NCBI GenBank assembly: GCA_031260805.1
Contig: JAISKV010000002.1
Span: 8,333 to 40,332 of the forward strand
Direction: 5' to 3'
Length of the DNA stretch: 32,000 nucleotides
From: Rickettsiales bacterium
GTDB lineage: Bacteria > Pseudomonadota > Alphaproteobacteria > Rs-D84
Positions 1 through 32,000 of the stretch are shown here, one piece after another. The notes under the pieces were generated by a model. The model did not search any database. It was not told where the DNA came from and saw only the letters and a list, made by a program, of their open reading frames with translations. The translations under genes were made by a program, and so were the position numbers. How positions within the stretch are numbered: position 1 is the first letter of the stretch; each line of letters begins with the position of its first letter.

Positions 1-6
1 AACCAG

Positions 7-1089
7 ATGAACCAGAATCAGACGCAAATAACGCTGGGTACCTATGTCCCGCCCGAAGCGCGGCTGGCAAAATCATTCATGACTGCAATGTCGTCATTGG
101 CCAAGGTGTTGGACAGGTCCCTGGTCCCGTTCATGACCGCGTTCATATTCGCGCTGTTCGCATTCTGGCTGGTGCTGGAATCGTACAACATTGTGCAGAA
201 CGGCGGGGAAGTAAAAAAATTCTGGCACAGCGTCGTGTGGAAGGTCGTAATCATCGGCGTCTGGGTCTGGTTTATCAACAACACTTACTTTTTTATGGAG
301 ATTTTCGGGCCTGTCATTGACTTTGGCGGATACATAACCAAGTTCTTTCTGGATTCAATAATCACGGAATCAGGCACGGCGATACCGGACAACTGCCCCG
401 CGATAACCCAATACATGTCAAATTTCAATGGCGCGATTTCACCCCAGCGCGCGGCAAACCTGGTCTGCGCGCCAACGCGGATGTCGGGAATACTATGGAC
501 GGCGGTGCATGCCGGATTCACTTGGATAAAAACATGGAACCCGCTGCAAATGGTTGTCGGCATCGCGTTCGTATGGGTGTTTCTGAAAGCCGTCTGGAAA
601 TTCGCGCTGATGGCGCTGAATGTTATTGTAGACCTGTTCTTGTGCCTGATACTGCTGCCTTTTACCGCGCTGACCGAATGCTTTGCCGGCGGCACGCAAT
701 TAAAAGGCATCGCCGGGGACATATTCACCAAGTTCGCGACAATGTTCAATGCGGCCAGTTTCGAGAATCAAATCGCGCGCTTCATTAATGCGGTCGTGTT
801 CTTTATATCATTGTCAGTGGTTATCGGCATTTGCGGCGCGATTTTGTCAAACACAATAAGCCCGGATCTGGCGTCAAAAACACCGACATTGCAAGACACC
901 AGTTTTATGGTAATATTGATATCCGGCGCGCTGGTCGCGTATCTGGCCAGCAAAGCGGAAGAGATTGCCGGCAACCTGGGCGGCAAGATAGAAGGCAAAC
1001 TGGCCGAAAATGTAATCGGCGAAGCCAAACAGTTCGGCAAGGGCGCGCTGGGCATCGGAAAACAAGTTTGGAAAAACTGGGGAAAGTAG
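7..1089 (+). CDS. Polytopic inner-membrane protein, possibly TrbL/VirB6-like; may be 5' truncated by the window edge
   Basis: The 360-aa ORF has multiple hydrophobic helices, a Cys/Trp-containing loop and a Gly/Lys-rich C-terminal tail. The frame is open to position 1. The family call is pattern recognition only. Confidence 0.35.
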   Translation: MNQNQTQITLGTYVPPEARLAKSFMTAMSSLAKVLDRSLVPFMTAFIFALFAFWLVLESYNIVQNGGEVKKFWHSVVWKVVIIGVWVWFINNTYFFMEIFGPVIDFGGYITKFFLDSIITESGTAIPDNCPAITQYMSNFNGAISPQRAANLVCAPTRMSGILWTAVHAGFTWIKTWNPLQMVVGIAFVWVFLKAVWKFALMALNVIVDLFLCLILLPFTALTECFAGGTQLKGIAGDIFTKFATMFNAASFENQIARFINAVVFFISLSVVIGICGAILSNTISPDLASKTPTLQDTSFMVILISGALVAYLASKAEEIAGNLGGKIEGKLAENVIGEAKQFGKGALGIGKQVWKNWGK

Positions 1090-1094
1090 GGGTG

Positions 1095-1258
1095 GTTGTT
1101 AGTTATTAATTATTAGTTATTATACCATTGTGCGCGCTGCGACAATTCCGCCACCACAAACAAAAGTATAATAATTAAGACAGTGGGCCAGTTCCCCTCC
1201 TTTGGAGGGGAACTGACCATAAACAAAAGTATAATTACTAATAATTAATAACTGACAA
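1095..1258. repeat. TAATAAC-armed MITE/RPE-like element, copy 1, carrying a nested 48-bp insertion
   Basis: The left arm gttgttagttattaattattagttattata (1095-1124) is followed by the 42-bp core (1125-1166). The right arm is gtataattactaataattaataactgacaa (1229-1258). The 15-bp direct repeat aaacaaaagtataat (1158-1172 and 1221-1235) flanks a GC-rich hairpin. Confidence 0.9.
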
Positions 1259-1279
1259 TGACGCAAGGAGTTAAAAAAC

Positions 1280-2371
1280 ATGCTATCGCAATTATTATAC
1301 AATTACGGGTTTGATATTTTCGGGCGCTCGTCCGCGAACTTTGTCTGCGGATTCTCGGCCGCTTTTCTGATAATGCTAACATTCGGCCGCTGGTTCACAA
1401 ATAAAATGCGCGTATGGCATGGCCGCGGCCAGCCAATCCGCAGCGACGGCCCGCAATCGCATCTGGTCAAGTCAGGCACCCCGACGATGGGCGGCATACT
1501 GATTCTGGCCGCGATAACCGTTTCAGGGCTGGCGTTCATGGATTGGGGCAATGCGACGGCTTGGATTGCATTGGCGGCGCTGCTGGGATTCGGACTTATC
1601 GGATTTATTGACGACTTTGCCAAGGTAAAGCGAAAATCTTCCGAAGACAAAGACGCAATCATGTCGCCAAAAATTCGTTTAATTCTGGAAGGCGTGCTGG
1701 TTATCGTTCTGACATATTTCATAAACAAAACCATGCCGGTTTATATTCCGGAATTGTCGCTGACGATTCCGTTTGTCGGAATATTCACTCTCGGGATTTT
1801 TTACTTTGTCTGGTCTTACTTTGTGATAGTCGGCAGCACGAACGCGGCGAATATAACGGACGGGCTGGACGGCATGCTGGCCAAGGTTATCATACCGGTG
1901 CTGGGCGTTCTGCTGGTCGCGGTGTTTGCGGCGACGCATCTGGACTTTTTCAGCGGCAGCCTGTTTCTGCCATCCGCGGCCGGACTGTACCCATTGCTGG
2001 GCGCGGCATTGGGCGCGGTGCTGGGCTTTTTATGGTTTAACGGCGCGCCGGCCGCGATATTCATGGGCGATGTCGGGTCCTTGGCGCTGGGCGGATTTAT
2101 AGGCACCGTCGCGATGCTGTTAAAGTCGGAAATTATCATGGGAATCGCCGCATTGATGATGGTTGTGATTCTGCTGTCTTCATTGCTGCAAAAAACATGC
2201 TTTAAGATTACGAAAAAACTGACCGGGACCGGGCGGCGGATTTTCAAGATGGCCCCATTGCATCATCACTTTGAGTTGTCCGGCTGGGCGGAAACAAAAA
2301 TATCAGAACGGTTCTTTATCATGTCGCTGCTGTTTTCCGCAATCGCGCTGGCAATCATGAAACTGGGCTGA
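1280..2371 (+). CDS. mraY: Phospho-N-acetylmuramoyl-pentapeptide transferase
   Basis: Contains the motifs NAANITDGLDGM, GDVGSLALGGFIG and APLHHHFE. An AAGGAG Shine-Dalgarno sequence lies 9 nt upstream, and the gene sits in dcw context. Confidence 0.95.
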   Translation: MLSQLLYNYGFDIFGRSSANFVCGFSAAFLIMLTFGRWFTNKMRVWHGRGQPIRSDGPQSHLVKSGTPTMGGILILAAITVSGLAFMDWGNATAWIALAALLGFGLIGFIDDFAKVKRKSSEDKDAIMSPKIRLILEGVLVIVLTYFINKTMPVYIPELSLTIPFVGIFTLGIFYFVWSYFVIVGSTNAANITDGLDGMLAKVIIPVLGVLLVAVFAATHLDFFSGSLFLPSAAGLYPLLGAALGAVLGFLWFNGAPAAIFMGDVGSLALGGFIGTVAMLLKSEIIMGIAALMMVVILLSSLLQKTCFKITKKLTGTGRRIFKMAPLHHHFELSGWAETKISERFFIMSLLFSAIALAIMKLG

Positions 2372-2374
2372 TTT

Positions 2375-3508
2375 ATGAGACGCGAACAAAGCCGTTTTAC
2401 CGATTGGTTCTTTCAGATTGACATGCGGCTGCTGGTCCTGCTGCTGATACTGACCGGCATCGGGATATATGCGGTGTTCACTGCCGGCAGCGTTGCGGCC
2501 GAACGAACCGGGCGCGATTGGTATTACTTTGTCATGAAAATGCTGCCGAATTATGGCATCGGCATCTGCGCCTTTCTGATATGTTCCGTGCTTAACAAAA
2601 AATCAATCAAGTGGCTGGGGCTGGCCAGCGCCGTATTCTGCGGCGCGCTGCTGCTGGTATCGCTGGCTGCGCCGCACATGGTTAACAATTCCGCGCGGTT
2701 TGTCGCGCTGCCGGGCCTGGGCAATGTTATGCCGGCCGATTTGTTAAAGCCAGGATTTATCATCATGACCGCATGGTTTCTGTCCGGACTGCAAAAAAAG
2801 CATGTGAATATTTTCAGTCTGGACGCGCTGAAAAAACTGACCGGGTGGTGGATTTATTTAATCCCGTTCGCCGCGGTTATCGCGATTATTTTCAATCATC
2901 CGGATGTCGGAACCGCGCTGCTGTACATCGCGGTCTTGGGCGGAATGCTGTTTATCGCCGGCGCGCCGGCCAAGATTGTCGGGCTGATGGGGCTGGGCGG
3001 CGCCGGGCTGCTGACCATCGGATACTTTTGCTTTACCCATGTGCACAACAGATTGAACGCGATGTTCGCGGGCGAACTGTCATTCCAGACGCGGCAGTCA
3101 ATCCAGGCAATCCAGCACGGCGGATTGACCGGCAGCGGGGACGATTCATTTATAAAACAGTCCCTGCCCGATGCGCATACGGACTTTGTGTTTTCGGCGT
3201 TAAGCGAGGATTTGGGCGCATTTGTATCAATCGCGATTCTCGTGCTGCTGTTTCTGGTTATACGAAGACTGTTTGACATGGCGCGCGATGCCAAGTCCCA
3301 GTTTGTATTTTTCGTTTTGTGCGGCACGCTGCTGCTGTTCGGATTGCAGTCCTGCATAAATCTGATGTCGGCGCTGCATATTTTTGCTATCAAGGGGATG
3401 ACCCTGCCATTTATCAGTTATGGCGGCAGCAGTTTTATTTCATATTGCGCTTTGTTCGGCATGGTGATCGCGCTGGTGCGCGAAGACAAATGGGGGATAA
3501 AAAAATGA
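2375..3508 (+). CDS. ftsW: SEDS-family cell-division peptidoglycan glycosyltransferase FtsW
   Basis: Contains the motifs DFVFSALSEDLG and KGMTLPFISYGGSS in a roughly 10-TM protein located between mraY and murG. Confidence 0.9.
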   Translation: MRREQSRFTDWFFQIDMRLLVLLLILTGIGIYAVFTAGSVAAERTGRDWYYFVMKMLPNYGIGICAFLICSVLNKKSIKWLGLASAVFCGALLLVSLAAPHMVNNSARFVALPGLGNVMPADLLKPGFIIMTAWFLSGLQKKHVNIFSLDALKKLTGWWIYLIPFAAVIAIIFNHPDVGTALLYIAVLGGMLFIAGAPAKIVGLMGLGGAGLLTIGYFCFTHVHNRLNAMFAGELSFQTRQSIQAIQHGGLTGSGDDSFIKQSLPDAHTDFVFSALSEDLGAFVSIAILVLLFLVIRRLFDMARDAKSQFVFFVLCGTLLLFGLQSCINLMSALHIFAIKGMTLPFISYGGSSFISYCALFGMVIALVREDKWGIKK

Positions 3509-4551
3509 AACCTGTGAAAATCTGGATTGCAACCGGCGGAACCGGCGGGCATATTTTTCCGGCAATCGCCGTTGCAAATGAACTGGCGCGGCGCGGAAAC
3601 AAAATCATAATCTCGTCCGACGGCCGCGGGATGCCGACCGTGCGGCGGAATGCTGGGTTCAAGACCGCCTGGATCTGGGCGTCCGGCGTCGGCGCAAAGT
3701 CAAAAATTCAACAGGTCTGGTCGCTGATAAAAATCGCAGCGTCCGCCGCCGCGCTGACGCTGCGTTTCGCGTTCGCGCGGCCTGCGCGCGTCATAGCGTT
3801 CGGCGGATACGCGTCGGTTCCTGTAATTCTGGCCGCGCATGTTTGGAAAATCCCGACAATCCTGCATGAACAGAACGCAGCCATCGGCCGCGCAAACGCT
3901 TTTTCATTGCGCTGGGTGAAAAAACTGCTGACAAGTTTTCCGACGGTCGGCGGCATTCCGGCAGGATTTAAGAATACGGTCTTTACCGGCCTGCCCGTGC
4001 GCGATGATTTCACAAGCCTGCTGCCGCCGAAACCGCACAAAGAATTCAACCTGCTGATAACAGGCGGATCCTTGGGCGCGCAGATTCTGGACACGGTTAT
4101 GCCGGACGCGATAAAATTGCTGAAAAACAAAAAGATTTTCATCACGCATCAAACGCGTCCGGAAAATGTGGCCAGATTGCAGAAACTGTACTCTGATGCC
4201 GGGATAAAAAATAATGTCCTGTCATTTATCCGCGATATGGCCGGTGAAATAAATAACAGCGATTTGATAATCGGGCGCAGCGGGGCCAGCACGGTCGTAG
4301 AAATCCAAACAGTCGGCCGGCCTGCAATCTTTGTTCCACTGGCCGTTAATCCCGACCAGTTGGCGAACGCGGAATCTTTTGCGAAAACCGGCGGCGGAAT
4401 TGTTATCAAGCAGCCTGAATTCACGCCGAAAAGAATTGCCGGGGAATTGGATGACTTGATGGCAAATGCAAAGTTATTGGAAAAAATGCGCAAAGCGGCC
4501 AAACAGCCGAACGACGCGACAAAACAAATCGCAGATGAAGTATTGAAATAA
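3505..4551 (+). CDS. murG: UDP-GlcNAc:lipid I N-acetylglucosaminyltransferase
   Basis: The N-terminus reads MKPVKIWIATGGTGGHIFPAIAVANEL, with later GGSLGA and GASTVVE motifs. The start overlaps the ftsW stop as ATGA. The track ORF starting at 3319 is an upstream over-extension. Confidence 0.92.
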   Translation: MKPVKIWIATGGTGGHIFPAIAVANELARRGNKIIISSDGRGMPTVRRNAGFKTAWIWASGVGAKSKIQQVWSLIKIAASAAALTLRFAFARPARVIAFGGYASVPVILAAHVWKIPTILHEQNAAIGRANAFSLRWVKKLLTSFPTVGGIPAGFKNTVFTGLPVRDDFTSLLPPKPHKEFNLLITGGSLGAQILDTVMPDAIKLLKNKKIFITHQTRPENVARLQKLYSDAGIKNNVLSFIRDMAGEINNSDLIIGRSGASTVVEIQTVGRPAIFVPLAVNPDQLANAESFAKTGGGIVIKQPEFTPKRIAGELDDLMANAKLLEKMRKAAKQPNDATKQIADEVLK

Positions 4552-4559
4552 AACTTATC

Positions 4560-5612
4560 TTAATTCGCTTGATTATAAAATACAGTATTGGAAACCATAT
4601 CAAACATCGCGTTTTCGGTCGCAGTTATGCCATTAATAGATTCGCCGGCATAAATCGGAACAAAATTTCGCACCAGCAAATCATTCTTCCAAATCTTAAA
4701 ATAAAAGATCTTGCCATAAAACGGCGCATAGCCGAGATTTTCGGTCATCCCATCACTGGTAATTGCACCGATAATGAAATTAATCGGATAGCCTTGGGTA
4801 ATAGTGCAACTGTCCGGTCTTTTTACAACACCGTCAAGTATAACGCCTTCTTCGCGCCCCATAATAATCGTGTGAACATTCGTATCCCAATGCGGCATCG
4901 CGGTTGTCGCGGTTCCGCAATCGGCGCGGCCGTTTTGACTGGCCGCCATTAAAAAATAACAAAATCCATATTGCGAAGTTGACGACGGCATATTCCTGGC
5001 ACAAAATAACGCGCTTACTTGCCTGCCTATGCTTGGCAGATAATCAGACATCTGATATTTTGATTCAATTTTCCAATCGCCTTGATTATCAATGCCGGTG
5101 TCAAAATATGTCGGCGTTGTTAAATCAATCGTGCGCCCGCCCGCATTTACGCACTGCGACGGCAAAGACGCCCCGAGTATTTCCGTCGCGCAACCATCGC
5201 AAACAGTATCACAAGATATAAAATTACTTGATCCGACGGGGCAATACGCAAAGGACGGACATAAGAGGCATTCGCCATTATTAGTATATCGTCCTGCAAC
5301 ATTACAATTTAATAAATTCTTGGCCGCCCAATCCACGCCGGTCACATCAACAGCCCGCGTGGTTGCATAGGACGATGCGCGTAAATTTGTCGGCGTTGAA
5401 TACGCGCCTTGCTGATTCATTGCGTCAATAGCGGTCAACAGATATGTCGTGTTCGCAGGCGCTTGCAAATCAGTCGCATTCGCATTATATGGAACGGTTA
5501 TTCCAGTATTTGCAGAAATAGAATTATGGACATATTCAATAGTCGCCAATTGTCCGCCAAACGCAGGACTGAACAACGCGAGTAATATCAATGATAAATA
5601 TTTCTTAGTCAT
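4560..5612 (-). CDS. Secreted fibre/adhesin-like protein with an N-terminal tail-fibre-like motif, a Cys-rich middle and a C-terminal jelly-roll/lectin-like domain
   Basis: The signal peptide is MTKKYLSLILLALFSPAFG, followed by LATIEYVHNSI. A Cys cluster reads CPSFAYCPVGSSNFISCDTVCDGC. The C-terminal stretch FYFKIWKNDLLVRNFVP...MFDMVSNTVFYN resembles phage receptor-binding tips. Confidence 0.6.
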   Translation of the reverse strand: MTKKYLSLILLALFSPAFGGQLATIEYVHNSISANTGITVPYNANATDLQAPANTTYLLTAIDAMNQQGAYSTPTNLRASSYATTRAVDVTGVDWAAKNLLNCNVAGRYTNNGECLLCPSFAYCPVGSSNFISCDTVCDGCATEILGASLPSQCVNAGGRTIDLTTPTYFDTGIDNQGDWKIESKYQMSDYLPSIGRQVSALFCARNMPSSTSQYGFCYFLMAASQNGRADCGTATTAMPHWDTNVHTIIMGREEGVILDGVVKRPDSCTITQGYPINFIIGAITSDGMTENLGYAPFYGKIFYFKIWKNDLLVRNFVPIYAGESINGITATENAMFDMVSNTVFYNQAN

Positions 5613-5615
5613 AAA

Positions 5616-5945
5616 TTATTGGACCGGCGGCAGCGGCGGGGTCGCAACATTCAGAACCCCCGTTATTGTATAAGTGCCGGCCATTGTATATGTTCCGGTC
5701 GTCTGAACCGCATTCACCATGCGAGAATCATTGCCAAGCGCAACAGTTGCGGCACTTGTGCCGGTTGGAATTTGTGCGATTGGTATTTTCTGGTTTATGT
5801 CAAGCGACGCAAGACCGTTTGCCGAGCCTTTTAATGCAGCAATAATTTCATTAACATATTGGACGGATGCAATTTCTGCGGCGCGTGCATTTAATGCGAA
5901 AAATATACAAAATAATGAAAAAATTATGACGGGGATTTTTGCCAT
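5616..5945 (-). CDS. Small secreted protein with phage tail-fibre N-terminal motifs
   Basis: An internal ATG at 5945 gives the signal peptide MAKIPVIIFSLFCIFFALNARA, followed by IASVQYVNEI and GLASLDINQKIPIAQIPTGTSAATVALGND. The stop lies 4 nt from the next gene's start. The track ORF to 6062 only adds translation of the (CT)n tract. Confidence 0.6.
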   Translation of the reverse strand: MAKIPVIIFSLFCIFFALNARAAEIASVQYVNEIIAALKGSANGLASLDINQKIPIAQIPTGTSAATVALGNDSRMVNAVQTTGTYTMAGTYTITGVLNVATPPLPPVQ

Positions 5946-5980
5946 TTTTACCCCGCTTTTCTTAAAAACCCGCAGAAACC

Positions 5981-6023
<43 letters not shown>

Positions 6024-6066
6024 AAGATGACTTGGTGCAAAGCATAAATAATTTCCTACCAAATAT

Positions 6067-6096
6067 AGTATATCTGATTTTCATATACTGATGCAA
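6067..6096 (-). promoter_or_regulatory. Candidate sigma70-type promoter of the fibre operon
   Basis: The minus strand reads TTGCAT, an 18-nt spacer, then TATACT. This would place the (CT)20 tract in the 5' leader. Confidence 0.35.
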
Positions 6097-6111
6097 GTAT
6101 AAATTTTTTAC

Positions 6112-6139
6112 TTGCAATCTGATAAAAATATGCCATAAT
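6112..6139 (+). promoter_or_regulatory. Candidate promoter of rplU-rpmA-rpmH
   Basis: TTGCAA, a 16-nt spacer, then CATAAT, ending about 30 nt upstream of the rplU ATG. Confidence 0.4.
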
Positions 6140-6170
6140 TGCATAAAATTTTATGCAGAAAGGATAAAAT

Positions 6171-6470
6171 ATGGACAAATACGCAATATTTATTTCCGGT
6201 GCGAAACAATATCGGGTTCGGGTTGGCGATGTTGTCAAACTGGAAAAAATCGCGGGGGACGGCACTGTTGAATTTGACAGGGTCTTGATGATCGGCGATC
6301 GGGTCGGCACGCCGCAAATTGCCGGCGCGCGGGTTATCGGCGAAATTCTGGAACAAAAGCGCGACGATAAAATCTTGGTCTTCAAGAAGAAACGGCGTCA
6401 AAACTATCGCCGCACGCGCGGTCATCGCCAGTATCTGACGGTTGTCAAAATCAAGGAAATAAAAGAATAA
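6171..6470 (+). CDS. rplU: 50S ribosomal protein L21
   Basis: Matches YAIFISGAKQYRVRVGDVV...KKKRRQNYRRTRGHRQ. Confidence 0.95.
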   Translation: MDKYAIFISGAKQYRVRVGDVVKLEKIAGDGTVEFDRVLMIGDRVGTPQIAGARVIGEILEQKRDDKILVFKKKRRQNYRRTRGHRQYLTVVKIKEIKE

Positions 6471-6475
6471 ATTCA

Positions 6476-6551
6476 GTTGTTAATTATTAGTTATTATACT
6501 TTTGTTTGTGAATGAATAATAATTAATAACTAATAATTAATAACTATTAAC
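6476..6551. repeat. TAATAAC-armed element, copy 2 (core-deleted derivative)
   Basis: Both arms are present, but only ttttgtttgtg of the core remains. It has the same orientation as copy 4. Confidence 0.8.
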
Positions 6552-6569
6552 GACGCAAGGAGTTAAAAA

Positions 6570-6833
6570 ATGGCACATAAAAAAGGTGGGGCTTCAACCT
6601 CTAACGGACGCGATTCGGCAGGACGGCGTCTGGGTATTAAAAAAGGCGGCGGCCAGCGCGTCATTCCTGGCAACATCATAATTCGTCAGCGCGGAACCAC
6701 GGTCCATCCGGGCCTGAATGTCGGCATGGGCAAAGATCATACTATTTTTGCCAAGATTATCGGCAAGGTTTCGTTCAAGCGCGGAAACGGCGACCGCAAG
6801 AGCGTGTCGGTCATTCCGGACACCGCGGAATAA
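6570..6833 (+). CDS. rpmA: 50S ribosomal protein L27
   Basis: Matches [29 protein letters not shown]...IIIRQRGT. Confidence 0.95.
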
Positions 6834-6865
6834 TTAATAAATATTAACGACGAAAGGAGTTAAAA

Positions 6866-7018
6866 ATGTCAACAAAAAGAACTTATCAGCCATCCAAGAC
6901 GCGCCGCGTGAAAACCCATGGTTTCCGTGCAAAAATGGCGACCAAATCCGGACGCGATGTGCTGAATCGCAGACGGGCCGAAGGGCGCAAGCGTCTGGCC
7001 GTATCAGCGGTGAATTAA
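6866..7018 (+). CDS. rpmH: 50S ribosomal protein L34
   Basis: A 50-aa ORF below the track cutoff reads [50 protein letters not shown]. It has an AAGGAG Shine-Dalgarno sequence and a terminator directly after it. Confidence 0.9.
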
Positions 7019-7044
7019 AAAAACGGGCGCACGCCCGTTTTTTT
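7017..7044 (+). terminator. Rho-independent terminator after rpmH
   Basis: An A-tract, then the ACGGGCG / CGCCCGT stem, then a T7 run. Confidence 0.75.
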
Positions 7045-7145
7045 AGTTTTCAGAGTTCAGGGTGCGGGGTTCAGTTTCTAGATAAAATCTGGGCATATCG
7101 CAGAAACAACTGGAAATTTTTGCGCGTGTTTTATATAATCGCTGT

Positions 7146-7964
7146 ATGAAAAATGAAATCAAACTTTTCCAGGATAAAAACATTCGCACACTGTGGGATG
7201 AGACGGCTGAAAAATGGTATTTTTCAGTTGTGGATATAGTCGGCATTTTGACAGAACAAGAAACTCTGGATGGCGCGCGCAATTATTGGAAAGTGCTGAA
7301 ATACCGCTTAAAAGAAGAAGGAAGTCAGTTGGTTACAAATTGTAACCAACTGAAAATGCAGGCCGCGGATGGGAAATTTTATTTGACCGATGTTGCGGAT
7401 ACTGAACAAGTTTTGCGCATAATTCAGTCAGTCCCATCGCCGAAAGCAGAACCCTTTAAGTTGTGGCTGGCGCGCGTCGGCAGCGAACGCATAGATGAAA
7501 TGTCGGATCCGGAAATCGCGATTCAGCGGGCATTGGATTATTACAAGCGCCTTGGGTATTCCGAAGGCTGGATTTTGCAACGGCTTAAATCCATAGAAAT
7601 CAGGAAAGAATTGACGAATGAATGGGAACGCGGCGGGATCAAAAAGGGTAAAGAGTTTGCTATTCTGACAGATGAAATGTATTCGGAATGGGCGGGATTG
7701 AATACTCGCGAGTATAAGAAATTGAAAGAACTACGCAAAGAATCCCTGCGCGATAATATGACTAATATTGAACTTGTCCTGAACATGCTGGCAGAAGTAA
7801 CGACGACGGAAATAACACAGCGCGACAAACCACATGGATTGGAACAAAATATGAAAGTTGCGCGGGCGGGCGCAAGCGTTGCAAAAACGGCAAAACTGGA
7901 TTACGAAAAGCGGACAGGTAAACGCGCGATAACCGGCCGCAATGCGAATGAATTGAAAAAATAA
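7146..7964 (+). CDS. Bro-N domain protein, DNA-damage-inducible protein D / phage antirepressor-like
   Basis: The N-terminus FQDKNIRTLWDETAEKWYFSVVDIVGILT...NYWKVLKYRLKEEGSQ is typical of the Bro-N family. Confidence 0.8.
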   Translation: MKNEIKLFQDKNIRTLWDETAEKWYFSVVDIVGILTEQETLDGARNYWKVLKYRLKEEGSQLVTNCNQLKMQAADGKFYLTDVADTEQVLRIIQSVPSPKAEPFKLWLARVGSERIDEMSDPEIAIQRALDYYKRLGYSEGWILQRLKSIEIRKELTNEWERGGIKKGKEFAILTDEMYSEWAGLNTREYKKLKELRKESLRDNMTNIELVLNMLAEVTTTEITQRDKPHGLEQNMKVARAGASVAKTAKLDYEKRTGKRAITGRNANELKK

Positions 7965-8010
7965 GAAAATAAAATGCAAATTCGTATTATTGATTCATCC
8001 CATCCTTAAA

Positions 8011-8343
8011 TCATGCTTCATACGGCCTTGGTGGCGGTTCGGAAACAACCGCTTTGGCGGCCCTGAAACAATTCGTTGTGCCGCACAGCGGCAGCAGGGA
8101 ATACTTTTTGTTCACTTCGCGGTCCAGAATTTTCTTTGCATTTGCCGGCGCGCGCATTCGTACAAAAACCCAGCCTGCATTTTCCAGCAATCTAATGCCT
8201 GTCTTGTTCAGGCGAATCTTTTTGTTCCCGTCCGGCCCGATATGATACATGTATCCGCGGTAAACAACGGCGCAATGCCGCCATCGCCGCAGGACCAGCC
8301 GCAGCAAAATCATATTTGTGTTTGGTGTGAATCCAATCAGCAT
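8011..8343 (-). CDS. Hypothetical protein
   Basis: A 110-aa ORF with no clear Shine-Dalgarno sequence and no recognisable family. It looks more protein-like than the overlapping plus-strand ORF. Confidence 0.3.
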   Translation of the reverse strand: MLIGFTPNTNMILLRLVLRRWRHCAVVYRGYMYHIGPDGNKKIRLNKTGIRLLENAGWVFVRMRAPANAKKILDREVNKKYSLLPLCGTTNCFRAAKAVVSEPPPRPYEA

Positions 8344-8418
8344 GATAAATATTTATGATTTATGAAATATGATTTATGAAAAGTATTTCCATAACTCATA
8401 AATCAGAAATCATAAACC
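8343..8418. repeat. Heptamer-armed hairpin, TGATTTA-type arm versus TCATAAA-type arm
   Basis: Period-7 arrays sit on both sides of a 16-nt loop. The 10-bp perfect stem core pairs tgatttatga (8370-8379) with tcataaatca (8396-8405). Confidence 0.7.
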
Positions 8419-8420
8419 CC

Positions 8421-8774
8421 TTAGCGTTCAATCCAATCAGACATGACGGACGCCATGGCCGCCATGGCTTCGCGCCACAGGACGGCCGCGCGGTTTTCAG
8501 CAAAAATATGCTGGTGCGGGGCGCGCTTTATGTCGCCGAATTTTTTAATAACCGCCAGATGATCGTCGCGCAATTTGCCGCACAGATACGCGCGCGTTAT
8601 TCGCGATTCAACATCTATCAGACTGCACGGGCGGCCTGAAAAATGCTTGTCCCCACAGAATCCGGTGCGCGTGGCCCGATTGTGCAGGAACCAGAACCAA
8701 ATTTCTTCGGCATCCCGAAATTTCCTGATGTTTAGCGCGATGTTTCCCACACTATTTGTTGCATAGTTTTTCAT
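8421..8774 (-). CDS. Hypothetical protein, possibly a phage/plasmid-type small regulator
   Basis: A strong AAGGAGAG Shine-Dalgarno sequence precedes the ATG at 8774. The 117-aa product begins MKNYATNSVGNIALNIRKFRDAEEIWFWFL. The family was not recognised. Confidence 0.5.
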   Translation of the reverse strand: MKNYATNSVGNIALNIRKFRDAEEIWFWFLHNRATRTGFCGDKHFSGRPCSLIDVESRITRAYLCGKLRDDHLAVIKKFGDIKRAPHQHIFAENRAAVLWREAMAAMASVMSDWIER

Positions 8775-8958
8775 TTTCTCTCTCCTTTTGTGTTTTTTCC
8801 AAATCCAACCGCATTGCGATAGGATAAAAAGCATATAAGAATATTTACTAGAATAAATACATAAATACAACCATGACTAGAATTATGAACACAAAAATAA
8901 GCCCTCGCGGCGATGAGCGGGGCCAGTCCACCTTCCCTTTTTGAGGTGGCCACTGTTT

Positions 8959-9074
8959 AAGTTATTAATTATTAGTTATTAATTATTATACCATGGTGCG
9001 TGTTGTGAAAATTCCGCCACAACAAACAAAGGGATAATAACTAATAACTAATAACTAATAATTAATAACTATTA
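8959..9074. repeat. TAATAAC-armed MITE/RPE-like element, copy 3 (diverged core)
   Basis: GTTATTA/ATTATTA arrays, a core 35/42 identical to copy 1, then a (TAATAAC)n array. Confidence 0.85.
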
Positions 9075-9100
9075 AAAAACGCGGCTACGCCGCGTTTTTT
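9074..9100. terminator. Bidirectional rho-independent terminator
   Basis: Sequence AAAAAACGCGGC-TAC-GCCGCGTTTTTT. The T-run overlaps the stop codon of the 9099 gene. Confidence 0.8.
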
Positions 9101-9812
9101 AATACCGTGTTGTTGTTATGGATTTATGCAGAAATTCGTTATCCTTGCCCGATTGTTTCGGCGTGATTTTCGCGCTTTTTAATTTCTGGGCTATGTTTTT
9201 ATGATTTTCGTTAAACCATTCCTGGGCCGCCGCTGATTCATCCGCCACAGTCATCGTTTTCGGCACGGCAAACTGCCATTCATCATAATCAATTTTGCCG
9301 TCATCCGATGCAAAAGATTTATCCCCCAGTCCGATTTTAATGGTTCCCAGATAATACGCGTTGCCGGCCTTGGGCATAGCGCCAACATCAAACGAAGGAT
9401 TTGACAGCGTCGTATAGTAAAAATGATCCGTGTTGGACAGCCAGAAAGCCTTGTGCTGTGCGAAAAAACGCAAATTGCGAATTTCAGGCTTGGCATCAAC
9501 CGGGATTTCAATTGCAAAAAACTTATTTGTTTCTATGTCGCCGTATGTGTAATCATCCAATTGATCGTCGTCCAGGTTCTGGGCCGCGTCCGCCGGCGGC
9601 ATCAGCACGGAGAATTGCGTGAATTTCTTGTCGGAATCTTCCGCCCGCTCCCAATCGTCATTTATCGCAGGATCCAGATCCACGCGCGCGACAAACACGG
9701 CGTACCCGTCGTGCGGATTTGCCCCCGGACTCAGTTGTGAACGCGGCCCCCCGCAAGCACAAAGCGCAAAAAGCGCAGAACAAAGAGCAACCGGCAATAT
9801 TATTTTTTTCAT
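9099..9812 (-). CDS. Lipoprotein of unknown function
   Basis: MKKIILPVALCSALFALCACGG fits a signal peptide with a lipobox. An AAAGGTGA Shine-Dalgarno sequence favours the ATG at 9812 over the GTG at 9821. Confidence 0.7.
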   Translation of the reverse strand: MKKIILPVALCSALFALCACGGPRSQLSPGANPHDGYAVFVARVDLDPAINDDWERAEDSDKKFTQFSVLMPPADAAQNLDDDQLDDYTYGDIETNKFFAIEIPVDAKPEIRNLRFFAQHKAFWLSNTDHFYYTTLSNPSFDVGAMPKAGNAYYLGTIKIGLGDKSFASDDGKIDYDEWQFAVPKTMTVADESAAAQEWFNENHKNIAQKLKSAKITPKQSGKDNEFLHKSITTTRY

Positions 9813-9824
9813 TCTCATCACCTT

Positions 9825-10361
9825 TTAGAAGCGCCACTGAATTCCAGCGGTTATCGCATAAGTCCTGATATCGTAATCCAACCCCGTCATAGTATCATAT
9901 CTGAATGCCGCTGTTGCAGCCCAATCATCAGAAATCTGATATATCGCGCCCGCCTGGACATCCAATGCCATCCCGGCGCTGTCAGAATCCGGTATTGACG
10001 CAGCGATATATTTTCCGCCAAATCCCGCGCCGATAAAAGGCCGGACCAGCCATTCTTTCAGCCCAAAATCCGCATAGAAATTAATCAGCAACCCAAAGGG
10101 CGAAAATTCAACAAATTTGTTTGACACGGATTCATAGGAAAATTCCAACTCTGTCCGGAAATACAGCCAGCGCGCACTGCGATAATTTGATCCAAAAGAC
10201 AGCATGCCGCCGACACCGCCGAGATCATTGCCCAAATACCCTGCGGCCGCATCAACAACGCCGTTTAATTTCAGTTCCAAATAATTGCCTTTCATATTCC
10301 CGGCATTTGCAGACGCGGCGGTCGCGATAATTAACAGGAAAGTTATAAACAATTTTTTCAT
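9825..10361 (-). CDS. Small outer-membrane beta-barrel protein, OmpW/OmpA-barrel-like
   Basis: The signal peptide is MKKLFITFLLIIATAASANA. The protein shows alternating amphipathic strands and ends in GIQWRF. Confidence 0.8.
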   Translation of the reverse strand: MKKLFITFLLIIATAASANAGNMKGNYLELKLNGVVDAAAGYLGNDLGGVGGMLSFGSNYRSARWLYFRTELEFSYESVSNKFVEFSPFGLLINFYADFGLKEWLVRPFIGAGFGGKYIAASIPDSDSAGMALDVQAGAIYQISDDWAATAAFRYDTMTGLDYDIRTYAITAGIQWRF

Positions 10362-10485
10362 GCGGGAATTATTGTATAAAAAATGCGGCGACGCAAGAAA
10401 AATTTATTAGAGTTGGAGTTGGATGGCCAGTCCCCAAAAAGATAGGAAATAGCCACGAGTCCCGAGTACGAATAACGAATAACAA

Positions 10486-10513
10486 AAAAACGGCTTTACG
10501 GCCGTTTTTTTTT
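10486..10513. terminator. Bidirectional rho-independent terminator
   Basis: An A7 run, the CGGC / GCCG stem, then a T9 run that overlaps the stop codon of the 10512 gene. Confidence 0.6.
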
Positions 10514-12512
10514 ACGGTGTCGGTGTCGTCGGACGCTCCCATTCGCGGACCGCTTCAACCCCTGCGGTTTTCAAGCAGTTTTCACGCAGGCTGGCGGAAT
10601 TTGTTCCAGCCGCGCTGCTGTCCGTCACAGGCTTTAATATCTCGCTCAGCGTTACTACATTGCGGCAAGTGCTGGTATTCTTCTCAACATCGTAAGCGCA
10701 TGTTTCGGCATCCGCGTTATTCACCACCATCTGGACCGGATTTGTCGCCGGGCTGCACACCATGGTCTCAAAGCACGACGGCGACTGCGACACCTGGGCG
10801 CAGTAAGTTTTGATGCGCGCATCCATCCATGTTGTTCCGTTTGATTGGTACATTTGCGTATAGCAATCGTACAGGTCGGATATGCACTGGCCGAAATTCT
10901 CGCTGGCAGATTGATAATCGGTTAACTTCTGCGCGTCCGCTTCCTGCTTGAATTCCAATCTCTTTTGCTGCAAGGCCTGGGCGACCGCTGTGTTTTGATA
11001 AGAAATCGTCTGCGCCTGGGCTTTCAATTCTTCACCGTACAAATCACAGTCGGCATTCGCGTCCAGAACATATTTCTGCATGACTGACAGCCGCGCCTTG
11101 GCCACCGGATAGCGCAGCGTGGCGTACGGATCGCTGGTCCCGATTGATGTCCCGCTGTAATTCGCGCGCCCGGTCTGGGCATTCACGGCAGTCGTGTATC
11201 CAAAGCATGCGGCGGTTGATGTCGTGCTGGTCTGTTCGCGCAACGGCTCAAAAGTAATGCTCTTGCCATCGCTGCCGGCGGACACTGTGCTGGTATAGTT
11301 ATACGGCTTGTTGCTGGTGCAAGCCTCGTAAATTCCGTTAAAGCAAGAATCCAACACCCGTCCGCAAACATTATTCTGCGCATAGGCGAACAATTGATAT
11401 CCCCATTTTTTCGCCAACTGATCTTCACTGGTCGTGGTCAGTCCCGAAATCCCGGATATGGTATTGACATTCCCAACCAGGCTGTTGTACGCGTCCGTCC
11501 AAGAACTGGATTCAGTGCTGTACAATGTGTTTGTCGCATTCTGGACAGAATTTATGTACTCGTTCAATTGCGACATGATATCGCTGCCGGATCCGTTCAG
11601 ATCAGACAGGGTAAAGCCCAATTCGCCATTGCAATAACTGGGCGCGGTCTTATAGCCCGTGCATTGCGCGGTTCCTGTTATCTGAATATTATTCTCGCAC
11701 CATTTGTCCAGCGTCCCCGCCTGCTTTGCATTCTGATACGCGACGCAGTTCATTGTTTTTTCCGCGTCTGTCAGGCTGAACGCGCTGGATAATTCCTTGC
11801 CTTTGCTGGCGATGAACAGCGACAGTTCACCGGCCACTCTTAACAATTGTTCCTTGGCCGTGTTCAAGGCCTGCTCTGACTGAATAAAGTCTGTCGCGCG
11901 CCCGGCGCAGGTGCAGCGGCGCGCGCCCGGTTTGCGCACCGCGCAGATTTCATCCATACAGGTGTAATAACTGGTCAGACAGTTGCTGTACGCATCCGCG
12001 GAAATCAATCCGGTGTTCGGATCAATAATATTCTCGGTAATTATGCTGCCCAGGCGCAACGCGTTTGTTTGCGTGATGTTTGTGCCGGTTGGCGCGCGCA
12101 TTGCGGATCCGGTCAGCGACACCCGCGCGGGGGATGGCGTCATCATTTCGCCAGACACCGCGGTCCGCGCGGCGACGCCGCGCGGCACGCCGCTGCGCGC
12201 GGCGACGCCGCGGGCGGCAATCGGCTGGGTCGCGCGGGAAGAAACACCACGCTTTGCAACAGCCGCGGTCGGCGCCGCGACAGTGCCGCGCGCCACATTT
12301 GCAGCGCGCGCAGATTGGTTGCGCCGTGAAACTGAATTTGCTGCCGCGGCATCACCGGCGGCCGCAGTTGAAATAAATACAGGCTGCTGCACAGGATCGG
12401 CAAACACAGCGCGCATCGACAATGCGGTAAACCCGATAAAAAACGCACCGGCCAGCATGAACAAAGTCCCGGCCATCTGCATCAGCATATGGTTCCATTT
12501 GCGATTCTGCAT
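10512..12512 (-). CDS. Large secreted or membrane-anchored cysteine-rich protein of unknown function
   Basis: A GGAAGGTG Shine-Dalgarno sequence precedes the ATG at 12512. The protein has an N-terminal hydrophobic helix, an Arg/Ala-rich stretch (RGVAARSGVPRGVAART) and a roughly 520-aa region with 22 Cys. Confidence 0.7.
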   Translation of the reverse strand: MQNRKWNHMLMQMAGTLFMLAGAFFIGFTALSMRAVFADPVQQPVFISTAAAGDAAAANSVSRRNQSARAANVARGTVAAPTAAVAKRGVSSRATQPIAARGVAARSGVPRGVAARTAVSGEMMTPSPARVSLTGSAMRAPTGTNITQTNALRLGSIITENIIDPNTGLISADAYSNCLTSYYTCMDEICAVRKPGARRCTCAGRATDFIQSEQALNTAKEQLLRVAGELSLFIASKGKELSSAFSLTDAEKTMNCVAYQNAKQAGTLDKWCENNIQITGTAQCTGYKTAPSYCNGELGFTLSDLNGSGSDIMSQLNEYINSVQNATNTLYSTESSSWTDAYNSLVGNVNTISGISGLTTTSEDQLAKKWGYQLFAYAQNNVCGRVLDSCFNGIYEACTSNKPYNYTSTVSAGSDGKSITFEPLREQTSTTSTAACFGYTTAVNAQTGRANYSGTSIGTSDPYATLRYPVAKARLSVMQKYVLDANADCDLYGEELKAQAQTISYQNTAVAQALQQKRLEFKQEADAQKLTDYQSASENFGQCISDLYDCYTQMYQSNGTTWMDARIKTYCAQVSQSPSCFETMVCSPATNPVQMVVNNADAETCAYDVEKNTSTCRNVVTLSEILKPVTDSSAAGTNSASLRENCLKTAGVEAVREWERPTTPTP

Positions 12513-12576
12513 GAAAAACACCTTCCCTTTTCACCGAATTATACGAAATATGCGATTTTTTTGCAAGAGGTTAATT

Positions 12577-12648
12577 GTGAAAGGTGTAAGTGTAGGTGTA
12601 GGTGCAGGTCATCTCTATCTACACATTCACTTTCACCTGCACCTGTAC
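12577..12648. repeat. Short-unit-armed hairpin, GTGNAG units versus CTNCAC units
   Basis: The left arm gtgaaaggtgtaagtgtaggtgtaggtgcaggt and the right arm ctacacattcactttcacctgcacctgtac form an imperfect inverted repeat. Confidence 0.65.
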
Positions 12649-12651
12649 TAT

Positions 12652-12680
12652 AAAAAAACGCGGCTGCGCCGCGTTTTTTT
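12652..12680. terminator. Bidirectional rho-independent terminator
   Basis: Sequence AAAAAAACGCGGC-TGC-GCCGCGTTTTTTT. The T-run overlaps the stop codon of the 12679 gene. Confidence 0.8.
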
Positions 12681-13359
12681 ATAAAATCACCTGACCGCCG
12701 AGCCTTGCATTTGACGGCAGCGGGCCAAAACTGGACCGCGGCGCGACACGGATATTTCCCGTTATCGTGAATTCACCGCAAAAGCGGACCAGCCCCAGAT
12801 TCCGAATTATCAAGTCCCCGTCAACAACAATCCCGCAAGGCAGCGTGTACTTGTGCATGTTTTGCAGAATCAGGTTGCCTGAAATCTTGTCGCATTGGCC
12901 CAAACGGTTGCGCGATCCAAATTCTTCGCCATCAATGATAACATCGCCGCCCAGTTGTTTCGGCGCATCGACAACGATCGGGGCAACCGGTTCCGACTTT
13001 TCAGACGCGCGGCGCGCGATAACAGCCTGGCGCAATTCCGCATCATCTTTCGGCGCAGCATTATTATCCGGCATGATGAAAGGATCCGTTTGCGCAGTCG
13101 CAGTATTGAAAATCGCGCTGCCATTGGTTCCGGATTCTATTTCGCGCTTGTCATGAAAATGCCCCAGCAAAATCGTGAAAATAATAATTATAATTAACAG
13201 CAGGCCAAGATTCAACCATAAAGATACCGGCCGGCCCTGCACCCAATTCACAATAGCCGCCCATTTGTTTTTCAGCCAATTCGCTGCATTTGACGACTGG
13301 CTTTGACCGGAATCACCAAGTTTTCGTGCCGCCGCATTAAATTTTGTTTTTGTTGCCAT
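12679..13359 (-). CDS. Single-pass membrane protein with a repetitive, possibly beta-solenoid C-terminal domain
   Basis: The start is taken at MATKTKFNAAARKLG. The TM helix is LWLNLGLLLIIIIIFTILLG. The C-terminus reads GDVIIDGEEF...ISGNLILQN...VVDGDLIIRN...FTITGNIRV. Confidence 0.6.
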   Translation of the reverse strand: MATKTKFNAAARKLGDSGQSQSSNAANWLKNKWAAIVNWVQGRPVSLWLNLGLLLIIIIIFTILLGHFHDKREIESGTNGSAIFNTATAQTDPFIMPDNNAAPKDDAELRQAVIARRASEKSEPVAPIVVDAPKQLGGDVIIDGEEFGSRNRLGQCDKISGNLILQNMHKYTLPCGIVVDGDLIIRNLGLVRFCGEFTITGNIRVAPRSSFGPLPSNARLGGQVIL

Positions 13360-13426
13360 AACACTCTCGCATTTTGTTGTTTTGTACAATTATAATACAA
13401 TTATCATTTTTGTCAAGTGATTAATT

Positions 13427-13554
13427 ATAAAGTGAAAAGTGGAAAGTTAAAAGTTAAAATGTGGCTGGTCGCGCTTTGCGCGATACATTAATCGATTGAT
13501 GTGAGCGAAGCGAACGCATTATTTTCACTTTCCACTTTCAACTTTTCACTTTAT
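13427..13554. repeat. Heptamer-armed hairpin, AGTGAAA-type arm versus TTTCACT-type arm
   Basis: The 34-nt arms have 4 mismatches and enclose a roughly 55-nt loop that contains the smaller hairpin tcgcgc-ttt-gcgcga. Confidence 0.85.
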
Positions 13555-13582
13555 AAAAAAACGCGGCTGGACCGCGTTTTTT
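13554..13582. terminator. Bidirectional rho-independent terminator
   Basis: Sequence AAAAAAACGCGGC-TGGA-CCGCGTTTTTT. The T-run overlaps the stop codon of the 13581 gene. Confidence 0.75.
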
Positions 13583-14165
13583 AGATTATGCATTTCAATG
13601 CAGCGCCTGAATTTTTCAGCATCAGCCATCCCATGCGGTAATCCGTCGCATAAATAGTTATCAGGAATATCAGCAATATAACACAGATTGCCAATGCGCG
13701 GCCGCGCGACGCCTTCATGCAATATACCGCGATATTGTACAGCAAGAACAGCACATACGCGTCAATAACTATGCTGACAGTCATCAAACTGGTGCAATTC
13801 CATGCCAGCGCGTTCAGCACCAGCATTATCGGATACACGAAAAATACCGAAGCCAGACCTGCAACCGCAATCTCCCAATCGCGCTGGCCGCCGGAAATTT
13901 CCGTAATCAGCATCATGACGCCGCCCAGCAGAAACAGCAGCGCGACCGCGATAACCGGCACGACGATTAATTGCAGGAATACAGACGACAGCGTCAGCGT
14001 CGCGCCGCCCAGCAACCGTATGCCCAGCACCAGCGCGCCGCCCAGCATGCCATAGATAAATGCCCGGAACATGGACCCTTCTAGATCGCCGTCAGCGACG
14101 ATTCTGGAAAAAGCGATGCGCGGATTGATGATTATTTGCCAGATATTTTTAAGCCATTGCAGCAT
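13581..14165 (-). CDS. Polytopic membrane protein, possibly Yip1-domain-like
   Basis: A 194-aa protein with about 5 TM helices. The N-terminus NIWQIIINPRIAFSRI resembles Yip1-family starts. Confidence 0.45.
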   Translation of the reverse strand: MLQWLKNIWQIIINPRIAFSRIVADGDLEGSMFRAFIYGMLGGALVLGIRLLGGATLTLSSVFLQLIVVPVIAVALLFLLGGVMMLITEISGGQRDWEIAVAGLASVFFVYPIMLVLNALAWNCTSLMTVSIVIDAYVLFLLYNIAVYCMKASRGRALAICVILLIFLITIYATDYRMGWLMLKNSGAALKCII

Positions 14166-14249
14166 TGCGCGCCCCCACAGTTTGATTATTTGATTATCGT
14201 CAAATAATATTCTATAATCTTTCGCATAAATTACAAGAGAATTCGCAAA

Positions 14250-15566
14250 ATGAAAATAGTCATCGCAGGACGCCCAAACACCGGCAAGTCAACCCTGTTC
14301 AATCAATTGACCGGAACGCGCGACGCGCTGGTTCACAACCGGCCGGGCGTGACGCGCGATGCGATTGCCGGGAAACTTATCGGAACCGACCATGATGTCT
14401 TTGACACCGCGGGGCTGGAACGGAACACCACGGAAATCGGGAAACTGGCGACGGATATTGCTTTTAACTTCATACGCGACGCGGATTTGGTCTTGTTCGT
14501 TGTTGACGCGCGCATCGGGATTACAGGCGAAGACATTGAGTGGGCGAAATTGGTCCGCCGCGCGAATAAAAAAATAATCCTGCTGGCGAATAAATCGGAA
14601 TCATTCAAGAAACTGGCCGACCAGTCCGAATTTTACAAACTTGGCCTGGGCGCGCCGAACCCGATAAGCGCAGAGCACAAGACCGGATTTGATGTTATAT
14701 ATGACTTTATTGAAAAACATTACGCCGACAACCCGGAACCTCAAACCTCAAACCTCAAACCTTTGCGAATATCAATCATGGGCCAACCGAATGTGGGCAA
14801 GTCTACGCTGGTAAACACAATCATCGGGGAAAATCGCGTTATCGTCCGGGACGAGCCGGGGATAACGCGCGACACAATCAAACTGCCGACGCGATTTTAC
14901 GGCCGCGATATAATCTTGGCGGACACGGCGGGATTGCGGCGCAAGGCGAACATTACCGATGCGGTTGAAACTCTGTCAGCGTTGAAATCTTTGGATATTA
15001 TTGAAAAATCAGATGTTATAATTCTGGTGGTTGACGCGACGCGCGATATTGAAAACCAGGCGCTGGGCATAGCGGGCCGCGTTTATGACGGCGGCAAGAT
15101 TTTATGCGTCGCGCTGAACAAGTGGGATCTGGTGGAAGATAAAGAAGACCGGTTGCTGAAACTGAAACACGCGTTCAACAATTCTTTTCATCAGATTATA
15201 AAGCCTTTGATTCTGGCGATTTCCGCCGAAACCGGAACCGGTGTCCGAAACATGTTCAAGCGGGTTTACGAATTGTGGGATATCTCCCAGACACGCGCGC
15301 CGACCAGCCTGGTCAACCGCGTCGTTGAAAAATTGGTGAAATTGCGCCAGCCGCCAATGTCGCGGGTCGGGCGCGGGATGAAGATAAAATTCGCGACCCA
15401 AGTGGCCGAGCATCCGATAAAAATAAAAATCAATGTCGGCGGCGCGTCCGATATCCCGGAAAGTTATACGCGGTACCTGCGCCGCGGAATTGCAAAAGAA
15501 TTGCACTGGGAACAGTTGCCGATAATTATAGAGTATTCCAAAAACGAAAACCCGTTTGAGAGTTAG
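14250..15566 (+). CDS. der: Ribosome-associated GTPase Der/EngA
   Basis: Two G domains (GRPNTGKSTLFN..DTAG..NKSE and GQPNVGKSTLVN..DTAG..NKWD) are followed by a KH-like C-terminus. Confidence 0.95.
   Translation: MKIVIAGRPNTGKSTLFNQLTGTRDALVHNRPGVTRDAIAGKLIGTDHDVFDTAGLERNTTEIGKLATDIAFNFIRDADLVLFVVDARIGITGEDIEWAKLVRRANKKIILLANKSESFKKLADQSEFYKLGLGAPNPISAEHKTGFDVIYDFIEKHYADNPEPQTSNLKPLRISIMGQPNVGKSTLVNTIIGENRVIVRDEPGITRDTIKLPTRFYGRDIILADTAGLRRKANITDAVETLSALKSLDIIEKSDVIILVVDATRDIENQALGIAGRVYDGGKILCVALNKWDLVEDKEDRLLKLKHAFNNSFHQIIKPLILAISAETGTGVRNMFKRVYELWDISQTRAPTSLVNRVVEKLVKLRQPPMSRVGRGMKIKFATQVAEHPIKIKINVGGASDIPESYTRYLRRGIAKELHWEQLPIIIEYSKNENPFES
14737..14762 (+). repeat. (AACCTCA)3.7 heptamer array in frame within the der inter-domain linker
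   Basis: aacctcaaacctcaaacctcaaacct encodes EPQTSNLKP. The same unit forms the right arm of the hairpin at 25032-25058. Confidence 0.9.
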
Positions 15567-15599
15567 AGTTGGTGTTCAGAGTTCAGAGTTTAGAGTTCA
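15558..15599. repeat. Single-arm GAGTTCA-type heptamer array
   Basis: Reads gagagtt agagttg gtgttca gagttca gagttta gagttca. It begins in the last codons of der and supplies its TAG stop. The related array at 7046-7080 uses the same unit. Confidence 0.8.
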
Positions 15600-15755
15600 A
15601 CTATTTTTTCTTTCCGCCTGTATCACCAATTAATTATCATACAGCCATGATACCAGCCAGAATATCGCCAGAAACGAGAATATCTGCCATACGCCGGACC
15701 ATAAAAGAGTATTTCTTGAAAACATATTGAGTTAGTAGTTGGTAATTGGTAGTAC

Positions 15756-15847
15756 AATTAAGAATTAAGAAAGAAGAATTATGTCTTACACTCTGTCTAT
15801 TACAATGAACAAAATAATTCTTAATTCTTCTTTCTTAATTCTTAATT
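15756..15847. repeat. Heptamer-armed hairpin, AAGAATT arm versus AATTCTT arm
   Basis: The 27-nt left arm is complementary to the right arm apart from one extra 7-mer unit. The loop is 31 nt. Confidence 0.9.
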
Positions 15848-15908
15848 AAATCCTGTAAACCACCTCGGCCTACGGCCACCCCTCCATGGGAGGGGAACTG
15901 GCCGCTGA

Positions 15909-17162
15909 CTAAAACCTGTACATCACGCCCAGTTTCACCATCGGCATAAATTTGTAATCTTTCAGATCATGATTCAGGTCTGACAAAGCCTTGTCATAAT
16001 CTGCCCATGCATTATCAATATCGTGCTGCAACCCGTTTCCTGCGGCCCCAACCAAATCGTCCCAGTTGGTTTGCACTTCGCCGAATGCATTCTGCACATC
16101 GCTGGGCAAGTTGCTGACCCAGCCGGGCGCGGTGCCGCCGCTGAGATAGCCGACCAATCCGTCCGCCAACGCATTCCAGTCTATGTTTGTGCCATACGCG
16201 GATTCTATGGCCGATTTGGCCGCAGCATATGCCGGATTATCAATATTGTTTTTGATATAATTCGTGGTCAGATTCTTGGTCAATTCTTCCACATTCGGCT
16301 TGTCCCCTGCGGCATTCAGCAATGTTTCCCATTGCCCGCAATTCGCCCCGTCCGGACAGAATTGCGCTTGCAGTGTCGGATGCGTGATATTCTTCCGCGA
16401 CACTTTCAGCGGATCGCGCGCGAACACAACGCCGGCGTCCATATAAAACTTGAACCCGCGGAACACGCCCAAATCAAATCCGATTCCGGCATAAGGGCCT
16501 GAATAATTCCAATTCAATTTGGCCGCTATCTTGCTGCCAGCGGCGGATTGAAAGCCTATCCTGTCAGTCCCGCCCGCATCAATAAGATAACTGCCGCCGA
16601 TATCGTTCGCGATTGTATTGGTCAGACCGACCTTCATCGTGCCAAAATAGTATCCGCCGGTCAGCCGAATTCCGCCTGCAAACCAAGTGTCGCCGAACGG
16701 ATAAAAATCAATCATCGCGCCGACGCTCTGGTTTTTAATATTGAACACCGCAGTGGATCCGCCAATATCAACAAACCCGCCGTTCAGCGTCAGTTTGTCG
16801 TCATCGTCAAATGTTATCTTGTCCAACTGCGCGATATTGTTCAGATCAAAATCAATACCGGCATACCCAATGCTGGCGTCAATCTTGTGCTGATCATCCT
16901 GCAACGGCTTGATTTTTGCAGTGCCGGTCAAACCGCTGGAAAAATCAAACGCCAAACGCGCGCCAAATCTTTTGCCCCAGAACGATTCGTGCTTTTTATT
17001 CGCATACCCGACAAACGCATTCACGCTGGTAAACGGGACCACCAGCGGAACGCCGATGCCAAACTGAACGCCCTGGTACCAAGGCGACGCATCATCCGAA
17101 TTATCAGCCAGCGCGCCGGTTGTTATTGCTGCAACACAGATAAAAGGCACTAGTTTACGCAT
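15909..17162 (-). CDS. Outer-membrane beta-barrel protein of unknown function
   Basis: The signal peptide is MRKLVPFICVAAITTGALA, the body is Gly/aromatic-rich with strand patterning, and the C-terminus is KLGVMYRF. It is the last gene of the pilin-like operon. Confidence 0.7.
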   Translation of the reverse strand: MRKLVPFICVAAITTGALADNSDDASPWYQGVQFGIGVPLVVPFTSVNAFVGYANKKHESFWGKRFGARLAFDFSSGLTGTAKIKPLQDDQHKIDASIGYAGIDFDLNNIAQLDKITFDDDDKLTLNGGFVDIGGSTAVFNIKNQSVGAMIDFYPFGDTWFAGGIRLTGGYYFGTMKVGLTNTIANDIGGSYLIDAGGTDRIGFQSAAGSKIAAKLNWNYSGPYAGIGFDLGVFRGFKFYMDAGVVFARDPLKVSRKNITHPTLQAQFCPDGANCGQWETLLNAAGDKPNVEELTKNLTTNYIKNNIDNPAYAAAKSAIESAYGTNIDWNALADGLVGYLSGGTAPGWVSNLPSDVQNAFGEVQTNWDDLVGAAGNGLQHDIDNAWADYDKALSDLNHDLKDYKFMPMVKLGVMYRF

Positions 17163-17176
17163 TGGAAACCCTTATT

Positions 17177-17551
17177 TTATTTGGCTATGTTTTCAATCTT
17201 TAATTCTTCGGGCAGCGCGTAATCATGCGCGCCTTTATCCGCAGGTTTCAGACTGCCCGCGCCCCATACATTCGTACAATCGCGCGAAAAGAACGGGTAA
17301 ATCGTGGAATCCGTGTCAATATAAGCAATCTTGGTTATATTGCCGTCTTCAACCGCATTCGGCAACGACTTGTCGCCGACAGGCAAGATATACAGCAGAT
17401 TTGTCTGGCACGCATACCCGTTCGCATTAACAGTTGACCAGTCAACTTTGGTTATATCAGCCTCGGTAAAAAATTTCTCTTGATTCGCGGTGCCGCCGTA
17501 TGTGCATGCGCCCAAGCCCAGAATTGCCAAAATCTTCAATGCGTTTTTCAT
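17177..17551 (-). CDS. Lipoprotein, TRL-like family
   Basis: Lipobox ILGLGAC. The stretch ACQTNLLYILPVGDKSLPNAVEDGNITKIAYIDTD...CTNVWG resembles the TRL-like protein signature. An AAGGAAG Shine-Dalgarno sequence is present. Confidence 0.55.
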   Translation of the reverse strand: MKNALKILAILGLGACTYGGTANQEKFFTEADITKVDWSTVNANGYACQTNLLYILPVGDKSLPNAVEDGNITKIAYIDTDSTIYPFFSRDCTNVWGAGSLKPADKGAHDYALPEELKIENIAK

Positions 17552-17566
17552 TAAATGCTTCCTTTG

Positions 17567-18499
17567 TTAGTTATCTAAAATATCCCGCAACAGACGCATG
17601 TCGTCCGGCAGCGGCGCTTTGATCTTAATCTTAATTCCTTTGACCGGATGTGTCAATTCCAAATATTGCGCATGCAGCATTTGTTCGTTATTATTTTTCA
17701 CAAAGTCCAATAATTCCGAATCCTTGATCGTCCCGATTTTATCCCGGCCGTACACAGGATCGCAAATAATCGGAAATCCGTGCGCTGACAAATGAACGCG
17801 GATCTGATGCGTGCGGCCAGTGAACAAGGTGCACTTCAACTCGCTGGCGTTCTTGCGCGGCCATGCGGCCATAACATCGGCATGCGTCTTGGCCGGCCGG
17901 CCGCCGATTTTTACAATTGTCATTTTCTGCCGGTTTTTCGCGCTGCGCCCGATGTTTCCGGTTATATCCGCGCCCTCCCATTGCGGAACACCCCAGCACA
18001 GGCAGACATACTTGCGCACCAGATCATGCGCGGCAAAAGTCTTGGTCAAGGCGCGGTGCGCCGCGTCGGTCTTGGCAAAAATAACCGCGCCGCTGGTCCC
18101 CTTGTCAATGCGATGCACGACGCCCGGACGATTTGCATCGCCCAGCGCGGACAAACCGCAATGCGCCAGGACCATCTGCACCAGCGTGCCGTCCGGATTC
18201 CCGGCTGCCGGATACATGACTACCCCGCGCGGCTTGTTAACCGCGATAATGTCTTCGTCTTCATACAGAATGTCCAGGTCCGATGCCTGGGGGTCAAGGG
18301 TCGTGGTCTGTTGTTCCGGAATTTCAATACGGAACACATCGCCATCATGAACCTTGCCCGCGGGCTTGTATTTCCCGTCTATCATTTTCTGGATTTCGCT
18401 GCGCGAAAACTCTGGCATTCTGGACGCCAGAAATTTATCAACCCGCAGCCCCGCGTCTGATTCGCACGCATTAAAAATTCTTTTATTTTCCGAATTCAT
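17567..18499 (-). CDS. rluD: 23S rRNA pseudouridine synthase, RluD subfamily of the RluA family
   Basis: An S4-like N-terminus (LRVDKFLA) is followed by the catalytic motif HRIDKGTSG and GRTHQIRVHL. Confidence 0.9.
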   Translation of the reverse strand: MNSENKRIFNACESDAGLRVDKFLASRMPEFSRSEIQKMIDGKYKPAGKVHDGDVFRIEIPEQQTTTLDPQASDLDILYEDEDIIAVNKPRGVVMYPAAGNPDGTLVQMVLAHCGLSALGDANRPGVVHRIDKGTSGAVIFAKTDAAHRALTKTFAAHDLVRKYVCLCWGVPQWEGADITGNIGRSAKNRQKMTIVKIGGRPAKTHADVMAAWPRKNASELKCTLFTGRTHQIRVHLSAHGFPIICDPVYGRDKIGTIKDSELLDFVKNNNEQMLHAQYLELTHPVKGIKIKIKAPLPDDMRLLRDILDN

Positions 18500-18929
18500 C
18501 CCAATCCGGCCCGCGTTCGCAGTTTGATAAGTTCACAATCATGTCCCGGCCGATTTTGCAGGTCAGTATTCCGGTCGTCGTATTCTGGTATGTTTCGGAT
18601 CCTGCTTCGCGCCAGGCCAGTTTAATCTCGGTCGGTTTGGCCAGGCACACGATTCTGAAATACGCATCCCGGTCCTTGACCGGATCAATCCACGCGCGCA
18701 CATCTTCCGACTGGCCATAGCATGGAAAGCCATCCAGATAGTACAATTCCCATCCCAATTTTCCGATATTTTGCCCGCCGCGCTTTACAGGAATTTGATA
18801 TTCGCGCAGATGCAGCCCGCTGACCCGCTCCCAATCGCTGCTGGTGGAAAAAATGCTGGGGCGCGGCGCCGCCAAAAGTGAAACGGGAAACGAGAAAAGT
18901 AAAAATATTGAAAAAACCATTTTTTTCAT
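18483..18929 (-). CDS. Secreted/periplasmic protein of unknown function
   Basis: The signal peptide is MKKMVFSIFLLFSFPVSLLA. The gene overlaps both neighbours, by ATGA at its start and by 17 nt with rluD. Confidence 0.6.
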   Translation of the reverse strand: MKKMVFSIFLLFSFPVSLLAAPRPSIFSTSSDWERVSGLHLREYQIPVKRGGQNIGKLGWELYYLDGFPCYGQSEDVRAWIDPVKDRDAYFRIVCLAKPTEIKLAWREAGSETYQNTTTGILTCKIGRDMIVNLSNCERGPDWDEFGK

Positions 18930-19390
18930 TTTGCAAACCCCACGGTTATTTTCTTTGCGTCCGAAACGGTCAACTCTGATGAAAAATACACCACGGCGCC
19001 CGAATCAATAACAGCCGCGTTCGGAATTACGCGCGCAGTCTTGATAACCGCGCCATTGCCGTCCCGAATGCTGACCATCAGATCCGGCGCGCCGAACAAC
19101 TTTTCCGTATTATTCACTATCCTGCCGGAAACAATTATGCCGCCGGCCGTCGCGACCGGCCTGTCCGTTATAATTTCCAAAGCGTCTTTCTTTGCGTCCG
19201 TCCGCAGAATCGCAACCGCTGAAAACAAGACGGCTGCCAGCAGCGCGGTTATCGCCGCCAGCAGTTTCAGCCACCTGCCCCCGCCGCTGCCGGACCCCGC
19301 GCGCCATACCGCGCCGCAGCAGGCGCATTTGACATTGCCGCCGCCGGGAATTTTATACTGCGTTTTGCAAAAAGGACACTTTATAACCAT
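18926..19390 (-). CDS. MJ0042-type zinc-ribbon membrane protein with a DUF3426-like periplasmic domain
   Basis: MVIKCPFCKTQYKIPGGGNVKCACCGAVW supplies CxxC...CxxC. It is followed by one TM helix and a beta-rich C-terminal domain. Confidence 0.7.
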   Translation of the reverse strand: MVIKCPFCKTQYKIPGGGNVKCACCGAVWRAGSGSGGGRWLKLLAAITALLAAVLFSAVAILRTDAKKDALEIITDRPVATAGGIIVSGRIVNNTEKLFGAPDLMVSIRDGNGAVIKTARVIPNAAVIDSGAVVYFSSELTVSDAKKITVGFAK

Positions 19391-19399
19391 GCGCCTATG

Positions 19400-20689
19400 T
19401 TAATCTTTTAAGTTCAATTGTTCAAATTTTATTTCAACAATTCTTTGCATCTGGCGCAGCCCGTTGATATAGTCCGCGACCGTCGCGTTTGCATTCACCG
19501 ACAATGCGCGCATGATATTGTAAACTTCCGAATCATTGCCGGATTCGCCGGAAACGGCAAACCGCGACAAATCGCGCAGCAGATTCAGCCGCATGTCGGA
19601 AAACACCGCGATTGAATTCTTTACATCCCAGTAATAAGACGAATCCTGGCTGTCTTGCAGCCAGGTAGAGATATAGATGCGCGGCGTCAGCGTTCCCGAA
19701 AATCCGACATTCGCGATATCCGCGGTTATCTTGCCGCCCAGCATGTCCAGATTCTGGCGCACCGTTATCTGCGGCGCGCGCACGCCGTCATTGAAATACA
19801 GCCCTGATAAATTCAAGGATCCGGCCCATAATTCCTTGGCATGAACCGCGGAAAAATTTGCAGTCTTTTCCAACGACAGCGTTCCGACAGTTATGCTCTT
19901 GCCGTCGCTGGTCATGTTTCCGTTCACCGTCGCTTCGCCGCTTATCTTCAACGCCGCGTCCAGATTGGCGCGCATGGTGAAACTCAACTTGTCCGCGCCG
20001 ATTTCCGCCGCGCCCAGCGTATCTGAAATAACAGTATTTTTCGCAATCATCAGGTCCGCGTTTTTCAGGTCATGGCCGCCGATTGACAAATCGGATTTCA
20101 TTGTCGCGGCATCCGCAGGCGCTCCGGGCAGCCGCTGGATATATTCGTTCTTCTTGCGCACGCTACCGCTGCGAACCGAAACGCCGCTGCCCATTTCGCC
20201 GTAATTTGCGTTCCAAGTCCCGAATTGCCCGCTGATATTCCCGCGGTCCGAATATCCGAATCCAAAGCCGCCCGATTCCGCAATCTGACGCGTGCGATAC
20301 GGGCTGGCCCCGCCGTCCGGAAACACCAGCACGCCTTGCAGCACGCTGCGGCCGCCGCGCTCGCGCGTTTTCATAATTCTGATCTGGATTTTCGCGTCAT
20401 TATCAAAGTATTCTGGAAATCCGAAATCCTGCAAATCCATCACCGATACGCGGACTATGTTCTTGCCGGACACCTGCAACAGTTTTTCCGAATTTGCTGT
20501 TATGTATTTTTCCAGCGCGCGGCCGGCCAATTCCATGTTGCCTGCAATCGCCAGGTTTTCCGCGCGGCGCAGCCGCTCGCTCTGGAACTTAACTAAAAAA
20601 GGCAGCAGCATTGCAGCCAGCGCCACCGACAGCAGCAATTCTGTCAGCATCGCGCCGCGCTGGAAAGATTTATTGTGCAATCGGTTCAT
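19400..20689 (-). CDS. Large prepilin-like protein C, TadE/PilV-like N-terminus
   Basis: The leader MNRLHNKSFQRG is followed by AMLTELLLSVALAAMLLPF, giving the G|xxxxE class III signal pattern. An internal motif reads MKSDLSIGGHDLKNA, and the C-terminal half is repetitive and beta-rich. Confidence 0.55.
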   Translation of the reverse strand: MNRLHNKSFQRGAMLTELLLSVALAAMLLPFLVKFQSERLRRAENLAIAGNMELAGRALEKYITANSEKLLQVSGKNIVRVSVMDLQDFGFPEYFDNDAKIQIRIMKTRERGGRSVLQGVLVFPDGGASPYRTRQIAESGGFGFGYSDRGNISGQFGTWNANYGEMGSGVSVRSGSVRKKNEYIQRLPGAPADAATMKSDLSIGGHDLKNADLMIAKNTVISDTLGAAEIGADKLSFTMRANLDAALKISGEATVNGNMTSDGKSITVGTLSLEKTANFSAVHAKELWAGSLNLSGLYFNDGVRAPQITVRQNLDMLGGKITADIANVGFSGTLTPRIYISTWLQDSQDSSYYWDVKNSIAVFSDMRLNLLRDLSRFAVSGESGNDSEVYNIMRALSVNANATVADYINGLRQMQRIVEIKFEQLNLKD

Positions 20690-21920
20690 TTTGTTCCAAA
20701 TCTCTCCATCCGGATGCAGTTATTTTATCAAACCGCGCCGTATCCACCCTCAACAAGCCGCCCATTTCACCGCCCGATTGACGCAGGACCAGCGATTTTA
20801 ATTTCGGATAACTGCTGGTCGGGAAAGACCAGTTGCCCAGTTTTATCGGCGTGTACGCGCTGGACGCAATAAGTTCGCTGGAAACCACCATGCCGAATCC
20901 GGCGGCAAAATACAACTCTGTCGCGAACAAGTACGGCGTGTAAACCGAATGCACGGACATCCCGGCGATTCCTGAAATCGTGCGCGCGGCTCCGGACTTT
21001 ACCGACAGATTGCCCGACACATTCAACTTTTCAGAAACAACCGTTTTATCAGAAATAACGCTGCCGCCGGAAGACCAATTTCCGTTTAATCCCGTGCCTT
21101 GGAACTTCTTCGCATAAATGTTGCGCAGCCCCGTCGTGTCGCCGCGCACGCGAATTATGCCGATAGACGCGCCGTCGACCCCGATATCCGCGCCGTTGTT
21201 AAAGTACGCGATGTCCGCAATCAAATTTTCGGCCGCCGCGAAATTCGCGGTTGCAGATGCCGATTCCAAGACCTTGCCCGCCGCCGCCGCGATGTCGTAC
21301 AAGTCAAATCCGCCCAGGTTGAAATCGCGCAGCATATTGTTCTGGCCCCTGCTGGCCGTGCGGTACAGGTATTTTTCATTGTCGTTGTTCTTCAAGTCCA
21401 GACGCACGCGGTACACTATGTCGCCGCTGGCGAAATCATCACTCTGCACGCCCCACGAAGAATACGAATCGTACGCGATTCCGTTTTCATTCACCAGCCC
21501 TGCGTCAAATCCGATATTCTTTACAATATCCGCATTGCGCATCAGCGACGAATCATTTACATGAAACGCTGAATACGCATCTATGATTTCGGAATCCGTA
21601 ATCGTGTACTTGTCTATGTAAACCGCGTACGGCGCGGCCGCGTTTCCGGACAGCCCCGCGATATCCGCATCATCCAGCCTGAATTGAATATTTTTGTTCC
21701 AACCGGACGCATTCATCCTGATAAAATTCAGCATCGGATCGCGAAAGTCCGCAATCTGCTTTGCAATCGCAATGTCCGCAATCCGGCGCGTCATTTCCGA
21801 AATATGAATGTACGCCAGCGGCGCCAGCGCCGCGACCACGGCCATGGCCAGCAATGTTTCCAGCAAAGATTCGCCGCGCTGCTGATTTATCCGCAATTTG
21901 ATTTCCCCTGCACCAGGCAC
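20670..21920 (-). CDS. Large prepilin-like protein B
   Basis: ...INQQRG is followed by ESLLETLLAMAVVAALAPL. An internal motif reads NMLRDFNLGGFDLYDI. The track start is a GTG; a TTG at 21896 preceded by AGGGGA would give an 8-aa leader. Confidence 0.55.
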   Translation of the reverse strand: MPGAGEIKLRINQQRGESLLETLLAMAVVAALAPLAYIHISEMTRRIADIAIAKQIADFRDPMLNFIRMNASGWNKNIQFRLDDADIAGLSGNAAAPYAVYIDKYTITDSEIIDAYSAFHVNDSSLMRNADIVKNIGFDAGLVNENGIAYDSYSSWGVQSDDFASGDIVYRVRLDLKNNDNEKYLYRTASRGQNNMLRDFNLGGFDLYDIAAAAGKVLESASATANFAAAENLIADIAYFNNGADIGVDGASIGIIRVRGDTTGLRNIYAKKFQGTGLNGNWSSGGSVISDKTVVSEKLNVSGNLSVKSGAARTISGIAGMSVHSVYTPYLFATELYFAAGFGMVVSSELIASSAYTPIKLGNWSFPTSSYPKLKSLVLRQSGGEMGGLLRVDTARFDKITASGWRDLEQNEPIAQ

Positions 21921-23317
21921 TTTTTTATATTTATCCGCTGTTCCAGCCGCTGCCAGTACACATATTGGCAGATTATATTCTGCGCCACGGATTTCGCGTT
22001 ATACGATATGTCGGTCAAATCATAAATCACATTTTTGCAGTCCGTTGTTTTTCCCGTGCTGTCGGACGCGCTGTGAATTATCTTCAATGCGGAAGAGTCC
22101 AGATTTTCCAAGATAACATCATCAAACACTGAAACGCCGGCCGGCCGTATGTCCATGATAACCGGGCCTGTGCCGCCGGCCGACAAGGAACTGGAAATCT
22201 GATCGCGCAGCGTTATGTGGGCGGCGGCGACATAGTCCGCCTCGATCCCGGTCTTGGCACTGTAAGACATCCCGTCGTCGGATACAAAAACCTCCTGACC
22301 GCGCGCGGCGTTTATCAGTCCGCCGATTTCCAACGCAGAAACGCCCAGGCTGATATTTTCGGTTGCCATGCTGCCGCCGATATTCCACTTTTCCGGCCCG
22401 TAAAATCCTGCGCGCCCGGCCGACATGGATAAATCGTAAATGGAAAAAACATCCGTTTCTATCGCACCGCTGCTGCCGAATTGCGATATCGTCGCGGCGG
22501 TCATGCGCTGCGCGACAGTGCCGTTTTTTAGAATCCCCAGCGCGCTGCCGTCTGTATCAGACAAGAAAATTGCGCGGTTCAGAGACAAATGCGCAATCTT
22601 ATTTTTAATCTTTCTGCCTTCTTCCGTACCGGCCAGCGTCAGCGAAGAAATCATCGCGCTGTCAGCGGATAAATTCGCCGCCCACATAGTCTTGATATTT
22701 CTGACATCAAATTCAGACATGTCCAGATCCGCCAGAAACGCATCGTCGGCCGGATTTTTGGAATATGACTGAACGCGCTCTGTAAACTCGTTTTCTAGCG
22801 GGATGCGGACCAGGAAAGTCTTTGGCGACGGACGCCATCCGAACGCCGATACATCGGCCGCCCATCCGCCGCCGAACGCGGTTATGTCAAAGCCTGTGCC
22901 GGACGCGGCCCAGAATCCGACCCGCGCCGCCAGTTCGCGCAATTTTAATGGCGATAAATTCCCGCGTTCTATGACCAGATACGCGTCAATCGCGCCGGGA
23001 TCGCGCAAGACGACCAGCGATATTTTCTGGTCCAGCGGGGTGTTTCCACGAAATCCAATCGGCAATCCGAACGGTTCCAGCGCGTCTGACATGGCCAATC
23101 CGGACAAAGTGGTTATGCCGAATGGCAGCAATTCCGATTCTTCCCGAATGTATAACTTTGCCGCATTTGCAGCCAAATTTATAGTGTCCGCTGTCGCGCC
23201 AAATTCAACCCGCGCGGAATAATCGGCGATTTTCCGCGTCATCATCGGCATAAACGCAACCATCAGCGATACGGCCAGCAGCGCTTGCAGTAAAAAATTT
23301 CCAGATTGGCTTCTCAT
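21887..23317 (-). CDS. Large prepilin-like protein A
   Basis: The preferred start MRSQSG is followed by NFLLQALLAVSLMVAFMPMM, with Gln at +5. An internal motif reads LADLDMSEFDVRNI. The track ORF extends to 23383, across a divergent promoter. Confidence 0.5.
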   Translation of the reverse strand: MRSQSGNFLLQALLAVSLMVAFMPMMTRKIADYSARVEFGATADTINLAANAAKLYIREESELLPFGITTLSGLAMSDALEPFGLPIGFRGNTPLDQKISLVVLRDPGAIDAYLVIERGNLSPLKLRELAARVGFWAASGTGFDITAFGGGWAADVSAFGWRPSPKTFLVRIPLENEFTERVQSYSKNPADDAFLADLDMSEFDVRNIKTMWAANLSADSAMISSLTLAGTEEGRKIKNKIAHLSLNRAIFLSDTDGSALGILKNGTVAQRMTAATISQFGSSGAIETDVFSIYDLSMSAGRAGFYGPEKWNIGGSMATENISLGVSALEIGGLINAARGQEVFVSDDGMSYSAKTGIEADYVAAAHITLRDQISSSLSAGGTGPVIMDIRPAGVSVFDDVILENLDSSALKIIHSASDSTGKTTDCKNVIYDLTDISYNAKSVAQNIICQYVYWQRLEQRINIKKCLVQGKSNCG

Positions 23318-23350
23318 TCCCAGAGCAATCATAGAAAATATAAAAAATAG

Positions 23351-23379
23351 TTGCAATCTGTTTTTACTGGGATTATACT
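23351..23379 (+). promoter_or_regulatory. Candidate promoter of the 23427 gene
   Basis: TTGCAA, a 17-nt spacer, then TATACT. Confidence 0.4.
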
Positions 23380-23426
23380 GCAAGGGTACTTTTATTATTT
23401 ACCATACTTTTACAATCGGATAATTC

Positions 23427-23723
23427 ATGCAATATAAGAAAAATCAAATGTCAACAGGACTGATGATCCAACGGTGCCATCGCTGGCGTCAAAAGCGCAA
23501 ACAATACCTGGACAGCGCGCGCCAGACAAATGACGAGGTAGAACGGGAGCGCCTGCTGCAAATGGCCGAGCATTACGGGCGCATAGTGTCGGACGAGCAA
23601 GGCGTCATAGACAACCGCCGCGACCCCAAAGATAATAATAAAAACGCAGCCGCGGAAGACAATTATTCGTCAATGGACGATGATGATGAAATTCCGGACT
23701 TTCGGGAAGTAATAGGAAAATAA
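23427..23723 (+). CDS. Small acidic-tailed protein, DUF4167-like
   Basis: QKRKQYLDSARQTNDEVERERLLQMAEHYGRIV resembles the alphaproteobacterial DUF4167 pattern (...A(E/Q)HY.R). The C-terminus is acidic. Confidence 0.45.
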   Translation: MQYKKNQMSTGLMIQRCHRWRQKRKQYLDSARQTNDEVERERLLQMAEHYGRIVSDEQGVIDNRRDPKDNNKNAAAEDNYSSMDDDDEIPDFREVIGK

Positions 23724-23734
23724 ATGCGCCATTT

Positions 23735-23843
23735 TAGTTGTTAGTTATTAATTATTAGTTATTATTCTTTTGTTTGTGGTGGCGGAATTATCGCAGCGCG
23801 CACAATGGTATAATAACTAATAATTAACAATTAATAACTATTA
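23735..23843. repeat. TAATAAC-armed MITE/RPE-like element, copy 4 (inverted relative to copy 1)
   Basis: The reverse complement of 23767-23808 matches 1125-1166 at 41 of 42 positions. It is flanked by GTTATTA / TAATAAC arrays. Confidence 0.9.
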
Positions 23844-23870
23844 AAAAATCGGGCGATGCCCGATTTTTTA
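23844..23870. terminator. Bidirectional rho-independent terminator
   Basis: Sequence AAAAAATCGGGC-GAT-GCCCGATTTTTT. The T-run overlaps the mreB stop codon. Confidence 0.8.
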
Positions 23871-24917
23871 ATACAGCGTGTGCAGGACATGCTTGTACTT
23901 GTCAATATTATACAGGATATTTCCGCTGCCGTTGGCGACGCAGTACAACGGCTCGTCCACAACGAACACAGGCAGATTTGTCGCCTGGCGAATCGCGACA
24001 TCCAAATCGCGCAGCAAACTGCCCCCGCCGGTCATCGCAATTCCGTAATCCACGATATCCGCGGTTAACTCTGGCGGCGTTATCTCCAAAGTGCTCTGAA
24101 TCAAACTGATAATCCGCGCGACCGTCTGCGTCATTGCATCCGCCGTGTTTGATTCGGTAATTTCAATTTCACGCGGCATGCCGGAAATCAAATCGCGCCC
24201 CTTGACCTTGACCCGCAGTTCCGCCGCCTTGTCCCGCGGCGGCAGCGCGCATCCGATTTCTTTCTTTACATTTTCCGCGGTTACTTCGCCAATCAGCAGA
24301 TTTTTATTCTTGCGCACCCATTCAATAATATCGCGGTTCATTTGATCCCCGGCGGTTCGTATAGCATTGGAATACACAACGCCGCCCAGCGATATGACCG
24401 ATATTTCCGTGGTCCCGCCGCCAATATCCAAAACCATTGACCCGACCGGCTTTTCAATGGGCAGCCCCGCGCCAATCGCCGCCGCGGTTGATTCTTCAAC
24501 AATGTAAACCTTGCGCGCGCCTGCGCTGTCGGCCGCTTCCTGAATTGCGCGCCGTTCCACCGGCGTAGCGCACGACGGCACGCAGATAACAATCAGCGGC
24601 GCGGTCAGCATGCTGCGCTTGTGAATCTTGCGAATGAAATGACGGATCATTTCTTCGGCAACCTCAAAATCCGCGATGACACCGTCTTGCAGCGGGCGCA
24701 CCGCGCGAATTGTGCCTGGCGTGCGGCCCAGCATTCCGCGCGCTTCATCGCCGACGGCCAGGATTTCCTTTTTTCCAATCAAACGGTTTTCCAAAATTGC
24801 GACCACGGACGGCTCGTTCAACACAATGCCCTGATCCTTGACATAAATTAGAGTATTCGCCGTGCCCAGGTCAATTGCAATATCCGCGGAAAAGAATTTC
24901 ATCAGCCAGTTGTACAT
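23868..24917 (-). CDS. mreB: Rod-shape-determining actin homologue MreB
   Basis: Matches FSADIAIDLGTANTLIYV, DIGGGTTE and the actin-fold motifs. The start is taken at MYNWLMKFF. The track start at 25022 is an extension into the heptamer hairpin. Confidence 0.93.
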   Translation of the reverse strand: MYNWLMKFFSADIAIDLGTANTLIYVKDQGIVLNEPSVVAILENRLIGKKEILAVGDEARGMLGRTPGTIRAVRPLQDGVIADFEVAEEMIRHFIRKIHKRSMLTAPLIVICVPSCATPVERRAIQEAADSAGARKVYIVEESTAAAIGAGLPIEKPVGSMVLDIGGGTTEISVISLGGVVYSNAIRTAGDQMNRDIIEWVRKNKNLLIGEVTAENVKKEIGCALPPRDKAAELRVKVKGRDLISGMPREIEITESNTADAMTQTVARIISLIQSTLEITPPELTADIVDYGIAMTGGGSLLRDLDVAIRQATNLPVFVVDEPLYCVANGSGNILYNIDKYKHVLHTLY

Positions 24918-24988
24918 TTCGCCATTCCATTTTTTATCGCGTTCAGTATAAACCACGATTTTTATAAAATCAAGAATATATCCGAAAA

Positions 24989-25058
24989 AGGTTTGAGGTT
25001 TGAGGTTTGAGGTTGTCGGCACAATTGCCTTAAACCTAAAACCTCATACCTCAAACCT
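24989..25058. repeat. Heptamer-armed hairpin, GAGGTTT arm versus AAACCTC arm
   Basis: The 26-nt arms have about 2 mismatches and enclose a 17-nt loop. The hairpin lies in the divergent mreB / rplM spacer. Confidence 0.9.
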
Positions 25059-25145
25059 ATGGTATTATATTACCACACAAGAAAAACTTGACTTTTGCGC
25101 GGCCTTGGGCAATAATACCCCGGCAAATTAAACAAAGGTTAAATT

Positions 25146-25616
25146 ATGGCAGCAACAAAATCATTAAAGGCCTGCGAATTGGAATCCAAATGGATTTTGA
25201 TTGACGCGACCGATGTCGTGCTGGGACGCTTGGCCGCGTATGTCGCGACCGTCCTGCGCGGCAAGGACAAGCCGACTTGGACACCGCACATGGACTGCGG
25301 CGACAATGTTATTATCATAAACGCAGACCGCGTGGCGTTGACTGGGCACAAGGACTCGCGCACCAAGTTCTTTTGGCACACCGGATGGACCGGACATATC
25401 AAGGAACGCACGCTGGGCCAGATGCGCGAAGAAAAGCCGGAAACGCTGGTTTTCAACGCGGTCAAGCGGATGATGGGGCGGCGCACTGCGGTCGCGCTGG
25501 CGAACAAACGGCTGACCAAACTGCATGTCTATGCCGGATCAGAACACAAACACACAGCGCAAAAGCCGATAACGGTTGATTTCGGCGCGATGAATGCAAA
25601 GAACAAAAGGGCCTGA
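25146..25616 (+). CDS. rplM: 50S ribosomal protein L13
   Basis: Matches [46 protein letters not shown]. Confidence 0.95.
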
Positions 25617-25618
25617 AA

Positions 25619-26128
25619 ATGACAGAAGTTAAAAAAACAGCGGTGGCGGCAAAAACAACGACCGCCAAGAAAGCCCCGGCAAAATCAGCGGCACCCAAGG
25701 CGGCCGCGAAAACCGCAACCGCGGTCCAGGCGCCGAAACTGACGGGCGCGACATACGCGACCGGCAAACGCAAAGACAGCATTGCGCGCGTCTATCTGAC
25801 GCCCGGCAAAGGAAACATCATCGTCAATGATCTGCCGATGACGGACTATTTCCGTCGCCCGGTGTTGCAGATGATTCTGCGCCAGCCGTTCGGCGTGTCC
25901 AAACGCGAAGGCGCGTACGATGTCCGCGCGATGGTCATGGGCGGCGGGCTGTCTGGCCAGGCGGGCGCGGTAAAGCACGGGATTTCGCGGGCATTGCAAA
26001 TTGCGGAACCGGAACTGCGCGGCGCATTGAAAGCGGCCGGATTCCTGACACGCGATTCGCGCGTCGTGGAAAGAAAGCACTTTGGTTTCCACAAGGCGAG
26101 ACGCAGCACTCAGTTCTCCAAACGCTAA
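25619..26128 (+). CDS. rpsI: 30S ribosomal protein S9 with an Ala/Lys-rich N-terminal extension
   Basis: Matches [14 protein letters not shown]...[19 protein letters not shown]...[18 protein letters not shown]. Confidence 0.95.
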
Positions 26129-26143
26129 TTGTTTTTGGGATGC

Positions 26144-26171
26144 AAAATGCGCCGCTTGCGGCGCATTTTTT
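26144..26171 (+). terminator. Rho-independent terminator after rpsI
   Basis: AAAATGCGCCGC..GCGGCGCATTTTTT. Confidence 0.8.
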
Positions 26172-26220
26172 GTTATCCGTTATTCGTACTCGGTACTCGT
26201 TATTCATAGTCATTCACTCT
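26172..26220. repeat. Single-arm heptamer array, GTTATYC / GTACTCG units
   Basis: Reads gttatcc gttattc gtactcg gtactcg ttattca. Its first 27 nt are the near reverse complement of 10457-10483. Confidence 0.8.
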
Positions 26221-26379
26221 CCGTCGTCACCCCGGGCCCTGACCCGGGGTCCATGGCTCAATGGATTCCGGGTTTCGCTTCGCTCCCCCGGAATGACGAT
26301 AGAGTTATGTTCTTTTATCCACTACCCCAAACTCCTTATAAATAATTGCTATTCTTATACAAAGTGCTACGATTTTACT

Positions 26380-27537
26380 ATGACATTGCAGAACATATAT
26401 GACGATATTCATGACGAAGCACAAGATCGGCTGGACTATCATGATTATAACAATGGGTTTTATTATGACAATCCCGTAAAAAATGAAAAACTGGTTCACG
26501 GGATTTCTTTTCCAAAAAACAACATAAACACGCTGCCAGAACTGTTTACAGAATGGTTCCTTCTTGATTCTTCATCGGCCAAGACTGTGGATGGCTTTCT
26601 GGCCGCCGAACAACTGGACAGCATACTGTCTGTTGACGATTTTTATGCATTGCTTGGCGGCAATGCGGTCATTGACGATTTGATTTGCCAGTTTGTGTCT
26701 CAAATTCTTCCATTTACAACGGCGCAACTGCATTATATGCGCGCCAAGGTTCTTTATCGCGCTCCGCATGCGATGGAAATACGCGGCAACCCGGATATAA
26801 TACTGCCGCGCATCAAGGGCGCGGTCAAAGAACGCCGGCAATTGAAGCAAGAACGCCGCGCGCAATACATCCAAAAATACAACGACACGCCGCATGCCCG
26901 CGAGAATCGCAAAATATACTATATTGAAAACCGTCAGAAAATCCTGGCCCGCGTAAAAAAATACAGAACGCAAAATCGCGAAACCGTAATCCTGGCGCAA
27001 AAAAACTGGTATGAACGCAACAAAAATAAGATATCCAAGGCTGGCAAAGATTTCCGCCGCGATCATCCGGATCTGGTTCGCGAGCGGCGCAAGAAAATGC
27101 CTTCGGCCGCACCTGAAATAGTGGCGAAATATAATAAAGACTATCGCGCGCGGAACAAAACAAAACTGTCGCTGAAAAAAAAAGCAAAATACCTGGCAAA
27201 CCGCGACGATATTCGTGCGGCGATGAAAGAAAAGCGCATCTTGGACAAGACACAAAATCCTGAAAAGTTAGCGATGCAATCTGACCGGGAAAAACAGTGG
27301 CGCGCCGTGCATCGCGCTGAACAACAAACATACCATCAATTATATAACATAGAGAACAGTGCCGCGCGCGCCGACACAAAAAAGAAATGCTATCAGGCGA
27401 ACAAAGCCGCGTATAACGCGAATAATTCGCTGAATTATCTGCTGCGCACGCTGGAACCGCTGGCCGCTGCCATAAATTCCGGGGGGGGGGCGCGCCATGG
27501 TTGCGGATCGCGTGCGCGCGCTGGCGCAGAAACTTGA
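26380..27537 (+). CDS. Lys/Arg-rich protein with repeated K-x-Y-x3-N-[KR]-x-K-[IL] modules; function unknown
   Basis: The start is taken at MTLQNIYDD, because the upstream part of the track ORF translates repeat DNA. There are at least 6 modules, including RKIYYIENRQKIL, KKYRTQNRETVIL and QKNWYERNKNKIS. The ORF ends 47 nt after a G10 tract. Confidence 0.6.
   Translation: MTLQNIYDDIHDEAQDRLDYHDYNNGFYYDNPVKNEKLVHGISFPKNNINTLPELFTEWFLLDSSSAKTVDGFLAAEQLDSILSVDDFYALLGGNAVIDDLICQFVSQILPFTTAQLHYMRAKVLYRAPHAMEIRGNPDIILPRIKGAVKERRQLKQERRAQYIQKYNDTPHARENRKIYYIENRQKILARVKKYRTQNRETVILAQKNWYERNKNKISKAGKDFRRDHPDLVRERRKKMPSAAPEIVAKYNKDYRARNKTKLSLKKKAKYLANRDDIRAAMKEKRILDKTQNPEKLAMQSDREKQWRAVHRAEQQTYHQLYNIENSAARADTKKKCYQANKAAYNANNSLNYLLRTLEPLAAAINSGGGARHGCGSRARAGAET
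27481..27490. repeat. G10 homopolymer at a frame junction
   Basis: Ten consecutive G. The upstream ORF frame stops at 27537, while the +1 frame stays open to 27652. Confidence 0.95.
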
Positions 27538-27652
27538 CGAATACGCCGACAAATACGCGGATGTTAAAACCACGGTTGTGGCAGAAAAGTTCCAGACTGC
27601 GCGCAGCGCGGTCGCCGGCCTGATGTCCGCGATTCTTGTTCGCAGCCAATAA
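27497..27652 (+). CDS. 51-codon ORF in the alternative frame after the G10 tract, either a separate small gene or a phase-variable C-terminal extension
   Basis: MVADRVRALAQKLDEYADKYADVKTTVVAEKFQTARSAVAGLMSAILVRSQ has protein-like amphipathic composition. It ends 9 nt before the convergent gene. Confidence 0.35.
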   Translation: MVADRVRALAQKLDEYADKYADVKTTVVAEKFQTARSAVAGLMSAILVRSQ

Positions 27653-27661
27653 CGGATGCGA

Positions 27662-28504
27662 TTACCAGCGGCGGTGCTGCCACAGCCATTGCGAAGGATC
27701 GCGGCGGATTATGCGCTCAATAACATCATTGATATACTGCATATTCCGCTTGTCCGTGTCCGCGGGCATTATCAATTCTTCTGCGACCAGTTCATGCCGG
27801 ATCCCTCCGATTCTCCGGTCGTACATCATCAGTATCGGGCATCCGAATTTATCCGCCAACTTTAACGCGCCGATCGGGGTTTTGGCCGGCCGGCCGAAAA
27901 AGTTCGCGATGACCCCGTTGTATTTAAGGTCCGCGGCGACCGCCATTTTCTCGTTATTCAGGAAAGCGCCCATCATTGCCCGCGAATCAGACGCCGCGAT
28001 AAAATGGCTGTTTCGCGCCGCCGTTCCGAATATGCGGCGCAGCAATTTGTCCGACAGCGGATTGTGCGGCTGTTTGTAAACAATATTAAACCTGGCGTTA
28101 TTGCAGAAAGGCAGCGTGTACAGCCCCATCAGGCCATAATGCATGTGGCACACCAGCAGCCTGTCAAACGAATTTGCGCGGTCAAATAATTCCTGATTTT
28201 TTATCAACACCAGTTTCCCGATGTTGCGCGCGTACTTTTTCAGATGCAGGCTCTCTATCTCGGCCCGGCCCCAGTTGTTCCACAGCCGTTTATAGAATTC
28301 AGGAGTATCGCATTCCGGGATCGCCGCGCGGATATTATCTGCGGTTATTTTCTGCCGCTTTTTCAAGACCAGTCGCCCCAGTTCGCCCAGTTTCCCGCCA
28401 ATTGCAGACGCCACGCGCAGCGGCATCATGCCGAACAGCCCCATATACAGTTGGATTCCCAGCCATTCCAGCGGGTATTGAATATTTTTTTTTATTTTTG
28501 CCAT
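27662..28504 (-). CDS. Lipid A biosynthesis (Kdo2-lipid IVA) acyltransferase, LpxL/HtrB family
   Basis: An N-terminal membrane helix with YPLEWLGIQLY, a central CHMHYGLMG (HX4-type acyltransferase box) and a C-terminal PSQWLWQHRRW match this family. Confidence 0.75.
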   Translation of the reverse strand: MAKIKKNIQYPLEWLGIQLYMGLFGMMPLRVASAIGGKLGELGRLVLKKRQKITADNIRAAIPECDTPEFYKRLWNNWGRAEIESLHLKKYARNIGKLVLIKNQELFDRANSFDRLLVCHMHYGLMGLYTLPFCNNARFNIVYKQPHNPLSDKLLRRIFGTAARNSHFIAASDSRAMMGAFLNNEKMAVAADLKYNGVIANFFGRPAKTPIGALKLADKFGCPILMMYDRRIGGIRHELVAEELIMPADTDKRNMQYINDVIERIIRRDPSQWLWQHRRW

Positions 28505-30306
28505 TTGTGCCAGATCCGGTTTGTGTTTGTGTAATGTATAGCACCATTATCGTAAATTGTAAAGCCCCCGGATAAAATCCGGGCCGTGCATCCGGGATAA
28601 TTAATGCGCAGGTATGATACTATGAAATCCCGGTTCGCGCACCAATCGGCCAGGTTTTCGGCCAGCGGCATGAATTTCTGGGTGTAAACCAGATTTAATT
28701 CAGGCACCGCGCAGACGCCGCTTGAACACTTTAATTTTCCGTTTGCGGAAGACGGATTCTGAAAATTCGCCATCTTCCACGAATCAAACGCAAAGTAATG
28801 CCCGCTGGACTTTGTCATGTTGAATTGCAGATTTCCGTCATTTGCGCGGTATGCGATTAATTCATTGTCAATCGTTGAATAAAAAACAGGCCGCGGCGCG
28901 ACAAACGGCCCAACCAGCCCAACCCCCAGCCCAGCGCAAGATACAATGATTTTCACCTTTTTATTTTTAATCGCGACCAGCCCCAACAAAGCGATAATCA
29001 TAACGCAGAAACAAACCCGCGGCAGCAGCGGAAACTGGATAACCGCATGCGGCCACGCGGAAATGCCTTGCGCCAGACCCAGCAGCCAGTCATAAACCGC
29101 TGACGCCCACGCCGTCTGGCCCAGCATTATCAGCGGCATTATAGCAAATGAAAATACTGGCAGAAAAATCAGATTCCCAATCAACGAATAAATCGGAAAA
29201 ACATGAAAGTGCCAGATGATGAACGGCGCGGTGAACAGCGTGCAAATCAAACTGGTCTGGATTAAAATTTTTATCCAATGCCATGCCTTGTGCAGCACGG
29301 TTCTTTTCCGGTACTCAGATTTCCCGAAAAACCAAAGCATGCCGAAAATCGCCGCAAAGGATAGTTGGAATCCAGGCTCTACCACATAATGCGGATTGAC
29401 CAGCAGCAGCGCGCAGAATACCATGACTGCGCCGCGCATGTTCAGCAGGCTGCGCCCCAGGATAAACGCGGCGAACACCAATGCGGTCATCAGGAACGCC
29501 CGCTGCGTCGCGACATCGCCGCCGGACAGCACTAGATAAAACGCCAATCCGGCCAGGGCCAGAATCATTGCCGGATAACGCGCCGGCATCCTGCGCGTCA
29601 TGCGCGAAATGCTGCGGAACACGAAATACAGCACCGCGAACAGCCAGCCGCCGACCAGCGTCATATGAAATCCGCTGATTGAAAACACATGCGAAACGCC
29701 GACAGCCTTCCATGCCGCATTGTCAGATTCCGGCAGCGCGTTTTTATATCCCAAAACCAAGGTGTCAAACAATGGCGATTGAAACCGGTTATGCAAATAC
29801 TCGCGCAGGTTGATTTTTGCATTATTATTTGCGCCAGTTATTTCAGTTATAAATCCGGTGCCGGAAATTCCATGAAAGTACGCCCATTCGCTGAAATCAT
29901 ACCCGCCGGATAAATCGGGCAGATTTGGCGGAAACACCGTGCCGCGCGCGACAATTTCCGCGCCGATTGGCGGCGCGGATACTTCGCGGCCCAGCGTCAG
30001 GCGGAAATCATTTATGAAAATTCGCACCTTGTCCGCGGCGTAATCAATATTCTTCACAACGCCGGTTATTTCCGTATCGCGCATGACGCCGCGAATCCGG
30101 GGCATTCCGAAATTCTGAGACCATCCGCAGGCATAGCAGAATGAAAAGACAAAAATTAAAAGACCGGATATGAACTTTGCCTTGCGCCATGCAGTCGCAT
30201 TGAACAAAGCCAGCGCCGCGATTATGAAGGGATACGCCAAATGCGGCTCTACCGGCAGTATGAAATAAGCGGCGATTCCAATAGAAAAAGCGATTACAGC
30301 CAGCAT
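28492..30306 (-). CDS. comEC: ComEC/Rec2-family DNA internalisation channel, with no recognisable C-terminal metallo-beta-lactamase domain
   Basis: A DUF4131-like N-terminus (ITGVVKNIDY...GGYDFSEWAYFHGISGTGFI) is followed by the competence-domain motif VGVSHVFSISGFHMTLVGG. There is no HxHxDH motif. Confidence 0.85.
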   Translation of the reverse strand: MLAVIAFSIGIAAYFILPVEPHLAYPFIIAALALFNATAWRKAKFISGLLIFVFSFCYACGWSQNFGMPRIRGVMRDTEITGVVKNIDYAADKVRIFINDFRLTLGREVSAPPIGAEIVARGTVFPPNLPDLSGGYDFSEWAYFHGISGTGFITEITGANNNAKINLREYLHNRFQSPLFDTLVLGYKNALPESDNAAWKAVGVSHVFSISGFHMTLVGGWLFAVLYFVFRSISRMTRRMPARYPAMILALAGLAFYLVLSGGDVATQRAFLMTALVFAAFILGRSLLNMRGAVMVFCALLLVNPHYVVEPGFQLSFAAIFGMLWFFGKSEYRKRTVLHKAWHWIKILIQTSLICTLFTAPFIIWHFHVFPIYSLIGNLIFLPVFSFAIMPLIMLGQTAWASAVYDWLLGLAQGISAWPHAVIQFPLLPRVCFCVMIIALLGLVAIKNKKVKIIVSCAGLGVGLVGPFVAPRPVFYSTIDNELIAYRANDGNLQFNMTKSSGHYFAFDSWKMANFQNPSSANGKLKCSSGVCAVPELNLVYTQKFMPLAENLADWCANRDFIVSYLRINYPGCTARILSGGFTIYDNGAIHYTNTNRIWHKWQK

Positions 30307-30446
30307 GCAAGCATTCTAGTACAATAAATATTCTAAAAGAAACTAAAATTAATCCGCCTGCATTATCCCGTTAATTTCTTTCAACACGCTGTCTGACAAA
30401 ACAAGAATTAATACCACTAATCAGAGCAGTTGGAATTTCCGTTTTC

Positions 30447-30476
30447 AATGTATAGCATACTAGTATGCTATACATT
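30447..30476. promoter_or_regulatory. Perfect 30-bp palindrome, candidate operator copy 1
   Basis: Sequence aatgtatagcatact|agtatgctatacatt. It lies 21 nt downstream of the TrpR-like stop and 141 nt upstream of the comEC ATG. Confidence 0.6.
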
Positions 30477-30496
30477 ATCAGGCTATCCGATTTTAT

Positions 30497-30802
30497 TCAA
30501 TTCTGCTTTAGTTTCTTTATGTTTTTATTGAAATCCGCATGTGGATGCAAGCGCTGGATAACAGTCTTGTATCCATTATTCTTTTCTTCATATATTTTAT
30601 GCGAAACCCGCGTTATAGTCGCGCGGCCACAGTTAAAACGGGCGGCGATGCGCGGCTGGGATTCAGGCGTCAGCACCAGAGATTGCGCGATATTCCATCG
30701 TGCAGAAATCTCGCGAATTTCTGTTGGAGTTAAAATATCCCGCAAAAAATTGAAAAATTCCTTTTCGGACTTTATCGCCGAAAAAGCATGATATAGATTC
30801 AT
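30497..30802 (-). CDS. TrpR/YerC-family helix-turn-helix regulator
   Basis: FLRDILTPTEIREISARWNIAQSLV...SQPRIAARFNCGRATITRVS matches the Trp-repressor family signature. Confidence 0.75.
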   Translation of the reverse strand: MNLYHAFSAIKSEKEFFNFLRDILTPTEIREISARWNIAQSLVLTPESQPRIAARFNCGRATITRVSHKIYEEKNNGYKTVIQRLHPHADFNKNIKKLKQN

Positions 30803-30833
30803 AGCCCGCCCCCTGTGTTTAACAATGTTTCAT

Positions 30834-30861
30834 ATGTATAGCATACTAGTATGCTATACAT
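30834..30861. promoter_or_regulatory. Perfect 28-bp palindrome, candidate operator copy 2
   Basis: atgtatagcatactagtatgctatacat is identical to 30448-30475. It lies 32-59 nt upstream of the TrpR-like ATG. Confidence 0.65.
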
Positions 30862-30871
30862 TATTAGTCAA
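30843..30871 (-). promoter_or_regulatory. Candidate promoter of the TrpR-like gene
   Basis: The minus strand reads TTGACT, a 17-nt spacer, then TAGTAT. The -10 element and the spacer lie inside the palindrome. Confidence 0.5.
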
Positions 30872-30986
30872 TAAAAAAAGTTAACTCTTATGGTCAAAAG
30901 ATGGCCGAGAGTCAACAATAAAATAGCAGATTTATCGCAGATTTTTAGCCAGGCAATCATCTTCACTAATTTTGCCCGCGGCATGA

Positions 30987-32000
30987 TTATGGCGCACTGT
31001 ATGCATCAATGACCGCCATCCAAGAAAAACTCGTCCCGTCATAATGCAATACGCAATTACTGCACGCCCCGCTTGGCTTTGGAATATAAGCCCCCATCGC
31101 GCTATTAATCGCGCCATCCATAGTTTGCTTGTTTACAGCATCATGATCATTTATCGGATCTGCGACCGCCGTTATCGCGCGATATAATTCAAAATTTTCA
31201 TCACCAACAGCCACAGTGTTCGCCCGTATTGTCGCACTGCTGGCCCCCAAAGCGATAGAATTAGGATAAAATGCGTATGACTCGTTGCCAATAGCAATTG
31301 ATTTTGCAGAATTTTGCATTACGCCCGCGTTCGCACCCAGCGCCACCGAATAGACAGAACTCGCACTTGATCCGGAACCTATCGCGATACCATATGATGA
31401 ATTATTGACAACGGCATATTCACCAATCGCAACGCCTTCGGTTCCATTAGCCTGAGAATATCCGCCAACCGCGACACCACCACCCTTATCTACCCTGGCA
31501 TACGAACCGACGGCAACCCCAAAATCCCCACCACTGACAATGGAACCAGAGCCAATTGCAGTACCGGCTACAAAAAAATCCCCATTAACTGTGCCGCCTA
31601 TTTGGATATCAGCAGATGTTTCTGGTCCATTACCCATAAAATCTTGAACTCTGTAAATCAATTTAGTTGCAGCCAATTGAGTCATTGCACCGTCCGTATT
31701 GGCACCAATAGAATTATATAATTGACTGGTTGTCAGCAAATTACTCGGCTTGTCTGTCAAATCATTGTAAGAGCCGCTTGTCGCGACAGCCGCCAAAGAT
31801 TCTGTTATTGCCGCGACAGCGCCATCAACATACGATCTGGCCGCCAGATCGCCAACATCGGCTGATAATGAATTTATTTGCACAAAGCCAATCAAGATAT
31901 ATATAAAATATTGACAAAACTTAACTTTGTCGTGCGGGAGGGGGGGGGTAAAAATTCGGTTTCTACACTCATAGAAACATTTTATAAAAATACCCGGCAT
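30987..32000 (-). CDS. Secreted fibre/adhesin with a tail-fibre-like N-terminal motif and YadA-head (Hep_Hag-like) repeats; the 5' end is at or beyond the window edge
   Basis: LAARSYVDGAV...SGSYNDLTDKP is followed by repeats of the form GVAVGSYA / GVAIGEYA / YGIAIGSG / YSVALGAN / KSIAIGNE / NSIALGAS / NTVAVGD. A neck-like YRAITAVADPINDHDAVNKQTMD follows. A C9 tract covers codons 18-21. Confidence 0.7.
   Translation of the reverse strand: MPGIFIKCFYECRNRIFTPPLPHDKVKFCQYFIYILIGFVQINSLSADVGDLAARSYVDGAVAAITESLAAVATSGSYNDLTDKPSNLLTTSQLYNSIGANTDGAMTQLAATKLIYRVQDFMGNGPETSADIQIGGTVNGDFFVAGTAIGSGSIVSGGDFGVAVGSYARVDKGGGVAVGGYSQANGTEGVAIGEYAVVNNSSYGIAIGSGSSASSVYSVALGANAGVMQNSAKSIAIGNESYAFYPNSIALGASSATIRANTVAVGDENFELYRAITAVADPINDHDAVNKQTMDGAINSAMGAYIPKPSGACSNCVLHYDGTSFSWMAVIDAYSAP
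31940..31948. repeat. G9 (coding-strand C9) homopolymer in the 5' coding region of the YadA-head fibre gene
   Basis: Nine consecutive G lie between the only in-frame ATG and the signal-peptide-like segment. Confidence 0.95.

Follow-up and report, generated by a model that had tools for sequence, protein, structure and literature searches.

The DNA analyzed here (the window) is a stretch of 32,000 nucleotides, positions 8333–40332 of contig C15 in an assembly, designated G000, of 729 kb in 15 contigs with a G+C content of 51% and a completeness of 93.5%. Relatives of its MreB protein are from gut Alphaproteobacteria that are named Candidatus Enterousia or listed as uncultured Rickettsiales. 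The window contains four copies of an armed repeat: copy 1 (1095–1258, minus strand) in the spacer between an unnamed gene and mraY, copy 2 (6476–6551, plus strand) in the rplU/rpmA spacer, copy 3 (8961–9069, minus strand) beside a two-way terminator that lies upstream of a gene on the minus strand, and copy 4 (23737–23838, plus strand) between a small gene and the mreB terminator. The strand assigned to each copy is the one that carries the G/T-rich, foldable version of the centre. On re-inspection of the sequence, all four copies are present where a preliminary description had placed them, and they fill the spacer from a stop codon to the next start or terminator as it had stated. The stop at 1089 is followed by copy 1 at 1095, the end of which (1258) precedes the ATG at 1280; copy 2 similarly begins at 6476 after a stop at 6470 and ends at 6551 before the ATG at 6570. 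Copy 4 begins at 23737, the preceding stop being at 23723, and has a terminator (23843–23869) on its far side.

Copy 4 has the canonical length of 102 nt and comprises a 28-nt arm (23737–23764), a 46-nt centre (23765–23810), and a second 28-nt arm (23811–23838). Each canonical arm consists of four heptamers of the form (G/A)TT(A/G)TTA, with the junction TA on both sides of the centre. These arms had been described as AT-only, which is wrong: they are AT-rich, and most units contain one G (left, GTTATTA) or one C (right, TAATAAC). Copy 3 has the same organization (arm 8961–8988, centre 8989–9034) except for a second arm of five units (9035–9069), in which stop codons do occur in six of the six frames. 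Both copies abut two-way intrinsic terminators, at 9074–9100 (A6-hairpin-T6) and 23843–23869, respectively. In copy 2, the first arm (6476–6496) is followed by a truncated centre (6497–6516, TACTTTTGTTTGTGAATGAA) and a second arm (6517–6544) plus TATTAAC; as had been noticed, most of the core is lost, and what remains is ∼14–20 nt from the first part of the centre (TACTTTTGTTTGTG...). The reported identities of the 42-nt core at 1125–1166 were also reproduced, with 41/42 positions matching the inverted segment 23767–23808 and 35/42 matching 8991–9032. Searches with a 23-nt half-core, allowing up to 3 mismatches, and with a 21-nt arm gave 3 and 17 matches, respectively, versus 0.00 expected from shuffles in each case.

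Copy 1 is a composite. Its outer arm (1095–1122, minus strand) is composed of the four heptamers GTTGTTA GTTATTA ATTATTA GTTATTA, and its 46-nt centre (1123–1168, minus strand; TACCATTGTGCGCGCTGCGACAATTCCGCCACCACAAACAAAAGTA) includes the 42-nt core. The inner arm is reduced to a stub (1169–1179, minus strand; TAATAATTAAG) in front of a nested GC-rich palindrome of 34 nt (1185–1218; GGGCCAGTTCCCCTCC-TTTG-GAGGGGAACTGACC). A 15-nt direct repeat (AAACAAAAGTATAAT) of positions 1158–1172 is located at 1221–1235, so that the pair brackets the nested module, and the second arm (1232–1258, minus strand) reads TAATTAC TAATAAT TAATAAC, then TGACAA. The nested palindrome is a member of another family, for which a loose pattern gave 78 matches across the genome, ∼50 of them genuine copies, and the junction between GC palindrome and core (..GTGG|CCAGTT) is identical at three loci. 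GC-rich composite modules of the form GGCCAGTTCCCCTCC-NNNN-GGAGGGG-TGGCCGCAGGCCGGGGTGGTTTACAG, for example at window positions 1185–1218 and 15879–15930 (the latter corresponding to C15:24221), are usually found between heptamer arrays of two different units, where alternative hairpins are possible. Directly 3′ of the copy 1 arm lies a ribosome-binding module, (A)TGACGCAAGGAGTTAAAAA..ATG (1258–1282, plus strand). This 20-nt module is also present at 6550–6572 and 6847–6868 and at no other place in the genome; a fifth, degenerate arm remnant (AATAATTAATAAATATTA) is located at 6829–6846, 5′ of rpmH.

The repeat is dispersed throughout the genome. A pattern scan located 30 loci with GTTATTA/TAATAAC arms on 11 of the 15 contigs, and the centre is present in 13 of these loci, on eight contigs; the copies are therefore not products of a local segmental duplication confined to the window. 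The elements are short and non-coding and have terminal inverted repeats, the 28-nt arms being 96% paired, and in these features, together with their many dispersed copies, they resemble MITEs. The number of units in an arm ranges from 2 to 5. Eleven centre copies align over nearly their full length with BLAST identities to the best copy of 82–93%, and two others give lower values (83% over 87 nt and 76%). Because the copies differ by 7–18%, there appears to have been no recent burst. TA or TTA is common at both ends of the element and, as a target-site duplication, would be indistinguishable from the periodic arm sequence. A terminator (A-run, hairpin, and T-run) adjoins 13 of the 30 armed loci, and 10 of the 26 intergenic loci are in spacers between convergent genes, which account for 24% of spacer bases. 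A search of Rfam 15 gave no family at the gathering score and only chance-level matches (E ≥ 1) on an adjacent terminator, so that, with nothing convincing at E values up to 5, the core does not correspond to a small RNA gene known to that database.

Folding of the centre is constrained on a single strand. In its G/T-rich version (5′-TACTTTTGTTTGTGGTGGCGGAATTGTCGCAGCGCGCACAATGGTA), the centre forms a hairpin of 10 pairs on top of the arm stem, and 124 of 129 stem cells are paired, 56 of them as G-T(U) wobble pairs that become 56 A-C mismatches on the opposite strand. Ratios of transitions to transversions, counted from related copies and hence not from independent events, are 28:1 in the variable half of the stem, 3:1 in the G/T-rich half, and 16:17 in the unpaired columns of the core. 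Selection for pairing on one single strand, either RNA or single-stranded DNA, would produce such a pattern. The foldable strand is sense relative to the flanking genes in ∼3 copies and antisense in ∼4, the rest being undecidable, and its distribution relative to GC skew (8 to 5) is unbiased. Likewise, in a comparison of 13 tandem spacers with two or more arrays each, greater stability was found for the sense strand in five and for the antisense strand in eight. Because the foldable strand is tied neither to gene direction nor to GC skew, we read the constraint as acting on propagation of the element itself and not on host mRNA; a function at the mRNA level was rejected on the same lack of bias in orientation and in sense versus antisense folding. 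Within a copy, the left and right arms did not covary more than in shuffled controls. Adenine mutagenesis in the style of DGRs was also considered and discarded, as the differences between copies are transitions at stem positions and not A-to-N changes.

Outside the window, the same arms bound a longer element that contains a gene. This element (C13:25357–25789) is ∼430 nt long, with a G+C content of 31% in the 51% genome, and its gene (C13:25398–25778) encodes 126 residues and lies exactly between GTTATTA arms that had been located independently by the arm scan. It has the TAC/GTA junctions of the short copies, and both sequence and fold indicate that TACCTTGG and CCAAGAGTA extend the pairing of its arms to a closing stem of ∼25 bp. 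The stop codon of the gene is supplied by the TAATAAC arm. Beyond the arms, the junctions, and ∼8–10 subterminal bases, the 46-nt centre is not recognizably derived from the present C13 copy. The encoded protein belongs to the four-helix-bundle, S23p/Avd-like type, with scores of 92 bits for PF05635 and 107 bits for TIGR02436. To our knowledge, PF05635 proteins have no catalytic activity. There are five PF05635 genes in G000, none of them in the four window copies, and all five are inside inverted arms of tandem 6–7-nt units; the other four are in AAGGTTT, AGAGTTT, ACTCGGG, and AGGTGT arms, and these units also characterize other, gene-less families. The five proteins score 106–115 bits against TIGR02436 ("four helix bundle protein", cut-off 24) and fall into two old subfamilies (53–61% and 44% identity). 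Their nearest solved relative is PDB 2rld, and two of the five are weakly similar to Avd, the accessory protein of DGRs, which PF05635 is reported to resemble (PMC10053308). Some PF05635 proteins have array-encoded C-terminal tails, for example ..EKPQTSNLRP and ..GHTPTPAPTQ. In a literature search, we found no paper that links PF05635 to dispersed heptamer-armed repeats.

The GTTATTA family is one of ∼ten in the 729-kb genome, each with its own 6–7-nt unit. A count of tandem arrays gave 105 with a period of 7 (161 and 270 when the thresholds were relaxed) and no more than seven with any other period in the range 4–12; the heptamer arrays alone occupy 7.5 kb of ∼70 kb of spacer DNA. The units often occur as mirror-image pairs around family-specific cores and are mixed with GC-rich modules and terminators. 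The abundant AATTAAG, AGATAAA, AAAGTGA, and GATTTAT families have no gene-bearing member in the 93.5%-complete assembly. Contigs C9 (1–163) and C12 (1–142) begin with one mosaic repeat, an AATTAAG-type arm plus a GC module; since two contigs start in a shared repeat, such repeats break the assembly, and the copy numbers given here are underestimates. Several arrays are within coding sequence. Perfect four-unit arrays of TTTTCAC (C6:22371, C6:23151, C12:75911, and C12:113266) and ATTATTC (C9:28479, C12:156630, C12:157320, and C12:159647) are inside the part of genes starting ATGAAAAAA that codes for the signal peptide; adding or removing a unit would cause a frameshift, which makes these arrays candidate phase-variation switches. 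Heptamer or hexamer arrays are also translated at the ends of real genes (window 14737–14762, C1:1593–1625, and C9:21314–21340).

The association between PF05635 genes and arrays extends to related genomes. Sixteen of 20 PF05635 genes sampled in relatives are between inverted arms of tandem 6–7-nt units, and for at least four of these genes the arm units match gene-less hairpins of the same genome. In a comparison of 55 related genomes, the number of PF05635 copies is correlated with the density of arrays, which was measured mostly, with few exceptions, in DNA that had not been picked around PF05635 genes (Spearman coefficient 0.68, p = 9e-9; 0.75 over 27 genera); because the genomes compared are related, the p-values overstate independence. 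The mean number of arrays per 10 kb is 0.04 in the 38 genomes that lack PF05635 and 3.2 in the seven that have at least four copies, and almost no arrays are found in G004 and G020, which are PF05635-free and similar in G+C content. Exceptions are G056, with six PF05635 genes and few arrays in 40 kb, and G015, with one gene and seven arrays in 60 kb. Arm units partly follow the protein lineage, the period-6 AGGTGT, AGTGCA, and AGTGTC arms being associated with proteins that are 61–62% identical.

The spacer occupied by copy 2 is only 3–25 nt long in most relatives compared. In four genera (G010 L094, G001 L097, G002 L107, and G017 L093), it contains repeat-armed hairpins that differ from genus to genus, which suggests that one site was occupied several times independently. 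The units at this spacer match those of PF05635 gene arms in G010, G001, and G002; the G017 spacer resembles the arms of its gene only loosely, and the GTAATCA unit of the G017 gene arms recurs in covariance-model hits of that genome. The GTTATTA element itself was also sought elsewhere. BLAST of the centre against 40 relatives gave no match, and a covariance-model search of 150 genomes of the family yielded only weak hits, which represent analogous elements with other cores. Exact-pattern scans of genome, metagenome, and viral contig collections gave nothing, phage records contained no match to the element, and an exact look-up of the L27 protein for strain variants retrieved no record.

None of the transposase families sought accompanies the repeats. 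The search for an IS200/IS605-type TnpA proposed in the preliminary description was carried out; neither Y1 (IS200/IS605 TnpA and RAYT; PF01797) nor four further transposase families (rve, DDE_Tnp_1, IS110, and TnpB) were found in the 93.5%-complete G000 assembly, and a search for PDDEXK_3 was also negative. G000 does encode three tyrosine recombinases, RNase III (rnc), and one reverse transcriptase (L131; C12:145–1197, minus strand), a DGR-type protein of 350 residues with an IGNLCSQ motif and 8ub7 as its best solved relative (135 bits). A gene for a 68-residue ribbon-helix-helix protein lies upstream of it, and no Avd gene adjoins it. The reverse transcriptase is patchily distributed (88 of 299 genomes of the family). 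It was considered as the driver of the repeats because it co-occurred with arrays in a first sample, but a wider sample within genera indicated that it is neither sufficient nor necessary. Sampled genomes with the reverse transcriptase and no PF05635 (two g5, one g6, and five g14 genomes) have zero arrays, G056 (g9) has the reverse transcriptase, six PF05635 genes, and one array, and G015 and G023 have arrays and no reverse transcriptase. In the sampled genomes that are rich in arrays (six of six), the reverse transcriptase is accompanied by four or more PF05635 genes; arrays are absent from the sampled genomes that have only the reverse transcriptase and scarce in those that have only PF05635. 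We can conceive of heptamer-armed hairpins as a class of mobile element that needs no transposase, in which the sole gene product, an Avd-like four-helix-bundle oligomer, reads the 7-nt units, maybe together with the DGR-type reverse transcriptase of the genome, which would copy the folded RNA into new sites. This idea would explain why the centre is constrained on one strand with G-U pairs allowed, why an Avd-less reverse transcriptase coexists with five Avd-like genes inside hairpins, and why array-rich genomes have both the enzyme and at least four PF05635 genes. Nevertheless, we consider such a class quite unlikely.

The interpretation that we favor, with a probability of about 0.6, is that the four stretches represent the gene-less, MITE-like form of a ∼430-nt IVS-type element with a PF05635 gene. 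In this interpretation, the short copies would spread in trans, and the four-helix-bundle protein, which is an oligomer in its relatives, may recognize the tandem units in a single strand that has folded. By analogy with the intervening sequences of rRNA, the AU-rich stem of 28 bp, when transcribed, would be cut by RNase III, and such a cut would split or trim host transcripts. The stops in six frames would be a by-product of the sequence of the GTTATTA unit. The preliminary description had proposed a non-autonomous, MITE- or RPE-like mobile element or, alternatively, a recruited insulator of translation or transcription. Its non-autonomous MITE-like element is supported by the 30 loci and by the same-armed, gene-bearing element at C13:25357–25789, whereas the insulator and the likeness to RPEs are not upheld, for reasons given below.

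The alternatives differ in how they account for position, dispersal, and the link with PF05635. The insulator is best considered as part of a wider proposal that the repeat is a host-recruited RNA element, an intercistronic or 3′-UTR hairpin that provides an RNase III site for stabilizing or processing mRNA and blocks read-through translation. The location of copies at gene ends and within the rplU-rpmA operon, the stops in six frames, an RNA-like stem that tolerates wobble pairs, the presence of RNase III, the different hairpins in the same rplU-rpmA spacer of several genera, and the identical ribosome-binding module 3′ of three copies would all be expected of such an element. However, the foldable strand is sense in ∼3 copies and antisense in ∼4 with the rest undecidable, and the sense strand of tandem spacers does not fold better (5 versus 8 of 13); some copies, such as copy 3, are downstream of a terminator; units of sister families (e.g. 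AACCTCA) lack the six-frame stops; most relatives manage with an rplU-rpmA spacer of 3–25 nt; and 38 related genomes manage without such arrays. We therefore regard recruitment by the host as unlikely. Also improbable, in our estimation, is that nothing has moved: arrays and their mirror images would arise in place by slippage and hairpin-templated repair, copies would spread by recombination or gene conversion, and PF05635 genes would merely be another place where arrays arise. This fits the shuffling of modules, with arms that stand by themselves or are combined with other cores, GC palindromes, or terminators, the restriction of the arm plus ribosome-binding module to a 6-kb neighborhood, the variation from 2 to 5 units, and arm variants that do not covary beyond chance. 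It does not account for a non-repetitive 46-nt centre with precise arm junctions at 13 loci on eight contigs or for genomes that lack the gene and are essentially array-free even at similar G+C content (G004 and G020). Moreover, PF05635 genes are inside inverted arms so often (5 of 5 here and 16 of 20 in relatives) that their location is hard to explain unless gene and arms form one unit.

Two further possibilities have less to recommend them. A classical MITE whose conventional transposase was lost, or is encoded in the unassembled part of the genome, would have the small size, terminal inverted repeats, and many copies observed here, TA is common at both ends as it is in Tc1/IS630-type MITEs and Correia elements (PMC2649163), and metagenome-assembled genomes often lose insertion sequences. 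We nevertheless judge it very unlikely, since none of the five transposase families sought (Y1, rve, DDE_Tnp_1, IS110, and TnpB-type) was found in an assembly that is 93.5% complete, ∼ten arm-unit families in 729 kb would require as many transposases, and the sole long element with the same arms carries a PF05635 gene and not a transposase. There is only a slim chance that the centre is a small RNA gene with the arms as its flanks. Although folding of the centre is confined to one strand, where transitions preserve the pairs, and an extended −10-like motif (TGGTATAAT) is found at the core-arm junction of the foldable strand, this motif belongs to a palindromic junction present on both strands. 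In addition, Rfam contains no match, the centre lacks a terminator of its own, its 13 copies are diverged and occur in either orientation, and it is absent from all relatives searched.

If, as the favored interpretation proposes, the PF05635 protein acts on tandem units, the repeats would represent a type of mobile element without a recognizable transposase, and PF05635 would gain a nucleic-acid partner that can be tested. For annotators, the elements amount to an appreciable part of the spacer DNA in these gut Alphaproteobacteria, and they break assemblies at contig ends.

Among known systems, Rickettsia palindromic elements are similar in being palindromic repeats of ∼100–150 nt in reduced alphaproteobacterial genomes. 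RPEs insert in frame within genes. In contrast, the window copies are strictly intergenic and full of stops, being closed in six frames. The REP/BIME/REPIN-RAYT systems share with the present elements a mosaic of intergenic palindromes at gene ends and terminators, folding on one strand with G-T pairs tolerated, and a single-copy partner gene flanked by repeats; they differ in that no Y1/RAYT gene (PF01797) was found here and the partner is a four-helix-bundle protein. Heptamer repeats have been described elsewhere, namely TAACTGA in Beggiatoaceae, cyanobacteria, and Bacteroidetes (PMC4679880) and GGGAATC/GGGGAYT in Xanthomonas and Nostoc (PMC4692102). Like the repeats in G000, these have 7-nt units, of which about four are preferred, are mostly intergenic and near gene ends, and are lineage-specific, abundant, and of no known function. 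However, they are mostly direct arrays, with one unit in each genome, whereas here mirror-image pairs of arms surround cores, many units coexist in one genome, and there is a link to PF05635. Among MITE-like repeats, the Correia elements (CREE/nemis) of Neisseria come closest as functional analogues. They are intergenic foldbacks of 104–157 bp with inverted ends, a characteristic core, TA at the ends, and, as here, no transposase of their own (PMC2649163), and they are co-transcribed and bound or cut by RNase III (PMC2649163). Their ends are not tandem repeats, they have no known gene-bearing partner, they carry IHF sites and promoters, and they have no sequence similarity to the heptamer-armed element.

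The gene-bearing form recalls the intervening sequences of 23S rRNA in Coxiella burnetii and Leptospira. The Coxiella IVS is described as a selfish element of 428 nt with a terminal stem of 28 bp, an S23p ORF, and excision by RNase III, and its S23p protein is seemingly not even made (PMC4990558). The C13 element is similar in length (∼430 nt), in having an S23p (PF05635) ORF in its full-length form, in a G+C content below that of the genome, and in a long terminal stem, which is formed by arms of 28 nt in the short copies and measures ∼25 bp in C13 and 28 bp in Coxiella. In contrast to the IVS, the copies described here are between protein-coding genes and not in helix 25 or 45 of 23S rRNA, a comparison made with an assembly from which the 23S gene is absent. 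Their arms are tandem heptamers, many copies are gene-less, and ∼ten sister families share one genome; moreover, excision by RNase III is a property of the rRNA elements, whereas in G000 there is the rnc gene, and cutting is predicted. Three old loose ends, the rRNA intervening sequences, the S23p/four-helix-bundle proteins, which are widespread and have no assigned function, and the unexplained heptamer repeats of bacteria, are joined in a single genome in which the same ends occur with and without a gene and all five PF05635 genes are inside such ends, while gene-free relatives are nearly devoid of the repeats.

Follow-up and report, generated by a model that had tools for sequence, protein, structure and literature searches.

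REPs are short, palindromic intergenic repeats that are often found beside terminators; each arm is one imperfect, GC-rich palindrome whose sequence is conserved throughout the family, and REPs require a RAYT transposase. In REPINs, two such repeats in inverted order fold into a hairpin, and these doublets evolve as families inside a single genome. The Correia/NEMIS, ERIC and Rickettsia palindromic elements are non-autonomous and dispersed; their ends are inverted, and their core is specific to the family. Among MITE-like palindromic elements, some carry promoters or terminators, and those of Rickettsia insert in frame into protein-coding genes; MITE-like elements have terminal repeats of fixed sequence, and most MITEs have target-site duplications. 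Bertels and Rainey are reported to have treated REP and REPIN elements in 2011 (PMC3116915).

Of the long SSRs, those with a heptanucleotide unit form the commonest class in most surveyed prokaryotic genomes (Mrazek 2007, via PMC4679880), and polymerase slippage is their proposed cause (PMC4679880). Such prokaryotic and cyanobacterial heptamers show a patchy phylogeny and are intergenic, sometimes lying right before start codons, including those of ribosomal-protein genes; some genomes mix several heptamers, and indels occur in 7-nt steps (PMC4679880). The heptamer repeats of Beggiatoaceae comprise 169 direct-repeat sets and only one inverted set (MacGregor 2015, PMC4679880). In Xanthomonas, GGGAATC heptamer SSRs form 70–75 convergent inverted array pairs per genome (Rehm et al. 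2015, PMC4692102). These arrays, most often of ~4 units, are 89–93% intergenic and located nearer the 3′ end of the upstream ORF; the pairs can form stem-loops or cruciforms, species usually agree in pair type but differ in array length, and there is essentially one G-rich unit, discussed as G-quadruplex-forming (PMC4692102). Finally, the ribbon-helix-helix (RHH) protein omega/ParB of pSM19035 binds 7–10 contiguous WATCACW heptads, direct or inverted, over promoters, with a minimum of four contiguous heptads (PMC9499535).

The window (the whole 32-kb stretch of DNA analyzed, from an uncultured alphaproteobacterium, and our scope for this genome) carries, in most of its longer intergenic gaps, long AT-rich hairpins whose arms are tandem 7-base repeats. 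It has 18–22 period-7 arrays, nearly all intergenic, against none in dinucleotide shuffles. At a threshold of 18/21 lag matches, period 7 covered 263 of 2792 intergenic nt versus 0 in 50 shuffles; the coverage of period 6 was 29 nt and that of periods 3–5, 8–13 and 15 was 0. A higher-order periodicity of 14 nt was also seen in arrays. Convergent, inverted pairs of heptamer (sometimes hexamer) arrays together make up a long AT-rich palindrome: 18 of 29 arrays are in inverted pairs, and nine pairs form hairpins, in which the arms are mirrored base for base around a loop of 3–91 nt. At least nine heptamer classes, AT-rich and without G-tracts, were found in the 32 kb, TAACTAA being the commonest unit. 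Five loci were as follows (no strand is assigned unless given; arrays from Tandem Repeats Finder and inverted-repeat arms in brackets):

8350..8418, GATTTAT / TCATAAA hairpin with a 3-nt loop, z −4.4 (arrays 8351-8379/8390-8416; arms 8352-8382/8386-8416, 31 nt, 84% complementary)
12577..12683, GTGNAG / CTNCAC hairpin 12577-12648, period 6-7, z −4.75, fused to bidirectional terminator 12649-12683 (period-6 array 12582-12609)
13425..13582, AAAGTGA / TTTCACT hairpin 13425-13556, −49.6 kcal/mol, z −6.4, fused to terminator 13555-13582 of the Yip1-domain gene (arrays 13429-13459/13522-13552; arms 13425-13460/13521-13556, 36 nt, 89% complementary, 60 nt apart)
15729..15848, GTTGGTA array 15729-15755, then AATTAAG / CTTAATT hairpin 15756-15848, z −7.8, in the convergent spacer after der, with a CCCCTCC hairpin next at 15878-15908 (arrays 15756-15781/15815-15847; arms 15756-15788/15815-15847, 33 nt, 91% complementary)
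24986..25059, GAGGTTT / AAACCTC hairpin, −42.7 kcal/mol, z −10.1, in the divergent spacer of mreB versus rplM-rpsI (arrays 24989-25014/25028-25059; arms 24989-25021/25026-25058, 33 nt, 85% complementary)

Further, unpaired arrays are located at 7040-7080, 10405-10425, 10465-10490, 15559-15600, 15729-15755 and 26170-26215. RNA folding against 200 dinucleotide shuffles gave z = −4.4 to −10.1 for eight hairpins (the five loci above and three of the four TAATAAC elements described below), with no shuffle as good. The five loci and the TAATAAC elements had all been named in a preliminary description of the sequence and are present as described, judging by Tandem Repeats Finder and the inverted-repeat arms, except that the GAGGTTT hairpin has ~5 mismatches in 33 nt and not two. 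Nor do most hairpins abut a canonical terminator, as that description stated: only 4 of the 9 do. The architecture it outlined, inverted arms of period 7 around a unique loop, proves to be real, recurrent and non-random. As it also held, these are not CRISPR arrays, an identity that we rejected, and an Rfam search of the hairpin elements matched no family.

In contrast, its claim of unrelated sequence at each locus fails. The TAATAAC elements constitute a dispersed family, of which three copies are full and share a core of ~50 nt that may point either way, while the fourth is internally deleted:

1093..1253, TAATAAC-family hairpin in the spacer between an unannotated ORF and mraY (array 1095-1122), split by a 40-nt CCCCTCC hairpin insertion with a 15-nt duplication (AAACAAAAGTATAAT) on its flanks
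6475..6553, TAATAAC-family hairpin in the rplU-rpmA spacer (array 6475-6551), −24.5 kcal/mol, z −7.1, with a 26-nt deletion in the core and the leader ACGACGCAAGGAGTTAAAAAATG after the 3′ arm
8958..9104, TAATAAC-family hairpin 8958-9076 (array 8957-9075), z −7.1, fused to bidirectional terminator 9070-9104
23732..23873, TAATAAC-family hairpin 23732-23846 (array 23734-23844), −42 kcal/mol, z −8.3, its core running opposite to that of copies 1093 and 8958, fused to bidirectional terminator 23839-23873, in a convergent spacer

The 3′ arm of the first element continues into a conserved ribosome-binding-site leader; folded as 1094-1180, this interrupted copy reached a z of only −1.6. Other arrays are linked to terminators:

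7013..7080, plus strand, bidirectional terminator 7013-7048 after rpmH, directly followed by unpaired GTTCAGR array 7040-7080, with a promoter beyond it at 7111-7139
10405..10511, minus strand, terminator 10484-10511 of a 669-aa gene, followed in minus-strand order by GTTATTC array 10465-10490 and, after 40 nt, by a non-complementary C-type hexamer array 10405-10425 (CAACTC; GAGTTG on the plus strand)
26144..26215, plus strand, terminator 26144-26169 after rpsI, directly followed by heptads GTTATCC GTTATTC GTACTCG GTACTCG

Past its T-tract, the last of these shows homology to the minus-strand sequence of 10465-10490, so that the two modules (terminator, then GTTATYCGTTATTCGTACTCGG) are homologous despite different terminator stems. 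The arrays at 10405-10490 look like a decayed hairpin, whose arms no longer pair (z −1.3).

The same architecture was found in two distant relatives, L006 and L013 (~68% Der identity), whereas L003, L005 and L007–L012 are practically free of period-7 arrays (a single T-rich run in ~167 kb). The array-free L003 is the sister of L006 (78% Der identity). Within the clade, some genomes have the arrays and others do not, a sister lineage being among the latter. They enlarge spacers which in array-free relatives hold just a short terminator or ribosome-binding site: the orthologous spacer consists of a short terminator alone in 4 of 5 relatives checked, and orthologous spacers of L003 versus the array- or hairpin-expanded L006 measure 24 vs 87, 94 vs 295, 50 vs 794 and −4 vs 53 nt. 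After the Yip1 gene, a terminator is accompanied by a hairpin or array in the window, L006 and L013 and stands alone in L008 and L003. L006 and L013 have a TAGT/ACTA family each, marked by a core motif that is conserved within it; across the three deeply diverged genomes the TAGT/ACTA-type arm is preserved, while the core differs. Both the window and L013 contain TNANTCG heptads placed after a terminator T-tract. Genomes ~30% diverged in Der have the TAGT/ACTA-type, AATTAAG and ACGAATC-type heptamer classes in common, at sites that are not orthologous, and five exact classes are shared versus 1.09 expected (P = 0.0055, from a hand-curated unit list). There are several dispersed families: the TAGT/ACTA-type with a conserved core, terminator-linked heptads, AATTAAG and GTGNNN types.

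Arrays are also found in frame within coding DNA that is weakly constrained, and one contains the der stop codon:

14730..14765, plus strand, in-frame AACCTCA x3.7 array inside der (Tandem Repeats Finder)
15559..15600, plus strand, unpaired GAGTTCA array with the der stop codon inside

The first falls in the variable linker that joins the two GTPase domains, and its heptamer class is that of the mreB-upstream hairpin. Each of the three array-rich genomes has an in-frame heptamer array of its own kind in this linker, against 0 of 8 others. In the case of an L006 lipoprotein, unlike in L003, the hydrophobic core of the signal peptide is encoded by a hairpin arm, (TTTCATT)n, and rsmE of L013 has an in-frame array.

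The heptamer hairpins are a real lineage-specific phenomenon, related to the heptamer repeats of Xanthomonas and cyanobacteria, and they look like proliferating, fast-evolving repeat families and not a new functional element. The best explanation, to which we give about an even chance, is that the arrays are lineage-specific, proliferating intergenic repeat families, REPIN/MITE-like, driven by 7-nt slippage and arm copying and tolerated beside terminators. Change in the arms would be rapid, through replication slippage that keeps a 7-nt register and through copying of one arm onto the other (by inverted duplication or by template switching on the hairpin), so that each locus would homogenize on its own unit variant and look unrelated to the others. 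Both processes, already proposed in the preliminary description, are visible in mirrored variant units (AAAGAAG at 15756-15847, where the arms differ by one whole unit; AATGAAG at L006 14063-14188, 100% complementary over 29 nt). Whole elements would now and then be copied to new sites, and selection would mainly set where they are tolerated: in the non-transcribed gap between terminator and next promoter, in 5′ leaders, protein linkers and signal peptides. Putative effects on the cell, such as a read-through barrier or insulation, would be secondary. Against this reading, no transposase was found in the window, and target-site duplications are absent at 19 of 20 hairpins (the sole flanking direct repeat, AATCCAATCAG..CATGA, is that of 8350..8418), so that no dispersal mechanism was found. 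Neutral sequence should not persist at this divergence, and the excess of common heptamer classes thus counts against plain slippage; together with the recurrent T-tract/heptad plan and the arm polarity (5′ arm G>C in 17/19 hairpins, 3′ arm C>G in 19/19), it suggests a sequence- or strand-specific factor.

It is possible, but rather unlikely, that the hairpins are selected structures (DNA cruciforms or read-through RNA) which back bidirectional terminators and insulate the next promoter, or serve within operons as RNase III or stability sites; with structure alone under selection, sequence would drift. Each of the window's five perfect bidirectional terminators abuts an array; the terminators at 10484 and 26144 do so too, and three hairpins stop 10–16 nt upstream of good −35 boxes. 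Promoters are located at 12566..12538 (minus strand), 10 nt past the 12577-12648 hairpin, at 13416..13389 (minus strand; consensus 12/12), beside the 13425 hairpin, and on either side of 24986..25059 (24973..24945, minus strand, and 25088..25116, plus strand). The stems are also very stable, arm complementarity is maintained where units vary, and the symmetric G-first polarity would sequester C-rich, Rho-attracting RNA in either direction of transcription. However, the sister and other relatives manage without hairpins at the same spacers, and terminators abutting arrays number only 1/4 in L006 and 1–2/3 in L013. No context is free of hairpins, not even 5′ leaders; arrays occur also in coding DNA, 11 of the 29 window arrays are unpaired, and at least one hairpin, 10405-10490, has decayed.

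A doubtful alternative is that the heptads are protein-binding sites, with one dimer per 7 bp as for omega, or transposase sites in mobile-element terminal inverted repeats. The exact period of 7 and at least four units per arm equal the omega minimum (PMC9499535), arrays are located just upstream of promoters in an invariant orientation, the L013 arrays AATCACT and AATCACG fit or nearly fit WATCACW, and the conserved TAGT/ACTA-type arm with its variable core resembles MITE terminal inverted repeats. Yet at least nine heptamer classes in 32 kb would call for a large number of proteins or for a single, nearly unspecific one, and neither the loop range of 3–91 nt nor the base-for-base mirroring is demanded by a protein array. 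In the window we found neither an RHH or partition protein nor a transposase, a search for a motif common to the units was marginal (P = 0.03), and coding-region arrays are hard to explain as operators.

We regard as improbable the purely local origin put forward in the preliminary description, in which slippage and fold-back copying act on the spot, without dispersal, at unrelated loci. For most non-TAATAAC hairpins, which have unique loops, no second copy or shared loop exists within the 32 kb, and the der-linker arrays, which differ among the three genomes, have the look of local events, either independent or completely turned over. This reading is contradicted by the TAATAAC family and the terminator-plus-GTTATTC modules, which are clearly multi-copy, and by the identical heptamer classes at non-orthologous loci of other genomes. 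Further contigs, found for the same sample alone, are identical; De Bruijn contigs of the same sample break inside arrays, which fits array k-mers repeated elsewhere but is not conclusive.

Contingency loci, i.e. phase-variable SSRs switching neighbouring genes on and off, are hardly credible. In their favour are the 7-bp promoter repeats that act as phase-variation switches in Haemophilus, and three arrays here that are perfect over 3.7 units; against them, most arrays are imperfect (78–91% matches, Tandem Repeats Finder), the arrays are paired as palindromes, and their neighbours are the housekeeping genes rplU, rpmA, mreB, der and mraY.

Returning to repeat families as the preferred reading, the class is not undescribed, as had been thought: both the over-representation of heptanucleotide SSRs in prokaryotes (PMC4679880) and the 70–75 inverted pairs per Xanthomonas genome (PMC4692102) are published. 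The window elements resemble REPs and REPINs in being intergenic, hairpin-forming palindromic families near terminators, but have tandem heptamer arms instead of GC-rich single palindromes. They share dispersed families, inverted ends, a core and in-frame coding occurrence with MITE-like elements, but end in tandem heptads and mostly (19/20) without flanking duplications. The pSM19035 parS/omega system has contiguous 7-bp units, at least four, direct and inverted, overlapping promoter regions; it differs in its single WATCACW unit, absence of loops, plasmid location and cognate RHH gene, while the window has many units in looped chromosomal palindromes and no RHH protein seen. With the cyanobacterial and Beggiatoaceae repeats the window shares the favoured period 7, patchy distribution, intergenic sites and mixture of several heptamers, and TAACTGA repeats are one base apart from its TAACTAA; the Beggiatoaceae repeats are direct, with no hairpin plan or terminator link described, whereas 18/29 arrays here are inverted-paired. 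The likeness to Xanthomonas comprises tandem 7-nt arrays, mostly intergenic, in convergent inverted pairs with G-strand-first polarity. Instead of one G-rich unit, however, the window presents a multi-class, AT-rich form without G-tracts, fused to intrinsic terminators, bearing a conserved core in one family and extending into in-frame coding arrays.

The five hairpin loci listed in the preliminary description were all confirmed by repeat finding, arm complementarity and folding. Tandem Repeats Finder revealed period-7 arrays in both arms at 8351/8390, 13429/13522, 15756/15815 and 24989/25028, as well as in the four TAATAAC hairpins (1093, 6475, 8958 and 23732), and a period-6 array at locus 12582. 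Arm length is 31-39 nt, with 84-91% complementarity; the arms of the GAGGTTT hairpin contain about five mismatches instead of the two originally counted. When folding was compared with dinucleotide shuffles, z values of -4.4 to -10.1 were obtained for the five loci and for all but one of the four TAATAAC elements, with no shuffle equal to the native sequence. The exception was the interrupted TAATAAC copy, for which folding of 1094-1180 reached just z = -1.6.

At a stringent threshold, period 7 spanned 263 of the 2792 intergenic nt, versus none in 50 shuffles. The same scan assigned 29 nt to period 6 and none to periods 3-5, 8-13 and 15, and a looser scan of the 32-kb window found 18-22 period-7 arrays. 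The units are AT-rich (1-3 G each, no GGG tracts) and fall into at least nine classes. Units within an array match one another at 78-100%; iteration is perfect in three arrays, and variant units occur in most. As had been proposed, these are not CRISPR arrays: the units are 7 nt long and contiguous, and the arrays occur as inverted pairs, in place of the CRISPR plan of direct repeats of about 24-48 nt with unique spacers of similar length. Several arrays are not paired.

Unpaired arrays in the window
7040-7080, heptamer array
10405-10490, heptamer and hexamer arrays
15559-15600, heptamer array
15729-15755, heptamer array
26170-26215, heptamer array

A weak AAAAGTG-like array was also seen at 18874-18900, in the signal-peptide coding part of a 148-aa gene (18483-18929; MKKMVFSIFLLFSFPVSLLA...); its unit resembles the one in the AGTGAAA hairpin (13425). 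At 5982-6021, in an AT-rich region upstream of rplU, there is a perfect (AG)20 dinucleotide repeat of slippage-prone length; (AG)n is reportedly enriched in Rickettsiales and other blood-associated bacteria (PMC4516964).

An assembly artefact was ruled out, since an independent Logan assembly is identical in sequence and the same architecture occurs in two unrelated MAG projects. The matching Logan contigs of SRR14710919, L001 (window 12650-15841) and L015 (window about 23812-26195), begin and end inside or beside arrays or hairpins. De Bruijn assembly thus seems to be interrupted by such repeats, which has a bearing on the annotation and assembly of MAGs. Such breaks would fit, though not conclusively, a recurrence of array k-mers elsewhere.

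The window is a housekeeping stretch of chromosome (mraY-ftsW-murG, rplU-rpmA-rpmH, der, mreB, rplM-rpsI, comEC). The usual order on the transcribed strand is stop codon, bidirectional terminator (A6-7, GC stem, T6-7), heptamer array or hairpin beginning 0-4 nt past the T-tract, sigma-70-like promoter and next gene. The window has five perfect bidirectional terminators, each of which adjoins an array; two less perfect terminators, at 10484 and 26144, do so too. Three hairpins stop 10-16 nt upstream of good -35 boxes.

Promoters beside hairpins
13416..13389, promoter matching 12/12 consensus positions
12566..12538, promoter with a good -35 box
24973..24945, promoter with a good -35 box

Other hairpins occupy operon spacers (rplU-rpmA, ORF-mraY), a convergent spacer and a divergent spacer, and the hairpins are not defined by any single gene context. 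Just four of the nine abut a terminator, and not most of them, as first thought. These four have separate canonical terminators beside them. Heptamer stems are AT-rich, 22-36 bp long and devoid of a T-tract of their own; the hairpins were rejected as intrinsic (Rho-independent) terminators, whose stems are short, GC-rich and followed by a T-tract.

Some further features of these regions were recorded. The 465-aa ORF given from 26140 probably begins later, near 26382: an implausible N-terminus results from translating the initial 240 nt (26140-26381), in which a heptamer array and a GC hairpin are found along with the terminator of rpsI. Accessory genes (7146-7964, 28492-30306, 30987-32000) encoding a Bro-N domain protein, ComEC and a YadA-head repeat adhesin lie amid the housekeeping genes. 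A 26-nt perfect palindrome, TGTATAGCATACTAGTATGCTATACA, is present at 30449-30474 and 30835-30860, on either side of a 108-aa gene (30465-30791, no Pfam match); the paired sites look like operators, and are not heptamer-based.

Eight related genomes were collected by tblastn with Der, a protein with two GTPase domains (66-69% identity), and two more relatives by exact-protein look-ups. In the search for strain variants, look-ups with Der, L13 and L27 returned only identical short contigs of the same run or nothing, and that with P0041 returned the L006 contig alone. Der of the window is identical to a protein entered at NCBI as 'MAG: Rickettsiales bacterium', and the nearest other Der is 70% identical to it. 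The sequence read amounted to 32 kb of the window genome and about 20 kb per relative. Two relatives, L006 (MAG EPI_MAG_00286, GCA_031555055.1) and L013 (MAG Gx481_bin12, JAISAB010000001.1), match the window in array richness, with 8-14 in 21 kb and 10-25 in 19 kb, respectively, many as inverted pairs. In the eight others, about 167 kb taken together contained just one period-7 array, which is a T-rich run. The Der tree did not support monophyly of the array-rich genomes, L006 being sister to the array-free L003 (78% identity). These two genomes are syntenic, and orthologous spacers are longer in L006 through arrays or hairpins.

Orthologous intergenic spacers in L003 and L006
NusA / IF2, 24 nt in L003, 87 nt in L006
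LptF / NusA, 94 nt in L003, 295 nt in L006
IF2 / PQQ-repeat lipoprotein, 50 nt in L003, 794 nt in L006
sigma factor / next gene, -4 nt in L003, 53 nt in L006

Contents of the spacer that follows the Yip1-domain gene beside der
window, AGTGAAA hairpin and terminator
L006, ACTA-type array and terminator
L013, TAGT-type hairpin, ACGAATC heptads and terminator
L008 and L003 (array-free relatives), terminator alone

The array-free orthologous spacers indicate that the elements are either gains in the array-rich genomes or losses in the relatives, and that the cell can dispense with them. They bear on the possibility that the hairpins are a selected structural barrier or insulator, which their strong folding and frequent position between terminator and promoter would suit; with dispensability on the other side, we consider this explanation unlikely, even if it survives better than the other rivals. 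Two observations from the relatives are added here. At 5722-5954 of L013, at least five different arrays (GAGCACA, AGAGCGA, GGATGAT, GAGCATA, CTATCTC) follow one another in about 230 nt, and this region is a hotspot of array formation. A gene for a TraG/VirD4 type IV secretion coupling protein lies near der in L003 (14230-16485) and in another related contig, L016 (7096-9261).

The 19 inverted pairs of the three array-rich genomes (nine in the window, five each in L006 and L013) show a common polarity: G exceeds C in the 5' arm of 17 (with one tie and one exception), and C exceeds G in the 3' arm of all 19. The A/T sign of the arms is mixed, which ruled out a purine-first, terminator-like A/T polarity, and only the G/C polarity stands. 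Five exact heptamer classes are common between genomes versus 1.09 expected (P = 0.0055, with a hand-curated unit list), these being of the ACTAATN/TAGT-type, AATTAAG and ACGAATC-type; unit sharing within one mismatch was not above chance (12 versus 11.7 expected). A module consisting of a T-tract and then TNANTCG heptads is present in the window and L013, and TAGT/ACTA-type arms are kept in each genome with a different core. Polarity, shared classes, the recurring module and the kept arms leave room for a sequence- or strand-specific factor beyond plain slippage. The arrays might be read as sites of a heptad-reading protein or transposase; the window proteins include neither an RHH domain nor an (IS200/IS605-like) RAYT transposase, and we hold this reading to be slightly less probable than the barrier.

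Three other ideas about the units were set aside. A rotation-aligned motif search for a single ancestral unit of all arrays gave a marginal excess of information, 5.67 versus 5.12 bits (P = 0.03), with non-independent entries, and was not relied on. The arm mismatches at 13425-13556, judged by eye, are of the transversion type (G·A, U·C, A·C) and carry no strand-specific signal of RNA-strand selection via G-U wobble. A role of the arrays as stops in all three frames was dropped, as any AT-rich heptamer would provide these.

The initial proposal of unrelated sequence at each locus did not hold. The TAATAAC copies at 1093, 8958 and 23732 have a common core of about 50 nt (TATACCATTGTGCGCGCTGCGAYAATTCCGCCACCACAAACAAAAG), in reversed orientation in 23732; the copy at 6475 has lost 26 nt of the core, and that at 1093 is broken by a small CCCCTCC hairpin with a flanking 15-nt duplication. 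The 3' arm runs on into a terminator or a conserved ribosome-binding-site leader, which recurs at mraY and rpmA and is present as a remnant at rpmH. Two terminators, the minus-strand one at 10484 and the plus-strand one at 26144, likewise have homologous modules after their T-tracts, identical in sequence (GTTATYCGTTATTCGTACTCGGKACTCGT) behind stems that differ. The other five hairpins revealed no multi-copy shared sequence within 32 kb, and the TAATAAC core AATTCCGCCACNACAAACAAA, searched in two contig collections not holding this genome, gave no genome match and one chance coding match in a metagenome. A purely local origin of each hairpin would be compatible with the five singletons and is at odds with the common core and the homologous modules, and we judge it improbable.

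Flanking direct repeats above chance were found at one of 20 hairpins (8350-8418), and no target-site duplication was detected at the 19 others tested. The exception, the GATTTAT hairpin, is flanked at 8323-8343 and 8427-8447 by a direct repeat of about 17 nt, AATCCAATCAG[A]CATGA, that copies an apparent start-codon region on the minus strand; this layout suggests an insertion with duplication at the 5' end of a gene.

Two smaller dispersed sequences were noted as well. A 53-nt module at 1240-1292, 6532-6584 and 6829-6881 (74-83% identity), upstream of mraY, rpmA and rpmH, proceeds from a TAATAAC-type arm through ATTAACGACG(C/A)AAGGAGTTAAAAA(A) to ATG; it resembles a 5' leader, shared or portable, that includes a ribosome-binding site. 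The second is a GC-rich hairpin, GGCCAGTTCCCCTCC-NNNN-GGAGGGGAACTGRCC, one copy of which sits inside a TAATAAC element between the 15-nt duplicates (AAACAAAAGTATAAT); in both the window and L013 it is found near an AATTAAG hairpin.

Copies of the small GC-rich hairpin
window 1187-1222, copy
window 15878-15908, copy
window 8915-8955, variant
window 10430-10445, fragment
L013 4893-4915, copy

Arrays also extend into coding DNA. In each of the three array-rich genomes, and in none of the eight array-free ones, the variable linker between the GTPase domains of Der contains a heptamer array in frame, with a unit that differs from genome to genome (AACCTCA, CACGAAT, CCATCAT; 14730-14765 in the window). 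The der stop codon of the window falls within an array, and an ACGAATC array lies in frame in rsmE of L013. In L006, a hairpin at 14061-14191 (14076-14206 of L016) spans a gene junction: the left arm has the start codon of the PQQ-repeat lipoprotein at its inner end, and the hydrophobic core of the signal peptide (FSFFILHFSFFILLAAC) is specified by the right arm, (TTTCATT)n. In the L003 orthologue the signal peptide is ordinary and the spacer measures 8 nt. Such leakage into genes would be expected from a mutational or proliferative pressure that acts on the whole genome and is filtered by selection. Phase variation through contingency repeats is considered very improbable, most arrays containing variant units.

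The explanation that we favor, and consider about equally likely to prove right or wrong, is that the elements are lineage-specific, REPIN/MITE-like repeat families. Their arms would evolve through 7-nt slippage and arm-to-arm copying within hairpins, and the elements would be tolerated mainly in terminator-promoter gaps and in coding DNA under weak constraint. No mobilising enzyme was found among the window proteins. It is also conceivable, though rather unlikely, that a dedicated factor prone to gain and loss writes or maintains the arrays, whether a fold-back polymerase, primase or recombinase working in 7-nt steps, or a heptad-reading protein or transposase. If real, it would account for the strict period, the near-invariant G-first/C-second arm polarity, the recurrence of heptad classes and terminator-then-heptads modules across genomes about 30% diverged in Der, and the contrast between array-rich and array-free sisters; terminators and ribosome-binding-site leaders would then move with the elements as mobile expression-signal cassettes.

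The clade offers a natural experiment, in which some genomes are crowded with heptamer hairpins of many sequences and close relatives lack them altogether. The contrast in gene content between L006 and L003, with their syntenic spacers, could reveal a driver or suppressor of 7-nt array formation. Repeat DNA here reshapes both expression signals, as terminators and ribosome-binding-site leaders are repeated along with the arrays, and proteins, as in the array-encoded signal peptide and the Der interdomain linker.

The hairpins had been put forward as an undescribed class, which they are not, since there are heptamer precedents in Xanthomonas, Beggiatoaceae, cyanobacteria, a prokaryotic SSR survey and pSM19035. 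Among long SSRs (head-to-tail units of 5-11 nt), the heptanucleotide class is the most abundant in most surveyed prokaryotic genomes, and polymerase slippage was proposed as its source (Mrazek 2007, as cited in PMC4679880); the window arrays share with it head-to-tail period-7 units beyond chance. First noticed in 2007, this 7-nt preference still lacks an explanation. Marine Beggiatoaceae, cyanobacteria and a few Bacteroidetes have abundant TAACTGA arrays, which often lie immediately upstream of start codons. Xanthomonas genomes contain about 185 GGGAATC arrays, commonly of four units, 89-93% of them intergenic and near the upstream ORF, with 70-75 convergent inverted pairs capable of forming stem-loops or cruciforms (PMC4692102) and without an assigned function. 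Convergent opposite-strand pairs are shared by the window, L006 and L013; however, the Xanthomonas arrays consist of one G-rich unit (GGGAATC/GGGANTN) with quadruplex-capable G-tracts, in contrast to the many AT-rich, GGG-free classes found here.

The conserved palindrome (20-40 nt) of REP/REPIN elements has a counterpart in the TAATAAC family (four copies with a conserved core) but not in the other five hairpins within 32 kb. Inverted ends of the MITE kind (Correia/NEMIS, RPE type) are present in all hairpins, whereas a shared core was seen solely in the TAGT/ACTA-type families of each genome and the target-site duplication is absent at 19 of 20 hairpins. Contiguous heptads, direct and inverted, serve as operator and centromere for the RHH protein omega of pSM19035 (PMC9499535). 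Their period and unit number (at least four) match those observed here, but parS of pSM19035 overlaps a promoter and is built on one WATCACW consensus, while the window has many unit classes, none of them WATCACW, and arms split by loops. Rfam 15 gave no match at gathering score in the window, L006 or L013. What is new relative to these systems is the occurrence of many AT-rich unit classes in one genome, the fusion of arrays to intrinsic terminators and ribosome-binding-site leaders, an array family whose core is conserved, arrays in frame within coding DNA, and presence or absence among sister lineages of uncultured alphaproteobacteria.

Follow-up and report, generated by a model that had tools for sequence, protein, structure and literature searches.

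Three consecutive genes in a 32,000-nucleotide stretch of DNA (the window) encode large prepilin-like proteins, referred to here as P1, P2 and P3. Sequence-level comparisons confirmed their homology to PilV, specifically to its N-terminal constant region. PilV (PF04917 Shufflon_N) is a minor pilin under shufflon control that serves as the tip adhesin on the thin type IVb pili of IncI1 and IncI2 plasmids (R64, TP114). We lean toward reading all three proteins as minor pilins of the type IV class that share an ancestor with PilV and would form a heteromeric tip or initiation complex in a type IVb-like pilus that serves attachment to partner cells.

The window originates from a MAG labeled 'Rickettsiales', and its relatives belong to Candidatus Enterousia/order Rs-D84, gut Alphaproteobacteria with genomes of less than 1 Mb. 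Dependence on partner cells has been proposed for Rs-D84 bacteria (PMC12306168). The eight ORFs listed in an earlier note on this DNA were all found on the minus strand, tightly packed between positions 23383 and 15909, the first three encoding large proteins with class III (prepilin) signals. The overlaps reported for P1/P2 (34 nt) and P2/P3 (20 nt) were seen; P3 and the zinc-ribbon gene are separated by 9 nt, the zinc-ribbon gene overlaps S148 by 4 nt and S148 overlaps rluD by 17 nt, while gaps of 15 nt and 14 nt precede the TRL and 417-aa genes, respectively. These genes had been described as an eight-gene operon. They are indeed co-directional, but the conserved unit is six of the eight, P1 to rluD: the order DUF4167-like gene (divergent), P1, P2, P3, ZitP-like zinc-ribbon gene, 150-aa secreted protein gene and rluD is kept in 84 of the 86 loci compared, whereas the TRL and 417-aa genes are not conserved neighbors. 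The DUF4167-like gene, near-invariant in sequence, lies directly upstream of P1 on the opposite strand in 84–85 of the 86 loci and shares with it a control region of about 110 nt. Housekeeping genes (dnaX, rluD, mreB and der) surround the cluster.

P1 had been read as a 498-aa protein starting at TTG 23383. The most likely start is ATG 23317, which gives 476 aa with the leader MRSQSG, since this is the form called by NCBI, the length of orthologues is about 451 aa, and the TTG-initiated ORF has a promoter-like site inside it.

Features of the cluster and its upstream flank (positions in the window; a slash follows the conserved Gly of each prepilin signal)
Feature	Position	Strand	Description
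DUF4167-like basic protein, 98 aa	23427..23723	+	PF13763 E 8.5e-5, 23.2 bits (cutoff 25)
Promoter-like site upstream of P1 ATG	23328..23356	-	TTGCAA-17-TATGAT; consensus scan only, 9/12 positions
P1, PilV-like large pilin, 476 aa	21887..23317	-	ORF; extends to TTG 23383
P2, PilV-like large pilin, 416 aa	20670..21920	-	ORF; leader ...NQQRG/ESLLE
P3, PilV-like large pilin, 429 aa	19400..20689	-	ORF; leader ...FQRG/AMLTE
ZitP-like bitopic protein, 154 aa	18926..19390	-	N-terminal CxxC...CxxC zinc ribbon, one TM helix, beta-rich FxLYD/DUF3426-type C-terminal domain
S148, small secreted protein, 148 aa	18483..18929	-	Signal peptide, four conserved Cys
RluD-type 23S rRNA pseudouridine synthase	17567..18499	-	TIGR00005 E 2.6e-74; PseudoU_synth_2 E 4.4e-26
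TRL-like lipoprotein, 124 aa	17177..17551	-	PF13146 TRL E 1.7e-13
417-aa secreted protein, possible outer-membrane protein	15909..17162	-	Signal peptide, ends ...VMYRF

The N-termini QRG/AMLTE (P3), QRG/ESLLE (P2) and QSG/NFLLQ (P1) read as the earlier note gave them and are prepilin-like. In the P2 and P3 orthologue families, G-1 and E+5 vary little or not at all (G16 invariant and E21 nearly invariant among 40 P2 orthologues; E17 invariant in P3). In the P1 family, for which 556 homologues were retrieved, Q replaces E at +5 within a nearly invariant G6-N7-F8-L9-L10-Q11, and C427, C450, C467 and C475 in the C-terminal part are invariant. A six-frame scan of the 32-kb window for G-x4-(E/Q) and a hydrophobic run returned the pilin layout in P1, P2 and P3 only, with one further match internal to a Yip1-like membrane protein. 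P2 scored 14.9 bits on N_methyl, under the cutoff, and the proposed TadE-like character found no TadE or TadG match at E≤1. The residues at +1 are atypical of classical prepilin peptidase substrates (N, E/A and A/G; the small pilin described below has R). In the AF2 model of P1 (pLDDT 82–94 for residues 10–175), a 56-residue helix at the N-terminus leads into a beta-sheet. Foldseek gave no significant match in the PDB, the best being a type II secretion system (T2SS) pseudopilus chain (E 0.95). Prediction was poor in the central portions of the two AF2 models (pLDDT <50).

The resemblance to PilV pointed out in the earlier note was confirmed. When the orthologue families were aligned with five annotated plasmid PilV proteins using hhalign, P3 matched with E 3.5e-19 (probability 99.2), P2 with E 3.1e-14 (probability 98.2, 241 columns) and P1 with E 4.5e-9 (probability 96.0), making P3 the paralogue nearest PilV. 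These alignments take in the globular domain and N-terminal helix as well as YLYR...M..DMGGxDLxN; the mid-protein motif common to the three proteins is PilV's own. Pfam Shufflon_N did not reach its threshold with P1, P2 or P3 of the window; two P3 orthologues scored 27.0 and 24.4 bits (cutoff 27.5) over residues 37–243. A tblastn search of 72,556 plasmids with a P3 orthologue gave weak matches, the best 20 listed all being in pilV genes, and the P3 profile retrieved, from 1.84 billion representatives, proteins that match Shufflon_N with E-values as low as 1e-105.

Like P1–P3, PilV has a class III signal, a length of about 430 aa, the homologous stretch of some 230 N-terminal residues that includes the motif, and a PilS-type major pilin as its partner. 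Unlike pilV, which is a single plasmid-borne gene with invertible 3' segments and a variable C-terminus, the genes described here are chromosomal, and are three fixed, deeply diverged paralogues with conserved C-termini, one of which (P1) has Q at +5. Neither an Rci recombinase nor sfx repeats were found at the locus, and no pilN–pilU machinery adjoins it.

The paralogy of the three proteins is real but old. BLASTP gave E 1e-11 for P1 with P3, 8e-6 for P2 with P3 and 6e-4 for P1 with P2, and hhalign gave E 1.4e-16 over 289 columns for P3 with P1 and E 5.2e-20 for P2 with P3. The proteins share only about 20–25% identity with one another, and all three are found together, in fixed order, in 85–86 of the 86 loci, which come from different species. 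Within each family, the C-terminal halves are as well conserved as the N-terminal halves (column identity 0.55–0.77). P1, P2 and P3 are three separate orthologous lineages, and this combination of co-presence, low mutual identity and conserved C-terminal halves fits obligate partners rather than interchangeable variants.

The earlier note had instead seen variant adhesins standing in for a shufflon. Under such a scheme, each pilus would carry one of the three proteins, or its homotrimer, and the cell would gain three binding specificities from a hard-wired shufflon substitute. In its favor, target specificity in PilV, to which all three are homologous, is determined by the C-terminus (PMC9045228), and their C-terminal halves differ strongly from paralogue to paralogue. 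We nevertheless consider this scheme unlikely, as all three genes are kept in the same order from genome to genome without copy-number variation, C-terminal hypervariability is absent within a family, no recombinase or sfx-like repeat was found, and Q at +5 in P1 alone points to a distinct structural position.

The window contains no major pilin. A PilS-like 152-aa pilin (MKxESG/RSLIE...), missed in the earlier note, lies about 2.5 kb from the cluster in relatives and within 10 kb of it in 71 of the 86 loci; in plasmids, pilS is directly beside pilV. Its family has invariant G-1, E+5 and two Cys, it scored 22.8 bits on N_methyl (cutoff 21.2) and 22.5 on Pfam PilS (cutoff 22), and its PDB match was TcpA (E 0.003). 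We regard this protein as a candidate major pilin. The reported lack of pilus machinery nearby stood: no ATPase, platform, peptidase or secretin gene is present in the window, and phmmer searches with IncI queries and motif scans found no T2SS-E-type ATPase, platform, A24 peptidase or secretin up to 10 kb away from the cluster in any of the 86 loci.

This absence speaks for a second explanation, in which P1–P3 are left over from a pilus since lost, remain anchored in the inner membrane by the N-terminal helix and form, with the ZitP-like protein and S148, a periplasmic complex with an envelope or polarity role, involving neither a filament nor prepilin processing. Consistent with it are the housekeeping surroundings of the cluster, the pilus-independent polarity role that ZitP plays with PopZ (PMC5182063), and a survey of Rs-D84 genomes in which a different lineage, UBA9783, is the only one reported to have type IV pilus genes (PMC12306168). 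However, G-1 and E+5, invariant over hundreds of species, are the signature of proteins that are cut by the peptidase and packed into filaments, and their persistence is unexpected in simple membrane anchors. A small major pilin of typical form, its C-terminal region disulphide-bonded, is also conserved with the cluster, and genomes of less than 1 Mb seldom retain four useless pilin features. We therefore hold the relic explanation to be fairly unlikely.

The zinc-ribbon gene is translationally coupled to the pilin genes and is kept in 84 of the 86 loci. Its description as a zinc-ribbon/DUF3426 protein was right as to the zinc ribbon (Zn_ribbon_4 E 5e-4; MJ0042_CXXC 20.2 bits, cutoff 20.9); the C-terminal domain scored weakly in the window protein (FxLYD 20.5 bits, cutoff 23), and DUF3426 (21.9 bits) was seen only in orthologues, as at a locus with FxLYD at 31.1 (cutoff 23) and Zn_ribbon_4 at 28.2. 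The earlier note overlooked that zinc ribbon, TM helix and periplasmic DUF3426 domain make up the three-part plan of Caulobacter crescentus ZitP, which the cluster protein appears to follow. The periplasmic DUF3426 domain of ZitP is required for biogenesis of the Cpa (type IVc) pilus (PMC5182063). With half the size of ZitP (154 vs 311 aa) and domain scores at or below cutoffs, the window protein resembles it in architecture and is at most a candidate orthologue.

S148, present in 84 of the 86 loci with the strongly conserved motifs SIFSTSxDW and LYYLDGFPCYG, had no match in Pfam or NCBIfam. RluD, the last member of the six-gene unit (84 of 86 loci), is probably a housekeeping passenger. The supposed link to a dedicated outer-membrane protein found no support: the TRL family occurs among the 86 loci only in the window, co-directional but outside the conserved unit, and members of the 417-aa family turn up at 10 of the 86, with neither position nor strand fixed. 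The 417-aa protein matched no family above cutoff, and no model supports the outer-membrane barrel once assigned to it.

Large bimodular minor pilins are known from other type IVb systems. CofB (ETEC CFA/III) and TcpB (Vibrio cholerae TCP) combine an N-terminal pilin domain with beta-rich C-terminal domains and form threefold complexes at the tip, which start assembly and anchor a small secreted protein from the same operon (PMC6048534; PMC5207764, PMC9565799). Each of the two is encoded by one gene and forms a homotrimer, whereas three large paralogous pilins, for which we infer a heterotrimer, are encoded here along with secreted S148. No sequence similarity was detectable between P1–P3 and the CofB or TcpB chains in the PDB. 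Heteromeric tips built from different minor pilins encoded in tandem are found in T2SS and type IVa pili (GspK-GspI-GspJ and PilX/PilW/PilV/FimU-type complexes), where the GspK/PilX-type top subunit lacks Glu at +5, as does P1 with its Q. These belong to different families, to which P1–P3 had no significant HMM match outside the N-terminal helix, and P1, P2 and P3 are all large paralogues of one another.

A role as minor pseudopilins of a T2SS or DNA-uptake pseudopilus, which would serve protein export or DNA import instead of adhesion, would accord with the NCBI name of P3 ('GspH family'), the non-significant Foldseek match noted above, ComEC at 28492-30306, 8 kb away, and a lineage without nucleotide biosynthesis (PMC12306168). 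We find this very unlikely: GspH, GspI, GspJ and GspK models scored nothing beyond the N-terminal helix (best 16 bits, cutoff 158), ComEC is not a conserved neighbor, no GspD, GspE or GspF is encoded nearby, and lengths of 416–476 aa with clear PilV homology misfit pseudopilins of 120–330 aa.

In the tip-complex model that we favor, the N-terminal helix would insert each of P1, P2 and P3 into the inner membrane, and a prepilin peptidase encoded, like the remaining machinery, elsewhere in the genome would cleave after the conserved Gly. One copy of each would then assemble through parallel N-terminal helices, with P1 as the top-most subunit since its +5 residue, Gln where the others have Glu, would not require a charge partner above it. 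The complex would prime polymerization of the PilS-like major pilin and end at the distal end of the pilus, where the conserved beta-rich, Cys-containing C-terminal domains may bind a conserved ligand on the partner-cell surface. The co-translated ZitP-like protein, with its zinc ribbon in the cytoplasm and its C-terminal domain beyond the TM helix in the periplasm, may position or license assembly, and S148 could be a periplasmic or tip-bound accessory. The most likely role of P1, P2 and P3 is to form the tip of an adhesion pilus encoded on the chromosome.

The three tandem large prepilin-type proteins P1, P2 and P3 resemble one another weakly in BLASTP (P1-P3, E 1e-11; P2-P3, 8e-6; P1-P2, 6e-4). 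Their relationship was clearer in hhalign comparisons of orthologue alignments (27 sequences for P3, 120 for P1 and, for P2, 40 drawn from related loci), which linked P3 to P1 (E 1.4e-16 over 289 columns) and P2 to P3 (E 5.2e-20 over 276 columns). Furthermore, each family matched an alignment of five annotated plasmid PilV proteins (P3, 99.2%, E 3.5e-19; P2, 98.2%, E 3.1e-14; P1, 96.0%, E 4.5e-9). Pfam and NCBIfam returned no family above cutoff for P1-P3 of the window, and Shufflon_N was absent. Two P3 orthologues scored 27.0 and 24.4 bits against Shufflon_N (PF04917), just under the cutoff of 27.5, in a match of residues 37-243 to profile positions 13-232 of 324 that extends well past the hydrophobic helix. 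When one P3 orthologue was compared with 72,556 plasmids by tblastn, 34 weak matches were obtained, and all 20 matches listed lie in pilV or pilV2 genes; five of the PilV proteins found in this way made up the PilV alignment used with hhalign. An exhaustive HMMER search with the P3 profile over 1.84 billion representatives recovered 517 proteins at E<=1e-3, and Shufflon_N was detected in 15 of 59 distant full-length matches (best E 1.1e-105). The PilV resemblance suggested by the earlier note was thus confirmed by the Shufflon_N scores, the plasmid and HMMER searches and the hhalign comparisons. The mid-protein motif that it had picked out aligns with a conserved PilV block, DYLYRxAVPGxPELNRMxTAIDMGGNDLNN. 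By homology, P1-P3 belong to the PilV superfamily.

Current annotation of the three families is inconsistent (hypothetical, 'GspH family' or 'PilV'). PGAP already names some orthologues PilV, and NCBI lists the protein identical to P3 as a 'type II secretion system GspH family protein'. The GspH reading was rejected: P3 has no GspH match at E<=1, and the best match of P2 (PRK10506, 16 bits against a cutoff of 158) covers the N-terminal helix only, not the globular domain. A TadE/TadF/TadG reading fared no better, and the label 'TadE-like' was abandoned, as Pfam gave no TadE or Tad family at E<=1 for any of the three proteins. Among the P3-profile matches are also numerous proteins, from unknown organisms, that reach about 1000-1600 aa (P0271, P0272, P0295, P0300 and P0305-P0323). 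Their N-terminal 230-290 residues or so are PilV-like, and they form a wider branch of giant pilins of the PilV type that is still uncharacterised.

P1-P3 lead eight head-to-tail ORFs on the minus strand, running from 23383 to 15909. The junctions have the lengths first reported: overlaps of 34 and 20 nt, a 9-nt gap, overlaps of 4 and 17 nt, and gaps of 15 and 14 nt. P1 probably starts at ATG 23317, because this is the NCBI start call, the leader of the orthologues (about 451 aa) has six residues, and the longer P1 ORF contains a promoter-like site. Long AT-rich inverted repeats flank the eight-gene block, and a perfect 16-bp hairpin follows mreB; these are probably bidirectional terminators.

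Features of the pilin cluster, its surroundings and the loci of relatives (window coordinates unless a relative's locus, L001 or L003, is named)
Feature	Coordinates	Strand	Basis or remark
P1	23383 or 23317 to 21887	-	ORF; 476 aa from ATG 23317
P2	21920-20670	-	ORF
P3	20689-19400	-	ORF
Zinc-ribbon protein, 154 aa	19390-18926	-	ORF
S148 secreted protein, 148 aa	18929-18483	-	ORF
RluD-type pseudouridine synthase	18499-17567	-	TIGR00005, E 2.6e-74
TRL-family lipoprotein	17551-17177	-	PF13146, E 1.7e-13
417-aa secreted protein	17162-15909	-	ORF
DUF4167-like basic protein, 98 aa	23427-23723	+	divergent from P1
Promoter-like site	23356-23328
Inverted repeats	15751-15847 and 23727-23873		arms 33 nt (91% complementary), 39 nt (85%)
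Hairpin	23839-23873
Cys-rich secreted protein, ~1046 aa	L001:13404-16586 and 65 other loci	+ in L001	no known domain
152-aa PilS-like pilin	L001:4848-5306; L003:4779-5237; 69 further loci	-
VirD4/TraG coupling protein	L003:1-1734
360-aa polytopic membrane protein	7-1089	+	no family match
Possible prophage remnant	4560-8870		GC 0.43-0.46
(AG)20 repeat	5982-6021		perfect
669-aa Cys-rich protein	10512-12521	-	not matched to the ~1046-aa protein by jackhmmer
ComEC-type competence channel	28492-30306	-	PF03772, E 1.2e-49
Protein with YadA-head-like repeats	30987-32000	-	PF05658, E 3.4e-9; runs past window end

Elsewhere in the window, a segment of lower GC encodes a Bro-N protein that matches a phage family very strongly (phrog_15286, E 9.5e-119) and a small protein whose matches are tail-fibre-like; the segment may derive from a prophage. 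The protein with YadA-head-like repeats could be an adhesin of the trimeric autotransporter type.

When a single genome was scanned for each species, 296 stretches encoding P1 relatives were found. The best 80 of these belong to MAGs named Alphaproteobacteria, Rickettsiales or Candidatus Enterousia of gut origin (termite, ruminant, horse, chicken, mouse and human), including chromosomes of 716,531 and 958,618 bp. Enterousia belongs to the order Rs-D84, with genomes mostly below 1 Mb; Rs-D84 lacks amino-acid, nucleotide and lipid synthesis, and a partner-dependent lifestyle has been proposed (PMC12306168). We compared the neighbourhoods of 86 loci, namely the window and 85 relatives. The order DUF4167-like gene (opposite strand), P1, P2, P3, zinc-ribbon protein, S148, RluD is found in 84 of them, the exceptions being contig-end cuts. 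The TRL lipoprotein stands beside the cluster in the window alone, and the 417-aa family occurs at 10 of the 86 loci in varying positions. Therefore, the conserved unit consists of six co-directional genes and the divergent 98-aa gene; the eight-gene operon described in the earlier note keeps six members and loses the TRL lipoprotein and the 417-aa protein. At 66 loci the place after RluD is taken by the Cys-rich secreted protein of about 1046 aa, which contains no domain of the PilV kind and is not represented in the window. The 669-aa Cys-rich protein of the window looks similar to it in style, but jackhmmer did not match the two.

A six-frame scan of the window for Gly-x4-Glu/Gln followed by a hydrophobic run found the pilin layout in the P1, P2 and P3 ORFs only. 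P2 and P3 conform to the class III signal (a hydrophobic helix preceded by a short basic leader with a terminal Gly, and Glu at +5), and the Gly before the predicted cleavage site (G-1) and Glu+5 are invariant or near-invariant across both families. In the P1 family G-1 is kept and G-N-F-L-L-Q is near-invariant, so that Gln+5 is a fixed trait of P1. The AF2 model of P1 (120 sequences) gave residues 10-175 at pLDDT 82-94. A helix spans 8-63, and after it come a sheet of four to five strands and two short helices, as a pilin domain would have. Residues 400-476, ending in a long helix, were also confident; residues 178-400 were unreliable, and the P3 model (27 sequences) was poor (mean pLDDT 58). 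Foldseek found no significant match for the P1 model in the PDB, the best being a type II pseudopilus chain (E 0.95). Profiles of P1, P2, P3 and PilV searched against the PDB returned nothing, or the N-terminal helix of short pilins only, indicating that neither P1-P3 nor PilV has a sequence relative among the solved structures.

PilV is built into the pilus and binds recipient-cell surface glycans (PMC9045228). Plasmid PilV comes with a shufflon and Rci, whereas the P1-P3 cluster has neither: no multi-copy sfx-type repeats were found at 15500-24000, and no recombinase among the window ORFs scanned. The earlier note had seen in the tandem genes variant adhesins that replace a shufflon. However, the C-terminal halves are conserved like the N-terminal halves within each family (0.55-0.77 column identity), and P1, P2 and P3 occur together at 85-86 of the 86 loci. 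Equal conservation and constant co-presence favour obligate partners over interchangeable adhesin variants; the proposal was not supported, and three alternative adhesins appear improbable.

Plasmid pilV genes adjoin pilS, an ATPase or an A24 peptidase. When the IncI pilus proteins of a Serratia plasmid were searched with phmmer against the 7,588 ORFs of the 86 loci, the PilS query alone matched, hitting a 152-aa protein family present at 71 loci; PilQ, PilR, PilU, PilN-like, PilO, PilP and PilM gave no match. The gene lies about 2.5 kb from P1 on the opposite strand, in the local order dnaX, pilin, OmpA-like lipoprotein, Skp. It sits directly downstream of dnaX and has one base in common with the dnaX stop, an unusual location for a pilin gene, inside a dnaX operon. 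The protein (MKxESG/RSLIExIGVLAI..., with the slash at the predicted cleavage site) has invariant G-1, Glu+5 and two Cys. It passes Pfam N_methyl in L003 (22.8, cutoff 21.2) and PF08805 PilS in another relative's locus, L056 (22.5, cutoff 22), with PilS scores of 15.9-16.3 in two others, and a PDB search with its profile found TcpA, a type IVb pilin (E 0.003). From these matches, the 152-aa neighbour is a putative PilS-type type IVb major pilin, and its family near P1 at 71 of 86 loci means that the PilS-PilV pairing of IncI recurs. The gene was found neither in the window nor near the cluster in the closest termite-gut relatives. The 98-aa DUF4167-like protein, near-invariant over 85 loci (MQNKKNQSSVGxMIQRCHKWRQKRKQY...) and always divergent from P1, leads the dnaX-pilin operon in most relatives; it may regulate both this operon and the P1 side.

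Whereas plasmid PilV belongs to a pil operon with PilS, peptidase, ATPase, platform and secretin, P1-P3 are accompanied by the PilS-like pilin only, in relatives. The 32-kb window yielded no ATPase of the secretion type, no platform protein, no A24 peptidase and no secretin, and none of these turned up within 10 kb of the cluster at any of the 86 loci (phmmer; Walker-A and GxGD scans). Neither the window nor the 86 loci hold a Flp-type pilin. In the only published survey, type IV pilus genes are mentioned for another lineage, not for Rs-D84 (PMC12306168). Machinery beyond the 10-kb neighbourhoods is the main uncertainty of the pilus reading. P1-P3 might also be relic pilins reused as membrane-anchored envelope proteins, an explanation that we consider unlikely. 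It is likewise doubtful that Rs-D84 and Candidatus Enterousia lack any canonical peptidase, ATPase, platform and secretin, yet hold four pilin-type proteins strongly selected for cleavage and packing residues and built by an unrecognised machine, possibly into an attachment or feeding organelle. The builder would then be, for example, the type IV secretion system of these genomes, or the ZitP-like protein and S148 with other partners. A VirD4/TraG coupling protein in one relative indicates that type IV secretion genes exist in these genomes. The 360-aa polytopic membrane protein of the window, just upstream of mraY-ftsW-murG, looked VirB6/TrbL-like by eye.

The zinc-ribbon protein joins its CxxC...CxxC ribbon to a single transmembrane helix and a C-terminal domain rich in beta structure. 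In the window its matches all fall under the cutoffs given in brackets (Zn_ribbon_4, 20.3 (30.3); MJ0042, 20.2 (20.9); FxLYD, 20.5 (23)); an orthologue passes FxLYD (31.1 bits, cutoff 23) and scores 21.9 for DUF3426 (cutoff 27.7). In architecture it fits the domain plan of Caulobacter ZitP, whose periplasmic DUF3426 is required to form Cpa pili (PMC5182063). S148 carries a signal peptide and four conserved Cys, and no relatives of it were found in Pfam or NCBIfam.

With moderate confidence, we propose that a type IVb-like pilus encoded on the chromosome attaches to partner cells, with P1-P3 as its tip or initiation complex. GspK-type subunits, which lack Glu+5, sit on top of the tip complex. 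Three paralogues, one without Glu+5, fit a heterotrimeric tip complex in which P1 would take that top position. The type IVb minor pilins CofB and TcpB are large and bipartite; as a tip homotrimer they initiate assembly and anchor a secreted protein that their operon also encodes (PMC6048534). By analogy, P1, P2 and P3 together could be a heterotrimeric version of this complex. The P1-P3 profiles did not match the CofB and TcpB chains of the PDB by sequence. CofB and TcpB have a pilin domain and beta-rich C-terminal domains that form a tip trimer. AF2 gave a confident N-terminal helix and sheet and a poorly predicted middle. A secretion or DNA-uptake pseudopilus is, in our estimation, very unlikely. 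The window encodes a ComEC-type competence channel, followed by a lipid A acyltransferase, and a lineage that makes no nucleotides may benefit from taking up DNA; ComEC is not a conserved neighbour among the 86 loci, and its linkage to the pilin cluster was rejected.

The PilV protein family itself is already known; in the literature searched, we found no description of a trio of fixed paralogues, of a chromosomal site in a reduced-genome lineage, of coupling to a ZitP-like gene or of separation from any assembly machinery. Rs-D84 and Candidatus Enterousia, uncultured Alphaproteobacteria, are widespread in the guts of humans, ruminants, birds and termites and presumably live at the expense of other cells (PMC12306168). 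A strictly conserved trio of PilV-type tip proteins and a PilS-like pilin are an obvious candidate for their attachment organelle. The ZitP-like linkage would extend a pilus-positioning factor so far known from Caulobacter only. If true, P1-P3 would be the first fixed chromosomal trio of the plasmid-borne, shufflon-diversified PilV adhesin family, suggesting a heterotrimeric form of the trimeric type IVb tip initiator.

Follow-up and report, generated by a model that had tools for sequence, protein, structure and literature searches.

The closest described counterparts of the locus analyzed here are two amino acid repressor systems, TrpR of E. coli and HisR. TrpR (PDB 1TRO; tandem complex, 1TRR) acts at the operators of trpEDCBA, aroH and its own gene, trpR, which it autoregulates, and dimers of this repressor bind DNA in tandem at a half-site spacing of 8 bp. 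The YerC family (PDB 3G1C, 3FRW and 3KOR) corresponds to the histidine repressor, HisR, whose operators, like those of TrpR, are promoter-overlapping palindromes with GNACT half-sites 8 bp apart; autoregulation is common in both groups, and HisR proteins are distinguished by a Tyr at the position of TrpR R69 and a Ser at that of T83 (Ashniev et al. 2022, PMC9413887).

The window, that is the whole stretch of 32,000 nucleotides analyzed, spans positions 8333-40332 of contig C15 (C15:8333-40332) in a genome referred to below as G000 (729 kb in 15 contigs, 50.8% GC). To our knowledge, nothing is known about gene regulation in these uncultured gut Alphaproteobacteria. Four genes follow one another on the minus strand of the window: the 3' part of a gene for a YadA-head-repeat protein (adhesin or tail-fibre-like; 30987..32000; PF05658, 3.4e-09), a gene for a TrpR/YerC-family helix-turn-helix regulator of 101 aa (30497..30802), comEC, encoding a DNA-uptake channel of 604 aa (28492..30306; PF03772, 1.2e-49), and a gene for an LpxL-type lipid A acyltransferase (27662..28504; PF03279, 3.2e-20) that has 13 nt in common with the end of comEC and is therefore probably co-transcribed with it. 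An earlier note on this DNA had drawn attention to two identical 28-bp palindromes around the regulator gene, and exact matches to ATGTATAGCATACTAGTATGCTATACAT are indeed found at 30448-30475 (copy 1) and 30834-30861 (copy 2), with 0 expected in shuffled sequences. Copy 1, which sits inside the 190-bp gap between the regulator and comEC-lpxL, extends as had been described to a perfect 30-mer (30447..30476); it lies 21 nt past the stop codon of the regulator and ends 141 nt before the ATG of comEC. The 28-mer is composed of three boxes, ATAG, CTAG and CTAT, whose centres are exactly 8 bp apart, the symmetry centre of the whole falling on the middle box. While the palindrome is conserved at 28/28 positions, the flanks of the two window copies are near random (12/40 and 13/40 identities).

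The assignment of the gene between the palindromes to the TrpR family, made in the earlier note without database searches, is borne out by a match of residues 4-85 to the Pfam family Trp_repressor (PF01371) at 56.8 bits, above the gathering threshold of 27. The protein belongs squarely to neither described group: it scores 30.9 bits against TIGR01321 (TrpR equivalog; cut-off 67.25) and 35.3 bits against TIGR02531 (YerC/YecD; cut-off 42.2), and its best solved relatives by sequence match are the HisR-type structures 3FRW, 3G1C and 3KOR. An exact-protein look-up with its sequence returned no record. Residues 19-70 align without gaps to E. coli TrpR 38-89, and the recognition helix, ATITR, is identical to TrpR residues 80-84 (A80-R84). 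Of the TrpR pocket positions, R54, R84, T44 and T81 are retained, whereas G85 is replaced by Val. At the position of R69 the regulator has a Pro; with a Pro at this last position and a Thr at that of T83, the regulator also differs from HisR in carrying neither of its hallmarks. In addition to the PF01371 match and the recognition helix, the regulator shares with the TrpR family a promoter-overlapping palindrome of CTAG type with boxes spaced by 8 bp, as detailed below.

The only sigma-70-like match pointing into the regulator gene is TTGACT-17-TAGTAT (30843..30871, minus strand; -35 at 30871..30866, -10 at 30848..30843). As the earlier note had it, copy 2 (30834..30861) contains both the spacer and the -10 element of this promoter, and the first base of TAGTAT is the second of the central CTAG box. 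The putatively controlled promoter of G000 resembles those of E. coli in that its -10 is overlapped by CTAG boxes spaced 8 bp apart. The two operators differ in architecture in that the symmetry centre lies on a box in G000 (three boxes, 28 bp) and between two boxes in E. coli (20 bp). The tandem binding of E. coli TrpR dimers would suit the box array of G000, and by analogy two dimers in tandem probably occupy the whole 28 bp; such an arrangement, covering about 28 bp, would account for the conservation of the palindrome over its entire length. Given that the central box supplies the -10, a regulator bound at copy 2 would exclude RNA polymerase and thereby repress its own gene, which would match the autoregulation of trpR.

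Comparison with other genomes argues for a binding site of this kind. Profile searches retrieved >2400 family members; among the 61 related genomes, homologues of the regulator are patchy (9/61), and the related MAGs retrieved are termite-gut Alphaproteobacteria/Rickettsiales. Nearly every homologue examined has upstream of it a -35 of the form TTGAC(T/A) followed a few bases later by a palindrome or box array of its own. In a scripted scan, TTGA(C/T)N-17-TAnnnT was found in 13/19 homologue loci, always with a spacer of 17 bp, and in 12 of those 13 the first base of the -10 is the second of a (C/T)TA(G/A) box, which indicates that in this regulator family the predicted repressor box and the -10 element are one and the same. 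The palindromes involved include a 50-bp perfect one with four CTAG boxes 8 bp apart (G017, contig C18), TTCTAGTATACTAGAA (G026 and Nt197), GTTCTAGCATGCTATAAC (G041) and ACACTAGCGCGCTAGTGT (G057), and some further loci have TTAG/CTAA boxes. Foremost among the homologues is the closest one, P0002 (64% identity), which lies on a JGI contig between pyrG and truA and is preceded by TTGACT-tta-ACATACTAGCATACTAGTATGCTAGTATGT, with its ATG inside the palindrome; although the gene context differs, the central 18 bp after this TTGACT, TAGCATACTAGTATGCTA, are identical to those of the G000 palindrome. The idea of a cognate operator in an autorepression layout is thus strengthened by homologues that have their own phased-box palindromes over the same -35/17/-10 promoter. 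On the strength of this promoter and box geometry, of the core shared with P0002 and of the identity of the ATITR helix, we assign copy 2 with good confidence as a putative autoregulatory operator, and both palindromes are very probably binding sites of the TrpR-family regulator encoded between them. Taken together, we consider it likely that the 28-mer is an operator and that the regulator, besides repressing itself, gates transcription into comEC-lpxL. The predicted pair lends itself to in vitro testing.

The second part of this proposal concerns copy 1. The only -35 at this copy is a poor one, and the likely proximal -10 of comEC follows about 125 nt downstream. A scan for terminators between 30200 and 31000 revealed no terminator-like site, and hence none between the regulator and comEC. 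From these features we favour for copy 1 the putative role of a roadblock, or of a second operator, acting on transcription that enters comEC-lpxL. A repressor bound there would most likely block read-through from the regulator promoter and may also block a weak local promoter, in which case comEC would be left with its weak proximal promoter only; in view of the poor -35 at copy 1 and of its distance from the proximal -10, control of comEC would rest on such a roadblock/read-through mechanism. The proximal promoter itself may be represented by GTACTAGAAT (30313..30322, minus strand), in which TAGAAT stands 6 nt ahead of the ATG of comEC and which looks more like the candidate -10 of a weak promoter of leaderless type than like an operator; the distance from -10 to ATG is similarly short in homologue loci (6-9 nt), and a TATAAT is found 5 nt before the comEC ATG of G017. 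This sequence and the two copies of ACTAGAAT (8847 and 8876) had been proposed as relatives of the operator. They are present, but as single boxes outside the three-box pattern, and the two copies of ACTAGAAT, 29 bp apart, are not phased; the proposal is thus not supported for either motif.

Further evidence for a connection with comEC comes from G017. A maximum-likelihood tree places the G000 regulator as sister to one from this genome (G017a; support 99/81), both within a six-member clade. In relatives, pyrG and comEC are followed by truA and fmt, both encoded on the opposite strand, and the regulator gene, in genomes that have it, is located either between comEC and truA, as in G017, or in the same syntenic place without comEC, as are P0002 and P0027. 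G000 is rearranged, with the regulator upstream of comEC, pyrG on contig C2, and truA and fmt on C9. In G017, where comEC is split over two contigs, GCACTATTGCACTAGTGTACTAGTGCAATAGTG is found about 90 nt upstream of the comEC ATG; it carries CTAT/CTAG/CTAG/ATAG boxes in an 8-bp phase, just past TTGACA-17-TGTAAT and upstream of a proximal TTGCAA-18-TATAAT, and, as a point against the operator reading, differs in spacer sequence from the array at the promoter of the G017 regulator. Two genera thus have a phased CTAG array in front of comEC. Of the small regulon of comEC and an lpxL-family acyltransferase proposed earlier, the link of the regulator with comEC is consequently supported, the G017 orthologue adjoining comEC as well, whereas a simple comEC-plus-lpxL regulon does not agree with the four further copies of the palindrome described below. 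What is gained is a concrete hypothesis of DNA uptake, through comEC, under the control of a repressor. It is conceivable, but rather doubtful, that this TrpR-family clade is a dedicated controller of the ComEC DNA-uptake channel in small-genome bacteria; were this true, a new competence/gene-transfer regulon would stand under an amino-acid-repressor fold, and the multiplied perfect operators would be extra control or titration sites. In its favour, besides the comEC linkage and array seen in two genera, arrays in G017 precede tail-fibre-like and MuF-like genes of a domesticated phage-like particle cluster. The arrays of this genome include a duplicate of the promoter-operator module before the upstream 256-aa/321-aa genes, phased arrays before a collagen-repeat, tail-fibre-like gene and before a MuF-like gene, and, within the phage-like particle cluster, an array that has the 18-bp core of G000 and precedes a T7-tail-fibre-like gene. 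No homology was detected between the genes beside the G000 sites and those beside the G017 arrays.

A genome-wide search for the 28-mer, as suggested in the earlier note, revealed six copies in G000 and no more when up to 6 mismatches were allowed, five of them perfect and one with a single mismatch, all intergenic. In addition to the two perfect window copies (C15a, copy 1, and C15b, copy 2), these are C2a (C2:29148; one mismatch), with tRNA-Arg to its left and a probable frameshifted autotransporter-like gene to its right; C2b (C2:34119; perfect), between a small HTH gene and a MarR-efflux operon; C9 (C9:47954; perfect), between virB8-virB9-virB10-like genes and a 151-aa gene; and C12 (C12:32156; perfect), between a DAC-domain cyclase gene and dnaN. 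CTAG is 21-fold under-represented in G000 (132 found, about 2846 expected), and the pattern [AC]TAG-N4-CTAG-N4-CTA[GT] occurs in the whole genome only at the six palindromes; with CTAG nearly banned from the genome, the predicted operator is very specific. The four copies outside the window each lie between two plus-strand genes and overlap no promoters of their neighbours, their promoter-like side being antisense to the upstream gene. What is conserved among the copies is the palindrome plus a one-sided flank of about 20 bp, which in copy 2 is the -35 side: C12 retains TTGTCA-18-TAGTAT, which reads in antisense into the last part of the cyclase gene, whereas C2a, C2b and C9 have 90-139 bp in common, among them the site of a 3-nt deletion by which the -35 is ruined. 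Between copy lineages the flanks are near random and the palindrome constant at 28/28, which implies either constraint or recent precise copying; independent operators would not usually agree at 28/28 positions in five places, which suggests recent copying or gene conversion. On the preferred reading, the four copies would be extra binding sites on duplicated promoter-operator modules in repeat-rich intergenic DNA, and may serve as decoy/titration sites, act as antisense promoters or be neutral. Other explanations for them were rejected. No remnants of a decayed regulator gene, of which the four copies might be scars, were found by tblastn; small ORFs downstream of the orphan copies are conserved in neither length nor sequence; and the real promoters of dnaN and of the MarR operon, for which orphan copies might have been operators, are located 83-105 bp beyond these copies, at C2b on the far side of a terminator.

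Multiplication of this kind raises the alternative that the palindrome with its flank of about 20 bp is a small dispersed repeat, copied by the same process as the heptamer hairpins and REP-like elements that fill the spacers of G000, and that its position at the regulator mirrors an insertion preference instead of regulation, whether or not the repressor binds it. Such a repeat would explain the sharply non-homologous flanks of five perfect copies, the subfamily formed by C2a, C2b and C9, and the location of copies in the loops of, or beside, heptamer-array hairpins. It would also fit the situation in G006, a close relative and the genome with the closest ComEC (52% identity), in which the same 18-bp core is found at two sites and a two-box variant at a third, all intergenic, while no PF01371 gene was found in the assembly (86% complete); the regulator gene may be unassembled there or recently lost, or another protein may read the arrays. 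The two-box variant of G006 lies inside a TTGTCA-16-TAGTAT promoter, 170 nt before gyrA, and the small HTH genes upstream of one G000 site and one G006 site show no homology. Weighing against a dispersed repeat are the restriction to six copies with no decayed ones, the build of the element from family-typical phased boxes, which stand in the very promoter register of 13/19 homologue loci, and the absence of the palindrome, at up to 3 mismatches, from 327 other genomes of the order, each homologue having instead its own matched palindrome; the 22-bp core likewise gave no matches in JGI metagenome contigs. The low copy number and the failure of a PF01797 search to find a Y1 (RAYT) transposase in G000 also led us to discard a REP/RAYT-type palindrome. 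We therefore regard a dispersed repeat as improbable and retain the operator as the preferred reading. Propagated ("mobile") promoter regions have reportedly been described in prokaryotes by Matus-Garcia et al. in 2012, and the G000 module (-35, operator/-10 and short flank; about 48-140 bp) resembles them in being repeated at several unrelated loci. It differs from them in that most of its copies face no gene, three have no -35, and the perfectly conserved part is the predicted repressor site rather than the promoter.

Considerably less likely is the alternative raised in the earlier note, namely that the two window copies bound a mobile mini-cassette, as recombination sites of the 11-6-11 format of dif/pdif modules by which the regulator gene would be moved. 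Taken as ACTAGT with an arm of 11 bp to either side, the 28 bp agree in length with such modules, the regulator-plus-operator unit occurs in differing gene contexts across genomes, and the two copies on contig C2 flank a 5-kb segment beside tRNA-Arg. A perfect palindrome, however, lacks the asymmetry of XerC and XerD arms, every copy is far from the three tyrosine recombinase genes of G000, no recombinase or transposase is found at the sites, and the ancestral position of the regulator in its clade, between comEC and truA, is syntenic rather than scattered. Most relatives of the regulator locus have, moreover, a single palindrome, at the promoter, and where a second operator-like copy does occur between the regulator and the next gene, as it does at three loci, it stands as a promoter element: that of L030 shares an identical 18-bp core and forms part of a tRNA-His promoter, hisS being the gene after that, that of L036 precedes hisG, and that of L033 precedes a gene pair including an FGase-family enzyme. 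This recurrence points to the palindrome pair as a regulatory layout rather than as cassette ends. It is equally hard to credit that the palindromes act as RNA hairpins (in termination, processing or stability) instead of DNA operators. They do fold into stems of 12-14 bp (minimum free energy of the folded segments, -14.7 to -20.9 kcal/mol), copy 1 lying just past the regulator stop codon, but no U-tract follows the palindrome, the terminator scan is empty there, a transcript starting after TAGTAT would include no more than half of copy 2, conservation takes the form of phased boxes without compensatory changes in the stem, and an Rfam search of all six loci matched a tRNA and nothing in the palindrome.

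The central proposal of the earlier note thus holds for the most part. The predicted regulator-operator pair is well defined and of a kind already known; what is unusual about it is its comEC target and its multiplied perfect sites, as well as a predicted repressor-binding box that would double as the -10 element across the family. The six near-identical sites set G000 apart from E. coli TrpR, as does the absence of trp or aro genes at any of them: their neighbours are comEC, the regulator itself, dnaN and the DAC-domain cyclase gene, a virB10-like gene, the MarR operon, and tRNA-Arg with a surface-protein gene. Targets of HisR type are no better represented, in that the G000 genome has no hisG, that hisS (C11:23382-24653) lies on a contig without any palindrome and that tRNA-His is absent from the assembly. 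A fold typical of the amino acid repressors TrpR and HisR would thus have been re-used here for non-metabolic targets. Judging from gene neighbourhoods, part of the protein family appears to be tied to histidine, not tryptophan, and the clade of the G000 regulator does not appear to be tied to histidine genes: homologues about 50% identical adjoin tRNA-His, hisS, hisG, an FGase-family gene and an aromatic/histidine ammonia-lyase-family gene, and among the four regulators of the tree that adjoin his genes, P0004, P0007 and G033 fall in a clade other than that of the G000 regulator, with the fourth, Nt197, also outside the latter clade.

The regulator, a TrpR/YerC-family protein encoded beside comEC, has relatives in a clade of TrpR-family proteins of about 111 amino acids found in termite-gut Alphaproteobacteria, with one member in the Patescibacteria (L030 2498-4799, L006/L028, L036, L033, L074), whose genes adjoin tRNA-His, hisS, hisG, a gene of the FGase family or one of the aromatic/histidine ammonia-lyase family. 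At one of these loci (L030), the tRNA-His promoter contains a putative operator, which would add a tRNA gene to the HisR regulon. These relatives make tRNA-His a possible target of the regulator, a gene missing from the assembly of the genome under study (G000): aragorn recovered only 35 tRNA genes genome-wide, and tRNA-His is not among them.

CTAG, the motif on which the proposed operator palindrome is built, occurs at 132 sites in the 729 kb of G000, a 21-fold under-representation, and 11 of these sites lie inside the window. The same operator core, TAGCATACTAGTATGCTA, is found at intergenic sites in the close relative G006 (C4:70658, C13:19871 and C2:83673; L065, L067 and L068), one of them within a good promoter 170 nt upstream of gyrA. 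The search of the 86%-complete G006 assembly turned up no gene of the Trp_repressor family.

Two palindrome modules (palindrome plus flank) stand in direct orientation at either end of a 5-kb segment of G000 (C2:29148-34146; L001 4149-9147) that adjoins tRNA-Arg(acg), and the same CTGAACT heptamer array lies on the outer side of both. It carries an autotransporter-like gene that is probably frameshifted (333 + 189 aa), a gene of the inositol monophosphatase family, two orphan genes (200 aa) and a small HTH gene; the segment could be an island or the product of a module-mediated duplication. The C12 palindrome occupies the loop of a large hairpin (C12:32056-32265; L003 4056-4265) whose arms are TAAGGTT/AACCTTA heptamer arrays, flanked on one side by a DAC-domain (c-di-AMP cyclase) gene and on the other by dnaN. 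Immediately before the C9 palindrome ends a row of virB8, virB9/CagX and virB10/TrbI-like genes (C9:43071-47563; L039, L002), after which neither virB11 nor virD4 is present.

In the sister genome G017 (C79:5003, C79:13180 and C97:1228; L060, L061 and L063), phased CTAG arrays precede tail-fibre-like genes, one with a weak Phage_T7_tail match and one with collagen repeats, and a MuF-like gene of the phage-like particle cluster. The G000 homologue of this cluster (C6:3835-6414) has neither the extra tail-fibre gene nor any palindrome. The regulator locus of G017 (C18:4830-5930; L026) is rearrangement-prone: downstream of the intact gene, at a distance of about 0.9 kb, there is a second copy truncated to the 3' half, and between the two is an inserted 182-aa gene with GGACATAGCGATA inverted repeats on both sides.

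G000 also harbours more than 25 copies, spread over its contigs, of a REP-like element (GTCATTCCGG ... CCGGAATGAC) that is about 77-105 bp long and encloses a CCCGGG hairpin. One copy is contained in a long, spurious-looking window ORF (26140-27537) that has no Pfam match.
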